From positions 570,001-602,000 of the forward strand of contig NZ_CP007536.1 of the NCBI RefSeq assembly GCF_000698785.1: a stretch of 32,000 bases of DNA, given 5' to 3'. Under the pieces are notes generated by a model. That model was given only the letters and a program-made list of their open reading frames with translations, made no database searches and had not been told where the DNA came from. Made by a program: the position numbers and the translations under genes. The DNA comes from Nitrososphaera viennensis EN76. GTDB taxonomy: Archaea; Thermoproteota; Nitrososphaeria; Nitrososphaerales; Nitrososphaeraceae. Positions 1 through 32,000 of the stretch are shown here, one piece after another; position 1 is the stretch's first letter; every line of letters starts with the position of its first letter.

Positions 1-42
1 TATCCTTGCGGCAACCTCGTCTTCTGGAAGCGACTCGCGCAT
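1..42 (-). CDS. 5' end of a gene leaving the window (MRESLPEDEVAARI...); ScpB-like only by position
   Basis: ATG at 42-40 on the minus strand, 39 nt downstream of the scpA-like stop. Only 14 codons are visible, so the product is a synteny guess. Confidence 0.3.
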   Translation of the reverse strand, partial: MRESLPEDEVAARI

Positions 43-81
43 CTTGCTCTTTGGAAAAGCCGTGGAATTACTTTACTGTTG

Positions 82-825
82 CTATTGCTGTTGCTGCTGC
101 GACGGTTCTGGAAGTTTCAGGGTTATCCGGATGTCGTCAGAGTCGTCCTGCTGCTCGAGGTCCACCTTGCCCTTCATTGCGAGGTACAGCAGGGCGATAA
201 AGCAGCGCGCCATCTCGACCGGTTCCATCTTGGCCACAAGCGCCTTGAACATGGTCGGGCCGTCGGCGCTTACGATGTCAAATATCATGTCCTCGTAGCC
301 CTGGATTATCTGCTCGAATTTCACAAGGTACTGGTCAAAGTTGAACGTCTGTACCGGCTCCAGCTCCACCTGTTTTTTGCGCGGCCTTGGGCTTGCAAGC
401 TCCATTATCATGTTCTCAAGCACCTTGAGCAGGTCCTCGACAGATACGGGGTACGTGGACTCGACCCTGAAGGGAAGGTCAAGCGTGTTCAACTGCGGTA
501 TAGGGAGCTGCTGTTGCGGGTCATCGACGCCCTTTTTCTGCATCGCTATCTTCTCGAGCAAAAAGATGCTTTCCACCTTGAGCCGGTATATCATCGAGGA
601 CGAGACAGCCGCAATGCCGCATATCCTCAAATCCTTGTTGCCAGTCGCGTTTATCAGCTGCAAGAACAGTTCCAAAAGGCGGACAATGTCGACGTTCCAG
701 ACATCCTTGCGTATCACGGCAGAAGGGTTGAACAGGATGTTGAGAGGAGGCTGCGCTATCGTCTTTTTAGTATCCGGGACCTCGGACGGCGCTGGTGCTG
801 GTGTTGGCGCTCCCGCTTCCGACAT
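82..825 (-). CDS. scpA: segregation and condensation protein A (kleisin, ScpA family)
   Basis: 247-aa ORF. DVWNVDIVRLLELFLQLI and LRICGIAAVSSSMIYRLKVESIFLLEK fit the ScpA N-terminal pattern. The C-terminus is poly-Q. The antisense 298-aa ORF is a shadow. Confidence 0.75.
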   Translation of the reverse strand: MSEAGAPTPAPAPSEVPDTKKTIAQPPLNILFNPSAVIRKDVWNVDIVRLLELFLQLINATGNKDLRICGIAAVSSSMIYRLKVESIFLLEKIAMQKKGVDDPQQQLPIPQLNTLDLPFRVESTYPVSVEDLLKVLENMIMELASPRPRKKQVELEPVQTFNFDQYLVKFEQIIQGYEDMIFDIVSADGPTMFKALVAKMEPVEMARCFIALLYLAMKGKVDLEQQDDSDDIRITLKLPEPSQQQQQ

Positions 826-908
826 ATGTTCTCCTCTCCTCGCGGGTTGAGAGCGAAAAGTGCCTATAATACGTTATGGGTGAAGAAAAATTTGATTTTG
901 CGTCATCA

Positions 909-1778
909 TCATGCGGTCAGCCCGAGGTCTGCCCTGGCTTTTTCCAGGTCGCCTTCCCATACCCACAACCTGTAAGGGGGCGGGACTTTGTAGAAATCGT
1001 ACTTGCCGACAATCTTCAGGGCGGCAAGGTCAACGCAATGCCTCTGGAACGCTTCTTTGACGCCTTCCTCCGGACTTGCCGCATTTGCCAGTTTTATGCA
1101 CATCCTGTATTCGTATGCCAGAAGCAGGTCCTTGCCATATTGCGCCCACATGCCTTTTTTGCCGTTCCACGCGTCCTCGGCGCCGGCTATGAGCCTGTTC
1201 ATGTCGTCGTTGCCCGGCAACGAAGGATATATCGGAAAAGACGCGGCCCACCCAGTTTCAACCATCTCCAGGTTGAACGTCTTTCTCCGGGGATCGTCTT
1301 TTGGCGGCAGGGGGTCCCCTTCTTTTTCGCCGGCAAACCACGGAGAAATGTACGCAAGCATCCTGCCGTACCTGTCTATTATTTCCCCGGTGGGGATGAC
1401 TGCGGTCTTGCGCCTTTTCCCGTCAGGCAGGGCAAGGCGCTCTTCCAGCATGCGCTCAAACTCTCTTGATGCATCGTATCCTGCGCCTATGTGCCTTTGC
1501 GCGGCATCAGGCGTTATCCTTGACGCAAGATAGTCGCGCAATCCTGCGGCAAGATGCCCGTTGTAATATTCTCCCACTAGCCGCTGCCTGCATTTTTCCA
1601 GCTTTGGCTGGCTTGTTTCGGGCTTGCCCGCATATCCCGCTTTTTCCGGCGTATCGCAGGAGACCATCCTGACGGGCTGCTCGACGACGGGCGTGTCCCC
1701 GTCCGAGACTCTGTACAATTTAAGAGGGTTCGCTTTCCGGATTTGCCGATCGTAATCGAAATTGACAGTAACAGACAA
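909..1778 (-). CDS. staphylococcal-nuclease-like (SNase/thermonuclease) domain protein
   Basis: 289-aa ORF with RVSDGDTP, VSCDTPE, IDRYGRMLAYI and NLEMVETGWA, the characteristic SNase-fold motifs. Confidence 0.7.
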   Translation of the reverse strand: MSVTVNFDYDRQIRKANPLKLYRVSDGDTPVVEQPVRMVSCDTPEKAGYAGKPETSQPKLEKCRQRLVGEYYNGHLAAGLRDYLASRITPDAAQRHIGAGYDASREFERMLEERLALPDGKRRKTAVIPTGEIIDRYGRMLAYISPWFAGEKEGDPLPPKDDPRRKTFNLEMVETGWAASFPIYPSLPGNDDMNRLIAGAEDAWNGKKGMWAQYGKDLLLAYEYRMCIKLANAASPEEGVKEAFQRHCVDLAALKIVGKYDFYKVPPPYRLWVWEGDLEKARADLGLTA

Positions 1779-1972
1779 GGTAGTGAGAATACTATTCCAG
1801 TTTTGTAACCTTAAAGATTACCGAAGGAGATCGCATAGGCAAAGCCTCCGGACTGCAACCTGGGCAGGATCATTTTTTACAGTTGACTGTCACGTAGATG
1901 AAAAAAGATCTGATAACCGGCGTCGCTTAGTTTATTTTCCACTTTGCAGTGCCTGTTCTTGCAGAAGAAGGG

Positions 1973-2452
1973 ATGGTCAAGAAAAGGCAGGCGTCAAGGG
2001 CCATTGTAATTGCCGGCTTTGCGGCAATCGCGGTCCTTGTCGGCGTCATGGTCATGCTGCAGGTGTCAAGCGCCCAGAACAGCGAGTTCAAGCAAAAGTG
2101 GGACGCCATCGTGTTTGACTCCATCTCCCTGACGCAAGAGTACCAGGCAGAGGAGGGCAAATGGAAGGCAGGCCAGTACGACAACTCCACTATGGCAGGA
2201 ATCGTCGACAAGTACATGCCAAGGTACCAGTCGCTCATAGACAGGGCAAACGCGCTAGAGACGCCCGAGCGCTACACGGAGGCCCGCGGCCTGCTGGTAA
2301 AGGCGATACAGACGGAGAAGGACAGCAACGAGCATTTCAGGGAGTACCTGCTGACTGGCAACAAGGCCGAGTACGACAAGGCGCTTGACCTGTTCTCGCT
2401 GTCGCTGAAATACAGCGCAGAAGCCGACGCCGCCATAAAGGAAGCAGGCTAA
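1973..2452 (+). CDS. hypothetical protein with an N-terminal membrane anchor and a helical ectodomain
   Basis: The ORF is open from a GTG at 1949. The ATG at 1973 gives MVKKRQASRAIVIAGFAAIAVLVGVMVMLQV (a TM helix after a basic stretch). A TTTATTTT box lies at 1931-1938. Confidence 0.6.
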   Translation: MVKKRQASRAIVIAGFAAIAVLVGVMVMLQVSSAQNSEFKQKWDAIVFDSISLTQEYQAEEGKWKAGQYDNSTMAGIVDKYMPRYQSLIDRANALETPERYTEARGLLVKAIQTEKDSNEHFREYLLTGNKAEYDKALDLFSLSLKYSAEADAAIKEAG

Positions 2453-2494
2453 TGCCTACGTTTTAATTAAGGTAGCCAAGACTTTTCTTCCACT

Positions 2495-2569
2495 GGGCCC
2501 ATAGTTCAGCTTGGACAGAATGGCTGCCTGCGGAGCAGTTGGTCGAGGGTTCGAGTCCCTCTGGGCCCG
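2495..2569 (+). tRNA. tRNA-Arg: tRNA-Arg (anticodon GCG)
   Basis: Hand-folded cloverleaf. Acceptor stem GGGCCCA/TGGGCCC, D stem GTTC/GAAT, anticodon stem GCTGC/GCAGT with loop CTGCGGA (GCG at 2530-2532). T stem GAGGG/CCCTC with loop TTCGAGT, discriminator G, no encoded CCA. Confidence 0.9.
2554..2569 (+). repeat. att-like core copy 1 (AGTCCCTCTGGGCCCG), the 3' end of tRNA-Arg
   Basis: A 16-mer running from the T-loop to the discriminator base, repeated at 6241 and 19456 in the same orientation. Confidence 0.8.
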
Positions 2570-3084
2570 CTTTCTCTCATGCGACAATAATTCACCGGGC
2601 GAAGAACCCGAAGACTCGCTTTCGCATTCGTTTTGTGCAGTAAACAGCATGCGGTCCTGAGCGTTTCGCATCCGGTTTTGCTCAATGGCGATTTGCTCGC
2701 CGATCTCGTTTTCGGTTATTGGCGCGCTTCACCGTAATGTGCCTCTCTTTTGTATAAAAGCCCTCGGGAAAAGAGCAATCATACAATTCTATTAGAGTCA
2801 TATACTAATAATCAAGGGTCGCGCTTTTAGGCACAGTCGTCAGTTCTGTAGTTTATCAGAATACCGGATTGCCATGCGGTCTCGGCGCCGCCAGCACAGC
2901 CATAGGCACGCTCGATCGATCAAACATAACAAATCCTGCACTTGACGACTTGAAACGTCAATTTCGCCCAGTCTGCCACCATCATCTAAAGCCAAAGCGA
3001 GCCGTATGCTATTACTTCTTCTGACGAATGATTGAACTCTGCGCGAGTCAGCATTATGAGGTGTCATGTGGCTAAGTTTGGGGC

Positions 3085-3200
3085 ATCACGAACAACTTGT
3101 TCGGGCATGAAGAAGAAGATGCTGGCTCGCGCACCTCTTATACCAAAACAGGTTTAGGATAGCCCCCACCCTGTCAGAAGGCACAAATCTGGCAGGGGCA
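3085..3200 (+). repeat. repeat module copy A (conserved leader, GTTTAGGATAGCC box, then a 9-bp hairpin)
   Basis: Shares TCAC..AA..TTGTT..CAT..ATGCTGGCTCGC..CAAAACAGGTTTAGRATAGCCCC with 3700-3800. Hairpin arms CCCTGTCAG (3169-3177) and CTGGCAGGG (3189-3197). Confidence 0.6.
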
Positions 3201-3339
3201 GTTACGTCATACGTTTAGGCTATCAGGCGATGCGATTAGACGGTGTATGCGCCTGACAGATTTAGTTATGCGTTAATAGTAAAAATGACTTTCTTTCTCT
3301 AAAGACATACTATGCGTCAAAACGGTACTCTTGTACAAT

Positions 3340-3558
3340 ATGACTGCGTACTGGTGCGACATGATAACACCCAGAGAGATCGATTGCCCTGGCTGTGGCA
3401 AGCCGAACGAATATCCACCAAGTTCATGTCGTAATTGCGGGCTGCCACGAGAAGAATTCGACAGAATTGGGCAGAACGAAGAGGTCTTTACTAAATTAGG
3501 CGAGAGCTTGGCCACAAAGTCGGCTATTCGGCCAGACCCTCTGGCTCAGACAGCATAA
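3340..3558 (+). CDS. small zinc-ribbon protein (hypothetical)
   Basis: CPGCGKPNEYPPSSCRNCG is a CxxC-x12-CxxC motif. ATG at 3340 lies inside the ORF opened by a TTG at 3331. Confidence 0.5.
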   Translation: MTAYWCDMITPREIDCPGCGKPNEYPPSSCRNCGLPREEFDRIGQNEEVFTKLGESLATKSAIRPDPLAQTA

Positions 3559-3699
3559 GCGACATGTATTCTTTTGCGTTTAGGCACGGCAGTTTATTTC
3601 GCCGCAGACTTGAATAATTGTGAACGGTACGTTATTACCGTCGCTTTCGTTTAATATTGCGCGGGCCAGCATACAAGCAATTGTGGTTGACTTTCGGTC

Positions 3700-3800
3700 G
3701 TCACAAGGTTGTTTGACATCATATGCTGGCTCGCATCAAGTCAAAACAGGTTTAGAATAGCCCCTACCCAAGTCGGCGGCTACTGTAGCTTGGTAGGGGC
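3700..3800 (+). repeat. repeat module copy B (same conserved box, 11-bp hairpin with one bulge)
   Basis: ATGCTGGCTCGC at 3723, CAAAACAGGTTTAGAATAGCCCC at 3742-3764. Hairpin arms CCCCTACCCAAG (3761-3772) and CTTGGTAGGGG (3789-3799). Confidence 0.6.
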
Positions 3801-4529
3801 GATTTGCACATACCCTCTAGACCGGCGCGTGCGACGTTGCAGCCATACCCGAGCAATATGTGCGTACTTCTACAATTGTCGAGTTATTATGAATTTCTAA
3901 TACTGTTGTTGTTATTGTTGTTGTTCAAAGCCCCACCTGTGCCGGTTATGCAAAAGCACAGGCGAAGGGCATGACATGGCTTTCACTGGTTTTCGGGGAT
4001 ATGCCTTTCGTCGACTTGCTCAGGCATGGTTGCTGATGTAGTGCCTGACGGTAGACAATCAAAGTAACATTGTCTTTAAGGCTTGCTTACCTGTGAAAAG
4101 TGTATATTGTAATCAGAAATTATGGTCTTTTACCGGTAATTAGCATTACTTTTGTATAATTTCAAATTAGGTCATAGACAATTCTTTTTTTACCCAAAGG
4201 CGACAGAGTTCGGCGATCTAAATTTTGACCCAGACATGATTTATTAAAGAAGTCAGAATTAGATAGCGCCCAAGTCGTGTGATTGTCAAAAAAGGAGGTC
4301 GGGGCTTTGGTACCGCCCCAATGGCCTCTGCCCAGTTTCTGAATCCTCTGTGCCTGCATACCCCTCTGGACCCGTACTTTGTTCTGAACAGTGTTCAAGA
4401 TGCTTCCGGCCGTTGTTTGGCCTGCGACTAGGATGATAAAGGCAGACTAGGTTAGCTTTGACTTTTGCTCTTGTTCGCAGTTGTTGCAGCGAGCGTGTTG
4501 ATTGACGGGGGGGGACGCGCGAATGGCAG

Positions 4530-5000
4530 TCAACTTTTTCCAAAGTCCCAAGTCGAAAAGTAACTTGGAGTAATTTCCAACAGTACAGACTTGCCACTTT
4601 TTACAGTTTCAAGGATGAATTTTGCAGTCGGATGATCTACACTGCCAAGATATTTTGTCATTATCTTTTCAACTATTGACAGGTTATCCTTTGGATTTTC
4701 AGATATCTTTGCTTTCCCTTTTCCTTTTACACCTTTTACAGGCATAACTTCGTCATCGATGCAGAAATAGACTGTGTTTCTTCTTCTCACATTAGCTATT
4801 TTCCTTGAATCGATGTTGGTATTAACATAGATCTTATCGCTCCGAGGTTCGTAGAAAAACCAGACTGGATGCACATTTGGGTCTCCAAGATCATCTACGG
4901 TTCCTAGCCGGCAATTTTGTTTGCTGGCGGAAAGGAAGTTGCGCAGTTCCTGCTCATCCATCGGTGCCCCCATGCCAGGAGTCGCATGGATTATTTTCAT
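4530..5000 (-). CDS. pyridoxamine 5'-phosphate oxidase-like (PPOX / split-barrel flavin or F420-binding) family protein
   Basis: 156 aa. VHPVWFFYE, VYFCIDD, KGVKGKGKAKI and LEITPSYFSTWDF are clearly paralogous to 15595-16047. Confidence 0.8.
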   Translation of the reverse strand: MKIIHATPGMGAPMDEQELRNFLSASKQNCRLGTVDDLGDPNVHPVWFFYEPRSDKIYVNTNIDSRKIANVRRRNTVYFCIDDEVMPVKGVKGKGKAKISENPKDNLSIVEKIMTKYLGSVDHPTAKFILETVKSGKSVLLEITPSYFSTWDFGKS

Positions 5001-5039
5001 TGCAGCATATCACCTAGAAACAAAAGTGGATGTGGTAAA

Positions 5040-6095
5040 TCACGGCTTTGCCTCGAATACGAGATTGAATGGTGTCTGCGTAGCTCTGCGGAACTTTGAG
5101 AATCCTGCTTCCATTACTATATCTCTGGTCCTAGCCTCGCCTGCTTGAGCGCCTAATGCGGGCCCATTCTCGCTTAACGAAGATGGAACGCAGACTACTG
5201 TCGAAACAGAATAGGACAGCCTTCCCAGCGGATTCAGGTTATCCTCTACCTTGTCGTTGGCAAAGGGCTCTACTATCATCCAAGAACCATTTTTCTTCAG
5301 GGTTTGCAGCACGTGCTTGGCAGCTCCGGCAGGGTTACCCATATCGTGGAAGCAATCAAAGAACGTCACCAAGTCATAATCGTCACCGGGATAGTCTGTA
5401 GAGCCTGCAACTTCAAATGTAATATTTTTCAAGCCCTCCTTTTCTGCTTCCTGTCTGGCCCATTCAATCGATGGCCTATGGAAGTCAAAGCCTACGATTT
5501 GTGAGCTAGGGTAAGCTTTAGCCATCAGTATGGTTGAGGCACCGTGACCGCATCCTACGTCGGCAACCTTTGCACCACCATTCTTGAGCTTTGCTTCAAC
5601 AGCGTCTAACGCTGGGATCCAGCTTGAAGTAAGATTTGCAATATAGTTTGGTTTGAAGAACCTCTCTGTGCTTTGAAACAGGTAATGGTGATGGTCTCCC
5701 CATCCAAGTCCTTTACCGGTTTTGAATGCCTCGATAATCTTTTCTTCATCTTTGAAGAGTCCTGTTATTAGCTGATAGCCGCCTGCAATGTACGCCGGAC
5801 TATTCTCGTCTATCAGGGCGACGGCATGTTCTTCCGGTAGCACGTACGTCCCGGAATTAGCGTTGTATGTAACAATCCCGCCGGCAGCCTGAGCGGCAAG
5901 CCATTCTCTCATTATTCTTGGATGAGTACCGGTCTTCCTTGCCAGCTCTTCTGGCGTCAACGGTCCTGCACCGGCCATGGCTTTGAATAAGCCGAGCCTA
6001 TCACCCGCAAAGGTGAGCAAGACGCCCAGAGCCGCGCCCCATTCAGTCGCAGACTTTTCGATGAACTTGTTCAGCTTGGTCTTATCAGCTACCAT
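5040..6095 (-). CDS. class I SAM-dependent methyltransferase with an N-terminal winged-helix/dimerisation domain
   Basis: VADVGCGHGASTILMAKAYP is the SAM-binding motif I, with DLVTFFDCFHDMGNP downstream. The ORF opens at a TTG at 6128, and the first ATG is at 6095. Confidence 0.8.
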   Translation of the reverse strand: MVADKTKLNKFIEKSATEWGAALGVLLTFAGDRLGLFKAMAGAGPLTPEELARKTGTHPRIMREWLAAQAAGGIVTYNANSGTYVLPEEHAVALIDENSPAYIAGGYQLITGLFKDEEKIIEAFKTGKGLGWGDHHHYLFQSTERFFKPNYIANLTSSWIPALDAVEAKLKNGGAKVADVGCGHGASTILMAKAYPSSQIVGFDFHRPSIEWARQEAEKEGLKNITFEVAGSTDYPGDDYDLVTFFDCFHDMGNPAGAAKHVLQTLKKNGSWMIVEPFANDKVEDNLNPLGRLSYSVSTVVCVPSSLSENGPALGAQAGEARTRDIVMEAGFSKFRRATQTPFNLVFEAKP

Positions 6096-6240
6096 TTGTA
6101 TCCAAACCTCCGGAAATTCATGGAACAAAAAATTCGTTTTTTGTATTTAAGCAATTTTCCAGATCGTATCCAGATTGGATGTTAGAACTTCTTGTCTATG
6201 AACTCATTCGGTAGGCCGAACCCTCATTTTTCGAGACTCT

Positions 6241-6256
6241 AGTCCCTCTGGGCCCG
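6241..6256 (+). repeat. att-like core copy 2 (16/16 identical to the tRNA-Arg 3' end)
   Basis: AGTCCCTCTGGGCCCG, preceded by TTCGAG plus a 6-nt insertion. It lies 8 nt from the stop of the last Ehr-operon gene. Confidence 0.8.
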
Positions 6257-6263
6257 TTAAACT

Positions 6264-7094
6264 TCATGTTGCCTGCTTTTGCGGAATCCTGTCGACTGCC
6301 AGCAATAGCCCGTACAGTACCGCCTCCGGCCTTGGGGGGCAGCCGGGTATGTACACGTCGACCGGCACTATTTTGTCAATCCCGCCCGTTGTCGCGTATG
6401 TGTCTCCGAATATCCCGCCGCTGCACCCGCACGCGCCGACTGCGACCACGACTTTTGGCTCAGGTGTCGCCTCGTACGTCCTTTTCAGCGCCACTTCCAT
6501 GTTCCTTGACGCGGGGCCGGTGACGAGGAGCACGTCGGCGTGGCGTGGCGACGCGACAAAGTGGATGCCAAACCTCTCGACGTCGTAGATGGGGTTGTTG
6601 AGGGCGGTTATCTCTATCTCGCAGCCGTTGCACGAGCCGGCGTCAACTTCCCGCACCGCAAGCGACCGGCCCAGCACCTTGCCTATCTTCTGCTTCAGTT
6701 CGTTGCCTATTTTTTCAAATGATTCATTCGCAGTCGCTGTTTCGCCAAGCGATTCCACGAGCTCTTCCTTTTTCTTTGCAGGGATGGCAAACGCGCTGTC
6801 AACCTTGAACAGGGCCGGCGCCGCCTCCTCGCACCTGCCGCACAGGAAGCACTTGCCCATGTCTAGCGTTATTTTCGCCGGACCTTTTCCGTCCGCCCAT
6901 ATCTTGATCGCCTTGGACGCGCAGATCTCTTCTGCTTCCATGTAACTTTCCGGGTAAGGTGGCACGTTTGGGACGAGCGAGACCCTGCCGCGATAGCCCG
7001 GCAAGCAATGCATGTCCGATATCGGATCCTTGACGGTCTCGATGCCGTTGCCCATGATATCTTTGCTGGCGTTTGCGCGCTTTATGCCTATCAT
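6264..7094 (-). CDS. fused ferredoxin-like (HycF/NuoI-type) + NuoB/HycG-type small subunit of a group-4-hydrogenase-like (Ehr) complex
   Basis: The N-terminal half has ...EEICASKAI... and GKCFLCGRCEEAAP. The C-terminal half has GSCNGCEIE, ASPRHADVLLVTG, GACGCSGG and IPGCPPRPEA, the NuoB-type 4Fe-4S ligands. Confidence 0.85.
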   Translation of the reverse strand: MIGIKRANASKDIMGNGIETVKDPISDMHCLPGYRGRVSLVPNVPPYPESYMEAEEICASKAIKIWADGKGPAKITLDMGKCFLCGRCEEAAPALFKVDSAFAIPAKKKEELVESLGETATANESFEKIGNELKQKIGKVLGRSLAVREVDAGSCNGCEIEITALNNPIYDVERFGIHFVASPRHADVLLVTGPASRNMEVALKRTYEATPEPKVVVAVGACGCSGGIFGDTYATTGGIDKIVPVDVYIPGCPPRPEAVLYGLLLAVDRIPQKQAT

Positions 7095-8770
7095 AGGTCA
7101 TTCCCCGAGTACGAAAGATCCAGGCTCTTGTTCACCAGCGGAAAGTTCGGCACGATGTCGCTCAGCACCGCCTGCTCTATCGCCGGCCAGTTGAGAAACG
7201 ACGCCGTCCTTACCTTGTAGCGGAAAAGAGAGTCGCGGTCGCTTCCCACCATCACCCAGTGCACCGTCTGGCCCCTGTGCGATTCCGCGCAGCCCAAGGC
7301 GTGGCTGTAAGGCTCTAGCCGCTCCCGCACTTCTGCAGCGACAAGCTCGCCGTCGTGCAGTTCATTCATGACCTGGTTTATCATGCTCGCAGAATTGAGC
7401 ACCTCTTCCACCCTCACCTCAAAGCGCGACAGCGCGTCGCCCTTCCTCTTTTGCATCTCCACCTCGTACTCCATCATGCGCTGCGGCGTGTCGTGGTGCG
7501 CGTCGAGCCGGACAGAATCGTACGCCGCGTACGGGTGGTCGCGCCGGGTGTCAATGTCGATGCCGGCGCACCTTGCGGCTACCCCGACGAGCCCGAGGTC
7601 TGTCGCGACCTGCCTTGATATTATCCCGGTGTTCCGCAGCCTGTCCATCACGGACGACTTGTTACGCAGCATCGATATCACGCGCTGGAAATCTTCAAGC
7701 ACGTGGTTTGTGGTTTTTACGATCACCTGCGCCTTGTCCTCCAGGTCGACGCCGACCCCGCCCACTCTGTTGACTCCGAACAGCAGCCGGCTCCCGGTCA
7801 CCTGCCCGTTCAGCTGCATCATCCTCTCCTTGAGTATGTTAAGGCGCGCCGCGCCGTAGGCAAACCCGACGTCGGTCGACATGCCTGCAAGCGTGCCAAG
7901 GTGGTTGTAAATCCTCTCAAGTTCCGCGCAGGCAGTCCTTGTCGCAAGCGCCTTTTTGGGCACCTTGGCCCTTGCTATCTTCTCCAGCGCCTGGCAGTAC
8001 GCCGTCGAGTTTGCAACTGCCTCGTCACCGGCTATCCGCTCGCTCAGGAGCAGGACCTGGTCAAGAGTCATGCCCTCGGCGAGCTTTTCCGTGCCCTTGT
8101 GCGTGTAGAAAAGGCGCGTCTCGAGGTTAACGATATTCTCGCCAAGGACGCTGAACCGGAAATGCCCCGGCTCTATTATGCCGGCGTGCACAGGGCCAAC
8201 AGGTATTTCGCATATCCCTTCGCCCTCCACCTTTGCAAACCGATACTGCGAGCCATTTGTCCTGCCGGCCTTTGTTCCAGCGGCAAAGTCCTTCCGGAGC
8301 GGATGTACGCCCGCTGGCCACTGCTCGTGCAGCACAAGCGGCCGGGTGTCCGGGTTTCCTTCAGGCACAAGTCCAAACATGTCTTTTATCTCCCTTTCAT
8401 ACAGCGCCGCCGGCGGGATGCGTGAAGAGATGCTTGGAAAGGACGGGGGCGTTCCGGGCTCCGCGTCGTCCTTTATCCCCGCGGTCGCCACGATAAACAC
8501 GTCCTCGCCGTTTTCCTTTGCAAAGACGTACCTGAGCACAAAGCCCCGGCCGGCCTGCCGCTCGTCGCTGCACACCACCGTCGCAAGCCTCGCTTTCAAG
8601 TCGTCGTTTATGCAGTAGCACGCGTCCGGGATGTCCTGCTTGCCTGCGAGAACGACATGGACCTCGTTGCCGTTGAGCACGTAAACAGACCTTGCCTTTC
8701 CGCCCATCCTGCGCAGGATTTCCGTCTTGCATTTTGCAGCGCTGGAATGCTCTACTCCTGCCGACATCAT
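7091..8770 (-). CDS. fused NuoC-NuoD / HycE-type large subunit lacking all four Ni-Fe cysteine ligands
   Basis: IPVGPVHAGIIEPGHFRF is the family signature. ERIAGDEAVANSTAY sits where hydrogenases have ERxCGxCxxxHSxAY. The C-terminus DLSYSGNDL sits where they have DPCxxCxxR. Confidence 0.9.
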   Translation of the reverse strand: MMSAGVEHSSAAKCKTEILRRMGGKARSVYVLNGNEVHVVLAGKQDIPDACYCINDDLKARLATVVCSDERQAGRGFVLRYVFAKENGEDVFIVATAGIKDDAEPGTPPSFPSISSRIPPAALYEREIKDMFGLVPEGNPDTRPLVLHEQWPAGVHPLRKDFAAGTKAGRTNGSQYRFAKVEGEGICEIPVGPVHAGIIEPGHFRFSVLGENIVNLETRLFYTHKGTEKLAEGMTLDQVLLLSERIAGDEAVANSTAYCQALEKIARAKVPKKALATRTACAELERIYNHLGTLAGMSTDVGFAYGAARLNILKERMMQLNGQVTGSRLLFGVNRVGGVGVDLEDKAQVIVKTTNHVLEDFQRVISMLRNKSSVMDRLRNTGIISRQVATDLGLVGVAARCAGIDIDTRRDHPYAAYDSVRLDAHHDTPQRMMEYEVEMQKRKGDALSRFEVRVEEVLNSASMINQVMNELHDGELVAAEVRERLEPYSHALGCAESHRGQTVHWVMVGSDRDSLFRYKVRTASFLNWPAIEQAVLSDIVPNFPLVNKSLDLSYSGNDL

Positions 8771-10297
8771 CTAGCCTGCGGCACCTCCTGTCGTCTGGAA
8801 GACTGCCATGACGTCGTTGGCAAGCGCCTGCAGAGGCTCGGGTATGTAGAATCCAAGCATCACCACGAGCGCGGCCAGGACGAGCATCGGCACGACGGCG
8901 AGCTTGCCCGTGCCGTGCATGGCGGCGTCTTCAGGCATCCTTTTGCCCGGCTCTTTCGGGGCGCCAAAGACCATCCTTACTGTGTGCTTCATAAAGCCGG
9001 CAAATATCACCACTAAAAACGCGATGACAAGCGCGGCAGCGAGGAACTGCCCCGCCCCAAAGCCTGCGCTCAGTATGAGAAACTCGCTTGCAAAGACGTT
9101 GAACGGCGGCATGCCCACTATGGCAAGGCCGCCTATCAGGAACAGGGCGCCCGTCACGGGCATGACCCTTATGATGCCCCGGATCTCGGACATGGCCTTT
9201 GTCTCGTACCTGTGGCTTATCGTGCCGCTGGCAAAGAACATGAGCGGCTTGGCGACTGCGTGGTTTATGATGTGCAAGAGCGCGCCATATATGCCGGCAA
9301 ACCCGCCAAAGCCCATGGCAAGCGCGACGATGCCCATGTGCTCGACGCTGGAATATGCCAGCATGCGCTTCATGTCCTTCTGGAAGTACATCGACGCGGC
9401 CGCGATGCCGACTGACACGACGCCGAGGATTATCATGAGCTGGCTTGGGAACTCGGGCCCCAGAGTTCCTGACGATATTATGTGGAACCGCAGTATGCCG
9501 TATATCGAGCAGTTCAGTAGCACGCCGGAGAGGAGCGCGCTCACCGGCGTGGGGGCCTCGCTGTGCGCGTCCGGCAGCCAGGTATGCATCGGCGCAAGGC
9601 CGGCCTTTGTGCCAAATCCTATCAGGACAAAGATGAACGCAATCTTGACGATGTTCGGGTCAAGCAACTTGGAGTTGGCGACCATGTCCGTCCAGTTCAT
9701 GGCGGAGTCCGGCTCGGCAGAAGTCGCGTTTGCGTTGGTGTAGTAAAAGAACACGGTGCCAAAGAGCGCAAACGACAGGCCGACGGTCGCGATTATCAGG
9801 TACTTCCACGCCGCCTCGATGGCGCTCTCCTTCGTGTAGAGCATTATCAGGAGCACCGAGACGAGGGTCGTGGCCTCTATTGCCACCCACATGGCGCCCA
9901 TATTGTTTGACAGCGGGACGAACAGCATCGTCAGCAAAAAGACGTTGAAGCCCTGGTAATACCGGATGATGCGCCTGTCGTCTACCAGGCCCCGCTCGTA
10001 CTGCTTGCCCATATAGTCCACAGAGTAAATGGCAGACATGCAGCCGACGCCGGCTACGGGGAGCAGCACCAGCGCCCCAAAGGCGTCAAGGTAGAAAAGC
10101 TCGTCAAAGGTAGTTATCTTTTTTTCAGAGATGACGCCTGCCACCAGCGCAGCTGCCTGCACGAGCACCAGGGCCGCAGAGGCCACGGTGGCCATCTCTG
10201 CCACCTTCTTCTTGCGAAAGAGCGTGGGCGCAAGCGCGCCGGCTACGGGCGTCAGGAGCATAGAAATTATCAGTGCACTAGACTCTGCTGCCGCCAT
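8771..10297 (-). CDS. antiporter-like membrane subunit (HyfF / NuoM-N / MrpD family)
   Basis: 508-aa polytopic protein with GFGTKAGLAPMHTWLPDAHSEAP, the hallmark of the family. Abuts the large-subunit gene. Confidence 0.85.
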   Translation of the reverse strand: MAAAESSALIISMLLTPVAGALAPTLFRKKKVAEMATVASAALVLVQAAALVAGVISEKKITTFDELFYLDAFGALVLLPVAGVGCMSAIYSVDYMGKQYERGLVDDRRIIRYYQGFNVFLLTMLFVPLSNNMGAMWVAIEATTLVSVLLIMLYTKESAIEAAWKYLIIATVGLSFALFGTVFFYYTNANATSAEPDSAMNWTDMVANSKLLDPNIVKIAFIFVLIGFGTKAGLAPMHTWLPDAHSEAPTPVSALLSGVLLNCSIYGILRFHIISSGTLGPEFPSQLMIILGVVSVGIAAASMYFQKDMKRMLAYSSVEHMGIVALAMGFGGFAGIYGALLHIINHAVAKPLMFFASGTISHRYETKAMSEIRGIIRVMPVTGALFLIGGLAIVGMPPFNVFASEFLILSAGFGAGQFLAAALVIAFLVVIFAGFMKHTVRMVFGAPKEPGKRMPEDAAMHGTGKLAVVPMLVLAALVVMLGFYIPEPLQALANDVMAVFQTTGGAAG

Positions 10298-10298
10298 G

Positions 10299-10973
10299 CT
10301 AGTCGTCCCTCAGCTTCTCCAGGCTGCCGATGTCCAGCGTGTCAAACGTCTGGCTTATCCTGAACAGCAGTATCGCAGAGATTATGACGCCGACGAGGAT
10401 GTCTGCAAATATCCCTATCTCTATTATCAGCGAGACGCCGTGTGTGAGCGCGGTCGTAAACAGGAAGAGCCCGTTTTCGATTATCAGAAGACCGACCACC
10501 TGGTTCAGCGCCATCCTCCTGCTCACCATGACAAACAGGCCTATGAAGAACAGCGAAACAGACACGGGCAGGTACGTCATTGCCACCCTGTCGAGGTTCG
10601 GCGTCTGGAGCATCTGCTGCGTCAGGGCGTACGAGAGCGCCACGAGGAGCGCAGATATGAGGATTGACATGCGCAGGCCGACGTACGGGTTGGTCTCTAT
10701 CTTGAACTCGTCTTTGATCTTTTTCGTGACCCGCAACAGCACGCGCGGTATCACCACGGCCTTTACCACTAGCGTGAGGGCCGCAACGACATAGATCTCC
10801 CACACGCCGGTAAAGTACGCTATCACCGCGGTGACAGCGGCGAGGACTATGGTCTGGTAGCGATAGGCGCTCAGCCAGTCTGCAAAGCCCCTCCTCACGA
10901 CGACGCCGAATGTCGCTATCAGCAGGCCTGCCGACGAGATTGTCAATATGTCAACCGGCGGCATCATCTCCAC
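10299..10973 (-). CDS. HyfE-like small membrane subunit
   Basis: 224 aa, about 7 TM helices, LLIIENGLFLF motif. GTG start preceded by GAGGAGGAGGTG at 7-nt spacing. Confidence 0.8.
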   Translation of the reverse strand: MEMMPPVDILTISSAGLLIATFGVVVRRGFADWLSAYRYQTIVLAAVTAVIAYFTGVWEIYVVAALTLVVKAVVIPRVLLRVTKKIKDEFKIETNPYVGLRMSILISALLVALSYALTQQMLQTPNLDRVAMTYLPVSVSLFFIGLFVMVSRRMALNQVVGLLIIENGLFLFTTALTHGVSLIIEIGIFADILVGVIISAILLFRISQTFDTLDIGSLEKLRDD

Positions 10974-10995
10974 TGCTACACACCTCCTCCTCTTT

Positions 10996-11940
10996 TCATA
11001 GGTAGTAAAAGATCACTCCCACCATAGAGCTCGCTATTGCCATCACGAGCAAGTCCGGCACGCGGAACAGGCGCCACTTGGCCACCCTCGTCTCCACGTA
11101 CGCTACCAGCATTGCAAGGAGGACGACCTTTGCCAGGAACGCGCCTGCGCCCGCCGCGACTGCCGAGCCGGCATCCAGGCTTGCGGGCATGCCCGCAGGG
11201 ATGAACAGGTTCACCAAGAGCGCCAGAAGTATCATCTGCTTTATCGACTGCGACCACTGGACCATCGCAAGGCTCTTGCCGGAATATTCCAGCACCATCG
11301 CCTCGTGGACCATCGTAAGCTCTAGGTGCGTCGCAGGGTTGTCAAACGGGAGCCTGCCGGTCTCTGCAAGCGTGACTATGAAAAATGCTATCAGGGCAAA
11401 GAGCATGCTTGGCGCCGTGGCAAAGCCGGCCGACCGCGCCGCCGCTCCGACAAGGCTTGACAGGTTCGTTCCTCCCAGCGTGAGCGACACCACGAATATC
11501 GACAGGAACAGCGCCGGCTCGGCAAGCGATGATATCATCATCTCCCGGCTCGTGCCAAGGCCGCTGAACGCGCTTGCGACGTCAAGCCCCGCAAGCATCG
11601 TGAAGAACCTTGCAAGGCCAAACAGCCCGAGCACTACCAGCACGTCGCCGACTGCCCCAAATGGGCTGAAGGGCACAAACGCAGGCACGAACAGCGCCGC
11701 GGTTACCGTCGCGGCCATCATCACCCACGGCGCGCAGCGGAACACCCACGAGCTCTGGTCTGAGACCACCTCGTCTTTTTTCATCAGCTTGGACAGGTCG
11801 TAGTACGGCTGGAGCACGCTTGCACCCACCCTCTTTTGCGTCCTTGCCTTCACCTTCCTCATGACGCCCGTCAAGAGCGGGGCAAGCGCCACGATGGCGG
11901 CTGCCTGCGCCGCGCCGACAGCCACCGAAGAGGCGTCCAT
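10996..11940 (-). CDS. NuoH / HycD (HyfC)-type membrane subunit
   Basis: 314 aa. RKVKARTQKRVGASVLQPYYDLSKLMKKD and PFDNPATHLELTMVHEAMVLEYSG are NuoH-family motifs. Confidence 0.85.
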   Translation of the reverse strand: MDASSVAVGAAQAAAIVALAPLLTGVMRKVKARTQKRVGASVLQPYYDLSKLMKKDEVVSDQSSWVFRCAPWVMMAATVTAALFVPAFVPFSPFGAVGDVLVVLGLFGLARFFTMLAGLDVASAFSGLGTSREMMISSLAEPALFLSIFVVSLTLGGTNLSSLVGAAARSAGFATAPSMLFALIAFFIVTLAETGRLPFDNPATHLELTMVHEAMVLEYSGKSLAMVQWSQSIKQMILLALLVNLFIPAGMPASLDAGSAVAAGAGAFLAKVVLLAMLVAYVETRVAKWRLFRVPDLLVMAIASSMVGVIFYYL

Positions 11941-14006
11941 CAGGGCACCAGCCTTGCCAGCAGCAAAAGGAGTGCAAGAGCTATCATCACGTATAGCAGG
12001 TACGCGTTGACCTTGCCCGTCTGTATACGACGCACCTTGTCGAAAAACGCCACGGTCGCGCTGACCGTGTGCGAGTACAGCCCTTCTTCAAAGACGTCCC
12101 GAGTTTCAGACTCTACGCGCGCCGATTTGACGGCGTACGGGTTTGACGCAGAGTGCCGGTCCTTTGTGACGCTCATGCGCGGCCTGTAGAGCGCCCGAAA
12201 GACGGTGCGGATGGGCTGCGAAAGCGAGCCGGCCGTATACTGCATCCGCGCGTCCAGCGCGCCAAAGCCGCAGTCCCACGTGCCGTACAGCCGCCTCTTG
12301 GTACTGCGCGAGCCTGCGGCAAATGCAAAGCCAATGATTGCCGCCGCCACAGCGCCCATCATTATTGCTATAGCAGGCATGGACAAATTGCTCAACGCCT
12401 CGCCGGCGCGGTACGGCACGGCAAGCGCGTCAAACGGCGACACGCTGAACTGCTGCGGGTCCAGCTCAAACGAAGCGGCCATCATCCCGGTCGCTACAAA
12501 GGGCAGGACGCCAAAGACCACGCACAGCGCCGCGGCTATTCCCATGCCGGCTATCATGGTCTTGGGCGCTTCCTTTGCATGCGCGGCTGCTTCCGAGCGA
12601 GGGCGGGACAGGAAAGTGATGCCAAACATCTTGACAAAAGTGGCAAGCGCTATCCCTGCCGTGAGCGCAAACGCGATGCTCGCAAAGCTGATGGATATTT
12701 GCAGGGCGGTGTTTGGCACCTGGTACGAAGAAAGCAGGGCCTGCATAGTGAGCCACTCGCTCACAAAGCCGTTGAGGGGAGGCAGGCCCGAGATGGCTAT
12801 TGCGCCGACAAGGAAGAGGAGCGCCGTCTGAGGCATCTTTTTTGCCAGCCCGCCCAGCTGCTCCATGTCCTTTGTGTGCGTGCGAAAGAGTATAGAGCCG
12901 GCGCCCATGAAAAGCAGGCTCTTGAAGGCGGCATGGTTGAGCGAGTGGTACATTGCTGCCAAGAGCGCCACCGCCGCAAGGGCCTGCAGGCCAAACGACG
13001 CAAAGGTGACAGAAAGCCCGAGGCCGAGCACGACTATGCCGATGTTTTCTATGGTGCTGTAGGCAAGGGCGCGCTTGATGTCTTTTTCAATGGCGGCATA
13101 GAGCACGCCAATGAGCGCGGACACGGAACCGGCGACGACCATTAGCATGCCCCACCACGCCGAGTCTGGTGAGCCGGGCACCGCAAAGTCAAGCGTGGTG
13201 CGCACGAGGCCATAGATCGCGACCTTTACCATGACTGCGGACATTAGCGCGGACACGTTGCTTGGGGCCGACGGGTGCGCCTGTGGGAGCCAGACGTGCA
13301 TGGGCACGAGGCCGGCCTTTGTGCCAAAGCCGATAAACGCAAGTACGAAAGCGACGTCCTTTATGTACGGGGGCATGGGCGACGCAGGGTCCCTGAAAGA
13401 GTCGAATGACAGGCTGCCAGTATGGAAGTACATCGCAAGGAACGAGCCGGTGATAAACGCCGTGCCAAGGTGAGTCATCACGATGTAGGTCATGCCGGCC
13501 TTGATGTTGCCTTCATTGTCGTGCTCGTAGATGACAAGGAAGAACGACGCAAGCGACATCGCCTCCCAAAAGACCAGGAACGAAAACGCGCTGTCCGACG
13601 CGGTGACCAGGAACATGGAAAGGACAAAGAGGTTGAACAGAAAGCCAAGCGCCCTCTTGCTGCGCTTTTCAGAATATTCGCCTACATAGCCGATGGAGTA
13701 TATCGAGGCTGCGAAAGCGACCGGCCCAATGATTAGCATGAAAAACGCCGCCACGCCATCTACGTGAAACTCGATGCTCAGTGCAGGAACGGGGGCGGCA
13801 AACAGCGGGGAGATGTCAAGCGGCAAGCCAGAAATGGCCACAGAAGCAGACAGCGCGACTATCAGGACCGACCCAAGGGCTGGCGGGGCAAAAGACAGGA
13901 TAGCAGATTTCCTGCCATCCCGGAAGGCAAGCGGCAAGAGCGCGCCGGCTACGAACGAAAGCACGGCCGCTTGAAATAGAGTTGAGTAACCATCTCCAAA
14001 AACCAT
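11940..14006 (-). CDS. antiporter-like membrane subunit (HyfB/HycC / NuoL family)
   Basis: 688-aa polytopic protein with GFGTKAGLVPMHVWLPQAHPSAP. First gene of the operon; its stop overlaps the next start by 1 nt. Confidence 0.85.
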   Translation of the reverse strand: MVFGDGYSTLFQAAVLSFVAGALLPLAFRDGRKSAILSFAPPALGSVLIVALSASVAISGLPLDISPLFAAPVPALSIEFHVDGVAAFFMLIIGPVAFAASIYSIGYVGEYSEKRSKRALGFLFNLFVLSMFLVTASDSAFSFLVFWEAMSLASFFLVIYEHDNEGNIKAGMTYIVMTHLGTAFITGSFLAMYFHTGSLSFDSFRDPASPMPPYIKDVAFVLAFIGFGTKAGLVPMHVWLPQAHPSAPSNVSALMSAVMVKVAIYGLVRTTLDFAVPGSPDSAWWGMLMVVAGSVSALIGVLYAAIEKDIKRALAYSTIENIGIVVLGLGLSVTFASFGLQALAAVALLAAMYHSLNHAAFKSLLFMGAGSILFRTHTKDMEQLGGLAKKMPQTALLFLVGAIAISGLPPLNGFVSEWLTMQALLSSYQVPNTALQISISFASIAFALTAGIALATFVKMFGITFLSRPRSEAAAHAKEAPKTMIAGMGIAAALCVVFGVLPFVATGMMAASFELDPQQFSVSPFDALAVPYRAGEALSNLSMPAIAIMMGAVAAAIIGFAFAAGSRSTKRRLYGTWDCGFGALDARMQYTAGSLSQPIRTVFRALYRPRMSVTKDRHSASNPYAVKSARVESETRDVFEEGLYSHTVSATVAFFDKVRRIQTGKVNAYLLYVMIALALLLLLARLVP

Positions 14007-14124
14007 TCGTTATGACACTTTTTTCCCCGAATAGATGCACTCGACTGCCTTACGTTACGGCAACCGCAGTTTTTGGCAGTCGGCTTTTAAAGATTAGGTC
14101 ACAAATTATGCAATAATTCAGAAT

Positions 14125-14139
14125 TCCGAGATTTTCGGA
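14125..14139. promoter_or_regulatory. inverted repeat TCCGA-N5-TCGGA in the divergent promoter region (candidate operator)
   Basis: Lies between the Ehr operon start (14006) and the regulator start (14182). CTTTAAAA boxes are at 14085-14092 (minus sense) and 14149-14156 (plus sense). Confidence 0.3.
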
Positions 14140-14181
14140 TTTTCAAAAACTTTAAAATGCCGCACACATCAGGTCTCCGGC

Positions 14182-14784
14182 ATGAAGCCCCGGAACATCA
14201 AGACCTACCTGACGCACTTTCCAGTCAAGTCGTACCTCGAAGCCGACATACTTTCAAAGGAGAGCACGTGGCGGATAATGGACTACATCAGGCAGGCAGG
14301 GGCCCAGGGCATCACCGCCGAGGACATCATCGAAAAAGAAAAGATCCCCGCAAGCGTCGTCTATTCTACACTGAAAGAGCTCTATCGCCTGGAGTTTGTC
14401 TTCCTCTACCCGAGGGAAAAAAAGGCCAAAGGCGAGAGGAGCAAGAGGTTCGTGTGCGAAAGGAGCACGTGGGGGAAGTACGGCATCGACGAGGAGTTTG
14501 ACACGCTCCTGAAGGTGAGCGGCCTGCTTGAAAGCATCACGGAAGAAATGCGCGTGCCGGTGATGAAGGCGTTCAGGCACATGTATGAGGAATTCGGCGC
14601 CAGAAAAGAGCTGCAGAAATTCCTCCCCACCAAGCAGACCAACATCTGCCCGAATTGCCAGAGGAGCCACGAGGCGATGGAGTTTTTTTACGCCACGCTT
14701 CTTCGCAGCATCGACCTGATGATAACAGAGTCGGACGAGTTCAAGAAGTTCCTCGTAGAAATGAAGTACGCAAGTGACGATTAG
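14182..14784 (+). CDS. winged-helix transcriptional regulator (ArsR/TrmB-like N-terminus, CxxC-containing C-terminal domain)
   Basis: WRIMDYIRQAGAQGITAEDIIEKEKIPASVVYSTLKELYRLEFV is an HTH plus wing. CPNCQRSHE lies near the C-terminus. Divergent from the Ehr operon. Confidence 0.65.
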   Translation: MKPRNIKTYLTHFPVKSYLEADILSKESTWRIMDYIRQAGAQGITAEDIIEKEKIPASVVYSTLKELYRLEFVFLYPREKKAKGERSKRFVCERSTWGKYGIDEEFDTLLKVSGLLESITEEMRVPVMKAFRHMYEEFGARKELQKFLPTKQTNICPNCQRSHEAMEFFYATLLRSIDLMITESDEFKKFLVEMKYASDD

Positions 14785-15235
14785 CAGATTTCACCTCAAG
14801 CAGTTAATACGCATCAGAACGCTTTTTCCAGAAAAAAAGATGCAGCTTTCAGCCGCCCCGATGGCTTCTGCCTCCTCACAGGGCTCGCATCCAATGTTGG
14901 ACCGTGTTCCTCTGTGCCCGCTAAAATCTTGCCAGTTGATTGCTCGTTTTCGCATGCATTCTTTTTAGCTCTTGTCGTCGGACTTGCCATAATTGTGTCG
15001 ATATAGCCCGCCAAGAAAGGCGCTTACTCGTGTGACCAGCATCGCCCAAACGGCGGCGTATCGTAACAAGAAAACAAGATGCAGAGCGCCTTAATTCCAT
15101 GATAGGCAACACACCGTTACACTAAAGATGACCAAGAAGTCTTAATTCAAGGCGAAAATATACTGCGTTGCACAATATACTCATGTCAAAGATATCTGTG
15201 GCATAACTTTATCTAAAACATTAGCATATCATGAC

Positions 15236-15508
15236 ATGTTGCAGTTCAGGCGCATGCTTGCACTGAGCATGACCATCATTGCGTCTGCCGCAGTCATCAT
15301 TAATACAGGTCCGGCTTATGGCCATGGCTGCCAGGCGCAGGGCGGCTGCTGCACCGTAGGCGATGCGTGTGTTGAAATCAGCGCCAACAGCCCCATCTAC
15401 ATGATGTTTGCAGTAGTAGGCGTGGGCGCCGTGATGATGCTCGCATTTTACGGCAGGCCAGAACAGAGAAGAAACCGGCTTGGCGCTATTTTCAATATCT
15501 TCATTTAG
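15236..15508 (+). CDS. small membrane protein with an exofacial Cys cluster (hypothetical)
   Basis: 90 aa. Signal/anchor LALSMTIIASAAVII, then GHGCQAQGGCCTVGDAC, then TM helix IYMMFAVVGVGAVMMLAF followed by a basic tail. TATA-like CTTTATCTAAAA lies about 20 nt upstream. Confidence 0.5.
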   Translation: MLQFRRMLALSMTIIASAAVIINTGPAYGHGCQAQGGCCTVGDACVEISANSPIYMMFAVVGVGAVMMLAFYGRPEQRRNRLGAIFNIFI

Positions 15509-15594
15509 AATGAAAAGAAACTTCGCTTATCCTGACTGTCAACTTTGCCGATCTGCAGGGCTCCCGTGCCAGCCTCAAGAGAGGAGCGGTTTCC

Positions 15595-16047
15595 CTAGTA
15601 TTTCCAAGTCGCCATGTAAAGCGGCGCGATCTCGATGACGCTGTAATTCTTGGCATTTTCAATCAGCATCTTTGCTTCTTGGCTATCTGGAGATCCCAGG
15701 TACCTCATTATGTGTCGGGATATCACCTTTTTCGCATACTCGGGATCGTCTATGACTCGGGCCTTCCCCTTGCCGCGGACCCCATAAGGCGGGCCCTTGT
15801 CGGCCACGTCCACAAGGAAGTAAACGTCAGGATTCTTTTTGAGCGACCGGGCCTTGGCGCCGCCAGCGTAGGTGGTAAGAAAGAATTTCCCATCCTCGTA
15901 GTAGTGCCAGACAGGGTGGACCAGAGGCGTGCCGTCGCGCGCGTCAATCATGGCTATCCGCAGGATGCTGGGCTGATTCAGGAGCTCGGTGACCTCTCCT
16001 TCCTGCATCGGCTTTGCATAGTTGTCGGCAAGCCGAAACTCCATCAT
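15595..16047 (-). CDS. pyridoxamine 5'-phosphate oxidase-like (PPOX / split-barrel) family protein
   Basis: 150 aa. VHPVWHYYE, VYFLVDV, YGVRGKGKARV and IEIAPLYMATWKY make it a paralog of 4530-5000. Confidence 0.8.
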   Translation of the reverse strand: MMEFRLADNYAKPMQEGEVTELLNQPSILRIAMIDARDGTPLVHPVWHYYEDGKFFLTTYAGGAKARSLKKNPDVYFLVDVADKGPPYGVRGKGKARVIDDPEYAKKVISRHIMRYLGSPDSQEAKMLIENAKNYSVIEIAPLYMATWKY

Positions 16048-16302
16048 ATATCATTGGCGGCCGAGCCTAAAAGAGTATTGCAGGTTTATCGCCGCCACTG
16101 CATTCTTGTGAAATAGAGGCAAGCGCCAAATCACTTGTGCAATATTCGCAGGCATTTAAGAAATGCACTATGGTGCCTTGCTACTGTTACCAAAGTGAGA
16201 GTTTATGGCGACAATCGTCCGGCAAGCAGTCCAATAGGATGTACGTGCTTTACAGCCAGATAGCCAATCCAAATTAATCTCGTCGCCGCTTCCATGCCAC
16301 CA

Positions 16303-17127
16303 TTAACGCGAAGTCTTGCGCCGGAAAATCCAGGTCGCTATTGGCACAGAGACAACGATGATGCCAATGCACCAGGCAAATGCCAGCCAGCCGGAATCTC
16401 CGACGGGCGTGCCGACAAGCCAGGCGCGCATTGCCTCGATGACATGGGTGAGAGGCTGGTTTTCGGCAAAAAGCCGCAACGCCTCGGGCATGGTATCAGT
16501 CGGCACAAAGGCGCTGCTGACAAACGTTAACGGAAAGATGATGATAAAGCCCGTCCACTGCGCCGCCTCCATGCTCTTGACAAGCAGCCCCATGATGGCT
16601 GACAGCCACGAAAAGGCAAGCGAAAAGACAAGAATGAGGCCAAACACCAGCAGCCACTCTACAGGGCCGGCTACTGGCTGGAAGCCCAGTGGAAAGCTGA
16701 CGGCAAGCACAAGCAGGGCCGAGATTGTATTGCGCAGCAGGTCTGCCCCGACGTGGCCGGCCAGGAGGGACGAACTTGCCATCGGGAGCGAGCGGAACCT
16801 GTCTACAATGCCCCGTTGCAGGTCAATAGCCAGATTTAGGGTCGTATAGTTTGAGCCAAAGGCCAGCATCTGCACCATGATGCCGGCCACAAGAAAGTTC
16901 ACGTAACTTATGCCGCCGGTGTCTATCGCGCCGCCAAAGACGAAGCTGAACAAGAGGAAGAACATGATCGGGAACAGCGCTACTGACAGGAGCTGGTCGA
17001 GGTTCCGGGTGATATGTTTGACGCTGCGTTTGGCCATCACCCACGAATCGCTGAGCACCCAAAAGATCTGGGAGTGCTTTTCCGGCTGTACATCGTCGGT
17101 GGCGAAAGAGGAAGCTTCTCTGGTCAT
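16303..17127 (-). CDS. ABC-2 type transporter permease
   Basis: 274 aa, 6 predicted TM helices. Its start overlaps the ATPase stop by 4 nt. Architecture is typical of DrrB/ABC-2 permeases. Confidence 0.85.
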   Translation of the reverse strand: MTREASSFATDDVQPEKHSQIFWVLSDSWVMAKRSVKHITRNLDQLLSVALFPIMFFLLFSFVFGGAIDTGGISYVNFLVAGIMVQMLAFGSNYTTLNLAIDLQRGIVDRFRSLPMASSSLLAGHVGADLLRNTISALLVLAVSFPLGFQPVAGPVEWLLVFGLILVFSLAFSWLSAIMGLLVKSMEAAQWTGFIIIFPLTFVSSAFVPTDTMPEALRLFAENQPLTHVIEAMRAWLVGTPVGDSGWLAFAWCIGIIVVSVPIATWIFRRKTSR

Positions 17128-18128
17128 GTCCTGGCCTCCTGCTGCGGAGGATTCTTTTCTGCCTCTCCGTCCGGCTGCTGCCCTGTCGTGTGCCCTGTGA
17201 GCGTGAGAAAGACGTCATCAAGCGTCGGGCGGTGGAACGACACGTTTTCAACTTCGACGCCTGCTTCATCCAGGCGGCTGAGGACTTGCTTCAGGTGATG
17301 CACGCCGCCTTCGGTTGCCAGGCTGAGCGTCCGCCTTTTGCCATCCGAATGGATGCCGTCGCCATCATTATCAAAGACCTTCGTGGCTGCCTCGAAGCTG
17401 CTCGTGCCAGCAATTGTTATTTCCAGCCGCTCGGAGCCTACTCGCTGTTTCAGTTCGTCAGAGGTGCCCTCCGCGATTATCTTGCCTCCGTCGATGACGA
17501 CGATCTTGTCAGCCAAGCGGTCAGCCTCGTCCATGTCCTGAGTGGTGAGGAGTATGGTCGTGCCGGCGGCGACCAGCTGCTTGATGATGTCCCACATTAT
17601 AAGCCGGCTCCGCGGATCAAGGCCGGTGGTGGGCTCGTCGAGAAAAATAACCGGCGGGGACGCTATCAAGCTGACAGCAAGGTCCAGCCGGCGGCGCATG
17701 CCGCCGGAATAAGTCTTTACCGCACGGGCGGAAGCCTCCACCAGGTCAAACAGCTCTAGCAACTCCTGCGAGCGCCGCTTGATGTCCGGGTAGCTGAGGC
17801 GGTAGAGCCGGCCTATCATGTGCAGGTTTTCCCTGCCTGTCAGGTACTCGTCCACGGCCGCGTACTGGCCCGTCAAGCCGATGAGGCGGTGCACCTTGTC
17901 GGCATCCTTTACCACGTCAAGGCCGTTGATCTGCGCCTGGCCGCCATCAGGCAAAAGCAGCGTGCTGAGGATCCGGATGGTGGTGGTTTTCCCGGCGCCG
18001 TTTGGCCCAAGCAATGCCAGAACGGTACCCCGCTTGACGCAAAGATCAATGCCATCAAGTACGGTGAGCTTTTTGAACGACTTTCTCAGCCCCTTTACGA
18101 CAATAACGTTATCCTCTGACATGCACAT
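17124..18128 (-). CDS. ABC transporter ATP-binding protein (DrrA / ABC-2 exporter type)
   Basis: Walker A GPNGAGKTT, Q-loop, signature YSGGMRRRL, Walker B VIFLDEPTTGLD, H-loop TTQDMDEA. Confidence 0.9.
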   Translation of the reverse strand: MCMSEDNVIVVKGLRKSFKKLTVLDGIDLCVKRGTVLALLGPNGAGKTTTIRILSTLLLPDGGQAQINGLDVVKDADKVHRLIGLTGQYAAVDEYLTGRENLHMIGRLYRLSYPDIKRRSQELLELFDLVEASARAVKTYSGGMRRRLDLAVSLIASPPVIFLDEPTTGLDPRSRLIMWDIIKQLVAAGTTILLTTQDMDEADRLADKIVVIDGGKIIAEGTSDELKQRVGSERLEITIAGTSSFEAATKVFDNDGDGIHSDGKRRTLSLATEGGVHHLKQVLSRLDEAGVEVENVSFHRPTLDDVFLTLTGHTTGQQPDGEAEKNPPQQEART

Positions 18129-18445
18129 CTTTTAGTTGCTTTTCTGGAATATATCCTCGCAGGTATCATGCTGTAAATTACCCAACACGAAATTTCTTAA
18201 AAAATTTAATCAGTATTCATGCATCGTTATGTAAAAGAATGTCCGTTCATTTCCGAGCATGGATCCGTAAAGGAGATGAATCGATGTTCAGCGATAATTG
18301 AAACGATATGTGTTGGTTTCAGATTTCAAGGGAGTTCTGGTCCTTTCGATCCATGCCTTATCTAATAGTCAGTTGTTAGGATGGAGTTTGGATTTCGTAA
18401 CATATCGACAACCAAAATCTTAAATCATTTCTCACCTCTCTCTAT

Positions 18446-19324
18446 ATGATGGCGTCTGAAGGGCAGGATATCATCAAGATTGTTGATGTCAATGGAACGC
18501 AGTTACATTACATCAAGCTTGGTAAAAACCACACCCAATCGGTTGTTTTCACTCCTGCGGCATTCAGTGATTACCGCGTTTGGCAATTTCAAATAGAACC
18601 TTTTTCACGCAACTATAGGGTCGTTTCCTATAGCAGGAGACATGCATATCCAAACAAAATAGAAGACGGTTTTCATTTTACTGAAGACAATGACGCAATT
18701 CGCCAGTATGCTTCTGATCTGGCAGAACTAATACGAAAGTTGGACTTGGCACCAACGCACTTGGTCGGTCATTCCGACGGCGCCTTTGTGACGCTGTATT
18801 GTGCATACACAAATCCAGAGCTGGTAAAATCTCTTGTACTTTTAGAACCTGCGGCCTTGCCACTGCTTGCAACAAGCCAAGTGGAAGAGGATCGGAAGAT
18901 GTTTCAAGAGTTCTGGGAAAATGCGATCAAGCCTGCAGGGGAAGCCCTTCAGCGTGGCGAATATGAAAATGGAGTCAGGATATTTATGGATGGGGCCATG
19001 GCCAAGGGCTTTTTTGACAAGCTGCCTCCTCCAGTCAAGCAGTCAATGATAGACAATGCAAAGGCCTTTCTTAAACAGGCAGAAAACCCCATGCCAAAGG
19101 AATTTCGCTTGCAAGAGCTAAAGAGGATATCATCTCTGCCAACACTCTTTGTAAAAGGCGAGTATAGCCCAAAGTTTCTCCATCGTATAGTCGATATTCT
19201 TGCTCCCCATCTGCCAAAATCAGAACAGGTTACAATTCCAGGAGTCACACATGATCTTGGTCGAACGACTAAAGCAGAGATATTCAATTCAAAAGTCATG
19301 GAATTTCTCTCCAGACACGCATAG
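18446..19324 (+). CDS. alpha/beta-fold hydrolase
   Basis: 292 aa. Nucleophile elbow LVGHSDGAF (GxSxG) and a C-terminal IPGVTHDL (catalytic His region). The gene is AT-rich. Confidence 0.85.
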   Translation: MMASEGQDIIKIVDVNGTQLHYIKLGKNHTQSVVFTPAAFSDYRVWQFQIEPFSRNYRVVSYSRRHAYPNKIEDGFHFTEDNDAIRQYASDLAELIRKLDLAPTHLVGHSDGAFVTLYCAYTNPELVKSLVLLEPAALPLLATSQVEEDRKMFQEFWENAIKPAGEALQRGEYENGVRIFMDGAMAKGFFDKLPPPVKQSMIDNAKAFLKQAENPMPKEFRLQELKRISSLPTLFVKGEYSPKFLHRIVDILAPHLPKSEQVTIPGVTHDLGRTTKAEIFNSKVMEFLSRHA

Positions 19325-19455
19325 TACAGCTAGTAGTAGCGAGTGACAGTCGCGTTCCTGAAACTAACGGCAAGGTGAACAAGCCTTATTCTGCCTGAGA
19401 TGTTGCATTAGAGGCCGGAATTCTCGACATTTGAATCCCATTTTTTCTGTAATGT

Positions 19456-19471
19456 AGTCCCTTTGGGCCCG
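19456..19471 (+). repeat. att-like core copy 3 (15/16 match to the tRNA-Arg 3' end)
   Basis: AGTCCCTTTGGGCCCG. It starts at the same tRNA position as copy 2, and its flanks (AGGCCGGAA ... CCCATTTTTT ... GTT) resemble those of copy 2. Confidence 0.7.
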
Positions 19472-19556
19472 TTCACTTTTGATTCAATCTATCAAAAAGC
19501 CGGACAAAGCTACTAGAACCTGGCAAAGCGCTCCTTAAATAACATCCAGCCGAGAG

Positions 19557-20354
19557 ATGGGCATTGTAAACTTTAGGCCTCTGGCAGGAAAGGTCCTGAG
19601 ATCGATAAAAGGGCCAAAATTCAGGCCTCCAGCCAGGGACGGCGACAGGTACGATATTCAGGGGAGCTGGATGTACATCGACGACAAGGACTCGATGCAG
19701 CTGACGCAATACGGCATCTACGGTCCGGAACAGACCGAGCTCATCAAGAGGCTCTTAAGGAGCGATTACACGTGCCTTGATGTCGGCGCAAATATCGGCT
19801 ATTTCACCCTGATAATGGCCAAGCAGGCCAAGAGGGTATACGCGTTTGAGCCAGAGCCCAGAAACTTTGACATTTTGCAAAAGAACGTGGCAATGAACAA
19901 CTTGCAGAACGTAGAGCTCTACGATGTTGCAGTGGCAGAGACAAGCTACAAGGCAACTCTGCATTTGTGCGGCATGAACAGGGGGATGCACCGCCTTTAC
20001 CGGTCGCACTGGTGCAACGACGGCACAGTCGAAGTCCGGACGGTCAGGATAGACGACCTCGTACAGAAGGCGGACTTTATCAAGATGGACATAGAAGGCG
20101 CAGAGCTGGGCGCGTTAAAGGGGATGAAGAAACTGCTCGAAAAAGGCGGCACAACCCTGATGATGGAATTTCACCCTCCCAGCATTGTCGAATATGGGGC
20201 CAACCCTCGTGATGTTTATGACTTTATGAAATCGCTCGGATATTCTGTAGAGATACCGGAGTTGGATAATGACGATAAGGAAGTGTCGTTTGAAGAATTA
20301 GAAAGAATAGCTAACGAAAAAGCGGGCACAAACATCCTGTGCAGGCACAGATAA
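19557..20354 (+). CDS. FkbM-family SAM-dependent methyltransferase
   Basis: LDVGANIGYFT, VYAFEPEPRNF and FIKMDIEGAELGAL are the FkbM family pattern. CTTAAATA box lies about 22 nt upstream. Confidence 0.85.
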   Translation: MGIVNFRPLAGKVLRSIKGPKFRPPARDGDRYDIQGSWMYIDDKDSMQLTQYGIYGPEQTELIKRLLRSDYTCLDVGANIGYFTLIMAKQAKRVYAFEPEPRNFDILQKNVAMNNLQNVELYDVAVAETSYKATLHLCGMNRGMHRLYRSHWCNDGTVEVRTVRIDDLVQKADFIKMDIEGAELGALKGMKKLLEKGGTTLMMEFHPPSIVEYGANPRDVYDFMKSLGYSVEIPELDNDDKEVSFEELERIANEKAGTNILCRHR

Positions 20355-20428
20355 TGACGATATAAAAAAATCATAATAGTAATCAGGAGCGGAGGTATAT
20401 GCGCGCGTACCACTAAATCCTGCTTTTG

Positions 20429-21202
20429 TCAGCCGACTTCGAGCTTTTGTCCCAGCAGCATGCCAGAATACGCAAATTCGTTGTTCATCAGCGCATCTGC
20501 ATACCGCGTAAATGAACTGTGGTCGATGCAGGAGCCATGCATTGGAAAAGTCATTCTGGGATCCAGCTTCAAGAGGCGCTGAACCGTCTGTCTGACAGGA
20601 ATTTCGCTTGCAAAGATGCCCGCACCTCTGTAAAGCTTGATCATCTCCCCCGAAAGATCATCAGAGGTGACGGGCTTGTTGTTACCCGGCTGAATAAAGA
20701 GATCCGAAGGGAAAAGCGACTTTGTTGTGTCTTCAAATATCATCATGCTGTCCCAGTGATGGACGTGCGGCGTCATGATAAACCGCAAGCTTCTCATCCC
20801 GGTCTTTAGAACCTCATTATCCCAAAACGAGATATGATGCATGGGCACCCCGTCCCAGCCCATGAGATTCAGCCTTGAACTCAGATCACTGCACAATAAT
20901 TTTACATCAGGGCATTTCAGAAATCCCATCCCGCCCCATTCGTCGCTTTCAAAGTGCAGGAATGCAACGTAGGCCAGCTTTTCCAGCGGGATCACCTCTT
21001 TCACTTTCTCTGCAACCCCCTCGTACATCCCAATGGGGCCCGTATGGATAAGTGTGGGTTTCTCGTCGTCGATCAAGAACTGGTTGAACGTGATTCCATA
21101 TTCGTTTACGAATCCGGATATCCGGTAGATGCCGTCTGTTATTTCAGCGATGCTTACCTGCGTGTCTTTGGCAACGCGAAACGTCTTGCTGACTTCGGGC
21201 AC
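20429..21202 (-). CDS. stand-alone metallo-beta-lactamase-fold di-iron domain of the flavodiiron (FprA/ODP) type
   Basis: 257 aa. LHFESDEWGG (HxExD-E) and TPHVHHWDSMMIF...LFPSDLF resemble the FDP motifs HxExDH and HWPDSM...LFSxDxF. No flavodoxin domain. GTG start. Confidence 0.65.
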   Translation of the reverse strand: MPEVSKTFRVAKDTQVSIAEITDGIYRISGFVNEYGITFNQFLIDDEKPTLIHTGPIGMYEGVAEKVKEVIPLEKLAYVAFLHFESDEWGGMGFLKCPDVKLLCSDLSSRLNLMGWDGVPMHHISFWDNEVLKTGMRSLRFIMTPHVHHWDSMMIFEDTTKSLFPSDLFIQPGNNKPVTSDDLSGEMIKLYRGAGIFASEIPVRQTVQRLLKLDPRMTFPMHGSCIDHSSFTRYADALMNNEFAYSGMLLGQKLEVG

Positions 21203-21355
21203 GCAAAAAGTATGCGCGAGTCATTAATAATCTTGATCTTGCAAAAATATAGAACTTTAATATCTGCCATAGCCTACTGGTATCAGGAAACGCCCTGCTT
21301 GTTTTTTGTGAGGAGGAGGAGGGCATGGTGTTCTTATCATCATTATTGTCTGGCG

Positions 21356-22042
21356 CTATAGCCTGTCAATAATAAATTCAAAGCAGCGGTCATTCTTGCC
21401 AAGTTCAGCAACCACTTCGACCCAGAACAGGTTCCTGACGCCCCTTATTGCCTTGATCCGCTCAATTATGTCCAAAAGATCTTTGTTTTCATTAAAGATG
21501 ACTTCTGCCGCTATGTCTGTCGCTCTCATTCCCGCGGCCCTGCTGACACGGATAACGGATTTCGTCCATGACAAAAGCTCTTTTCCAACCTCGATCGCGG
21601 TCCCTCCTTGTGTGCTGATGAAAACCATTGCAATGTGCCATCCAAGCCTCTCCACCCTGGGCAGGTAGGATGCTTCAAGAAAGTGAGCTTCAAGCCTCTT
21701 GCGCCTTCTTTGCACCGTGCTAAGGGGCGCGCCAGTCTCCCTCGAGAGCGCGATTGAGGAGATCTTGCCCTTGGAAGACAGCAATGCCAGCAGGATCCTC
21801 TTGTCCAGCGAGGAAAGGACCACATTCTTGCTGCCGCCATGACCAGTACTTTGCCTCCTTTTGTTGTTGTCGTCGTCAGATCCGTTGGCGATGCATGCGA
21901 TGGCTTGGAGCAGGTCTCCAAGCTGGTCAAGAGATAATTCGCCAAGCGAGGATGCGCGGATGCCCCACCTTTCGAGTTCTGCAAGAATCTCCTGCCTAGA
22001 TATCGAACTAGCTCCCAGTTTATCTGCGAGATCGCCTGCCAT
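21356..22042 (-). CDS. Lrp/AsnC-family transcriptional regulator with an N-terminal extension of about 75 aa
   Basis: LDKRILLALLSSKGKISSIALSRETGAPLSTVQRRRKRLE (HTH) followed by a RAM-like domain (AMVFISTQ...IKAIRGVRNLFWVEV). Confidence 0.8.
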   Translation of the reverse strand: MAGDLADKLGASSISRQEILAELERWGIRASSLGELSLDQLGDLLQAIACIANGSDDDNNKRRQSTGHGGSKNVVLSSLDKRILLALLSSKGKISSIALSRETGAPLSTVQRRRKRLEAHFLEASYLPRVERLGWHIAMVFISTQGGTAIEVGKELLSWTKSVIRVSRAAGMRATDIAAEVIFNENKDLLDIIERIKAIRGVRNLFWVEVVAELGKNDRCFEFIIDRL

Positions 22043-22125
22043 GTTGTTGTTATTATTATTGAGCCTGCATCATCACCAGGCTTGACGCATTCGTAGTGGT
22101 AGTAGCAGCATCTCTACATTTTTTG

Positions 22126-22317
22126 CTAGCATTGCACCACGCCGCCGTCAACATGCGAAACCAGCTTGAACCGGGGCGTGGTAATCGTCTTGATAAAATT
22201 CTCGACGCTCCCGTGCCATTTTTCATACTGCAGCTCATGCGTTTCACAGAGGATAACTTCTCCCTCCTCTTTGCCCCAATTCAGCTCACAGCCGCACGGC
22301 ACCACCAGCCTGTTCAA
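22126..22317 (-). CDS. small Cys/His-containing hypothetical protein (TTG start; may be the 3' part of a frameshifted gene)
   Basis: 63 aa with CGC and CETH. The TTG start overlaps the upstream stop (TTGA). The same frame continues upstream as APLFNPPEECHC with no start codon. Confidence 0.4.
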   Translation of the reverse strand: MNRLVVPCGCELNWGKEEGEVILCETHELQYEKWHGSVENFIKTITTPRFKLVSHVDGGVVQC

Positions 22318-22574
22318 GCAGTGGCACTCCTCTGGCGGGTTGAAAAGTGGAGCTCAAGACCCTGCGTTTCTGACAGCGCGTACCTGTAGGATTCGTTGCC
22401 ACAAAGAGGAATGAGCGCCACGCGATATTTGCTGCACGATGGACAGGCACAGAGGCATGATTTTGAAGTTTCAAGCACTGAAGCTGCCCAGTAGCAGGAT
22501 TCGCAGAAGGCAAAAAAGAGTTCTTCTTTTTCTTGCTCATTTTTTTCTTCTTTTCCCGAAGTTGTGTTTTGCAT
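22314..22574 (-). CDS. small Cys-rich (zinc-ribbon-like) hypothetical protein
   Basis: CESC ... CLCACPSC ... C. ATG at 22574 lies 4 nt after the upstream stop, and GGTGGG lies upstream. Confidence 0.4.
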   Translation of the reverse strand: MQNTTSGKEEKNEQEKEELFFAFCESCYWAASVLETSKSCLCACPSCSKYRVALIPLCGNESYRYALSETQGLELHFSTRQRSATA

Positions 22575-22578
22575 CTGA

Positions 22579-22932
22579 TTAGCCCACCGTTTTTGCTGTT
22601 GCGACAAGAACAAGCAAAAGAGAGATGTGTTCTTCTTTTTCTTCTTCCGGATAGGCCGCGCCTGTTATTTCGTCCCAGCATTTTCTGCAAAAGTCCTTGT
22701 CATCGATTAGACGCTGCTCAAAGCTCAGTGATGCGGAATGGATGGCATTGCAACACATTACGCAAGTTCTGGGTCTTGCTTTTGTCTTTGTGCTGTTGCA
22801 GTCTTGCTGCAGATAGCGGCCGGTTTCACGGATAGTAGCGTATTTTGGGGCTAGTGGAGAATGAGATAGCATCGAGATTATAGAAAATTCCAAGTCAGCC
22901 ATAAGCGCTGTGTGTACATTGCACCCAGGCAT
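22579..22932 (-). CDS. small zinc-ribbon hypothetical protein
   Basis: CVMCC ... CRKCW (CxxC pair). An acidic EEEKEE tract is followed by a hydrophobic tail. Alternative ATG at 22902. Confidence 0.4.
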   Translation of the reverse strand: MPGCNVHTALMADLEFSIISMLSHSPLAPKYATIRETGRYLQQDCNSTKTKARPRTCVMCCNAIHSASLSFEQRLIDDKDFCRKCWDEITGAAYPEEEKEEHISLLLVLVATAKTVG

Positions 22933-23101
22933 GTACTATTGACGATACTAGTAAAGTCCACCACCATCATCAGTATTATAACATTCAAGATTCCAGAATC
23001 TACGACAATGACCTCATCGTTGCTAAATCTGGGCAAAACTGCCCTTCAATGCTTGCATTGGCTTGCCAAGTCTTTAAGTCAATCTTCCACGGTTAGTATT
23101 C

Positions 23102-23626
23102 ATGGCTGATTCCGGGAGCGCGAGTATCACGTTCAGGTTCCCAAAGTCGGTACTGGAGGAGCTCAAGGAAGAAGCCGACCACAAAAATATCAGCATCAAC
23201 GCACTGTTGAACCAGATCGCAGCCTCGCACATCGAATGGCATGCACGTGCGACCAAGGCAGGATTCATAACCGTTCGCCGCGTCCTGTTAAAAAGAATAT
23301 TTGATAACCTGACCGAGGAAGAGATAGACAAACTGGCAAAGACCTCGGCACAAGAAATGAAGGACGTGTGCTTGCTGATGGTAAGAAAACACACGCAAAG
23401 ATCGGCCCTAGAGTTCATGGAAAGGTGGGTCAGGACGTCTGACTTTGGTTACCGCCATCTGGTAGAAGACAGCCTCCACACCTACATAATCCAGCACGAC
23501 ATGGGATACAAATGGTCGTATTACCTGAGCAAGCTGTTCAGCTACGTGGCTGAAGAAGTTGCATTGTTCAGGCCTGAAATCAGTGTTGGCAAAGACATGG
23601 TTGTCTTGAAAATTAGAGAAAAGTAA
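23102..23626 (+). CDS. ribbon-helix-helix (CopG/Arc/MetJ-like) domain protein with an uncharacterised C-terminal domain
   Basis: ITFRFPKSVLEELKEEADHKNISINALLNQI is a canonical RHH N-terminus. 174 aa. Confidence 0.65.
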   Translation: MADSGSASITFRFPKSVLEELKEEADHKNISINALLNQIAASHIEWHARATKAGFITVRRVLLKRIFDNLTEEEIDKLAKTSAQEMKDVCLLMVRKHTQRSALEFMERWVRTSDFGYRHLVEDSLHTYIIQHDMGYKWSYYLSKLFSYVAEEVALFRPEISVGKDMVVLKIREK

Positions 23627-23652
23627 ACACATGCACACACGATGCTCTCACC

Positions 23653-24459
23653 CTATTCCGAAATTCCGTGGAACCACTTGTTGTTGATGGCCTGCAGGGT
23701 GCCGTCGTCGCGCATGCTGTCAAGCGCCACGTCAAATGCTTTTGTCAGTTCCGATCCTTTTGGAAAGATGAATCCCAGTTCTTCTTTGGCAGTCAAAGGC
23801 TCACCTGCAGCTATCTTTACCTTGTCTGCATCCTTTCCCACATAGCCCTGGCCTGCCACGTCGTCCATCACCACCGCGTCCACATCTCCTGCGACAAGCG
23901 CCCGCACGGTTTCAGGGAACGTCCTGTACGCAACCAGCCGATCGCTTTCCACAAGGCCGGCAGCAACGTCATAGTTGGTCGTTTGTGACTGCACGCCCAC
24001 CTTCAGGCCGGCGGCAGAGGCAAGCTCTTCTGCGTTGCTAAAGCGGTCTTCTCCGGCCCGCACCAGAAGCACCTGCTGCAGGGTAAGGTAGCCCTGCGAA
24101 AAGTCCACCAGCTGGGCGCGCTCTGGCTTGATGGTGATGCCATCGGCGGCCATGTCGTACTCGCCTTTTGCGACCGCGGTTATCATGCCGTCCCAGCCGG
24201 CCTGCACGAATTCCGGCTTGCAGTCAAGCAGCTTGCAGATTTCGCCCACGGCGTCATAGTCCCACCCTGCTGCCTGGCCCGTCTCATCGTCTACAAAGTT
24301 GAACGGGATGTAGGCGTTTTCAACCGCCACTCTGACAGTCCGGCCGCCCAGGTCTGGCAGGCGCTCCGAGGCAAGCATGCCAGAGGGCAAGCCGGCGAGC
24401 AGTGCCGCAGACAAGAGCCCCAGTCCCAGGAAGATCCAGAGTTTTGCATCACCCTTCAT
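23653..24459 (-). CDS. secreted substrate-binding protein, family 3 (polar amino-acid type PBP2)
   Basis: Signal [64 protein letters not shown] and VDFSQGY are family motifs. The ORF opens at a GTG at 24519, and the ATG at 24459 is preferred. Confidence 0.8.
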
Positions 24460-24704
24460 ATAGACACACCATAATCGAGATTCACGACGATCGTATCGCA
24501 GTATCGCACACACATACACTTACTTAAGGATGTTTTTGTCGCCATGTGTATGCGCAGAAAGGCCGCCGCAGCCAAGCAATACAACGGCAAAACATAGATC
24601 TGCATATCCTTGGTGCCAAGGAATGCTTAAGAAAAATAAAGGAAGAAGTGGCGAGTTATTGTCGCCTATCATTCTTCCGTTGTTTGGACGATCTTGTCAG
24701 CGAA

Positions 24705-25130
24705 TCAAGACAGGGTCAAGTGAACTGCTGGCAACTTGATAGAGAGAGCCGCAGAGTCCTTGTATCCTGACCAGTCGTGGCCGTTCTTGTCGTCATCGTC
24801 GCAGTTGTTGTCGTCATCATCATCGCCATTGTATGATGTACTCTTGTAGTAGTAGTAGTCATGGCCGTTCTTGTCGTCGTCATCATCATCATCATTGTTG
24901 CATTCGCAGTTGTTGTCGTCGTCGTCCTCGTCATCGTCCTTGCTGTAGCTTGACCACTTGTAGTCGTGGCCATTATTGTCGTCGTCACAATTGTCGTCAC
25001 CATTCTTGTCGTCGTAGCTAGAGCTTGCAAATGCAGCAGCCGGCATTGCTATTGCCGATGATGCAATTGCGAGTCCCAAAGCCAACAGGGCAAGAATGAA
25101 CATCTTACCGTTTCCTGTTACACTTGACAT
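24705..25130 (-). CDS. secreted, extremely Asp-rich protein with KNGHD(Y/W) repeats and 4 Cys (novel, paralog 1)
   Basis: Signal MSSVTGNGKMFILALLALGLAIASSAIAMPAAAFA. The mature part is about one third Asp with a C...CxC...C pattern. A TATA box lies 23 nt upstream of the ATG at 25130 (the ORF track starts one codon earlier at a TTG). Confidence 0.7.
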   Translation of the reverse strand: MSSVTGNGKMFILALLALGLAIASSAIAMPAAAFASSSYDDKNGDDNCDDDNNGHDYKWSSYSKDDDEDDDDNNCECNNDDDDDDDKNGHDYYYYKSTSYNGDDDDDNNCDDDDKNGHDWSGYKDSAALSIKLPAVHLTLS

Positions 25131-25152
25131 CAAACCGGTCGCACCATCATAC

Positions 25153-25160
25153 TTTTAAAG
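25153..25160 (-). promoter_or_regulatory. TATA box (CTTTAAAA on the minus strand) of Asp-rich gene 1
   Basis: 23 nt from the ATG. It lies in a 21-nt block, 20/21 identical to the block upstream of the paralog and at identical spacing. Confidence 0.5.
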
Positions 25161-25410
25161 GCTTGAGCAAAATCAGTTCATAACAATATCATCTTGAAAA
25201 TTTAAGGTATAATCGACGCATTCCTTGATAATCCTATAAAGAGACAATCTGTAAAATTCTATATTCAAGCAGGAGACACTGCTGCCTGCAAGGATCAGAA
25301 ATTCTAGGATCCAATTTGAGAAAAAATTTGAGAAAAAAGAGGAAGGGAGGCTGTGTTATTGCAGCCTGGCTTCCCATGCTGTGGGATTATCTGCGATAGT
25401 CGGTGTTATC

Positions 25411-25920
25411 TCAGTCCTTCTTCCAGTAGTCGTGGTTGTAGTGGTTGTCGTGGTTGTCGTCGTCATCGCATTTGTCGTCGTCATCGTCGTCATCGTCGTC
25501 ATGGTCGTCGTTGTTGTAGGATGTGTACTTGTAGTTCTCCCAGTTGCCGTTATAGCTTGACGAGTGATAGTCGTTCTTGTCGTCATCGTTCTTGTCATCG
25601 TCGTCGTCATCACAGTAGCAGTTGTTCTTGTCATCATAGTTGTTGTTCTTGTCGTCGTCATGGTTGTCATTGTTCTTGTCATCATAGTTGTTGTTCTTGT
25701 CGTCGTCATGGTTGTCGTCATCGCATTTGTCGTCGTCATCGTCATCGTCATCGTCGTCATGGTCGTGGTTGTTGTAGTAGTACTTGTCGTCATGGTTGTC
25801 GTCATCGTCATTGCCACCGGCGAATGCAGCCGGCACTGCTGTTACCGACGATGCAATTGCGAACCCCACAGCCAACACGGCCAGAAGGAACGCCAATTTG
25901 TTTCCTGTTAGACTTGACAT
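25411..25920 (-). CDS. secreted, extremely Asp/Asn/His/Tyr-rich protein with 4 Cys (novel, paralog 2)
   Basis: Signal MSSLTGNKLAFLLAVLAVGFAIASSVTAVPAAFA. The mature part is about 44% Asp by hand count (59/135), with D9-D10 runs, a C...CYC...C pattern and an internal 16-aa tandem repeat. Confidence 0.7.
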   Translation of the reverse strand: MSSLTGNKLAFLLAVLAVGFAIASSVTAVPAAFAGGNDDDDNHDDKYYYNNHDHDDDDDDDDDDKCDDDNHDDDKNNNYDDKNNDNHDDDKNNNYDDKNNCYCDDDDDDKNDDDKNDYHSSSYNGNWENYKYTSYNNDDHDDDDDDDDDKCDDDDNHDNHYNHDYWKKD

Positions 25921-25942
25921 TAATAGACTCTCGTTGTCAAGG

Positions 25943-25950
25943 TTTTAAAG
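25943..25950 (-). promoter_or_regulatory. TATA box (CTTTAAAA on the minus strand) of Asp-rich gene 2
   Basis: 23 nt from the ATG at 25920, the same register as the paralog. Confidence 0.5.
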
Positions 25951-26115
25951 TCTTGAGCAAAAATAATAGATAATGAATTTATCTTGAAAATCCAAGCTAG
26001 ACTATACATGTTATTTGGTAATTCTATATCGCTAAGATACATAATTTCTATACTTGCACTCAATGCTAGCAGCTTCCCCATTTTTAGGCAGTAGACATTT
26101 TTACAGAACAGGATC

Positions 26116-26129
26116 GTTGCAATTGCAAC
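26116..26129. promoter_or_regulatory. perfect 14-bp palindrome GTTGCAATTGCAAC upstream of the 26146 gene (candidate operator)
   Basis: Lies 17 nt upstream of the ATG and downstream of an ATTTTTA box (about 26096-26102), so it spans the expected transcription start. Confidence 0.35.
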
Positions 26130-26145
26130 TTTTGAAGATAGTCTT

Positions 26146-26568
26146 ATGAATAAGCGTAAATATTATTCACAACCAATGGCGGAAGCAAAGCAATTTTGCG
26201 CCGACGTCCTTGCCCTTGATCCTTCCATAAGGTTTGCAGGCGTGGCCGACTCCACCGGTATGTCTGTACACTTTGTGTACAGGGACGGCCTTGTGCCGCT
26301 GCTTTCCCAGGAAGAGACTGTCAAGTCCATGCTCCAGGCAGTCCTCAGGAGCGGCACGCGGGTCACGCTTGAAAACAAGCTTGGCGAGTGCGCCTACACA
26401 CTGTCGCTGTACAAGAAGGTCAAGCGGGTAACCATCCCGCTCAGGCCGCCGACCACAAGCAGGCCAAACGCGATTCTGATGATTTCACTCGATGCAAACG
26501 TAAACCATGATGCAGTGATCGATGGCAAGGTCATGCCGTTTCTGCAGCAAGCCAGGCTAGAGCTCTGA
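26146..26568 (+). CDS. hypothetical protein, possibly Roadblock/LC7 (MglB-like) fold
   Basis: 140 aa. IRFAGVADSTGMSVHFVYRDG resembles the Roadblock pattern (v.ga.l.d.dG). The alternating predicted alpha/beta pattern fits. The family call is tentative. Confidence 0.55.
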   Translation: MNKRKYYSQPMAEAKQFCADVLALDPSIRFAGVADSTGMSVHFVYRDGLVPLLSQEETVKSMLQAVLRSGTRVTLENKLGECAYTLSLYKKVKRVTIPLRPPTTSRPNAILMISLDANVNHDAVIDGKVMPFLQQARLEL

Positions 26569-26572
26569 ACGC

Positions 26573-26797
26573 ATGATGAGCCCAGACCCTGAAACCACGG
26601 CAAGCATCCTGAAGGAGTCGATGAGCATACTTGGCGAAAACACGTACGAGGCGCTCAAGTTTCACATGAAGGAAAGGTATGGAATCGACCTTGCGCACAA
26701 TCCGCGGCTTGAGGATGTGGAATTTGCGCTACGCGACCTGTTTGGCCCAAGCGCCGATATAATCATGATCCACATAAGGCGCCGCCTCAACGCCTGA
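26573..26797 (+). CDS. small helical hypothetical protein
   Basis: 74 aa, starts 4 nt after the previous stop and is probably co-transcribed. Confidence 0.5.
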   Translation: MMSPDPETTASILKESMSILGENTYEALKFHMKERYGIDLAHNPRLEDVEFALRDLFGPSADIIMIHIRRRLNA

Positions 26798-26850
26798 AAT
26801 TGACGCTTGTTATCAATTTTGACAAACTTCAATGACATTGCATAATATGG

Positions 26851-27195
26851 ATGCAAGGCGCCCGGTACGCCATGGTTTTGAATGATTATTTGTTGCCGTC
26901 TGAAAATATCCGGCTTGCCAGCGACGACGAGGTCGAGTACGGCGACAAGAAATACAGAATAGTCATCACCGACAAGAGGTTCATACTTTATGCAAGGAGG
27001 GGCACCGTTTTCAAGTCCGACGACGTGGTGAGCGAAAGGCTGCAGGCCATACACGGCTTCAAGTACAGCGAAAAGGGCACCCTTTTCCGCACGGCGACAA
27101 TCTCCATAATAACAAACGCCAAGATGGAAATACGCGGATCCCCTGACCGCATGAAGCCTCTTTTCCACACCCTCCAGTCGACAATCGGCGCGTGA
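26851..27195 (+). CDS. bacterial-type PH (bPH/GRAM-like) domain protein
   Basis: YLLPSENI ... YRIVITDKRFILYARRG ... I(x)GFKYSEKG fits the bPH pattern. The alternative ATG at 26872 has better TATA spacing (ATAATAT at 26842-26848). Confidence 0.55.
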   Translation: MQGARYAMVLNDYLLPSENIRLASDDEVEYGDKKYRIVITDKRFILYARRGTVFKSDDVVSERLQAIHGFKYSEKGTLFRTATISIITNAKMEIRGSPDRMKPLFHTLQSTIGA

Positions 27196-27316
27196 CGGCG
27201 GTTTTCCCTACGAAACAAGGGCACTTGATCTGGAAACAGCGCGCCGGAGGTGCTGGAAACATCTATCCGCAGAGTCCCTTAACTTGACTGCATGCGTAAA
27301 AATCGCCTGAACATAC

Positions 27317-28570
27317 ATGTTCAGCCAAAAAAAATACACAATACTGGCCACCATAGTCGGCCTCGCAATCTTAAGCGCGGTCGCGGTGCCAGCATTGATA
27401 GCAAGCAATGCGGCAGCACAAATCACCACTACCGCCCCCCAGCCAGAACAGGGTGCTGCAGAGCAGACCACGACGACAACGACAGGTGACAACAGCTTTT
27501 CGTCGTCTGTGAACATATCACCGACGGCAGACTCTAACGCAAAAGTCACCATCGAAGGCACCGGGTTGACTGCCAGGGAGATGAACGTCAACCAGGAAAG
27601 GCAAGACGACGGCACGGTCAAGATCACGGTCGAAGGAGTATTTGCAGTCGGAGAAGAAGAAGAGGGAGCCACACCAGAAGCACCCTCAGAAGAGACTCCA
27701 GGCACACCAGAGCAGACAGGCAACGAGACAATACCAACATTCCCTCCATCCCCATCAGGAAATGAAACAACGCCTTCAGGCAACGAGACGTCAACAACAC
27801 CTACCACGCCACCAGAGAATGAAACATCGACGGCACCACCAACGCTGGCACCCCTGGCAGGAGTGACGCCAAGCAGCGGTGCGGCTGGCGACCAAGTCAC
27901 CATCGACGGAAGTGGCTTTGCTCCCAACCAGGCGCTGACCTTTAGCTTTGACGGCTCCAACCTCGATGCAGGCAGCGCGACCACAGACAGCGCAGGCACA
28001 TTCTCCACAACAGCAAACATACCAGCTGACGCCACAGCCGGCGACCACGAGATAATGGTTACTGACGGCACAGGCGCAAGCACGACAGCAACATTCACCG
28101 TAGAAGGATCCGCAACCGCAGAACAGACGGGCAACGAGACGTCAACAACAACAATACCCTCGGGAAATGAAACATCAACAACAACGGCTCCAATCCCCTC
28201 AGGCAATGAGACATCCAGCGGCAACGCAACGTCAGGCGGCACTCCACCGCTTGGCACTGCATCCATGCAGGTGACTCCAACATCTTCCAATGCAGGAGGT
28301 CAGGTAACCGTTGACGGCACGGGCTTTGGTACCAACCAGGTCATTACGCTGACCATGGACGGCACAGTGCTCGAATCCGCTGACGGAACCGACATAACAA
28401 CGGATGGCAATGGCGGATTCTCTGCCACCGTAACCCTCCCTGCAGACGCGACGAGCGGCGACCACCAGCTCACTGCGTCGGACATCAGTGGTGCCACGGC
28501 ATCAGCCACTCTCACAGTAGCCGAAGCGGCAACATCACCACTGCTACCACCACCCCCAACAACCCCGTGA
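27317..28570 (+). CDS. secreted cell-surface glycoprotein with two Ig-like (IPT/TIG-like) repeats and GNET sequon linkers
   Basis: Signal MFSQKKYTILATIVGLAILSAVAVPALIASNAAAQ. Two repeats of about 80 aa (VTPSSGAAGDQVTIDGSGF... and VTPTSSNAGGQVTVDGTGF...). At least 9 N-x-S/T sequons, mostly GNET(S/T). Confidence 0.8.
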   Translation: MFSQKKYTILATIVGLAILSAVAVPALIASNAAAQITTTAPQPEQGAAEQTTTTTTGDNSFSSSVNISPTADSNAKVTIEGTGLTAREMNVNQERQDDGTVKITVEGVFAVGEEEEGATPEAPSEETPGTPEQTGNETIPTFPPSPSGNETTPSGNETSTTPTTPPENETSTAPPTLAPLAGVTPSSGAAGDQVTIDGSGFAPNQALTFSFDGSNLDAGSATTDSAGTFSTTANIPADATAGDHEIMVTDGTGASTTATFTVEGSATAEQTGNETSTTTIPSGNETSTTTAPIPSGNETSSGNATSGGTPPLGTASMQVTPTSSNAGGQVTVDGTGFGTNQVITLTMDGTVLESADGTDITTDGNGGFSATVTLPADATSGDHQLTASDISGATASATLTVAEAATSPLLPPPPTTP

Positions 28571-28583
28571 GGAAGAGGAGTAA

Positions 28584-28619
28584 CCCCGCCCCTTGGCGGG
28601 GCAACTTTCTCTTTTTTTT
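28584..28619 (+). terminator. GC hairpin (CCCCGCC-CCTT-GGCGGGG) followed by a T8 run
   Basis: A perfect 7-bp stem at 28584-28601 and a T-run at 28612-28619, located between convergent genes. Confidence 0.55.
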
Positions 28620-28640
28620 CAGCCTAGCTCTATATCATCA

Positions 28641-30215
28641 TCATCTTAGCCGGCAACGGATCAGGTTCTGGTTGCCAAACTTGATTATTTCCACCAGCTC
28701 TTCGCGCTCCAGCCGCTTGACAAGCCGCCAGGCAGAGCTCTTTGGAAGCAAAAACCTGTTTCGTATGTCAGCAAGGAGCGCCTCGCCGTTGTCCTGCCCC
28801 ATCACGTACCGCAGCACATCCCTGTCGCCACGTCGAATGTGCGGCTTTTCCGCAAACACAAGGTCAAGGGCCACAGCTTGAGAGACGAGCCCGCCATCTT
28901 GCATCTCGACAGGCGCAGAGCCGCCTTCTACCTCGATGGCAGGAGGAGGAGGTGCCACCTTCTCCTTCTTGCGGACTTCTGCTGCTGCCGCTCTTGCAAT
29001 GCCCTTGTGCCTCAGGCGCAGGTACACGACTGCCCACCCGGCAGAAACGCCGGCTATGCCTGCTGCGGTGTAAAGCTGGTCGGTAGAGTCGGTGGCCGCC
29101 ATCTTTGCCTGCACGGCCATGGAAAGGGCGTCGTCATAGCCTCCATAGACGTACATCTCTTTCGTGCGATGGAGCATCTCTTCGGCTTCTGGGACGTTGA
29201 TGCCTAGAGTCTTTGTCGCGTTTATCGATACCTCCGCAATGTTCATGGCCTGGATGGCGGCCTGCGCCGTCCTGTTTGCACTTGAAGCAAGGTCCGTTGC
29301 CTCGTTCGCAAGTGACGTGGCAAAGCGGTACTTGCCGGCGGCAAAGGCATCGAGCGCGTTTAGAAGCAGGCCTTCCGCGTCTGCCACCACTATCCCGTTG
29401 CCCCGGAATTCTGCGATGGCCTTTTCGGCCCGGTCAAGCGCCACCTGCGCCTCCCCGTAGCCAAGCAAGTCAACCGACATCTGCCGGCCCACCACAGTCA
29501 CGCTTTTTGCGCCTTCTTCAACAGGCAGGACAAGCGTCCTTTGCGTCGCCGCTGTCGCCGGCATTTCCTTATAGCCTGCCGACTTGCCGTCCACAAGCAC
29601 CTCAAAGGGCGCGTCCTTGCCCATGACCTGCGAGTCCAAAAGCCTCCGGTCAAAGGTCATCTTTAGCATGCCGTGCTCAGGCGCGTCTAACCAGACAGTC
29701 AGCTTGTGAAGCTGCGGCACAGCAGCGGCGGCAGTCACGTCGCCCTGCGCCATCGCTATTTTTATCCCGGAACTCGGGTCGGCAAAATCGATGTTAACCT
29801 GCTTCACAGGGTTTTCCAAAACGCGGGGCGCAACCACGATCTCGCCGGCCATGTTGTTTCTTCCCTGGTCAAAGTACCTGAACTCTCCCGTCATCCCTCC
29901 GTTGAATACAAATGCATAGTCTCTCCCGCTTGAAAGGAGCGAGGAGTTGAAAAGCGCGGGGTTTTCGGCCGGGCCTCCGGCTATCATGTGCGCGCTGCTG
30001 TCAACGTTTTTCCATACGACAGTGCTTCCGTCACGGACTACGAGCCTTTCTGGCGAGAACCCATCGTCGGTAACCTTGATGTAGCAAATATCGGCGTTGC
30101 ACGTTTCCGCCCTTTGAGTCTCCTGGGCAAATGTCAGAGGAGAACTGCCGGCTAAAAAGAAGAGCACGACAAGCGGCGGCAGCCAATATCCCTGGCGCAG
30201 GAATTTTGTCTGCAT
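28641..30215 (-). CDS. membrane-tethered winged-helix regulator with an extracytoplasmic cupredoxin-like domain (copper ligands degenerate)
   Basis: Signal/anchor MQTKFLRQGYWLPPLVVLFFLAG. Cupredoxin-like GSTVVWKNVDSSAHMI...GEFRYFDQGRNNMAGEIVV. TM helix LYTAAGIAGVSAGWAVVYL followed by RLRHKG. C-terminal wHTH LLADIRNRFLLPKSSAWRLVKRLEREELVEI. An ATATATAT box lies 22-29 nt upstream of the ATG at 30215 (the ORF opens at 30281). Confidence 0.75.
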   Translation of the reverse strand: MQTKFLRQGYWLPPLVVLFFLAGSSPLTFAQETQRAETCNADICYIKVTDDGFSPERLVVRDGSTVVWKNVDSSAHMIAGGPAENPALFNSSLLSSGRDYAFVFNGGMTGEFRYFDQGRNNMAGEIVVAPRVLENPVKQVNIDFADPSSGIKIAMAQGDVTAAAAVPQLHKLTVWLDAPEHGMLKMTFDRRLLDSQVMGKDAPFEVLVDGKSAGYKEMPATAATQRTLVLPVEEGAKSVTVVGRQMSVDLLGYGEAQVALDRAEKAIAEFRGNGIVVADAEGLLLNALDAFAAGKYRFATSLANEATDLASSANRTAQAAIQAMNIAEVSINATKTLGINVPEAEEMLHRTKEMYVYGGYDDALSMAVQAKMAATDSTDQLYTAAGIAGVSAGWAVVYLRLRHKGIARAAAAEVRKKEKVAPPPPAIEVEGGSAPVEMQDGGLVSQAVALDLVFAEKPHIRRGDRDVLRYVMGQDNGEALLADIRNRFLLPKSSAWRLVKRLEREELVEIIKFGNQNLIRCRLR

Positions 30216-30379
30216 GGTTACAGAGGTTTTACGATGATATATATCCGATCTGAAAAAGGATTCTGTAAAGTTTGTAGACATAACGGTGCATGTATCATTT
30301 ATACATGTGTGACTTGTCAGTAGCTTTCAGCTGCTGCATCCACAGCAACAAAAACAGAGCCGGAAAAAGTTTTTGCGGC

Positions 30380-30676
30380 TCACTCTGTAAACGCGATGCT
30401 CCTCTCGCTGAGGAACCTGAGCCAGCCGCTCATGGTGAGCCCGTCAAACACGTCGAGGTACCGCCCGTCCTGTATGTTCTCTTCAAGGTCAAAGTCAAAG
30501 CCGCCGCTCTTTTTGTGCCTCACGTAGTTAAAGCGGGCGTCAAGGCCCCTGCTCTGGAGGCTTGCGTTGAGGTAGTCGCAAAAAGCAGCCTCGTCGGGCG
30601 TCATCATCATGCTGCCGCTGTTGCCTTGCACGTGTTCCAGTGTTGCAGTCATGGCAACTCCCGTCAAACTTGGCAT
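30380..30676 (-). CDS. hypothetical protein
   Basis: 98-aa ORF with protein-like composition (DEAAFCDYLNASLQSRGLDARFNYVRHKK...). The opposite-strand 217-aa ORF looks like a shadow. Confidence 0.45.
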   Translation of the reverse strand: MPSLTGVAMTATLEHVQGNSGSMMMTPDEAAFCDYLNASLQSRGLDARFNYVRHKKSGGFDFDLEENIQDGRYLDVFDGLTMSGWLRFLSERSIAFTE

Positions 30677-30749
30677 TTAGTAAGGCGTGTCAAGAAATCT
30701 TTACAGGCGGCAGAGCATTGCTTCTTCTTGTGTCGTTGCTGGCGCCTCT

Positions 30750-30941
30750 CTAGTGCGCCACGGTTATTGCGCCCTCTTTCTCGACAGCAGAAGAAGAAGC
30801 CCTGCCGGCCGGGGCAAAGAGGTCAAGCTCCTGTAGGATGCCGTAGGTGTCCCTGCATTCGTCGCACTTGCACCTGCGGGGCGGTTCGTTTGCTCTCATG
30901 CACTTGGTATGGATTGCCTGCGATAAAAGGCAGCTCAACAT
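30750..30941 (-). CDS. possible small Cys-rich protein (weak)
   Basis: HTKC-x9-CKCDEC. Short, and the start is uncertain. Confidence 0.25.
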   Translation of the reverse strand: MLSCLLSQAIHTKCMRANEPPRRCKCDECRDTYGILQELDLFAPAGRASSSAVEKEGAITVAH

Positions 30942-31399
30942 AGATCCATATCCAGAGCTAGCTGAATATTGGATAAATGATCTTTGGCCGATCTACATGG
31001 ATCGCTTGCCTGCGGCCTGCAAAGAAGAAGAATGATGCATGACTTCGCAGTCCCCGGAGCAAAAATGCAAGACCCTGCGGCCCCTTTTTACCATTATCGG
31101 GCTGTCGCACGGCTGGCCGCACGTCGCGCAGTTTGCCATGCAAGAAATCCGCGGTGCGAGTATTTTTGCGTTTTACGATGTGCAATAAGAATATTATAAT
31201 AATAATCAGGCCCTACTCATCCATGATTTTCGGGCCCGAATGCACGTGACGTACAGTAGGGGTTGGCTGTAGCATATATTCCGAATACTTATTATAAAAA
31301 GTTTCTTGTTATGGATATTGGATAAATAATTATCCATTACTAGTTATAGTAGAAACATCTGCAAACAACATATACCTCTCGCAGGATTTTTTCTGCGCC

Positions 31400-32000
31400 T
31401 TGGCCGGCCTTGAACTTGGTGCGAACAACAATAATAATAGCAGCACAGTCAGCAGGCCGTTTGTCGTTTCTGCGGTAGTGCTTGCGTTTGCCGGCTCGCT
31501 TGTAGGCTCGGTCTGGATGATGGCGCTTTTTGGCGTGCAGGCAGGCGGCACCTACATGGCGTTTCCGCTGCACAGGGCGCTGCAGATAGACGGTTTTCTC
31601 ACCGTGCTCATCATGGGCATAGGCTACATGATAGTCCCGCGCTTTAGAAACTCCACGCTGCCATCCACAAAGCTTGCGTACGTTTCTCTTGCCCTTGTAC
31701 TTGCGTCAATCGCCCTGTCTGTCGCGTCCACGGTGTCGCCGGGAAGCGACGACGACAACATGCAGGCGCTTTCAAGCGCCGCAAGGCTTGCAGGGGTTGC
31801 CATCTTTTCAGGCATGGTGTTCTGGATGCTGCGCATCCGGCCCAGGCTGCTTGGCCTTGCAGACTATTTCATCGGCCTTTCGGTGGCGACGCTCCTTGTG
31901 CTTGGCGTGATCAGGATGTCAGGGGCAGAGGTGGCAAGCGCGCTGTCCGAGGTCCAGGTGCTTTTGCTCTTTCCACTCCTGATGATCTTTGGGGTAGAGT
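31400..32000 (+). CDS. polytopic membrane protein, 3'-truncated by the window end (possibly NnrS-like; family uncertain)
   Basis: Frame 2 is open from 31250 to the window end. It reads ...PFVVSAVVLAFAGSLVGSVWMMALFGVQAGGTYMAFPLHRALQIDGFLTVLIMGIGYMIVPRFRN... with several TM helices. The first in-frame ATG (31517) would cut TM1, so the TTG at 31400 is proposed. This ORF is not in the supplied track because it has no stop. Confidence 0.5.
   Translation, partial: MAGLELGANNNNNSSTVSRPFVVSAVVLAFAGSLVGSVWMMALFGVQAGGTYMAFPLHRALQIDGFLTVLIMGIGYMIVPRFRNSTLPSTKLAYVSLALVLASIALSVASTVSPGSDDDNMQALSSAARLAGVAIFSGMVFWMLRIRPRLLGLADYFIGLSVATLLVLGVIRMSGAEVASALSEVQVLLLFPLLMIFGVE

What the first reader, a model, noticed from the sequence alone, without database searches (positions are those of the whole stretch)
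2495..19471. Three direct copies of the tRNA-Arg 3' end delimit two tandem islands, and the Ehr operon lies in the distal one
The last 16 nt of tRNA-Arg (AGTCCCTCTGGGCCCG, 2554-2569) recur in the same orientation at 6241-6256 (16/16) and 19456-19471 (15/16). Both extra copies begin at exactly the same tRNA position (T-loop AGT). Both are followed by GTT and share further flank similarity (AGGCCGAA ... CCC(TC)ATTTTT upstream). A chance 16-mer match in 32 kb is very unlikely. This is the classic footprint of site-specific integration into a tRNA 3' end, repeated twice. The proximal, exact repeat would mark the younger insertion (2570-6256). The distal, mismatched repeat would mark the older one (6257-19471), which carries the Ehr operon, its regulator, PPOX, the ABC-2 exporter and the hydrolase. 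No integrase or excisionase is recognisable, so the elements appear immobilised or decayed.
Basis: partly seen in the sequence, partly recalled or inferred. Interest (0 to 1): 0.7.

Follow-up and report, generated by a model that had tools for sequence, protein, structure and literature searches.

The report
tRNA-Arg integration array carrying Ehr

Summary
tRNA-Arg(GCG) lies at 2495-2570, and its last 16 nt recur on the same strand at 6241-6256 (16/16) and 19456-19471 (15/16).

There are two more copies with a 12-nt core, at 4363-4374 and 14909-14920. Both are confirmed because their flanks match junctions in other Nitrososphaera genomes. The locus is therefore an array of at least four blocks, not two islands:
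- M1, 2570-4374
- M2, 4375-6256
- M3, 6257-14920
- M4, 14921-19471

M3 is exactly the Ehr operon plus its 200-aa neighbour. A related species carries the same block with the same two end repeats. There, its right repeat abuts sequence that follows tRNA-Arg directly in a third genome, giving an occupied-versus-empty site comparison.

The window holds no integrase. Relatives do have tyrosine-recombinase genes, or fragments of them, next to this same tRNA, and six of them have extra repeat copies.

The Ehr genes are not foreign. Homologues occur throughout Nitrososphaerales, in core-gene neighbourhoods without repeats.

The expected empty site (tRNA followed by FkbM) was not found. Conserved backbone resumes only at about 23-30 kb.

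tRNA-Arg(GCG) is already a published thaumarchaeal integration target, including a tandem pair. Verdict: a new member of a known kind, of moderate interest.

The parts
2495..2570 (+). Intact tRNA-Arg(GCG), the attachment target. Core copy O1 is 2554-2569 (12-nt core 2558-2569).
   Evidence: ARAGORN; Rfam tRNA 62.8 bits. The synteny ScpA - 167-aa gene - tRNA-Arg is conserved in 38 Nitrososphaera loci.
2570..4374 (.). Block M1: 46.6% G+C and no ORF of 80 aa or more apart from 3273-3515 (-, 80 aa, not examined) and the start of 4286-4597 (-), which runs across O2. It holds a 72-aa zinc-ribbon ORF (3340-3558, +) and two copies of an ~85-nt motif. It ends with a type-B arm (about 4297-4362) and core O2 (4363-4374, CCTCTGGACCCG).
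   Evidence: ORF list; G+C; no Pfam domain in any frame. The first ~110 nt are shared with the closest relative L011 at 77%. The arm matches metagenome junction L097 at 92% over 37 nt.
4363..4374 (+). Core copy O2 (11/12). It is followed by 'tactttgttctgaa', the sequence that follows the tRNA itself in L017 and L037 and follows distal copies in L015 and L025.
   Evidence: blastn: 4362-4396 matches L017 11366-11400 at 91%. 28 nt match L015 copy 2 at 96%, E 3e-7, with L037 and L025 also matching. Sequences shown.
4375..6256 (.). Block M2 (1.9 kb, 46.7% G+C): PNPOx-like gene 4530-5000 (-) and HTH_65 + SAM-methyltransferase 5040-6128 (-). It ends with a type-A arm (6188-6240) and core O3 (6241-6256).
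   Evidence: Pfam. Both ends match the ends of a 1.9-kb block in L017 (11379-13309) that carries different genes.
6241..6256 (+). Core copy O3 (16/16; 18/19 from 6238). It lies 7 nt from the stop codon of the last Ehr gene.
   Evidence: Also present in L093/L094 at the same place relative to Ehr.
6257..14920 (.). Block M3 (8.7 kb, 58.3% G+C): the Ehr operon 6264-14006 (-), with NuoB-like + Fe-S, fused NuoC/D-like, two antiporter-like subunits, and NuoK- and NuoH-like subunits; the divergent 200-aa gene 14182-14784 (+); a type-B arm (about 14831-14908); and core O4 (14909-14920).
   Evidence: Pfam and NCBIfam. The large subunit lacks both Ni-Fe cysteine motifs. L093 is colinear with 6188-14921 at 84% identity and has core copies at both ends, and beyond its right copy lies the flank that follows tRNA-Arg in L013.
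14909..14920 (+). Core copy O4 (CCTCTGTGCCCG, 11/12) with a conserved ~75-nt upstream arm.
   Evidence: 14851-14923 matches L068 2769-2840 at 84% over 73 nt, E 7e-13. Also matches L093 and L097. Alignment.
14921..19471 (.). Block M4 (4.6 kb, mosaic G+C): 90-aa ORF, PNPOx-like gene 15595-16047 (-), ABC-2 permease and ATPase 16303-18128 (-), alpha/beta hydrolase 18446-19324 (+), a loose type-A arm (19412-19455), and core O5 (19456-19471).
   Evidence: Pfam. O5 is a 15/16 match. The block is not validated as a unit in relatives: hydrolase homologues at 73-78% sit in other contexts and the homology is confined to the gene.
19472..23101 (.). Further lineage-specific DNA with no repeat at its right end: FkbM methyltransferase, ODP metallo-hydrolase, a 228-aa ORF, and an ORF-poor stretch.
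   Evidence: No homologue appears in any relative's tRNA-Arg to tRNA-Pro interval. No core copy lies beyond 19471.
23102..31317 (.). Right-hand backbone, interrupted: 174-aa gene, solute-binding protein 23653-24519, 140-aa gene 26146-26568, and 30372-31317. In relatives the homologues lie 1-8 kb from tRNA-Arg and next to tRNA-Pro(CGG).
   Evidence: blastn and tblastn to L013, L015, L017, L048 and L091. tRNA-Pro positions.

Best explanation
The 3' end of tRNA-Arg(GCG), from the T-loop to the discriminator base, is an attachment site for tyrosine-recombinase integrative elements in the genus Nitrososphaera. Each integration duplicates 12-19 nt of the tRNA end, rebuilds an intact tRNA, and leaves the other copy at the far end of the insert. 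Reuse of the site has built a head-to-tail array. In this N. viennensis window the array has five core copies and four blocks (M1-M4). All four blocks have lost, or never had, an integrase.

The blocks end in two kinds of conserved arm. Type A has a 16-19 nt core that starts at AGT, preceded by CGAACCC(T/G)CATTTTT. Type B has a 12-nt core, CCTCTGGGCCCG, preceded by a ~75-nt arm. Blocks with other cargo in other species end in the same arms.

Block M3 is the Ehr operon with its adjacent 200-aa gene. This is a gene set native to Nitrososphaerales that became an att-bounded block in the N. viennensis clade.

Shown here: the repeats, their flank homologies, the shared M3 boundaries, the occupied/empty comparison, and integrases at this tRNA in relatives. 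Inferred: that recombinases of those types made these particular junctions, the order of insertion, and how Ehr was captured.
For: - Repeat statistics.
- Flank homology validates O2, O3 and O4.
- M3 boundaries are shared with L093/L094 (window 6188-14921, 84% identity). L093's right repeat is followed by the sequence that follows tRNA-Arg in L013: 36 nt at 94% and 51 nt at 82%.
- The tRNA-downstream interval is hypervariable. It measures 2.6-7.9 kb between tRNA-Arg and tRNA-Pro in L034, L026, L017 and L015, and more than 29 kb in the window.
- Six of the 18 relatives with at least 1 kb of downstream sequence have extra same-strand core copies: L015 and L068 have three copies each, and L017, L025, L045 and L048 have two each.
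- A 411-aa integrase starts 72 nt after the tRNA in L055 (PHROG integrase E 4e-14; Pfam Phage_integrase E 4e-4).
- A related 405-aa gene abuts the tRNA in L016, and its C-terminal fragment abuts core copy 2 in L068.
- Published precedent: thaumarchaeal att sites have a median length of 17 bp; 57% of integrations are in tRNA 3' ends; tRNA-Arg(GCG) is used by the tandem pair NitDev-E2/E3 and by NitNCS1-E1 (PMC6563490).
Against: - No integrase or excisionase remnant is detectable in the window, so recombinase involvement at these junctions is inferred.
- Two close relatives of M3, L091 (90% DNA identity) and L098 (82%), lose homology exactly at the stop codon of the 200-aa gene and lack the type-B arm and core. 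The right end of M3 is therefore not universal.
- The short trailer just after the tRNA in the window (ctttctctcatgcg) resembles the trailer found after the tRNA in L013 and after M3 in L093. A strict 'oldest flank is most distal' reading does not predict this unless elements carry trailer-like sequence in their attP.
- M4 and O5 have no cross-species support.
- The stretch 19472-23101 is also variable but has no repeat at its right end.
Confidence: 0.8

Rival explanations
1. One reading: exactly two tandem islands (2570-6256, younger; 6257-19471, older), each a decayed integrative element, with Ehr, its regulator, PNPOx, ABC-2 and the hydrolase forming one foreign cargo set.
For: The three best copies. 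Low G+C in 2570-6256. No integrase.
Against: Two further validated core copies split both 'islands'. L093 carries 6188-14921 alone, ending exactly at 14921. Ehr homologues follow the lineage, and the operon's G+C is high everywhere it occurs. Hydrolase homologues occur alone in other contexts.
Confidence: 0.08
2. The blocks are not dead remnants. They are a still-mobile, integrase-less cassette system, comparable to cis-mobilisable elements or integron-like arrays. On this view the conserved type-A and type-B arms are recombination sites, recognised in trans by an integrase encoded elsewhere in the genome or on a co-resident element, and blocks such as Ehr move between array positions and between species.
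For: Blocks with entirely different cargo share the same ends: M2 versus the L017 block; M1, M3, the L068 block and L097 for type B. M3 sits in different array contexts in the window and in L093, with identical boundaries. The blocks fit tightly around their genes (7 nt from O3 to the Ehr stop codon). The Ehr + 200-aa set is found in a different neighbourhood in nearly every relative examined.
Against: No helper integrase was identified in the window. No circular or empty-junction evidence was found. All 23 same-species contigs read show one arrangement. The arms show no attC-like folded structure (the covariation term is unfavourable). Shared ends can equally be what deletion leaves behind in integrase-bearing elements of one family.
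Confidence: 0.25
3. The copies are not integration footprints. They are fragments left by local duplication or rearrangement of the tRNA gene, or a short regulatory or terminator motif that happens to resemble the tRNA end.
For: No recombinase in the window. The cores are short (12-16 nt).
Against: All copies are on one strand, all lie downstream of the tRNA, and none extends further into the tRNA. The arm upstream of the type-B core is not tRNA-derived: its alignment scores are no better than those of shuffled sequences. The same pattern occurs, with integrase genes, in relatives. The motif is absent elsewhere in 1 Mb of related DNA.
Confidence: 0.04

Closest known systems
Thaumarchaeal integrated elements at tRNA-Arg(GCG): the tandem pair NitDev-E2/NitDev-E3 (Ca. 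Nitrosotalea devanaterra, att TCCCCCCGGGCCCGC) and NitNCS1-E1 (att CCCCGGGCCCG); Krupovic et al. 2019, PMC6563490, Table S2
   Same: Same target gene and the same part of it (T-stem 3' strand plus acceptor 3' strand). Similar short att length (11-15 bp there, 12-19 bp here). Head-to-tail reuse of one site. The phylum matches.
   Different: Those elements are 4-62 kb and were found through their integrase genes; cryptic integrated elements are defined by the integrase. Here none of the four blocks has one. The published catalogue lists no element at this locus in N. viennensis EN76. Its auxiliary cargo (multicopper oxidases, AmoC, UspA) does not include a complex-I-like operon.
Cis-mobilisable elements (CIMEs) and site-specific accretion next to ICEs of Streptococcus thermophilus (ICESt1/ICESt3 family).
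   Same: Blocks bounded by att sites that lack recombination and transfer genes, lying in tandem at one attachment site that integrase-bearing relatives also use.
   Different: Those are bacterial, integrate at the 3' end of a protein-coding gene, and have been shown experimentally to be mobilised by a helper ICE. No helper and no excision have been shown here.
SSV-type ('suicidal') archaeal integrases, which split their own gene on integration (PMC7253208, PMC8371274; titles and abstracts seen)
   Same: Archaeal, tRNA-targeting, and able to leave immobilised inserts flanked by tRNA-derived repeats.
   Different: No int(N) or int(C) halves flank any block. In relatives the integrase ORF lies wholly outside the core copy (L055 and L016), as in the non-partitioning type.
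Integron cassette arrays
   Same: A serial array of gene blocks, each ending in a conserved recombination-site-like arm, downstream of one fixed site.
   Different: No IntI gene. The arms show no attC-type folded structure. The blocks hold up to seven genes and include their own divergent regulator-like gene.

Membership tests
tRNA-targeting integrative element array (thaumarchaeal iMGE/CIE sense) | Direct repeats identical to the 3' part of a tRNA gene bound each insert, and the tRNA stays intact | tested here: met
   Five same-strand copies. The tRNA is intact.
tRNA-targeting integrative element array (thaumarchaeal iMGE/CIE sense) | Related genomes show the same site both occupied and empty | tested here: met
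   M3: in L093 its right repeat abuts the flank that follows the tRNA directly in L013. O2: its downstream flank follows the tRNA itself in L017 and L037. Not met for M4 or O5.
tRNA-targeting integrative element array (thaumarchaeal iMGE/CIE sense) | The element encodes an integrase (tyrosine recombinase) | tested here: not met
   Nothing in the window (tblastn best E 0.55; six-frame Pfam empty; Pfam on all called ORFs). Present at the same tRNA in relatives L055, L016 and L068.
tRNA-targeting integrative element array (thaumarchaeal iMGE/CIE sense) | att length in the thaumarchaeal range (8-26 bp, median 17) | tested here: met
   Cores of 12 and 16-19 nt, against the range in PMC6563490.
tRNA-targeting integrative element array (thaumarchaeal iMGE/CIE sense) | Excision to a circle and restoration of the empty site | not testable with these tools
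   This needs read-level data or PCR. All same-species contigs seen share one arrangement.
Cis-mobilisable (integrase-less, att-bounded) elements | att sites at both ends, and no recombination or transfer genes inside | tested here: met
   M1-M4 boundaries and gene content.
Cis-mobilisable (integrase-less, att-bounded) elements | Ends related to those of an integrase-bearing element that uses the same site | tested here: inconclusive
   The second L068 block starts with an L016-type integrase fragment and ends with a CCGAACCC-containing arm like type A. No intact element with both an integrase and a type-A or type-B arm was recovered.
Cis-mobilisable (integrase-less, att-bounded) elements | Mobilisation by a helper element | not testable with these tools
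   Only indirect evidence: M3 lies in two different array contexts.
Integron | An IntI integrase next to the array, and attC sites with paired R''/R' boxes that fold | tested here: not met
   No integrase. The consensus fold of five type-B arms has an unfavourable covariation term and only 2 of 17 pairs show compensatory changes.
SSV-type partitioning integrase provirus | N- and C-terminal halves of one integrase gene flank the insert, with the core inside the ORF | tested here: not met
   No integrase-like translation around any core copy.
Ehr (energy-converting hydrogenase-related) complex | Group-4-hydrogenase/complex-I-like subunit set (NuoB, C, D, H, K and L/M-like) | tested here: met
   Pfam and NCBIfam.
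Ehr (energy-converting hydrogenase-related) complex | The large subunit lacks the CxxC Ni-Fe ligands | tested here: met
   ERIAGDEAVANS stands in place of the N-terminal motif, and the C-terminus reads DLSYSGNDL. This agrees with the AOA review PMC10432482.

The most novel reading that the evidence does not exclude
Nitrososphaera has an integrase-less cassette system anchored on tRNA-Arg(GCG). Gene blocks of 0.6-9 kb each end in one of two conserved arms and are shuffled in trans by an integrase encoded elsewhere. This system can capture and move native chromosomal operons such as Ehr, which would explain the patchy and context-free distribution of Ehr among ammonia-oxidising archaea.
Probability: 0.25. 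Interest if true: 0.65.

Novelty: new member of a known kind. Interest (0 to 1): 0.4.

Why it matters
N. viennensis is the model soil ammonia oxidiser, and the published catalogue of its integrated elements was seeded on integrase genes, so it does not include this locus. The array shows that integrase-less, att-bounded blocks can make up about 17 kb next to one tRNA. It also shows that a whole bioenergetic operon of unknown function (Ehr), present in only some ammonia oxidisers, sits in such a block with precise ends shared between species. That offers a concrete route for gain, loss and relocation of Ehr. It also gives defined junction sequences that can be searched for in read data or tested by PCR. 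Beyond that, the phenomenon (tandem reuse of a tRNA 3' end) is ordinary.

Tried and rejected
- **Integrase remnants in the window.** tblastn with the L016 and L055 integrases and six-frame Pfam of 2571-4530 found nothing.
- **Type-B arm as a pseudo-tRNA.** Local alignment to the tRNA body scores no better than shuffled sequences. Rejected.
- **Type-B arm as a structured RNA or attC-like hairpin.** RNAalifold on five copies shows no covariation support. Rejected.
- **A coding reading of the arms.** The reading frames differ between copies. Rejected.
- **Rfam.** At gathering threshold, and at E of 1 or less on 2400-6400, only the tRNA is found.
- **G+C as evidence that Ehr was imported.** Ehr is about 10 points above its flanks even in a core-gene context (L092), so G+C is uninformative.
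- **Cross-species validation of M4 through the hydrolase.** Homologues lie in unrelated contexts.
- **Searches for intact elements bearing the arms.** Two IMG/VR pattern scans found nothing. The one metagenome scan gave a single 1.6-kb junction contig.
- **Look-ups that gave no usable DNA.** The N. evergladensis Ehr protein is not on record, and P0009 returned gene calls only.
- **Accession search.** The accession CP103305 appears in no paper held in the library.

Full report
**Source.** Two proteins of the window are identical to Nitrososphaera viennensis proteins (AIC14915.1/UVS69857.1 and AIC14926.1/UVS69868.1). The window maps to CP103305.1 at roughly 562.6-594.6 kb.

**Observation.** One intact tRNA-Arg(GCG) lies at 2495-2570. 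Its last 16 nt recur on the same strand at 6241-6256 (exact; 18/19 from 6238) and at 19456-19471 (15/16). No shuffle out of 100 gives three matches.

**Gene content.**
- ScpA-like gene 82-825 (-), SNase-like gene 909-1778 (-), 167-aa gene 1949-2452 (+), then the tRNA.
- 2570-4286 has almost no ORFs.
- PNPOx-like gene 4530-5000 (-) and HTH_65 + methyltransferase 5040-6128 (-).
- A six-gene complex-I/group-4-hydrogenase-like operon, 6264-14006 (-).
- A divergent 200-aa gene, 14182-14784 (+).
- PNPOx-like gene 15595-16047 (-), an ABC-2 transporter 16303-18128 (-), and an alpha/beta hydrolase 18446-19324 (+).
- FkbM methyltransferase 19557-20354 (+), an ODP hydrolase, and further genes.

The large subunit of the operon lacks both Ni-Fe cysteine motifs. 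This fits the Ehr label used for ammonia oxidisers (PMC10432482).

**Relatives.** A genome scan with the ScpA-like protein returned 80 Nitrososphaera(ceae) loci, 1.0 Mb in total. ScpA - 167-aa gene - tRNA-Arg(GCG) is conserved in 38 of them. None of the window genes between 2570 and 23100 appears downstream of their tRNA. Where the sequence reaches far enough, tRNA-Arg is followed by 2.6-7.9 kb of unrelated DNA and then a tRNA-Pro(CGG) (L034, L026, L017, L015). Just before that tRNA-Pro lie homologues of window 30372-31317. Homologues of 23102-24519 and 26146-26568 also lie on that side in L013, L048 and L091. The tRNA-Arg to tRNA-Pro interval is therefore a hypervariable hot spot, and in N. 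viennensis it has grown to more than 29 kb. The predicted empty site, tRNA followed directly by FkbM, does not exist in this sample.

**More copies.**
- Six of the 18 relatives with at least 1 kb of downstream sequence carry extra same-strand copies of the tRNA end: L015 and L068 have three copies each, and L017, L025, L045 and L048 have two each. Many distal copies keep only the last 11-12 nt.
- The 12-mer CCTCTGGGCCCG at one mismatch or fewer gives five hits in the window, all + strand, at 2558, 4363, 6245, 14909 and 19460, against 0.16 expected.
- The two new copies are validated by their flanks. 4362-4396 matches the tRNA end plus the native downstream sequence of L017 (91%), and it also matches the distal copies of L015 and L025.
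- 14851-14923 matches the flank and core of L068 copy 2 (84% over 73 nt, E 7e-13), the right end of L093, and a metagenome junction, L097.

**End types.**
- Type A has a 16-19 nt core starting at AGT, preceded by CGAACCC(T/G)CATTTTT. It is found at window 6188-6256, L017 copy 2 and the L093/L094 left copy, and more loosely at window 19412-19471.
- Type B has a 12-nt core preceded by a ~75-nt arm (GGGGCTTTGGTAGCCGCCCCAATGGCTTCTGCC...GGGACCGGGTT). It is found at window 4297-4374, window 14831-14920, L068, the L093 right copy and L097.
- The type-B arm is neither tRNA-derived nor a supported RNA structure.
- M2 (4375-6256) and a 1.9-kb block in L017 share both ends but none of their genes.

**The Ehr block.**
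- L093 and L094 come from two samples; their large subunit is 85% identical to the window's. They are colinear with window 6188-14921 at 84% DNA identity and have a core copy at each end.
- Homology stops exactly at 14921.
- The next 130 nt of L093 match the sequence that follows tRNA-Arg directly in L013: 94% over 36 nt and 82% over 51 nt.
- So M3 (6257-14920: the Ehr operon, the 200-aa gene, the type-B arm and the core) is a discrete att-bounded unit, occupied in L093 and the window and empty in L013.
- Its neighbours differ between the window and L093 on both sides, apart from ~50-70 nt of type-A arm on the left.

**Is Ehr foreign?** No.
- The large subunit has homologues at 92, 85, 81, 78 and 75% (Ca. 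N. evergladensis), falling to 61-63% in Nitrosotenuis and Nitrosotalea.
- At 73-78% identity the same seven-gene set lies among core genes and without any core copy. In L092 it lies between PEPCK/PALP and 2-oxoacid:ferredoxin oxidoreductase/aconitase/PdxST. In L096 it is next to a thermosome gene; L096 comes from the same MAG as L068. In P0009's contig it is next to LigT and the CCA-adding enzyme.
- Ehr G+C is about 10 points above its flanks in L092 as well (55.9% against 46-47%), so composition says nothing about recent import.
- In L091 (90% DNA identity) and L098 (82%), homology to the window ends at the stop codon of the 200-aa gene, with no arm or core. In L091 the next genes are the right-hand backbone and tRNA-Pro.
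- The Ehr + 200-aa set thus has a different neighbourhood in nearly every relative. It is att-bounded only in the window and L093/L094.

**Integrases.**
- The window has none.
- In L055 a 411-aa integrase starts 72 nt after the tRNA (PHROG integrase E 4e-14; Pfam Phage_integrase E 4e-4).
- In L016 a 405-aa protein ends 113 nt from the tRNA. It is 21% identical to the L055 integrase over 400 aa (E 1e-7) and has an H..R...GH...Y C-terminus.
- Its C-terminal 171 aa survive in L068 immediately after core copy 2, in a block whose far end has a CCGAACCC-type arm.

**Comparison with the literature.** Krupovic et al. 2019 (PMC6563490) report short thaumarchaeal att sites (median 17 bp), with 57% of integrations in tRNA 3' ends, and note that arrays form by reuse of a site. 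Their Table S2 lists tRNA-Arg(GCG) as the target of the tandem pair NitDev-E2/E3 and of NitNCS1-E1. For N. viennensis EN76 it lists no element at tRNA-Arg(GCG). Their cryptic integrated elements are defined by the integrase, so an integrase-less array would have been missed. No hydrogenase-like or NADH-dehydrogenase-like cargo is mentioned.

**Verdict.** The finding is real and its core idea is right. The anatomy needs revising to five core copies, four blocks and two end types. The Ehr operon forms its own block and is lineage-native rather than foreign. The variable region does not stop at 19471. This is a new example of a known kind. The less ordinary possibility, that these are trans-mobilised cassettes able to relocate chromosomal operons, is not excluded and can be tested with read data.

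Noticed in passing
window 909-1778 (-): A 289-aa staphylococcal-nuclease-like gene sits between the ScpA-like gene and the 167-aa gene. None of the 38 relatives with this synteny has it, so it is a separate lineage-specific insertion upstream of the tRNA.
   Followed up: no
window 3122-3205 and 3725-3810; ORF 3340-3558 (+): Two copies of an ~85-nt motif (GCTGGCTCGC...AAAACAGGTTTAGRATAGCCCCYACCC, then a hairpin whose stems differ but stay complementary) flank a 72-aa zinc-ribbon ORF inside block M1. There is no Rfam match and no copy in the 96 loci fetched by that point.
   Followed up: partly
window 31318-32000; L015, L017, L026, L034, L091: In relatives a tRNA-Pro(CGG) lies about 0.4 kb beyond the homologue of window 30372-31317. 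The window has no tRNA-Pro up to 32000, so something has also changed at the right edge of the hot spot.
   Followed up: partly
window 26573-30281: Four genes are missing from L091, where the homologues of 26205-26562 and 30372-31317 lie only 226 nt apart. The four are a 74-aa ORF, a 114-aa ORF, a Thr/Pro-rich 417-aa protein and a 546-aa cupredoxin-like protein. This is another indel inside the backbone.
   Followed up: no
window 25411-25920 (-): A 169-aa ORF made largely of Asp/Asn/His runs (DDDDNHDDK repeats) with an N-terminal signal-like segment. It is of unknown nature.
   Followed up: no
L016 6072-6110 and L012 5691-5730 (window orientation): Directly after tRNA-Arg, and in L016 before the integrase gene, lies a second T-arm-like fragment (GGGTTCGAGTCCCG / GGGTTCGAGCCCCG). 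It does not belong to tRNA-Arg and may be the relic of another tRNA's 3' end carried by that element family.
   Followed up: no
L098 (reverse complement), last 105 nt; compare window 19433-19460: After the stop codon of the 200-aa gene, L098 reads TTTTTTCTAGTATGTAGTCC. This resembles the arm plus the first 5 nt of core O5 in the window (ATTTTTTCTGTAATGTAGTCC), but the rest of the core is absent. Unexplained.
   Followed up: no
window 4530-5000 and 15595-16047; L034 13916-14422; L025 7319-7768: PNPOx-like or deazaflavin-type small oxidoreductase genes recur as cargo in this hot spot, in different blocks and different species.
   Followed up: no
just upstream of the window (EN76 coordinates 552849-561758): The published element NitVie-E2 (8.9 kb, intragenic att TGTTGTTTAA) would lie within about 1 kb of the window start if EN76 and CP103305.1 coordinates are comparable. 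This part of the chromosome may be a broader island-rich zone.
   Followed up: no
relatives' contigs L011, L012, L022, L031, L039, L041, L054; Ehr contigs L091, L093, L098: Many metagenome contigs end at or just after tRNA-Arg, or at the ends of the Ehr block. This is consistent with assembly breaks at repeated or strain-variable junctions.
   Followed up: no

What the first reader, a model, noticed from the sequence alone, without database searches (positions are those of the whole stretch)
6264..14006. Hydrogenase-shaped six-gene membrane complex whose catalytic subunit has lost every Ni-Fe ligand (Ehr-type)
Six tightly packed minus-strand genes reproduce the hyf/hyc order: NuoL-like, NuoH-like, HyfE-like, NuoM/N-like, a fused NuoC-NuoD-like large subunit, and ferredoxin plus NuoB-like. 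The large subunit keeps the family signature IPVGPVHAGIIEPGHFRF. However, it reads ERIAGDEAVANSTAY where group-4 [NiFe] hydrogenases have ER-x-C-G-x-C-x-x-x-H-S-x-A-Y. It ends ...SLDLSYSGNDL where they have D-P-C-x-x-C-x-x-R. All four cysteines are substituted (A, E, S, G), so Ni-Fe catalysis is excluded. No hyp/hycI-like maturation gene, formate dehydrogenase or other electron-input module is visible in the window. This fits the poorly understood 'energy-converting hydrogenase related' (Ehr) class that sits between group-4 hydrogenases and complex I. Its substrate and physiological role are unknown. In an organism of this type it would be an extra ion-translocating module.
Basis: partly seen in the sequence, partly recalled or inferred. 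Interest (0 to 1): 0.75.

Follow-up and report, generated by a model that had tools for sequence, protein, structure and literature searches.

The report
Nickel-free hydrogenase-like membrane complex (Ehr)
This ammonia-oxidizing soil archaeon carries a well-conserved six-gene membrane complex descended from a hydrogen-producing enzyme that has lost its nickel-iron site but kept its iron-sulfur and ion-pumping parts; this "Ehr" class is already described, including in this group of archaea, and its function is still unknown.

Summary
Six tightly packed minus-strand genes (6264-14006) encode HyfB-, HyfC/NuoH-, HyfE- and HyfF-like subunits, a fused NuoC-NuoD large subunit, and a fused ferredoxin-like/NuoB subunit.

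Aligned to E. coli HycE (PDB 7Z0S), all four Ni-Fe cysteines are replaced (A247, E250, S553, G556). They are ordinary sense codons, and there is no C-terminal processing peptide.

The Ehr interpretation is supported but not new. A 2023 review already states that Nitrososphaera, Nitrosotalea and Nitrosocosmicus carry Ehr complexes lacking the CxxC motifs.

What I add:
- The former active site is the most conserved part of the protein across 31 Cys-less relatives, and dN/dS is 0.07-0.22.
- The NuoB cluster ligands are kept in every complete sequence among 80 loci.
- All readable archaeal copies have lost exactly the four ligands of one ferredoxin-type cluster and kept the four of the other.
- Both antiporter-like subunits keep their Lys/Glu/His set.
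- The quinone-binding His and Tyr of complex I are absent.
- No maturation or electron-input gene lies in the window; one distant HypE-family hit is the only candidate in 80 related loci.

Most likely it is an ion-translocating complex driven by a short Fe-S wire, not by H2 chemistry. Published transcriptomes of related complexes point to a role in acid stress. Function remains unproven.

The parts
11940..14006 (-). HyfB/EhrA-like (NuoL/MrpA-type) antiporter-like membrane subunit, 688 aa
   Evidence: PF00361 E = 8.5e-58. NCBIfam NF005086 'hydrogenase 4 subunit B' scores 689.8 bits, above its cutoff of 667. It keeps E148 (TM5), K230 (TM7), K261, H354/H358/K362 (TM8) and E417 (TM12), aligned to E. 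coli HyfB/NuoL/NuoM. dN/dS is 0.115 vs L001.
10996..11940 (-). HyfC/HycD/NuoH-like membrane subunit linking the peripheral arm to the membrane arm, 314 aa
   Evidence: PF00146 E = 9.7e-47. Nineteen charged, His or Tyr columns are at least 95% conserved in the family. Most are shared with E. coli HyfC/HycD, and several (R37, R132, E141, D200, E207, E218, K271, R290) with NuoH. dN/dS is 0.082.
10299..10973 (-). HyfE/EhrC-like small membrane subunit (NuoK-like C-terminal part), 224 aa, GTG start
   Evidence: NF008556 'hydrogenase 4 membrane subunit' E = 9.5e-29, below the curated cutoff. PF00420 covers residues 134-222. Conserved K71, E166 and D191 are shared with E. coli HyfE.
8771..10297 (-). 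HyfF-like (NuoM/N-type) antiporter-like membrane subunit, 508 aa
   Evidence: PF00361 E = 6e-58. The best NCBIfam hit is HyfF, E = 3.8e-157, below the cutoff. It keeps E141, K231, H342/H346/K350 and E405, the same pattern as E. coli HyfF.
7091..8770 (-). Large subunit (EhrL-like): fused NuoC-like (about residues 44-165) and NuoD/HycE-like (about 186-559) domains, 559 aa, without Ni-Fe ligands
   Evidence: PF00329 plus PF00346. The best solved relative is E. coli HycE 7z0s_E, E = 2.6e-76. There are 120 close homologs with the same motifs. dN/dS is 0.153.
8153..8206 (-). Beta1-beta2 loop of the large subunit (IPVGPVHAGIIEPGHFRF, residues 189-206)
   Evidence: This is the most conserved stretch among 31 Cys-less relatives (windows 183-207 score 0.88-0.98). 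It is identical in nearly all clades, including the Cys-bearing Brocadiaceae. It is hydrogenase-like (EPGHF as in HycE), and I199 sits where complex I Nqo4 has the quinone ligand His38.
7997..8041 (-). Former L1 motif (ERIAGDEAVANSTAY, residues 244-258): Cys to A247, Cys to E250, His to N254
   Evidence: Aligned to HycE RVCGICGFAHSTAY. In AOA it reads ERI[AS]GDE[AS]VANSxA[YF]. G248 sits where Nqo4 has the quinone ligand Tyr87. The codons are GCC and GAG.
7094..7132 (-). Former L2 motif and C-terminus (NKSLDLSYSGNDL, residues 547-559): Cys to S553, Cys to G556; no C-terminal extension
   Evidence: Aligned to HycE DPCYSCTDR plus its 32-residue tail. S553 and G556 are invariant in 31 Cys-less sequences, and these are two of only three columns that separate Cys-less from Cys-bearing relatives. 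The stop codon follows L559.
6264..7094 (-). Fused HycF/HyfH/NuoI-like ferredoxin domain plus NuoB/HycG-like small subunit (EhrS-like), 276 aa
   Evidence: PF01058 E = 1.3e-35. NF006076 HyfH matches residues 11-109 at E = 3.4e-7. The fusion is present in AOA and in most bacterial relatives. dN/dS is 0.219.
6753..7064 (-). Degenerate ferredoxin-like domain keeping one [4Fe-4S] ligand set: C58 (4th Cys of motif 1) plus C82, C85, C88 (first three Cys of motif 2)
   Evidence: Aligned to E. coli HycF CIGCAACVNACP and CIFCGRCEEVCP. The AOA pattern is xxxCCCCx in 33 of 33 readable sequences, while 34 bacterial relatives keep all eight Cys.
6273..6641 (-). NuoB-like domain with the four ligands of the proximal (N2-equivalent) [4Fe-4S] cluster: C155, C158, C222, C252
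   Evidence: The motifs SCNGCE, GAC(G)CSGG and PGCPP are retained in every complete sequence among 80 loci.
14182..14784 (+). Divergently transcribed 200-aa putative winged-helix regulator that travels with the operon in AOA
   Evidence: It is found immediately upstream in divergent orientation in at least 11 related AOA loci at 55-94% identity. There is a weak TrmB hit, E = 0.007. C92, C156, C159 and H163 are conserved in at least 90% of 13 sequences. A regulatory role is inferred, not shown.
14007..14181 (.). 175-bp intergenic region between the operon and the divergent regulator gene (presumed promoter region)
   Evidence: Assigned by position only. It was not analysed for archaeal promoter elements, which the available promoter scan does not cover.

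Best explanation
Identity (near certain): this is an Ehr-type complex. It is a six-subunit membrane complex derived from a Hyf/Hyc-like (HydDB group 4a/4f-like) energy-converting [NiFe] hydrogenase. It cannot bind the Ni-Fe cofactor and is maintained by purifying selection in a Nitrososphaera-type ammonia-oxidizing archaeon.

Mechanism (inferred): the peripheral arm still binds two [4Fe-4S] clusters. One is in the degenerate HycF-like domain and one is the NuoB-type cluster. A soluble low-potential carrier, most plausibly ferredoxin, exchanges electrons with the outer cluster. Electrons then pass to the NuoB cluster, which sits next to the remodelled former Ni-Fe pocket (A247, G248, D249, E250, N254, S553, G556 and the invariant beta1-beta2 loop). 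An acceptor other than protons is handled at that pocket. A membrane quinone is the obvious candidate, but the complex I quinone ligands are absent. Charge and protonation changes at the pocket are relayed through the beta1-beta2 loop and the NuoH-like subunit to the HyfE-like subunit and the two antiporter-like subunits, which move H+ (or Na+) across the membrane.

Physiological role (inferred): an auxiliary, regulated ion-translocating module. The best available hint is a role in proton extrusion or pmf maintenance under acid or ion stress. It is not H2 metabolism.
For: SHOWN:
- The gene set and order are correct, and the same order holds in all 80 related loci.
- All four Ni-Fe Cys are replaced and there is no C-terminal extension.
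- The replacements are conserved: 120 close homologs, and S553/G556 invariant in 31 Cys-less sequences spanning archaea and six or more bacterial phyla.
- The former active-site elements are the most conserved segments of the protein.
- dN/dS is 0.07-0.22 for all six genes.
- The NuoB cluster ligands are kept in every complete sequence, and exactly one ferredoxin-type ligand set is kept in all AOA.
- The Lys/Glu/His sets of both antiporter-like subunits and the NuoH-like charged residues are intact.
- No HycI, HycH, HypA-D, HyfJ, FocB or NuoE/F/G homolog lies in the window or within about 10 kb in 80 loci (Pfam).

FROM PAPERS:
- Ehr is a recognised class lacking CxxC, reported in Nitrososphaera, Nitrosotalea and Nitrosocosmicus (PMC10432482) and in comammox Nitrospira (PMC10284858; PMC7305129).
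- The Geobacter Ehr is made as protein and is more abundant on formate (PMC7894505).
- A six-gene 'group 4f' complex in aerobic Methylocystis is induced log2FC +4.2 to +4.5 at pH 5 with no H2 evolution detected (bioRxiv 10.1101/2025.08.29.672306).
- hyfBCEF is up-regulated at acid pH in an acid-tolerant comammox Nitrospira (PMC13109103).

The AOA hits carry names of soil, peat, groundwater and acidophile lineages.
Against: - No donor, acceptor, ion or direction is shown for any Ehr complex.
- The complex I quinone ligands are missing: Nqo4 His38 aligns with I199 and Tyr87 with G248.
- The residue replacing the second L1 Cys varies between clades (E, N, S, T, A), which argues against one shared catalytic ligand set.
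- The input wire shrinks across the family: two ferredoxin-type clusters in most bacteria, one in AOA, none in Nitrospirota. This could mean electron transfer is being abandoned.
- Fe-S ligands can be conserved for structural reasons only.
- Bacterial neighbours are mostly transporters and stress genes, not redox enzymes, which suits a redox-independent transporter equally well.
- The acid-induction data come from bacteria. The Methylocystis protein's ligand columns were not checked here, and no expression data for the archaeal complex were found.
- Which of the two ferredoxin-type clusters is next to the NuoB cluster rests on my recollection of the Thermus Nqo9 structure and was not tested here. 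One search confirms only the order N5-N6a-N6b-N2.
Confidence: 0.6

Rival explanations
1. Redox-independent ion transporter. The complex works like an Mrp-type cation/proton antiporter or proton exporter. The peripheral arm and its Fe-S clusters are kept only as a structural or regulatory cap.
For: The antiporter-like machinery is intact. The electron-input wire is progressively reduced: 8 Cys in most bacteria, 4 Cys in AOA, and no ferredoxin domain in Nitrospirota. No partner redox enzyme is encoded nearby in 80 loci. Bacterial neighbours include a P-type cation ATPase, CitMHS/ArsB-type, ABC-2 and SulP transporters, and Usp. Related complexes are induced by acid.
Against: The most conserved parts of the large subunit are the former active-site loop and motifs next to the NuoB cluster, not the membrane interface alone. 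The NuoB cluster ligands are never lost in any complete sequence. In AOA the four ligands of one ferredoxin-type cluster are strictly kept while the other four are all gone, which looks like selection for a working cluster. Mrp antiporters function without any NuoB/NuoD/NuoH-type module (general knowledge).
Confidence: 0.2
2. The same machine running in reverse. The proton motive force from ammonia oxidation drives electrons uphill from menaquinol to a low-potential carrier such as ferredoxin or, via a flavoprotein, F420. This would supply reductant that these aerobes otherwise lack.
For: It is the same anatomy as the best explanation. Ehr is notably present in nitrifiers (AOA; comammox and other Nitrospira), and Cys-bearing relatives occur in anammox Brocadiaceae; these organisms depend on reverse electron flow (physiology from general knowledge). 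PNPOx-like flavin/F420-type genes lie within 0.4-2.7 kb of the operon in six AOA loci and 3-29 bp from it in four Omnitrophota loci, and two flank it in the window.
Against: No quinone ligands are recognisable. Only a minority of AOA lineages carry the operon, so it cannot be their general reductant source. One of the two window PNPOx genes sits in a low-GC island and is probably there by chance. The PNPOx genes are never co-oriented in the operon. Acid induction in bacteria is not predicted by this model.
Confidence: 0.12
3. Still a hydrogenase. H2 chemistry would use another metal site or selenocysteine in place of the missing cysteines.
For: The overall fold family and the hydrogenase-type beta1-beta2 loop (EPGHF) are retained. 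Sec-containing group 4 variants have been described in silico (title and abstract of PMC13582414).
Against: All four ligand positions are ordinary sense codons for Ala, Glu, Ser and Gly, and there is no in-frame UGA. Gly and Ala cannot ligate a metal. No hyp or hycI genes are nearby. The review reports no functional hydrogenase in these AOA genera. No H2 evolution was seen for the related acid-induced complex.
Confidence: 0.01
4. A decaying relic: a former hydrogenase operon on its way to becoming pseudogenes.
For: The catalytic ligands and one Fe-S cluster have been lost.
Against: All six ORFs are intact. dN/dS is 0.07-0.22. The replacement motifs are nearly invariant across genera and phyla. 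A dedicated regulator is conserved alongside. Related complexes are expressed.
Confidence: 0.01

Closest known systems
Ehr (energy-converting / Ech-hydrogenase related) complexes: Geobacter sulfurreducens GSU0739-45 (EhrA-1, EhrC, EhrL, EhrS...), comammox and other Nitrospira 'hyf' clusters, and the Ehr noted in Nitrosotalea, Nitrososphaera and Nitrosocosmicus
   Same: It has the same kinds of subunits: NuoL-like, NuoH-like, HyfE-like, a second antiporter-like subunit, and large and small subunits. The large subunit lacks both CxxC motifs. No function has been established. Cys-less relatives share the motifs ER[IV][SA]G... and ...SY[SA]G.D. and the invariant beta1-beta2 loop.
   Different: The archaeal clade forms its own branch (100% bootstrap). 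It has the D-E...N version of the former L1 motif, shared only with Firmicutes relatives. It has uniquely lost one of the two ferredoxin-type clusters. I did not compare directly with the Geobacter sequences.
E. coli hydrogenase-4 (HyfABCDEFGHI, group 4a) and formate hydrogenlyase hydrogenase-3 (HycBCDEFG; PDB 7Z0S)
   Same: HycE is the best solved-structure match (E = 2.6e-76). The gene order is hyfB-C-E-F-G-H/I. The HyfB model is met above its cutoff. The antiporter residue patterns are identical to HyfB and HyfF. The beta1-beta2 loop reads EPGHF.
   Different: No Ni-Fe ligands, no C-terminal extension, and no HycI, HycH, HyfJ or Hyp nearby. No HyfA/HycB, no HyfD, and no formate dehydrogenase or FocB. 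HyfH and HyfI are fused into one protein with one cluster lost.
HydDB group 4f ('Ehf') putative hydrogenases, represented here by Cys-bearing Brocadiaceae/Planctomycetota relatives
   Same: They share the six-gene order, 41-44% identity, an identical beta1-beta2 loop, the absence of a C-terminal extension, and the fused ferredoxin-NuoB subunit. The literature places Ehr next to group 4f.
   Different: Those relatives keep all four Cys (ERICGVC..., ELCYSCTDL) and both ferredoxin-type clusters. No curated HydDB classification could be run here, so the 4f label for them is inferred.
Pyrococcus furiosus MBS/Mbx membrane-bound sulfane reductase (PDB 6U8Y)
   Same: It is another respiratory complex of this superfamily without a working Ni-Fe site, combining a NuoB/NuoD-type module with antiporter-like subunits (general knowledge).
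   Different: It is a much more distant relative: 60 bits for 6u8y_L versus 260 bits for HycE. Its subunit set is different (Mrp-type module). There is no evidence here for sulfur chemistry.
Respiratory complex I / NDH-1 / Fpo (NuoB, C, D, H, I, L, M, N core)
   Same: It has homologous NuoB, NuoC, NuoD, NuoH and NuoI-like subunits and antiporter-like subunits, conserved proton-pathway residues, and an N2-equivalent cluster.
   Different: The quinone ligands are absent: Nqo4 His38 aligns with I199 and Tyr87 with G248. It has only two antiporter-like subunits and no NuoA/J as separate genes. Similarity to NuoD is lower than to HycE.

Membership tests
Ehr (energy-converting hydrogenase related) complex | An operon encoding homologs of the group-4 hydrogenase/complex I core: NuoB-like small subunit, NuoD-like large subunit, NuoH-like subunit, and at least one antiporter-like subunit | tested here: met
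   Pfam and NCBIfam assignments of all six ORFs. The order is conserved in 80 loci.
Ehr (energy-converting hydrogenase related) complex | The large subunit lacks the L1 and L2 CxxC motifs that bind Ni-Fe | tested here: met
   Alignment to HycE 7z0s_E and to E. coli HycE/HyfG shows Cys replaced by A247, E250, S553 and G556. All are sense codons.
Ehr (energy-converting hydrogenase related) complex | It is not complex I: the large subunit also lacks the quinone-binding His and Tyr of NuoD | tested here: met
   An ungapped alignment block to T. thermophilus Nqo4 places His38 opposite I199 and Tyr87 opposite G248. E. coli NuoCD gives the same result.
Ehr (energy-converting hydrogenase related) complex | Phylogenetic placement with recognised Ehr large subunits in a curated hydrogenase tree (HydDB-style) | tested here: inconclusive
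   An NJ tree groups it with Cys-less bacterial relatives and apart from E. coli HycE, HyfG and NuoCD (97% bootstrap). No curated Ehr, Mbx, Ech or Mbh reference set was available.
Functional group 4 [NiFe] hydrogenase (Hyf/Hyc/Ech/Mbh type) | Four Cys ligands in L1 (RxCGxCxxxH) and L2 (DPCxxCxxR/H) | tested here: not met
Functional group 4 [NiFe] hydrogenase (Hyf/Hyc/Ech/Mbh type) | Hyp maturation machinery and, for Hyc/Hyf types, an endopeptidase plus a cleavable C-terminal extension | tested here: not met
   There is no extension (stop after L559). No HypA-E, HycI, HycH or HyfJ homolog occurs in the 32-kb window. A genome-wide search for hyp genes was not possible with these tools.
Functional group 4 [NiFe] hydrogenase (Hyf/Hyc/Ech/Mbh type) | Proximal [4Fe-4S] cluster in the small subunit | tested here: met
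   C155, C158, C222 and C252 are conserved in all complete sequences.
E. coli-type hydrogenase-4 membrane subunit HyfB (NCBIfam NF005086, equivalog) | Whole-protein score above the curated cutoff | tested here: met
   689.8 bits vs a cutoff of 667. The HyfF and HyfE models match but fall below their cutoffs (524 vs 610; 100.8 vs 136).
Respiratory complex I (NADH/ferredoxin:quinone oxidoreductase) | Quinone-binding His and Tyr in NuoD, plus three antiporter-like subunits with NuoA/J/K | tested here: not met
   His38 and Tyr87 equivalents are I199 and G248. There are only two antiporter-like subunits and a HyfE-like protein.
2x[4Fe-4S] ferredoxin-type subunit (HycF/HyfH/NuoI) | Two complete CxxCxxCxxxCP motifs (eight Cys) | tested here: not met
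   Only C58, C82, C85 and C88 remain. The pattern is xxxCCCCx in all readable AOA sequences, whereas 34 bacterial relatives keep all eight.
Mrp-type cation/proton antiporter | MrpA/D-like subunits with conserved Lys/Glu, together with MrpB, C, E, F and G, and no redox module | tested here: not met
   MrpA/D-like subunits with intact Lys/Glu are present. However, a NuoB/NuoC/NuoD/NuoH module is present, and the six operon proteins and the 30 other window ORFs scanned gave no Mrp-specific family hit.

The most novel reading that the evidence does not exclude
The complex may not be a conventional oxidoreductase. It could be an energy-coupled acid-base device for low-pH and inorganic-carbon stress, analogous to cyanobacterial NDH-1MS/CupA and to DabAB. 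In this reading the remodelled, strongly conserved former Ni-Fe pocket and its old gas channel would carry out vectorial proton removal, for example CO2 hydration to bicarbonate, with the proton carried away by the antiporter-like subunits. Four observations would be tied together. First, related complexes are induced at acid pH in aerobes without H2 release. Second, dabA-dabB lies directly upstream of the operon, on the same strand, in five Planctomycetota/Brocadiaceae loci, 86 bp upstream in L040. Third, a SulP-STAS anion transporter is inserted inside the operon in Bacteroidota/Ignavibacteria. Fourth, the operon is found in soil, peat, groundwater and acidophilic ammonia oxidizers, which fix bicarbonate. 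The evidence is thin. There are only two independent gene-linkage events, both in bacteria. No carbonic-anhydrase-type, SulP or DabA family was recurrent among the AOA flanking ORFs. No metal site is recognisable.
Probability: 0.07. Interest if true: 0.85.

Novelty: already known. Interest (0 to 1): 0.33.

Why it matters
Ehr complexes are widespread in nitrifiers, metal reducers and many uncultured phyla, with Cys-bearing relatives in anammox bacteria, and nobody knows what they do. In ammonia-oxidizing archaea an extra ion-translocating module could bear on two open problems: how these organisms cope with acid soils, and how they obtain low-potential reductant.

This locus does not open a new question, because the class and its presence in this genus are already published. 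The residue-level picture assembled here does narrow the hypotheses and gives concrete targets for mutagenesis and biochemistry:
- The NuoB-type cluster ligands are universally retained.
- One ferredoxin-type cluster is precisely deleted in all archaeal copies.
- The pump residues are intact.
- The former active site is the most conserved element.
- There are no quinone ligands.
- A conserved dedicated regulator travels with the operon.

Tried and rejected
1. Selenocysteine recoding of the ligand positions: rejected, because the positions are sense codons and the ORF has no internal stop.
2. Pseudogene decay: rejected on dN/dS and motif conservation.
3. Recent horizontal import of the operon, judged from composition: not supported. 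Operon GC3 is 0.72-0.80, like the native-looking neighbours. The low-GC stretch is the adjacent 2571-6128 region.
4. A nearby electron-input or maturation partner: none found by Pfam on 30 window ORFs, by a family census of 291 flanking ORFs, or by phmmer with E. coli references.
5. PNPOx-like flavin/F420-type proteins as a partner: they recur near the operon in AOA and Omnitrophota. However, the independent events are few, the genes are never co-oriented, and one window copy sits in a low-GC island. This remains only a lead.
6. I tried to test whether the acid-induced Methylocystis 'group 4f' protein is Cys-less by searching with the most similar-looking paralog (L069 second copy). Only close Nitrospirota relatives came back, all Cys-less at L2, so the Methylocystis case stays inferred from the quoted 'AARVS' motif.
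7. I tried to confirm from papers which Cys bind N6a and which bind N6b. Only the cluster order was confirmed.
8. N. viennensis copper- and carbon-limitation papers: no mention of this complex.
9. The first tree run timed out and was redone with numpy distances. The support values printed after rerooting were unreliable and were replaced by direct split counts.
10. Structure prediction was not run. The tool returns no coordinates, so the pocket or tunnel question could not have been answered, and fold-level kinship was already clear from sequence.

Full report
**What is in the window.** Positions 6264-14006 hold six minus-strand ORFs. Neighbouring genes overlap or lie at most 22 nt apart.
- 11940-14006: a 688-aa Proton_antipo_M protein. 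It scores above the curated cutoff of the NCBIfam 'hydrogenase 4 subunit B' model (689.8 vs 667 bits).
- 10996-11940: a 314-aa NuoH/HycD-type protein.
- 10299-10973: a 224-aa HyfE-like protein.
- 8771-10297: a 508-aa Proton_antipo_M protein whose best match is HyfF.
- 7091-8770: a 559-aa fusion of a NuoC-like and a NuoD-like domain.
- 6264-7094: a 276-aa protein with a weak HyfH/HycF/NuoI-like N-terminal part and a strong NuoB domain.

This is the hyfB-C-E-F-G-H/I order, without hyfA and hyfD. The window has one tRNA-Arg and no other Rfam hit.

**The key observation holds.** phmmer against all PDB chains gives E. coli HycE (7z0s_E) as the best hit (E = 2.6e-76, 260 bits). It is followed by P. 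furiosus MbhL (140 bits), complex I NuoD subunits (about 96-118 bits) and MbsL (60 bits).

In that alignment HycE RVCGICGFAHSTAY pairs with RIAGDEAVANSTAY, and DPCYSCTD pairs with DLSYSGND. The four Ni-Fe cysteines are therefore A247, E250, S553 and G556, and the conserved His is N254. The codons are GCC, GAG, TCG and GGG. The ORF has no internal stop, and TGA follows L559 directly. This excludes selenocysteine, and there is no C-terminal peptide for a HycI-type protease. A MAFFT alignment with E. coli HycE, HyfG and NuoCD gives the same columns.

The same ungapped block against T. thermophilus Nqo4 puts the quinone ligands His38 and Tyr87 opposite I199 and G248. The site is therefore not of the complex I type either.

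**Organism and relatives.** The closest genomic relatives are ammonia-oxidizing archaea:
- Ca. Nitrososphaera sp. FF02: 85% identity.
- N. evergladensis: 75%.
- Nitrosotenuis: about 62%.
- Nitrosotalea devanaterra: 60%.
- A second paralog class in Nitrososphaeraceae: about 51%.

Bacterial relatives (Brocadiaceae, Omnitrophota, Nitrospirota, Clostridia/Bacillota, Bacteroidota, Acidobacteriota) and a Methanoperedens MAG follow at 40-46%. The six-gene order is the same in all 80 loci.

**It is conserved, not decaying.** Among the 120 closest homologs the C-terminus NKS[LF]DLSY[SA]GNDL and the motif ERI[AS]GDE[AS]VANSxA[YF] are nearly invariant.

Across 31 Cys-less sequences from archaea and bacteria, the most conserved 12-residue windows are the beta1-beta2 loop (183-207; 0.88-0.98) and the former L2 motif (547-558; 0.87). 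The former L1 motif scores 0.75. S553 and G556 are invariant. With column 217, they are the only columns that cleanly separate Cys-less from Cys-bearing relatives.

dN/dS against the closest relative is 0.07-0.22 for each of the six genes. The former active site is thus the most constrained part of the protein.

**Family structure.** Brocadiaceae/Planctomycetota relatives keep all four Cys (ERICGVC..., ELCYSCTDL), also without a C-terminal extension. All other clades are Cys-less, with Ser/Ala, a variable residue (E, N, S, T, A), Ser and Gly at the four positions.

In a bootstrapped NJ tree:
- The archaeal sequences, paralogs included, are monophyletic (100%).
- They group weakly with Firmicutes (60%), with which they share the D-E...N motif.
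- The Cys-bearing Brocadiaceae group with Cys-less Nitrospirota (81%).
- The whole set is separate from E. coli HycE, HyfG and NuoCD (97%).

This hints at more than one loss of the ligands. An NJ tree without curated references is not decisive.

**Iron-sulfur clusters.** The NuoB-type ligands (C155, C158, C222, C252) are present in every complete sequence of the 80 loci.

In the HycF-like domain, 34 bacterial relatives keep both CxxCxxCxxxCP motifs. Ten Nitrospirota-type sequences have no ferredoxin domain at all. All 33 readable archaeal sequences show the pattern xxxCCCCx: the first three Cys of motif 1 and the last Cys of motif 2 are gone, and C58, C82, C85 and C88 remain.

By standard 2x[4Fe-4S] ferredoxin topology, that is the clean deletion of one cluster and strict retention of the other. 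From my recollection of the Thermus Nqo9 structure, the retained set corresponds to N6b, the cluster next to N2. I could confirm only the order N5-N6a-N6b-N2 from a paper, so this mapping is marked as recalled.

The archaeal complex should therefore carry a two-cluster wire.

**Membrane part.**
- Both antiporter-like subunits keep the canonical set. This is TM5 Glu, TM7 Lys, TM8 His/His/Lys and TM12 Glu: E148, K230, H354, H358, K362 and E417 in one subunit, and E141, K231, H342, H346, K350 and E405 in the other.
- The pattern matches E. coli HyfB and HyfF.
- The NuoH-like subunit keeps 19 conserved charged, His or Tyr columns. Most are shared with HyfC/HycD and several with NuoH.
- The HyfE-like subunit keeps K71, E166 and D191.

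**Context.**
- Pfam scans of 30 other window ORFs found methyltransferases, two PNPOx-like proteins, an ABC-2 transporter, hydrolases, a solute-binding protein and a cupredoxin-wHTH protein. No hydrogenase maturation, formate or NADH module was found.
- phmmer with E. coli HycI, HycH, HypA-E, HyfJ, FocB and NuoE/F/G against every ORF of the window and the 80 loci found nothing, apart from one HypE-family hit more than 8 kb away in a Bacillota locus.
- The one neighbour that travels with the operon in archaea is the divergently transcribed 200-aa gene at 14182-14784. It has a weak TrmB hit and conserved C92, C156, C159 and H163.
- Recurrent bacterial neighbours are mostly transporters and stress genes. 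dabA plus a NuoL-like dabB lie directly upstream, on the same strand, in five Planctomycetota/Brocadiaceae loci. A SulP-STAS-EIIA transporter is inserted inside the operon in Bacteroidota/Ignavibacteria. Others are a P-type cation ATPase, CitMHS/ArsB-type and ABC-2 transporters, Usp, rubrerythrin, and lysyl-PG synthase with a GNAT.

**What is already known.** A 2023 review states that some Nitrosotalea, Nitrososphaera and Nitrosocosmicus genomes contain genes homologous to group 4a hydrogenases, termed Ehr. It says they lack the CxxC motif and have an unknown role (PMC10432482). Earlier Nitrosotalea papers simply listed a 'Ni-Fe hydrogenase'.

Ehr without CxxC is also described in comammox Nitrospira (PMC10284858; PMC7305129), in Margulisbacteria and relatives, where an FDH-Ehr idea was proposed (PMC6349859), and in Geobacter. 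In Geobacter all subunits are detected and are more abundant on formate (PMC7894505).

Two recent transcriptome studies are relevant. All group 4f 'ehf' genes of aerobic Methylocystis sumavensis rise log2FC +4.2 to +4.5 at pH 5, with no H2 evolution detected. The quoted motif 'AARVS' suggests a Ser at the first L1 Cys position. In an acid-tolerant comammox Nitrospira, hyfBCEF is reported as up-regulated under acid conditions. The Nitrospira-type clade I sampled is Cys-less at L2 in 120 of 120 sequences.

**How it most likely works.**

Shown:
- The complex cannot bind Ni-Fe.
- It keeps ligands for two [4Fe-4S] clusters.
- It keeps the hydrogenase-type coupling loop.
- It keeps the NuoH-like charged residues and two complete antiporter-type residue sets.
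- It is under purifying selection.

Inferred:
- Electrons from a soluble low-potential carrier enter at the outer cluster.
- They reach the NuoB cluster and then an acceptor other than protons at the remodelled pocket.
- The resulting charge or protonation change drives H+ or Na+ translocation.

I put the identity as Ehr at about 0.95, and this redox-coupled mechanism at about 0.4-0.45. The main rival is a redox-independent transporter whose clusters are structural (about 0.2). It is favoured by the shrinking input wire and by the transporter-rich neighbourhoods. It is disfavoured by the extreme conservation of the pocket and by the universal retention of the NuoB cluster ligands. Reverse operation, with pmf driving reduction of ferredoxin or F420, is a variant (about 0.12).

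A physiological link to acid stress is the best current hint. It rests on bacterial transcriptomes and on the habitat names of the archaeal hits, not on any archaeal experiment.

**Verdict.** The feature belongs to a known class that is already reported for this genus, so its novelty is low. The open question of what Ehr does remains interesting. The residue-level findings here sharpen that question but do not answer it. These are the one-cluster ferredoxin domain in all archaeal copies, the conserved pocket, the absent quinone ligands, the conserved regulator, and the DabAB and SulP linkages in bacteria.

Noticed in passing
window 14182-14784 (+), and the matching upstream genes in L001, L004, L006, L009-L011, L013, L014, L021, L022, L037: A 200-aa protein with no Pfam family above threshold (weak TrmB winged-helix hit) is conserved at 55-94% identity, divergently transcribed from the operon, across several AOA genera. 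C92, C156-x2-C159 and H163 are conserved in at least 90% of sequences. This could be a structural zinc site or a metal/redox sensor.
   Followed up: partly
L031 10001-11770, L033 6796-8514, L032 8194-9750 (L002 and L031 come from the same MAG): Some Nitrososphaeraceae carry a second, divergent copy of the whole operon (about 51% identity). In L031 and L033 the otherwise invariant loop reads GPVYAGITEPAHFRL (His to Tyr) and the C-terminus reads DLSSAGNDL.
   Followed up: partly
L040 34-4680; also L052, L072, L075, L049 (Planctomycetota/Brocadiaceae): dabA (PF10070, E about 1e-196) and a NuoL-like dabB sit directly upstream of the Cys-bearing version of the operon on the same strand; the gap is 86 bp in L040. 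This links an energy-coupled inorganic-carbon pump to a hydrogenase-like complex. The one literature search run returned no paper describing this arrangement.
   Followed up: partly
L078 11566-13716, L080 11567-13726 (Bacteroidota/Ignavibacteria): A 720-aa SulP (Sulfate_transp) + STAS + PTS-EIIA2 anion transporter gene is inserted inside the operon, between the large-subunit gene and the ferredoxin-NuoB gene.
   Followed up: no
L075 11529-11996, L040 11561-11962 and four other Brocadiaceae/Planctomycetota loci: A PD-(D/E)XK nuclease family gene (PF13366, E = 1e-38) is inserted between the large-subunit gene and the ferredoxin-NuoB gene.
   Followed up: no
L069 4710-12137 and 12141-19864 (Nitrospirota): Two complete Cys-less operons of different subtypes lie in tandem on the same strand. 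Both have a NuoB-only small subunit with no ferredoxin domain. The second subtype is abundant in Nitrospiraceae (120 close homologs).
   Followed up: partly
window 4530-5000 (-) and 15595-16047 (-); L015, L018, L023, L024, L027, L028; L050, L056, L065, L074: PNPOx-like split-barrel (flavin/F420-type) genes recur near the operon. Two are in the window. Six AOA loci have one 0.4-2.7 kb upstream. Four Omnitrophota loci have one 3-29 bp downstream in convergent orientation. This could be chance in a paralog-rich family.
   Followed up: partly
window 2571-6128: A lower-GC stretch lies next to tRNA-Arg (2495-2570). It comprises about 2 kb with no ORF of 110 aa or more (GC 0.47), then a wHTH-methyltransferase (GC3 0.50) and PNPOx#1 (GC3 0.39), against GC3 of 0.72-0.80 in the operon. 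It may be an integrated or decayed element. A 28-nt direct repeat occurs at 3144-3171 and 3742-3769 (93% identity).
   Followed up: partly
window 28641-30281 (-): A 546-aa protein combines an N-terminal cupredoxin-like domain (residues 53-150) with a C-terminal MarR/IclR-type winged-helix domain (488-531). This is an unusual pairing of a copper-protein fold with a DNA-binding domain.
   Followed up: no
window 27208-28290 (-) and 27317-28570 (+): Two long ORFs (360 and 417 aa) overlap almost completely on opposite strands. Only the plus-strand one has weak domain hits (MG2, E = 1.5e-6), so the minus-strand ORF is probably spurious.
   Followed up: no

Follow-up and report, generated by a model that had tools for sequence, protein, structure and literature searches.

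A tandem pair of aspartate-rich, exported-type proteins in Nitrososphaera viennensis as candidate extracellular metal-cation buffers

Acidic biomineralisation proteins such as Aspein, Asprich and the coral acid-rich proteins combine a signal peptide with a disordered, Asp-rich chain containing runs of Asp, evolve in a composition-preserving manner, and bind cations and minerals with high capacity; the Asp-rich matrix proteins of shells and corals act on mineral surfaces. PcoE/SilE, the ZnuA loop, ZrgA, the DmeF loop, the UreE/SlyD tails and Hpn are small, exported or exposed, disordered low-complexity chains, and PcoE/SilE and the His-rich tails and loops bind several transition-metal ions. 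The Cys-flanked DxDxDG loops of thrombospondin type-3 repeats need Ca2+ in order to fold and are held together by disulfides, calsequestrin-type Ca2+ buffers, of low affinity and high capacity, are polyanions that store many cations in an extracytoplasmic compartment, and metallothioneins carry CxC/CC clusters in a small low-complexity chain. Here we compare with these systems two neighbouring minus-strand genes, par1 and par2, of the soil ammonia-oxidising archaeon Nitrososphaera viennensis, which lie within the 32,000-nucleotide stretch of the EN76 genome that was analysed (the window; contig NZ_CP007536.1, positions 570,001 to 602,000).

A sequence-only reading had placed two adjacent minus-strand genes within 24705-25920, and both ORFs are confirmed there, at 24705-25130 and 25411-25920 (Table 1). 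Exact protein matching and gene order identify them as NVIE_007250 (par1) and NVIE_007260 (par2), annotated in the source as exported proteins with unknown function; the exact par2 protein is on CP103305.1, and the main texts of the literature name neither locus. For par1 the ATG start was chosen, the mechanical ORF list beginning one codon upstream at a TTG (25133). A substrate-binding protein (SBP) gene is a neighbour of the pair, and a gene for a cupredoxin-like/wHTH membrane protein stays syntenic with it.

Table 1. Features of the par1-par2 locus, in window coordinates
Feature	Position	Strand	Description
par1 coding sequence	24705-25130	-	141 aa, ATG start; NVIE_007250 / UniProt A0A060HE62 by gene order
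par1 signal peptide	25026-25130	-	35 aa, MSSVTGNGKMFILALLALGLAIASSAIAMPAAAFA; Lys-bearing n-region, hydrophobic core, A-F-A cleavage-type site
par1 C-terminal non-acidic tail	24705-24758	-	DSAALSIKLPAVHLTLS plus stop; conserved in orthologue
par1 promoter	25153-25238	-	BRE/TATA-like TGCTCAAGCCTTTAAAA 25153-25169; boxes ATTTTCAAGAT 25191-25201, TATAGGATTATCAA 25225-25238
par1 3' hairpin	24631-24678	-	GGAAG...GGCGA-loop-TCGCC...CTTCC then T-run; terminator-like
par2 coding sequence	25411-25920	-	169 aa; NVIE_007260 / UniProt A0A060HI32 by gene order
par2 signal peptide	25819-25920	-	34 aa, MSSLTGNKLAFLLAVLAVGFAIASSVTAVPAAFA
par2 internal tandem duplication	25569-25716	-	48-nt (16-codon) unit, 3.0 copies, 86% matches, NHDDDKNNNYDDKNN units
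par2 promoter	25943-26028	-	TGCTCAAGACTTTAAAA 25943-25959; boxes ATTTTCAAGAT 25981-25991, TATAGAATTACCAA 26015-26028
par2 3' hairpin	25330-25375	-	GGGAAG..CAGGCTG-loop-CAGCCT..CTTCC then TTTTTT; terminator-like

The extreme composition claimed for the pair holds on recounting. Mature par2 contains 59 Asp among 135 residues (43.7%, against the claimed 44%), with 26 Asn (19%), 13 Tyr, 12 Lys, 10 His and 4 Cys but neither aliphatic residues nor Pro, and the expected D10 and D9 runs occupy residues 55-64 and 141-149 of the full-length protein; in mature par1, 34 of 106 residues are Asp (32.1%, close to the claimed third). Hydrophobic residues are nearly absent from both mature parts, which are without a hydrophobic core, His makes up 4-7% and Cys 3-4%, and the net charge is about -28 for par1 and about -48 for par2. 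The C...CxC...C order is common to the pair (mature positions 13/40/42/75 and 32/67/69/117, respectively) and SYNG is found in both proteins. Three KNGHD(Y/W) units had been read in par1; all three NGHD(Y/W) cores are there, but Lys precedes only two of them (NNGHDY, KNGHDY, KNGHDW). Three repeats make up mature par1, each following the pattern S-S/T-Y ... D-run-NN-C-D-run-(K/N)NGHD-Y/W. The internal duplication of par2 (TRF score 194) is absent from its orthologue, where it appears as a gap in the alignment with par2 of the L003 genome. N-glycosylation was rejected as a conserved feature, N-x-S/T sequons numbering zero in either window protein.

The signal peptides, described earlier as near-identical, both occur exactly as quoted and are of the Sec type. 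Class I peptides were defined by a positive n-region, an h-region made up of 10-20 hydrophobic positions and a small residue at both -3 and -1, without twin Arg or a lipobox Cys; on a reading of the sequences, par1 and par2 both have the n-region, the h-region and the A-x-A site, and neither has a twin Arg or a lipobox Cys. In par2 the parts are MSSLTGNK, LAFLLAVLAVGFAIASSV and TAVPAAFA, with cleavage before GG, and the predicted mature N-termini are GGNDDDDNHDDK (GGNDDDD...) for par2 and SSSYDDK... for par1.

AlphaFold2, run on par1 with a four-sequence alignment, returned a pLDDT of 43.6 and a pTM of 0.11, with no secondary structure outside the signal helix. Because AlphaFold2 gives no structure, the statement that these proteins are not structureless holds only at the level of short motifs. 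Both products combine a signal peptide, more than 30% acidic residues (32% and 43.7% Asp) and no predicted structure (AlphaFold2, on par1), as do the acidic intrinsically disordered cation-binding proteins, which form a functional class and not a homology family.

The likeness to each described system is accompanied by differences. The acidic biomineralisation proteins are eukaryotic and sequence-unrelated, and the archaeal family adds regular His, Tyr/Trp and Cys motifs and His/Cys-rich members; a literature search for Asp-rich analogues returned biomineralisation proteins only, and Nitrososphaera is not known to form mineralised structures. PcoE/SilE use Met/His motifs of the MxxH type, whereas Asp/Asn, not His, prevail in the window proteins, whose mature chains are without Met; with no Pfam or NCBIfam match either, membership in PcoE/SilE was rejected. 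Par1 carries three C-D-run-NGHD units, whose C-D-D-D-x-N-G-H-D pattern resembles the Cys-flanked loops of thrombospondin type-3 repeats, but the loop Gly is lost in par2, the Cys number varies, and TSP_3, Excalibur and EF-hand gave no Pfam match to par1, par2 or three relatives at E <= 0.01 or E <= 10. Calsequestrin has a thioredoxin-like fold to which an acidic tail is attached, and neither sequence nor predicted structure relates it to the pair. Metallothioneins are cytosolic, whereas the window proteins are of exported type and predicted to reach an oxidising compartment. Taking as criteria a Cys content of roughly 15-30% in CxC/CC/CxxC clusters, a cytosolic location and a profile match, we rejected a metallothionein assignment, since Cys amounts to 3.8% in par1 and 3.0% in par2, each has one CxC and an export signal, and Pfam gave no match; only short relatives reach 14-17% Cys.

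Profile searches of Pfam (E <= 0.01 and E <= 10), NCBIfam (E <= 1) and the PDB returned nothing above noise, the best PDB match being a compositional one to the acidic hinge protein of complex III (E = 0.25). The pair is thus without a Pfam, NCBIfam or PDB relative, in agreement with the claim that it belongs to no characterised family. One relative, P0010, was automatically named "Zn2+ transport system substrate-binding protein" by JGI. Tested against the ZnuA fold (Pfam PF01297 / NCBIfam PRK09545), this assignment was rejected: ZnuA scores reach at most 8.9 bits, where the cut-off is 268, and only for the His-rich stretch of another relative, P0013. The JGI name reflects a compositional match. 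Below threshold, the short relatives P0010 and P0013 resemble in composition the His-rich metal-binding segments of ZnuA, ZrgA, DmeF, UreE and SlyD.

Each gene has its own promoter. The element TGCTCAAG(C/A)CTTTAAAA has just two matches in the window, where 0.23 would be expected; they lie at 25153-25169 and 25943-25959, both at a distance of 22 nt from the ATG that follows. A TATAG(A/G)ATTA(C/T)CAA box is common to both promoters at 25225-25238 and 26015-26028. These shared boxes bear out the conserved promoter noted earlier, and the same architecture lies 5' of most family members. The position of the BRE/TATA-like element, 22 nt before the par1 ATG, implies a leaderless mRNA; par1 and par2 form two separate transcription units, probably both leaderless. 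The 3' hairpin of par1 (terminator-like site 24650-24666) has an MFE of -16.6 kcal/mol (z = -2.2) and that of par2 an MFE of -19.1 kcal/mol (z = -3.3), with none of 200 shuffles equally stable; the counterparts in L003 use other inner stems (z = -3.6 and -4.8, respectively).

These signals bear on whether the ORFs are merely non-functional low-complexity frames, translated or not, arising from GAC/GAT repeat DNA. Trinucleotide-biased DNA does yield long ORFs in several frames here (25353-25973 on the plus strand, 25356-25817 and 24716-25030 on the minus strand), which we rejected as repeat artefacts without start or signal context, and neither protein is among the part of the BN-PAGE membrane proteome entries examined, where the neighbouring SBP is listed. 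On the other hand, the par1/par2 frame is the only one in which a conserved promoter precedes a start codon and a signal peptide is encoded, the mixture of GAC/GAT with other codons argues against a pure repeat, orthologues keep frame, stop and short motifs with synonymous changes, and both genes are transcribed, one of them in a regulated manner. This explanation is largely refuted and extremely improbable. Par1 and par2 are real genes, not spurious repeat ORFs, because they have their own promoters and terminators, orthologous tandem pairs with synonymous changes, and transcripts in two data sets.

The orthologous pairs were found in two other Nitrososphaera genomes, L003, where the locus is syntenic, and L019. 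The par1 orthologue is P0001 on L003 and the par2 orthologue lies at L003:9311-9733; par1 and par2 are 50-55% identical to them with whole-unit indels (par1 about 55% over the whole protein), whereas neighbouring genes are 76-100% identical. The signal peptides match at 27 of 35 (par1) and 25 of 34 positions (par2). In 29 signal-peptide codons of par2, 9 changes are synonymous and 9 non-synonymous; the last 25 codons of the par1 tail differ by 6 synonymous and 4 conservative changes. The tandem duplication, present in three genomes, is old and has been retained. BLASTP with composition correction gave no significant match between the mature parts of par1 and par2 (E = 1.6); their paralogy follows from the agreement of signal peptide, promoter plus 5' DNA, and family profile.

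Relatives were sought in libraries of 1.8 and 5.8 billion proteins, where the family amounts to 12-14 clusters, all traceable ones from Nitrososphaera-type archaea. When the family alignment was used to look for degenerate-peptide loci in species genomes, 600 patterns matched but tblastn confirmed none of them, the query being too low in complexity; related loci were found instead by a promoter-plus-start DNA pattern. On these sequences the family is tiny, fast-evolving, uncharacterised and restricted to Nitrososphaera-type archaea. The signal peptide (in all members), the promoter and the short motifs NG[HK]D[YW], CxC and SY are conserved, while the mature remainder evolves by indels and tandem duplication. 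NG[HK]D occurs 14 times against 0.7 expected, and none of 1000 composition-preserving shuffles reaches 14, a test that overstates independence because the family sequences are related; for [DN]x[DN]x[DN]G the 15 mature domains give a count of 17, where shuffles give 8.6 +/- 2.8. These 15 domains consist almost wholly of D, N, H, Y, K, G, C, S, W, E and T, their net charges ranging from -5 to -48, and the positional orthologue P0007 has a different sequence in the same residue alphabet. What selection preserves, on these comparisons, is the composition and the short motifs, not the sequence. The ordered four-Cys pattern stands for the window pair but is no family invariant, members having 2, 3, 4, 6, 7 or 8 Cys; a fixed two-disulfide topology (C1-C2, C3-C4) was accordingly rejected as a family feature, and no fixed disulfide fold is defined.

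Secreted competitive or signalling peptides, such as toxins, RiPP-like products or antimicrobial peptides, in which a conserved leader precedes a hypervariable core containing Cys, would also suit three of the features: conservation is far stronger in the signal peptide and promoter than in the mature part, genomes carry several divergent copies at dispersed sites (a single metagenome bin supplied both P0005 and P0010), and some members are short (60-80 aa; P0010 has 76). We consider this very improbable, given that maturation, immunity or export genes are absent nearby in the contexts examined, that strongly anionic, hydrophobic-free chains are unlike membrane-active toxins, and that divergence proceeds by low-complexity slippage and not by diversifying point substitution.

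The same features bear on a role at mineral surfaces, in which the Asp-rich chains would adsorb to carbonate, phosphate or oxide in soil and either aid attachment or steer CaCO3 dissolution/precipitation, neutralising the acid from ammonia oxidation. The composition is of the acidic biomineralisation type (32-44% Asp, signal peptide, disorder), evolution is fast and composition-preserving, and the family is restricted to soil Nitrososphaera. The relatives, however, lose Asp and gain His and Cys, as in HDHHHHDH, HGHGHGH, HEHGHDHG and CDCSCDCCD (the last in P0010, P0015 and P0017), a shift that fits soluble transition-metal ligation better than crystal-face binding, and carbonate or Ca genes appear in no context examined, so that a mineral-surface role seems unlikely.

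Both ORFs are transcribed in two published RNA-seq data sets, as the sequence-only reading required of genuine genes. Under Cu limitation, NVIE_007250 rises from a log2 RPKM of 6.92 to 8.33 (log2FC +1.58, ~3-fold; padj 5e-22), while NVIE_007260 (8.19/8.38; padj 0.011) fails the authors' cut-off of 0.01. In that experiment 784 of 3180 detected genes (24.7%) went up, and the Cu-limited cultures also grew more slowly; the Cu response of the pair is modest and unspecific. The published Cu-up promoter motif TTCSGSMTTTGWACYANT has no match in the window with up to 3 mismatches allowed. In the second data set, baseMean values are 49.7 for par1, 652.6 for par2 and 522.1 for the neighbouring SBP gene. 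A biofilm data set skips both genes.

The substantial, steady expression of par2 (log2 RPKM about 8.2-8.4; baseMean above that of the SBP gene), together with the very high negative charge density and the His content, would suit an electrostatic role in the envelope, where fixed or trapped polyanions under the S-layer could concentrate NH4+ by a Donnan effect or buffer protons through Asp/His. That charged surface layers of ammonia-oxidising archaea concentrate ammonium is an established idea. It is mentioned in the abstract of PMC12153357. Yet such a role does not account for the motifs that are conserved (Cys/CxC, Tyr/Trp and NG[HK]D) or for the His/Cys-rich relatives, and the family, with its 12-14 clusters, is missing from most ammonia-oxidising archaea, though all face the same NH4+/H+ problem; we regard it as improbable.

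We propose, at somewhat less than even confidence and from the sequences, that par1 and par2 are high-capacity exported metal-cation sponges or buffers, with transition metals as the likelier cargo. Cleavage after A-F-A would free a 106-residue (par1) or 135-residue (par2) polyanion, which is predicted to end under the S-layer or in the medium. Dense Asp carboxylates together with [N/G]-H-D-[Y/W/H] and Cys/CxC sites may bind multivalent cations with high capacity and modest affinity; if so, the chains would capture or hold metals near the cell as an extracellular sponge. The relevant cargo would be Cu2+/Zn2+, with Ca2+/Mg2+ as bulk counter-ions. Transition metals are favoured because of the family trend from Asp-rich to His/Cys-rich members and the neighbourhoods of some relatives: one adjoins a multicopper oxidase gene (L018), one a tyrosinase-domain gene (L026), and one has ZnuABC and a NikR-like gene in its vicinity (L035). 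Further, weak pointers to metals are the sub-threshold matches to metal-binding segments, the JGI name of P0010, the excess of [DN]x[DN]x[DN]G motifs, the rise of NVIE_007250 under Cu limitation and the syntenic cupredoxin-like/wHTH gene. Against the proposal count the low His and Cys shares of the window proteins themselves, the modest Cu response, the missing Cu-up motif and the absence of both proteins from the BN-PAGE entries examined. The family also shows no consistent link to a transporter or receptor, and several relatives' contexts are uninformative. Since any polyanion binds cations, binding in vitro would be insufficient to establish the physiological role.

The first two neighbourhoods, in which the relative lies directly downstream, could also mark partners of secreted copper oxidases, either a "caddie"-type helper passing Cu to tyrosinase or multicopper oxidases, or a Tyr-rich substrate that these enzymes oxidise or cross-link into an extracellular matrix. 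In all but three of the mature domains Tyr accounts for 6-16% of the residues, frequently in clusters (YYYY, YYY), and multicopper oxidases are the most Cu-limitation-induced genes of N. viennensis. Against this, no oxidase is adjacent to the window pair or to its L003, L019 and L034 counterparts, short His/Cys-rich members have little or no Tyr (0% in P0010), and the genes adjacent to the relatives have separate promoters; because of these separate promoters and the many Cu proteins in the genomes of ammonia-oxidising archaea, the two adjacencies may be due to chance, and partnership with copper oxidases is decidedly doubtful.

A bolder version of the sponge reading, which we consider quite unlikely, is that the family acts as a ribosomally made, secreted "protein metallophore" that would strip Cu (or Zn) from soil minerals and organic complexes and hold it at the cell surface. 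The held Cu would then serve copper-dependent ammonia oxidation and the secreted Cu oxidases, and the dedicated promoter with repeated TCAAG boxes might answer to NVIE_007310, a neighbouring, putative membrane-tethered cupredoxin-like/wHTH sensor. If true, archaea would have in this family a protein-based equivalent of the chalkophores and zincophores of bacteria.

Ammonia-oxidising archaea are heavily copper-dependent, and it is an open question how soil lineages take up and buffer copper (Reyes et al. 2020, PMC7785015). NVIE_007250 and NVIE_007260 are concrete, easily expressed small candidates for extracellular metal handling whose transcript data are known, and in this lineage-restricted family the cassette of promoter and signal peptide is better conserved than the cargo it carries. 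Should the bound ion turn out to be Ca2+, or the role an electrostatic one, the family would still provide a rare case among prokaryotes of the compositional extreme seen in shell and coral matrices.

The two signal-peptide-like sequences quoted in the sequence-only reading are the N-termini of the par1 and par2 ORFs, neighbouring genes for Asp-rich proteins of exported type, and exact counts uphold the Asp contents of about 44% and one third estimated there. The mature chain of par2 (that after the signal peptide) holds 59 Asp in 135 aa (43.7%), together with 26 Asn, 13 Tyr, 12 Lys, 10 His and 4 Cys and zero Ala, Val, Leu, Ile, Met, Phe or Pro; that of par1 holds 34 Asp in 106 aa (32.1%). The D10 and D9 runs of par2 are present, as are the Cys order C...CxC...C and the SYNG motif in both proteins; of the three KNGHD(Y/W) units ascribed to par1, all three NGHD(Y/W) cores exist, but Lys precedes only two. 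The layout of par1 is three repeat units, S-S/T-Y ... D-run-NN-C-D-run-(K/N)NGHD-aromatic, and then a non-acidic tail, DSAALSIKLPAVHLTLS. The GAC/GAT-rich DNA also yields, as by-products, long ORFs in the remaining frames and on the opposite strand. For par1, AlphaFold2 (mean pLDDT 43.6, pTM 0.11) yielded no secondary structure except the signal helix, an output that fits a chain either intrinsically disordered or folding only around ligands.

Coordinates of the features discussed (window positions unless a locus from another genome or metagenome contig is named)
Feature	Location	Strand	Details
par1 ORF	24705-25130	-	141 aa from ATG
par1 non-acidic C-terminal tail	24705-24758	-	L003 counterpart 10298-10351
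par2 ORF	25411-25920	-	169 aa
Family promoters	25943-26028, 25153-25238		also L003, L004, L019, L024, L026, L021, L034
NVIE_007240, family-3 solute-binding protein	23653-24459	-	SBP_bac_3, E = 9.5e-38
NVIE_007300, exported 417-aa protein	27317-28570	+	
NVIE_007310-like protein, 524-546 aa	28641-30281	-	orthologues L003:5232-6827, L034:4990-6576
G+C-rich block	~6000-14000		
Flanks of relative P0005	L032:6661-7317 and 8434-9009		also L033
Relative P0010, 76 aa	L036:8001-8231		
Relative with inserted module	L021:532-1509	-	326 aa
Cassette with unrelated mature part	L012:433-765		Nitrososphaera sp. SMAG_U1858

CP103305.1 (NCBI, a 2.52-Mb chromosome) encodes the exact par2 protein, flanked there by the genes that flank it in the window, in the order PNPOx-like protein, ABC exporter pair, alpha/beta hydrolase, FkbM methyltransferase, beta-lactamase-domain protein, 174-aa protein, family-3 solute-binding protein, par1, par2, cupredoxin-domain exported protein, Bmp protein and histidine kinase. 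The window order matches NVIE_007130 ... NVIE_007400 in the listed part of the Nitrososphaera viennensis tables of Reyes et al. 2020 (PMC7785015, Dataset S1), and the 268-aa length of NVIE_007240 in another data set agrees with the window gene; by order and length, rather than by deposited sequences, par1 is thus NVIE_007250 (UniProt A0A060HE62) and par2 NVIE_007260 (A0A060HI32), both annotated in that table part as 'exported protein of unknown function' (PMC7785015). Both genes are transcribed, with log2 RPKM values there of 6.92 (replete) and 8.33 (Cu-limited) for par1 and 8.19 and 8.38 for par2 (Reyes et al., PMC7785015), and baseMean values of 49.7 and 652.6, respectively, in an independent 2026 data set. 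Cu limitation raised NVIE_007250 3-fold (log2FC 1.58, padj 5e-22), one of 5 values >1.5 among the ~100 genes in the listed part of the table, in an experiment in which 24.7% of detected genes went up, par2 fell below the cut-off and Cu-limited cultures were harvested on day 13 vs day 5 (PMC7785015). A search of the window for the published Cu-up promoter motif found no copy. Very acidic peptides are poorly visible in standard tryptic, positive-mode proteomics; we found no detection of either protein, including in the listed part of a BN-PAGE membrane proteome table.

The sequence-only observation of the two genes is confirmed. Orthologous tandem pairs with the signal architecture occur at the same place on L003, a JGI metagenome contig from a related genome (P0001, the 116-aa par1 orthologue, and a 140-aa par2 orthologue ending in HYWKKD); a further tandem pair adds a third genome (L019; also L011, of Nitrososphaera sp. 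SMAG_U1858). Transcription and homologues with the signal architecture, whose absence the sequence-only reading named as refuting, are thus both present. Compared with their L003 counterparts, neighbouring proteins of the window are 76-100% identical, whereas par1 and par2 reach 50-55%, with whole units deleted or inserted; their signal peptides keep 25-27 identical residues of 34-35 (9 synonymous and 9 non-synonymous changes in 29 signal-peptide codons of par2). A 48-nt x3 tandem duplication (86% matches) lies inside par2 and is missing from its orthologue. The protein P0007 of L034, which occupies the orthologous position and shares the 114-aa and cupredoxin/wHTH neighbours, differs from the window proteins in sequence and uses the same residue alphabet. 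The fast unit-wise divergence, the kept signal peptides and this alphabet together argue for selection on export, composition and short motifs. par1 orthologues also end in a conserved 17-residue tail, DSAALSIKLP(A/G)VHL(T/S)LS, retained in P0001 as DSAALSIKLPGVHLSLS and lacking in par2; with 6 synonymous vs 4 non-synonymous changes in 25 codons, the tail, judged from sequence, is under purifying selection, and possible roles are a docking strand or a sorting signal.

Searches of Pfam, NCBIfam and PDB returned no relatives, in agreement with the earlier statement that no characterised family was recognised. Profile searches yielded 12 family proteins among 1.84 billion representative proteins and 14 matches among 5.8 billion clusters, and scanning species genomes and metagenomes for the promoter pattern brought in a few further members; all traceable sources are Nitrososphaera-type, among them Ca. 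N. evergladensis, which has a degenerate copy of 77 aa. All members have an N-terminus of the form MSSLTxxK-hydrophobic-(M/V)P(T/A/H)(A/V)AFA, and their mature parts, of net charge -5 to -48, consist almost only of D, N, H, Y, K, G, C, S, W, E and T. Short motifs exceed shuffled expectation (NG[HK]D, 14 vs 0.7; HD[YWH], 19 vs 5.3; SY[NSGD], 18 vs 6.9), although the sequences are related, so these counts overstate independence. Cys number is 2, 3, 4, 6, 7 or 8 (0 in one truncated fragment); the ordered four-Cys pattern therefore stands as a feature of the par1/par2 lineage but not as a family-defining fold. In L021 and in the second, minus-strand gene of the L019 pair, a probably helical Trp/His-rich module, VRQWLxDHxDxCSDNHIYxWIxKH..KW...WIVxHFQWV, is inserted between signal peptide and acidic low-complexity part; the L019 copy is apparently frameshifted in its signal peptide, which may reflect an assembly error or a pseudogene.

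The conserved promoter proposed for the pair is borne out: TGCTCAAG(C/A)CTTTAAAA sits 22 nt before each ATG, these being its only matches in the window (2 vs 0.23 expected), and both promoters share ATTTTCAAGAT and TATAG(A/G)ATTA(C/T)CAA farther upstream. The usual archaeal TATA-to-start distance places transcription start about this far downstream of TATA; read as BRE/TATA, the spacing would put the start at or adjacent to the ATG, so that the mRNAs would be leaderless. Downstream of each stop codon lie a hairpin (outer stem GGAAG...CTTCC) and then a T-run; hairpin stability exceeds that of shuffles, with z = -3.3 for par2 and -2.2 for par1, and the orthologous L003 hairpins keep the structure with different inner stems; par1 and par2 are two independent transcription units. 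Conservation of the family promoters exceeds that of the proteins. T(g/t)(t/c)TCAAG-like boxes recur at about -105, -62 and -35 (inside BRE/TATA) and on the start codon (ATGTCAAGT), which suggests a dedicated regulator and, at the level of DNA or RNA, constraint on the first codons (MSS). The L012 gene and P0012 carry the family promoter and an MSSLTG...AFA signal peptide before mature parts that are unrelated and abound in N-x-T/S sequons (GNATQGGNMTQGGNAT...), so different exported cargoes share a promoter-plus-signal cassette.

Among the surrounding genes, the NVIE_007310-like gene is syntenic with the Asp-rich genes (Cu limitation log2FC +0.88 in the listed table part). Its product begins with a signal or anchor sequence, followed by a cupredoxin-like domain (residues 53-150) that by eye lacks the usual C-terminal Cys/His/Met ligand set, a long extracytoplasmic region, a single transmembrane helix at about residue 430 and, at the C-terminus, a MarR-type winged helix; this architecture resembles that of a one-component transcription factor tethered to the membrane, with its sensor domain outside. 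NVIE_007240 immediately follows par1 in the same orientation, a position kept in L003, and has 7 peptides in the listed part of the membrane-fraction proteome; no matching amino-acid permease or ATPase gene occurs in the surrounding window. NVIE_007300 combines Thr/Pro/GNET-rich linkers dense in N-x-S/T sequons with two Ig-like repeats (weak MG2/MalQ_N matches) and, like the Asp-rich pair, evolves fast (53% identity to L003 vs 76-100% for neighbours). The G+C-rich block (0.55-0.61 vs 0.43-0.53 in most of the remaining window), with long minus-strand ORFs, corresponds by the listed part of the published gene order to NVIE_007050-007100, an NADH-quinone-oxidoreductase / hydrogenase-4-like membrane complex, several of whose genes are down under Cu limitation in the same part. 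Around the relative P0005, a DUF6448 protein (E = 4.8e-57) lies upstream and a 191-aa gene of no assigned family, which may be co-transcribed, 26 nt downstream, in an identical arrangement on two independent contigs (L032, L033).

Aspein/Asprich-type matrix proteins and calsequestrin-like buffers (acidic disordered cation-binding proteins) and PcoE/SilE, the ZnuA loop, Hpn and SlyD/UreE tails (periplasmic metal sponges or His-rich metal tails) resemble the family in likely function. PcoE/SilE, however, use Met/His motifs, whereas Met is absent from both mature chains; the C-D-D-D-x-N-G-H-D units recall the Cys-flanked DxDxDG calcium loops of thrombospondin type-3 repeats, but the loop Gly is lost in par2; and metallothionein has far more Cys. 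All profile tests for membership in these systems failed; the family belongs to none of them and is best regarded as a new sequence family, restricted to its lineage, of known functional kind. The 76-aa His/Asp/Cys-rich exported peptide P0010, named 'ABC-type Zn2+ transport system substrate-binding protein/surface adhesin' by JGI, is mis-annotated, since its composition resembles the ZnuA His-rich loop.

A chain that carries a carboxylate at every 2-3 positions and lacks a hydrophobic core would, on physical grounds, bind multivalent cations. As cargo we lean toward transition metals on points that are each weak: some relatives swap Asp for His and Cys (GGDHRDDHDHHHHDHDDD..., HGDHGCGDHGHGHGHW..., HDHGDSCDDNGHEHGHDHGDSC...CDCSCDCCD) and match by composition, below threshold, specifically the His-rich segments that bind metal in DmeF, ZrgA, ZnuA, UreE and SlyD, and JGI auto-named one of them a Zn2+-binding protein; NVIE_007250 rises under Cu limitation; one relative directly follows a multicopper oxidase gene, another a tyrosinase-domain gene, and one sits near ZnuABC with a NikR-like gene; and the window pair is syntenic with the cupredoxin-like/wHTH membrane protein. 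Against this leaning count the breadth of the Cu response, the later Cu-limited harvest, par2's place below the cut-off, the missing Cu-up motif and proteomic detection, and the uninformative contexts of several relatives. The interpretation offered earlier is plausible and partly supported, while the metal binding at its centre is putative; a metal sponge or buffer has a little less than an even chance, and mineral-surface, electrostatic, oxidase-partner and secreted-peptide readings share the rest. The most novel version, in which the proteins would be secreted as metallophores to supply the copper economy of ammonia oxidation, is unlikely.
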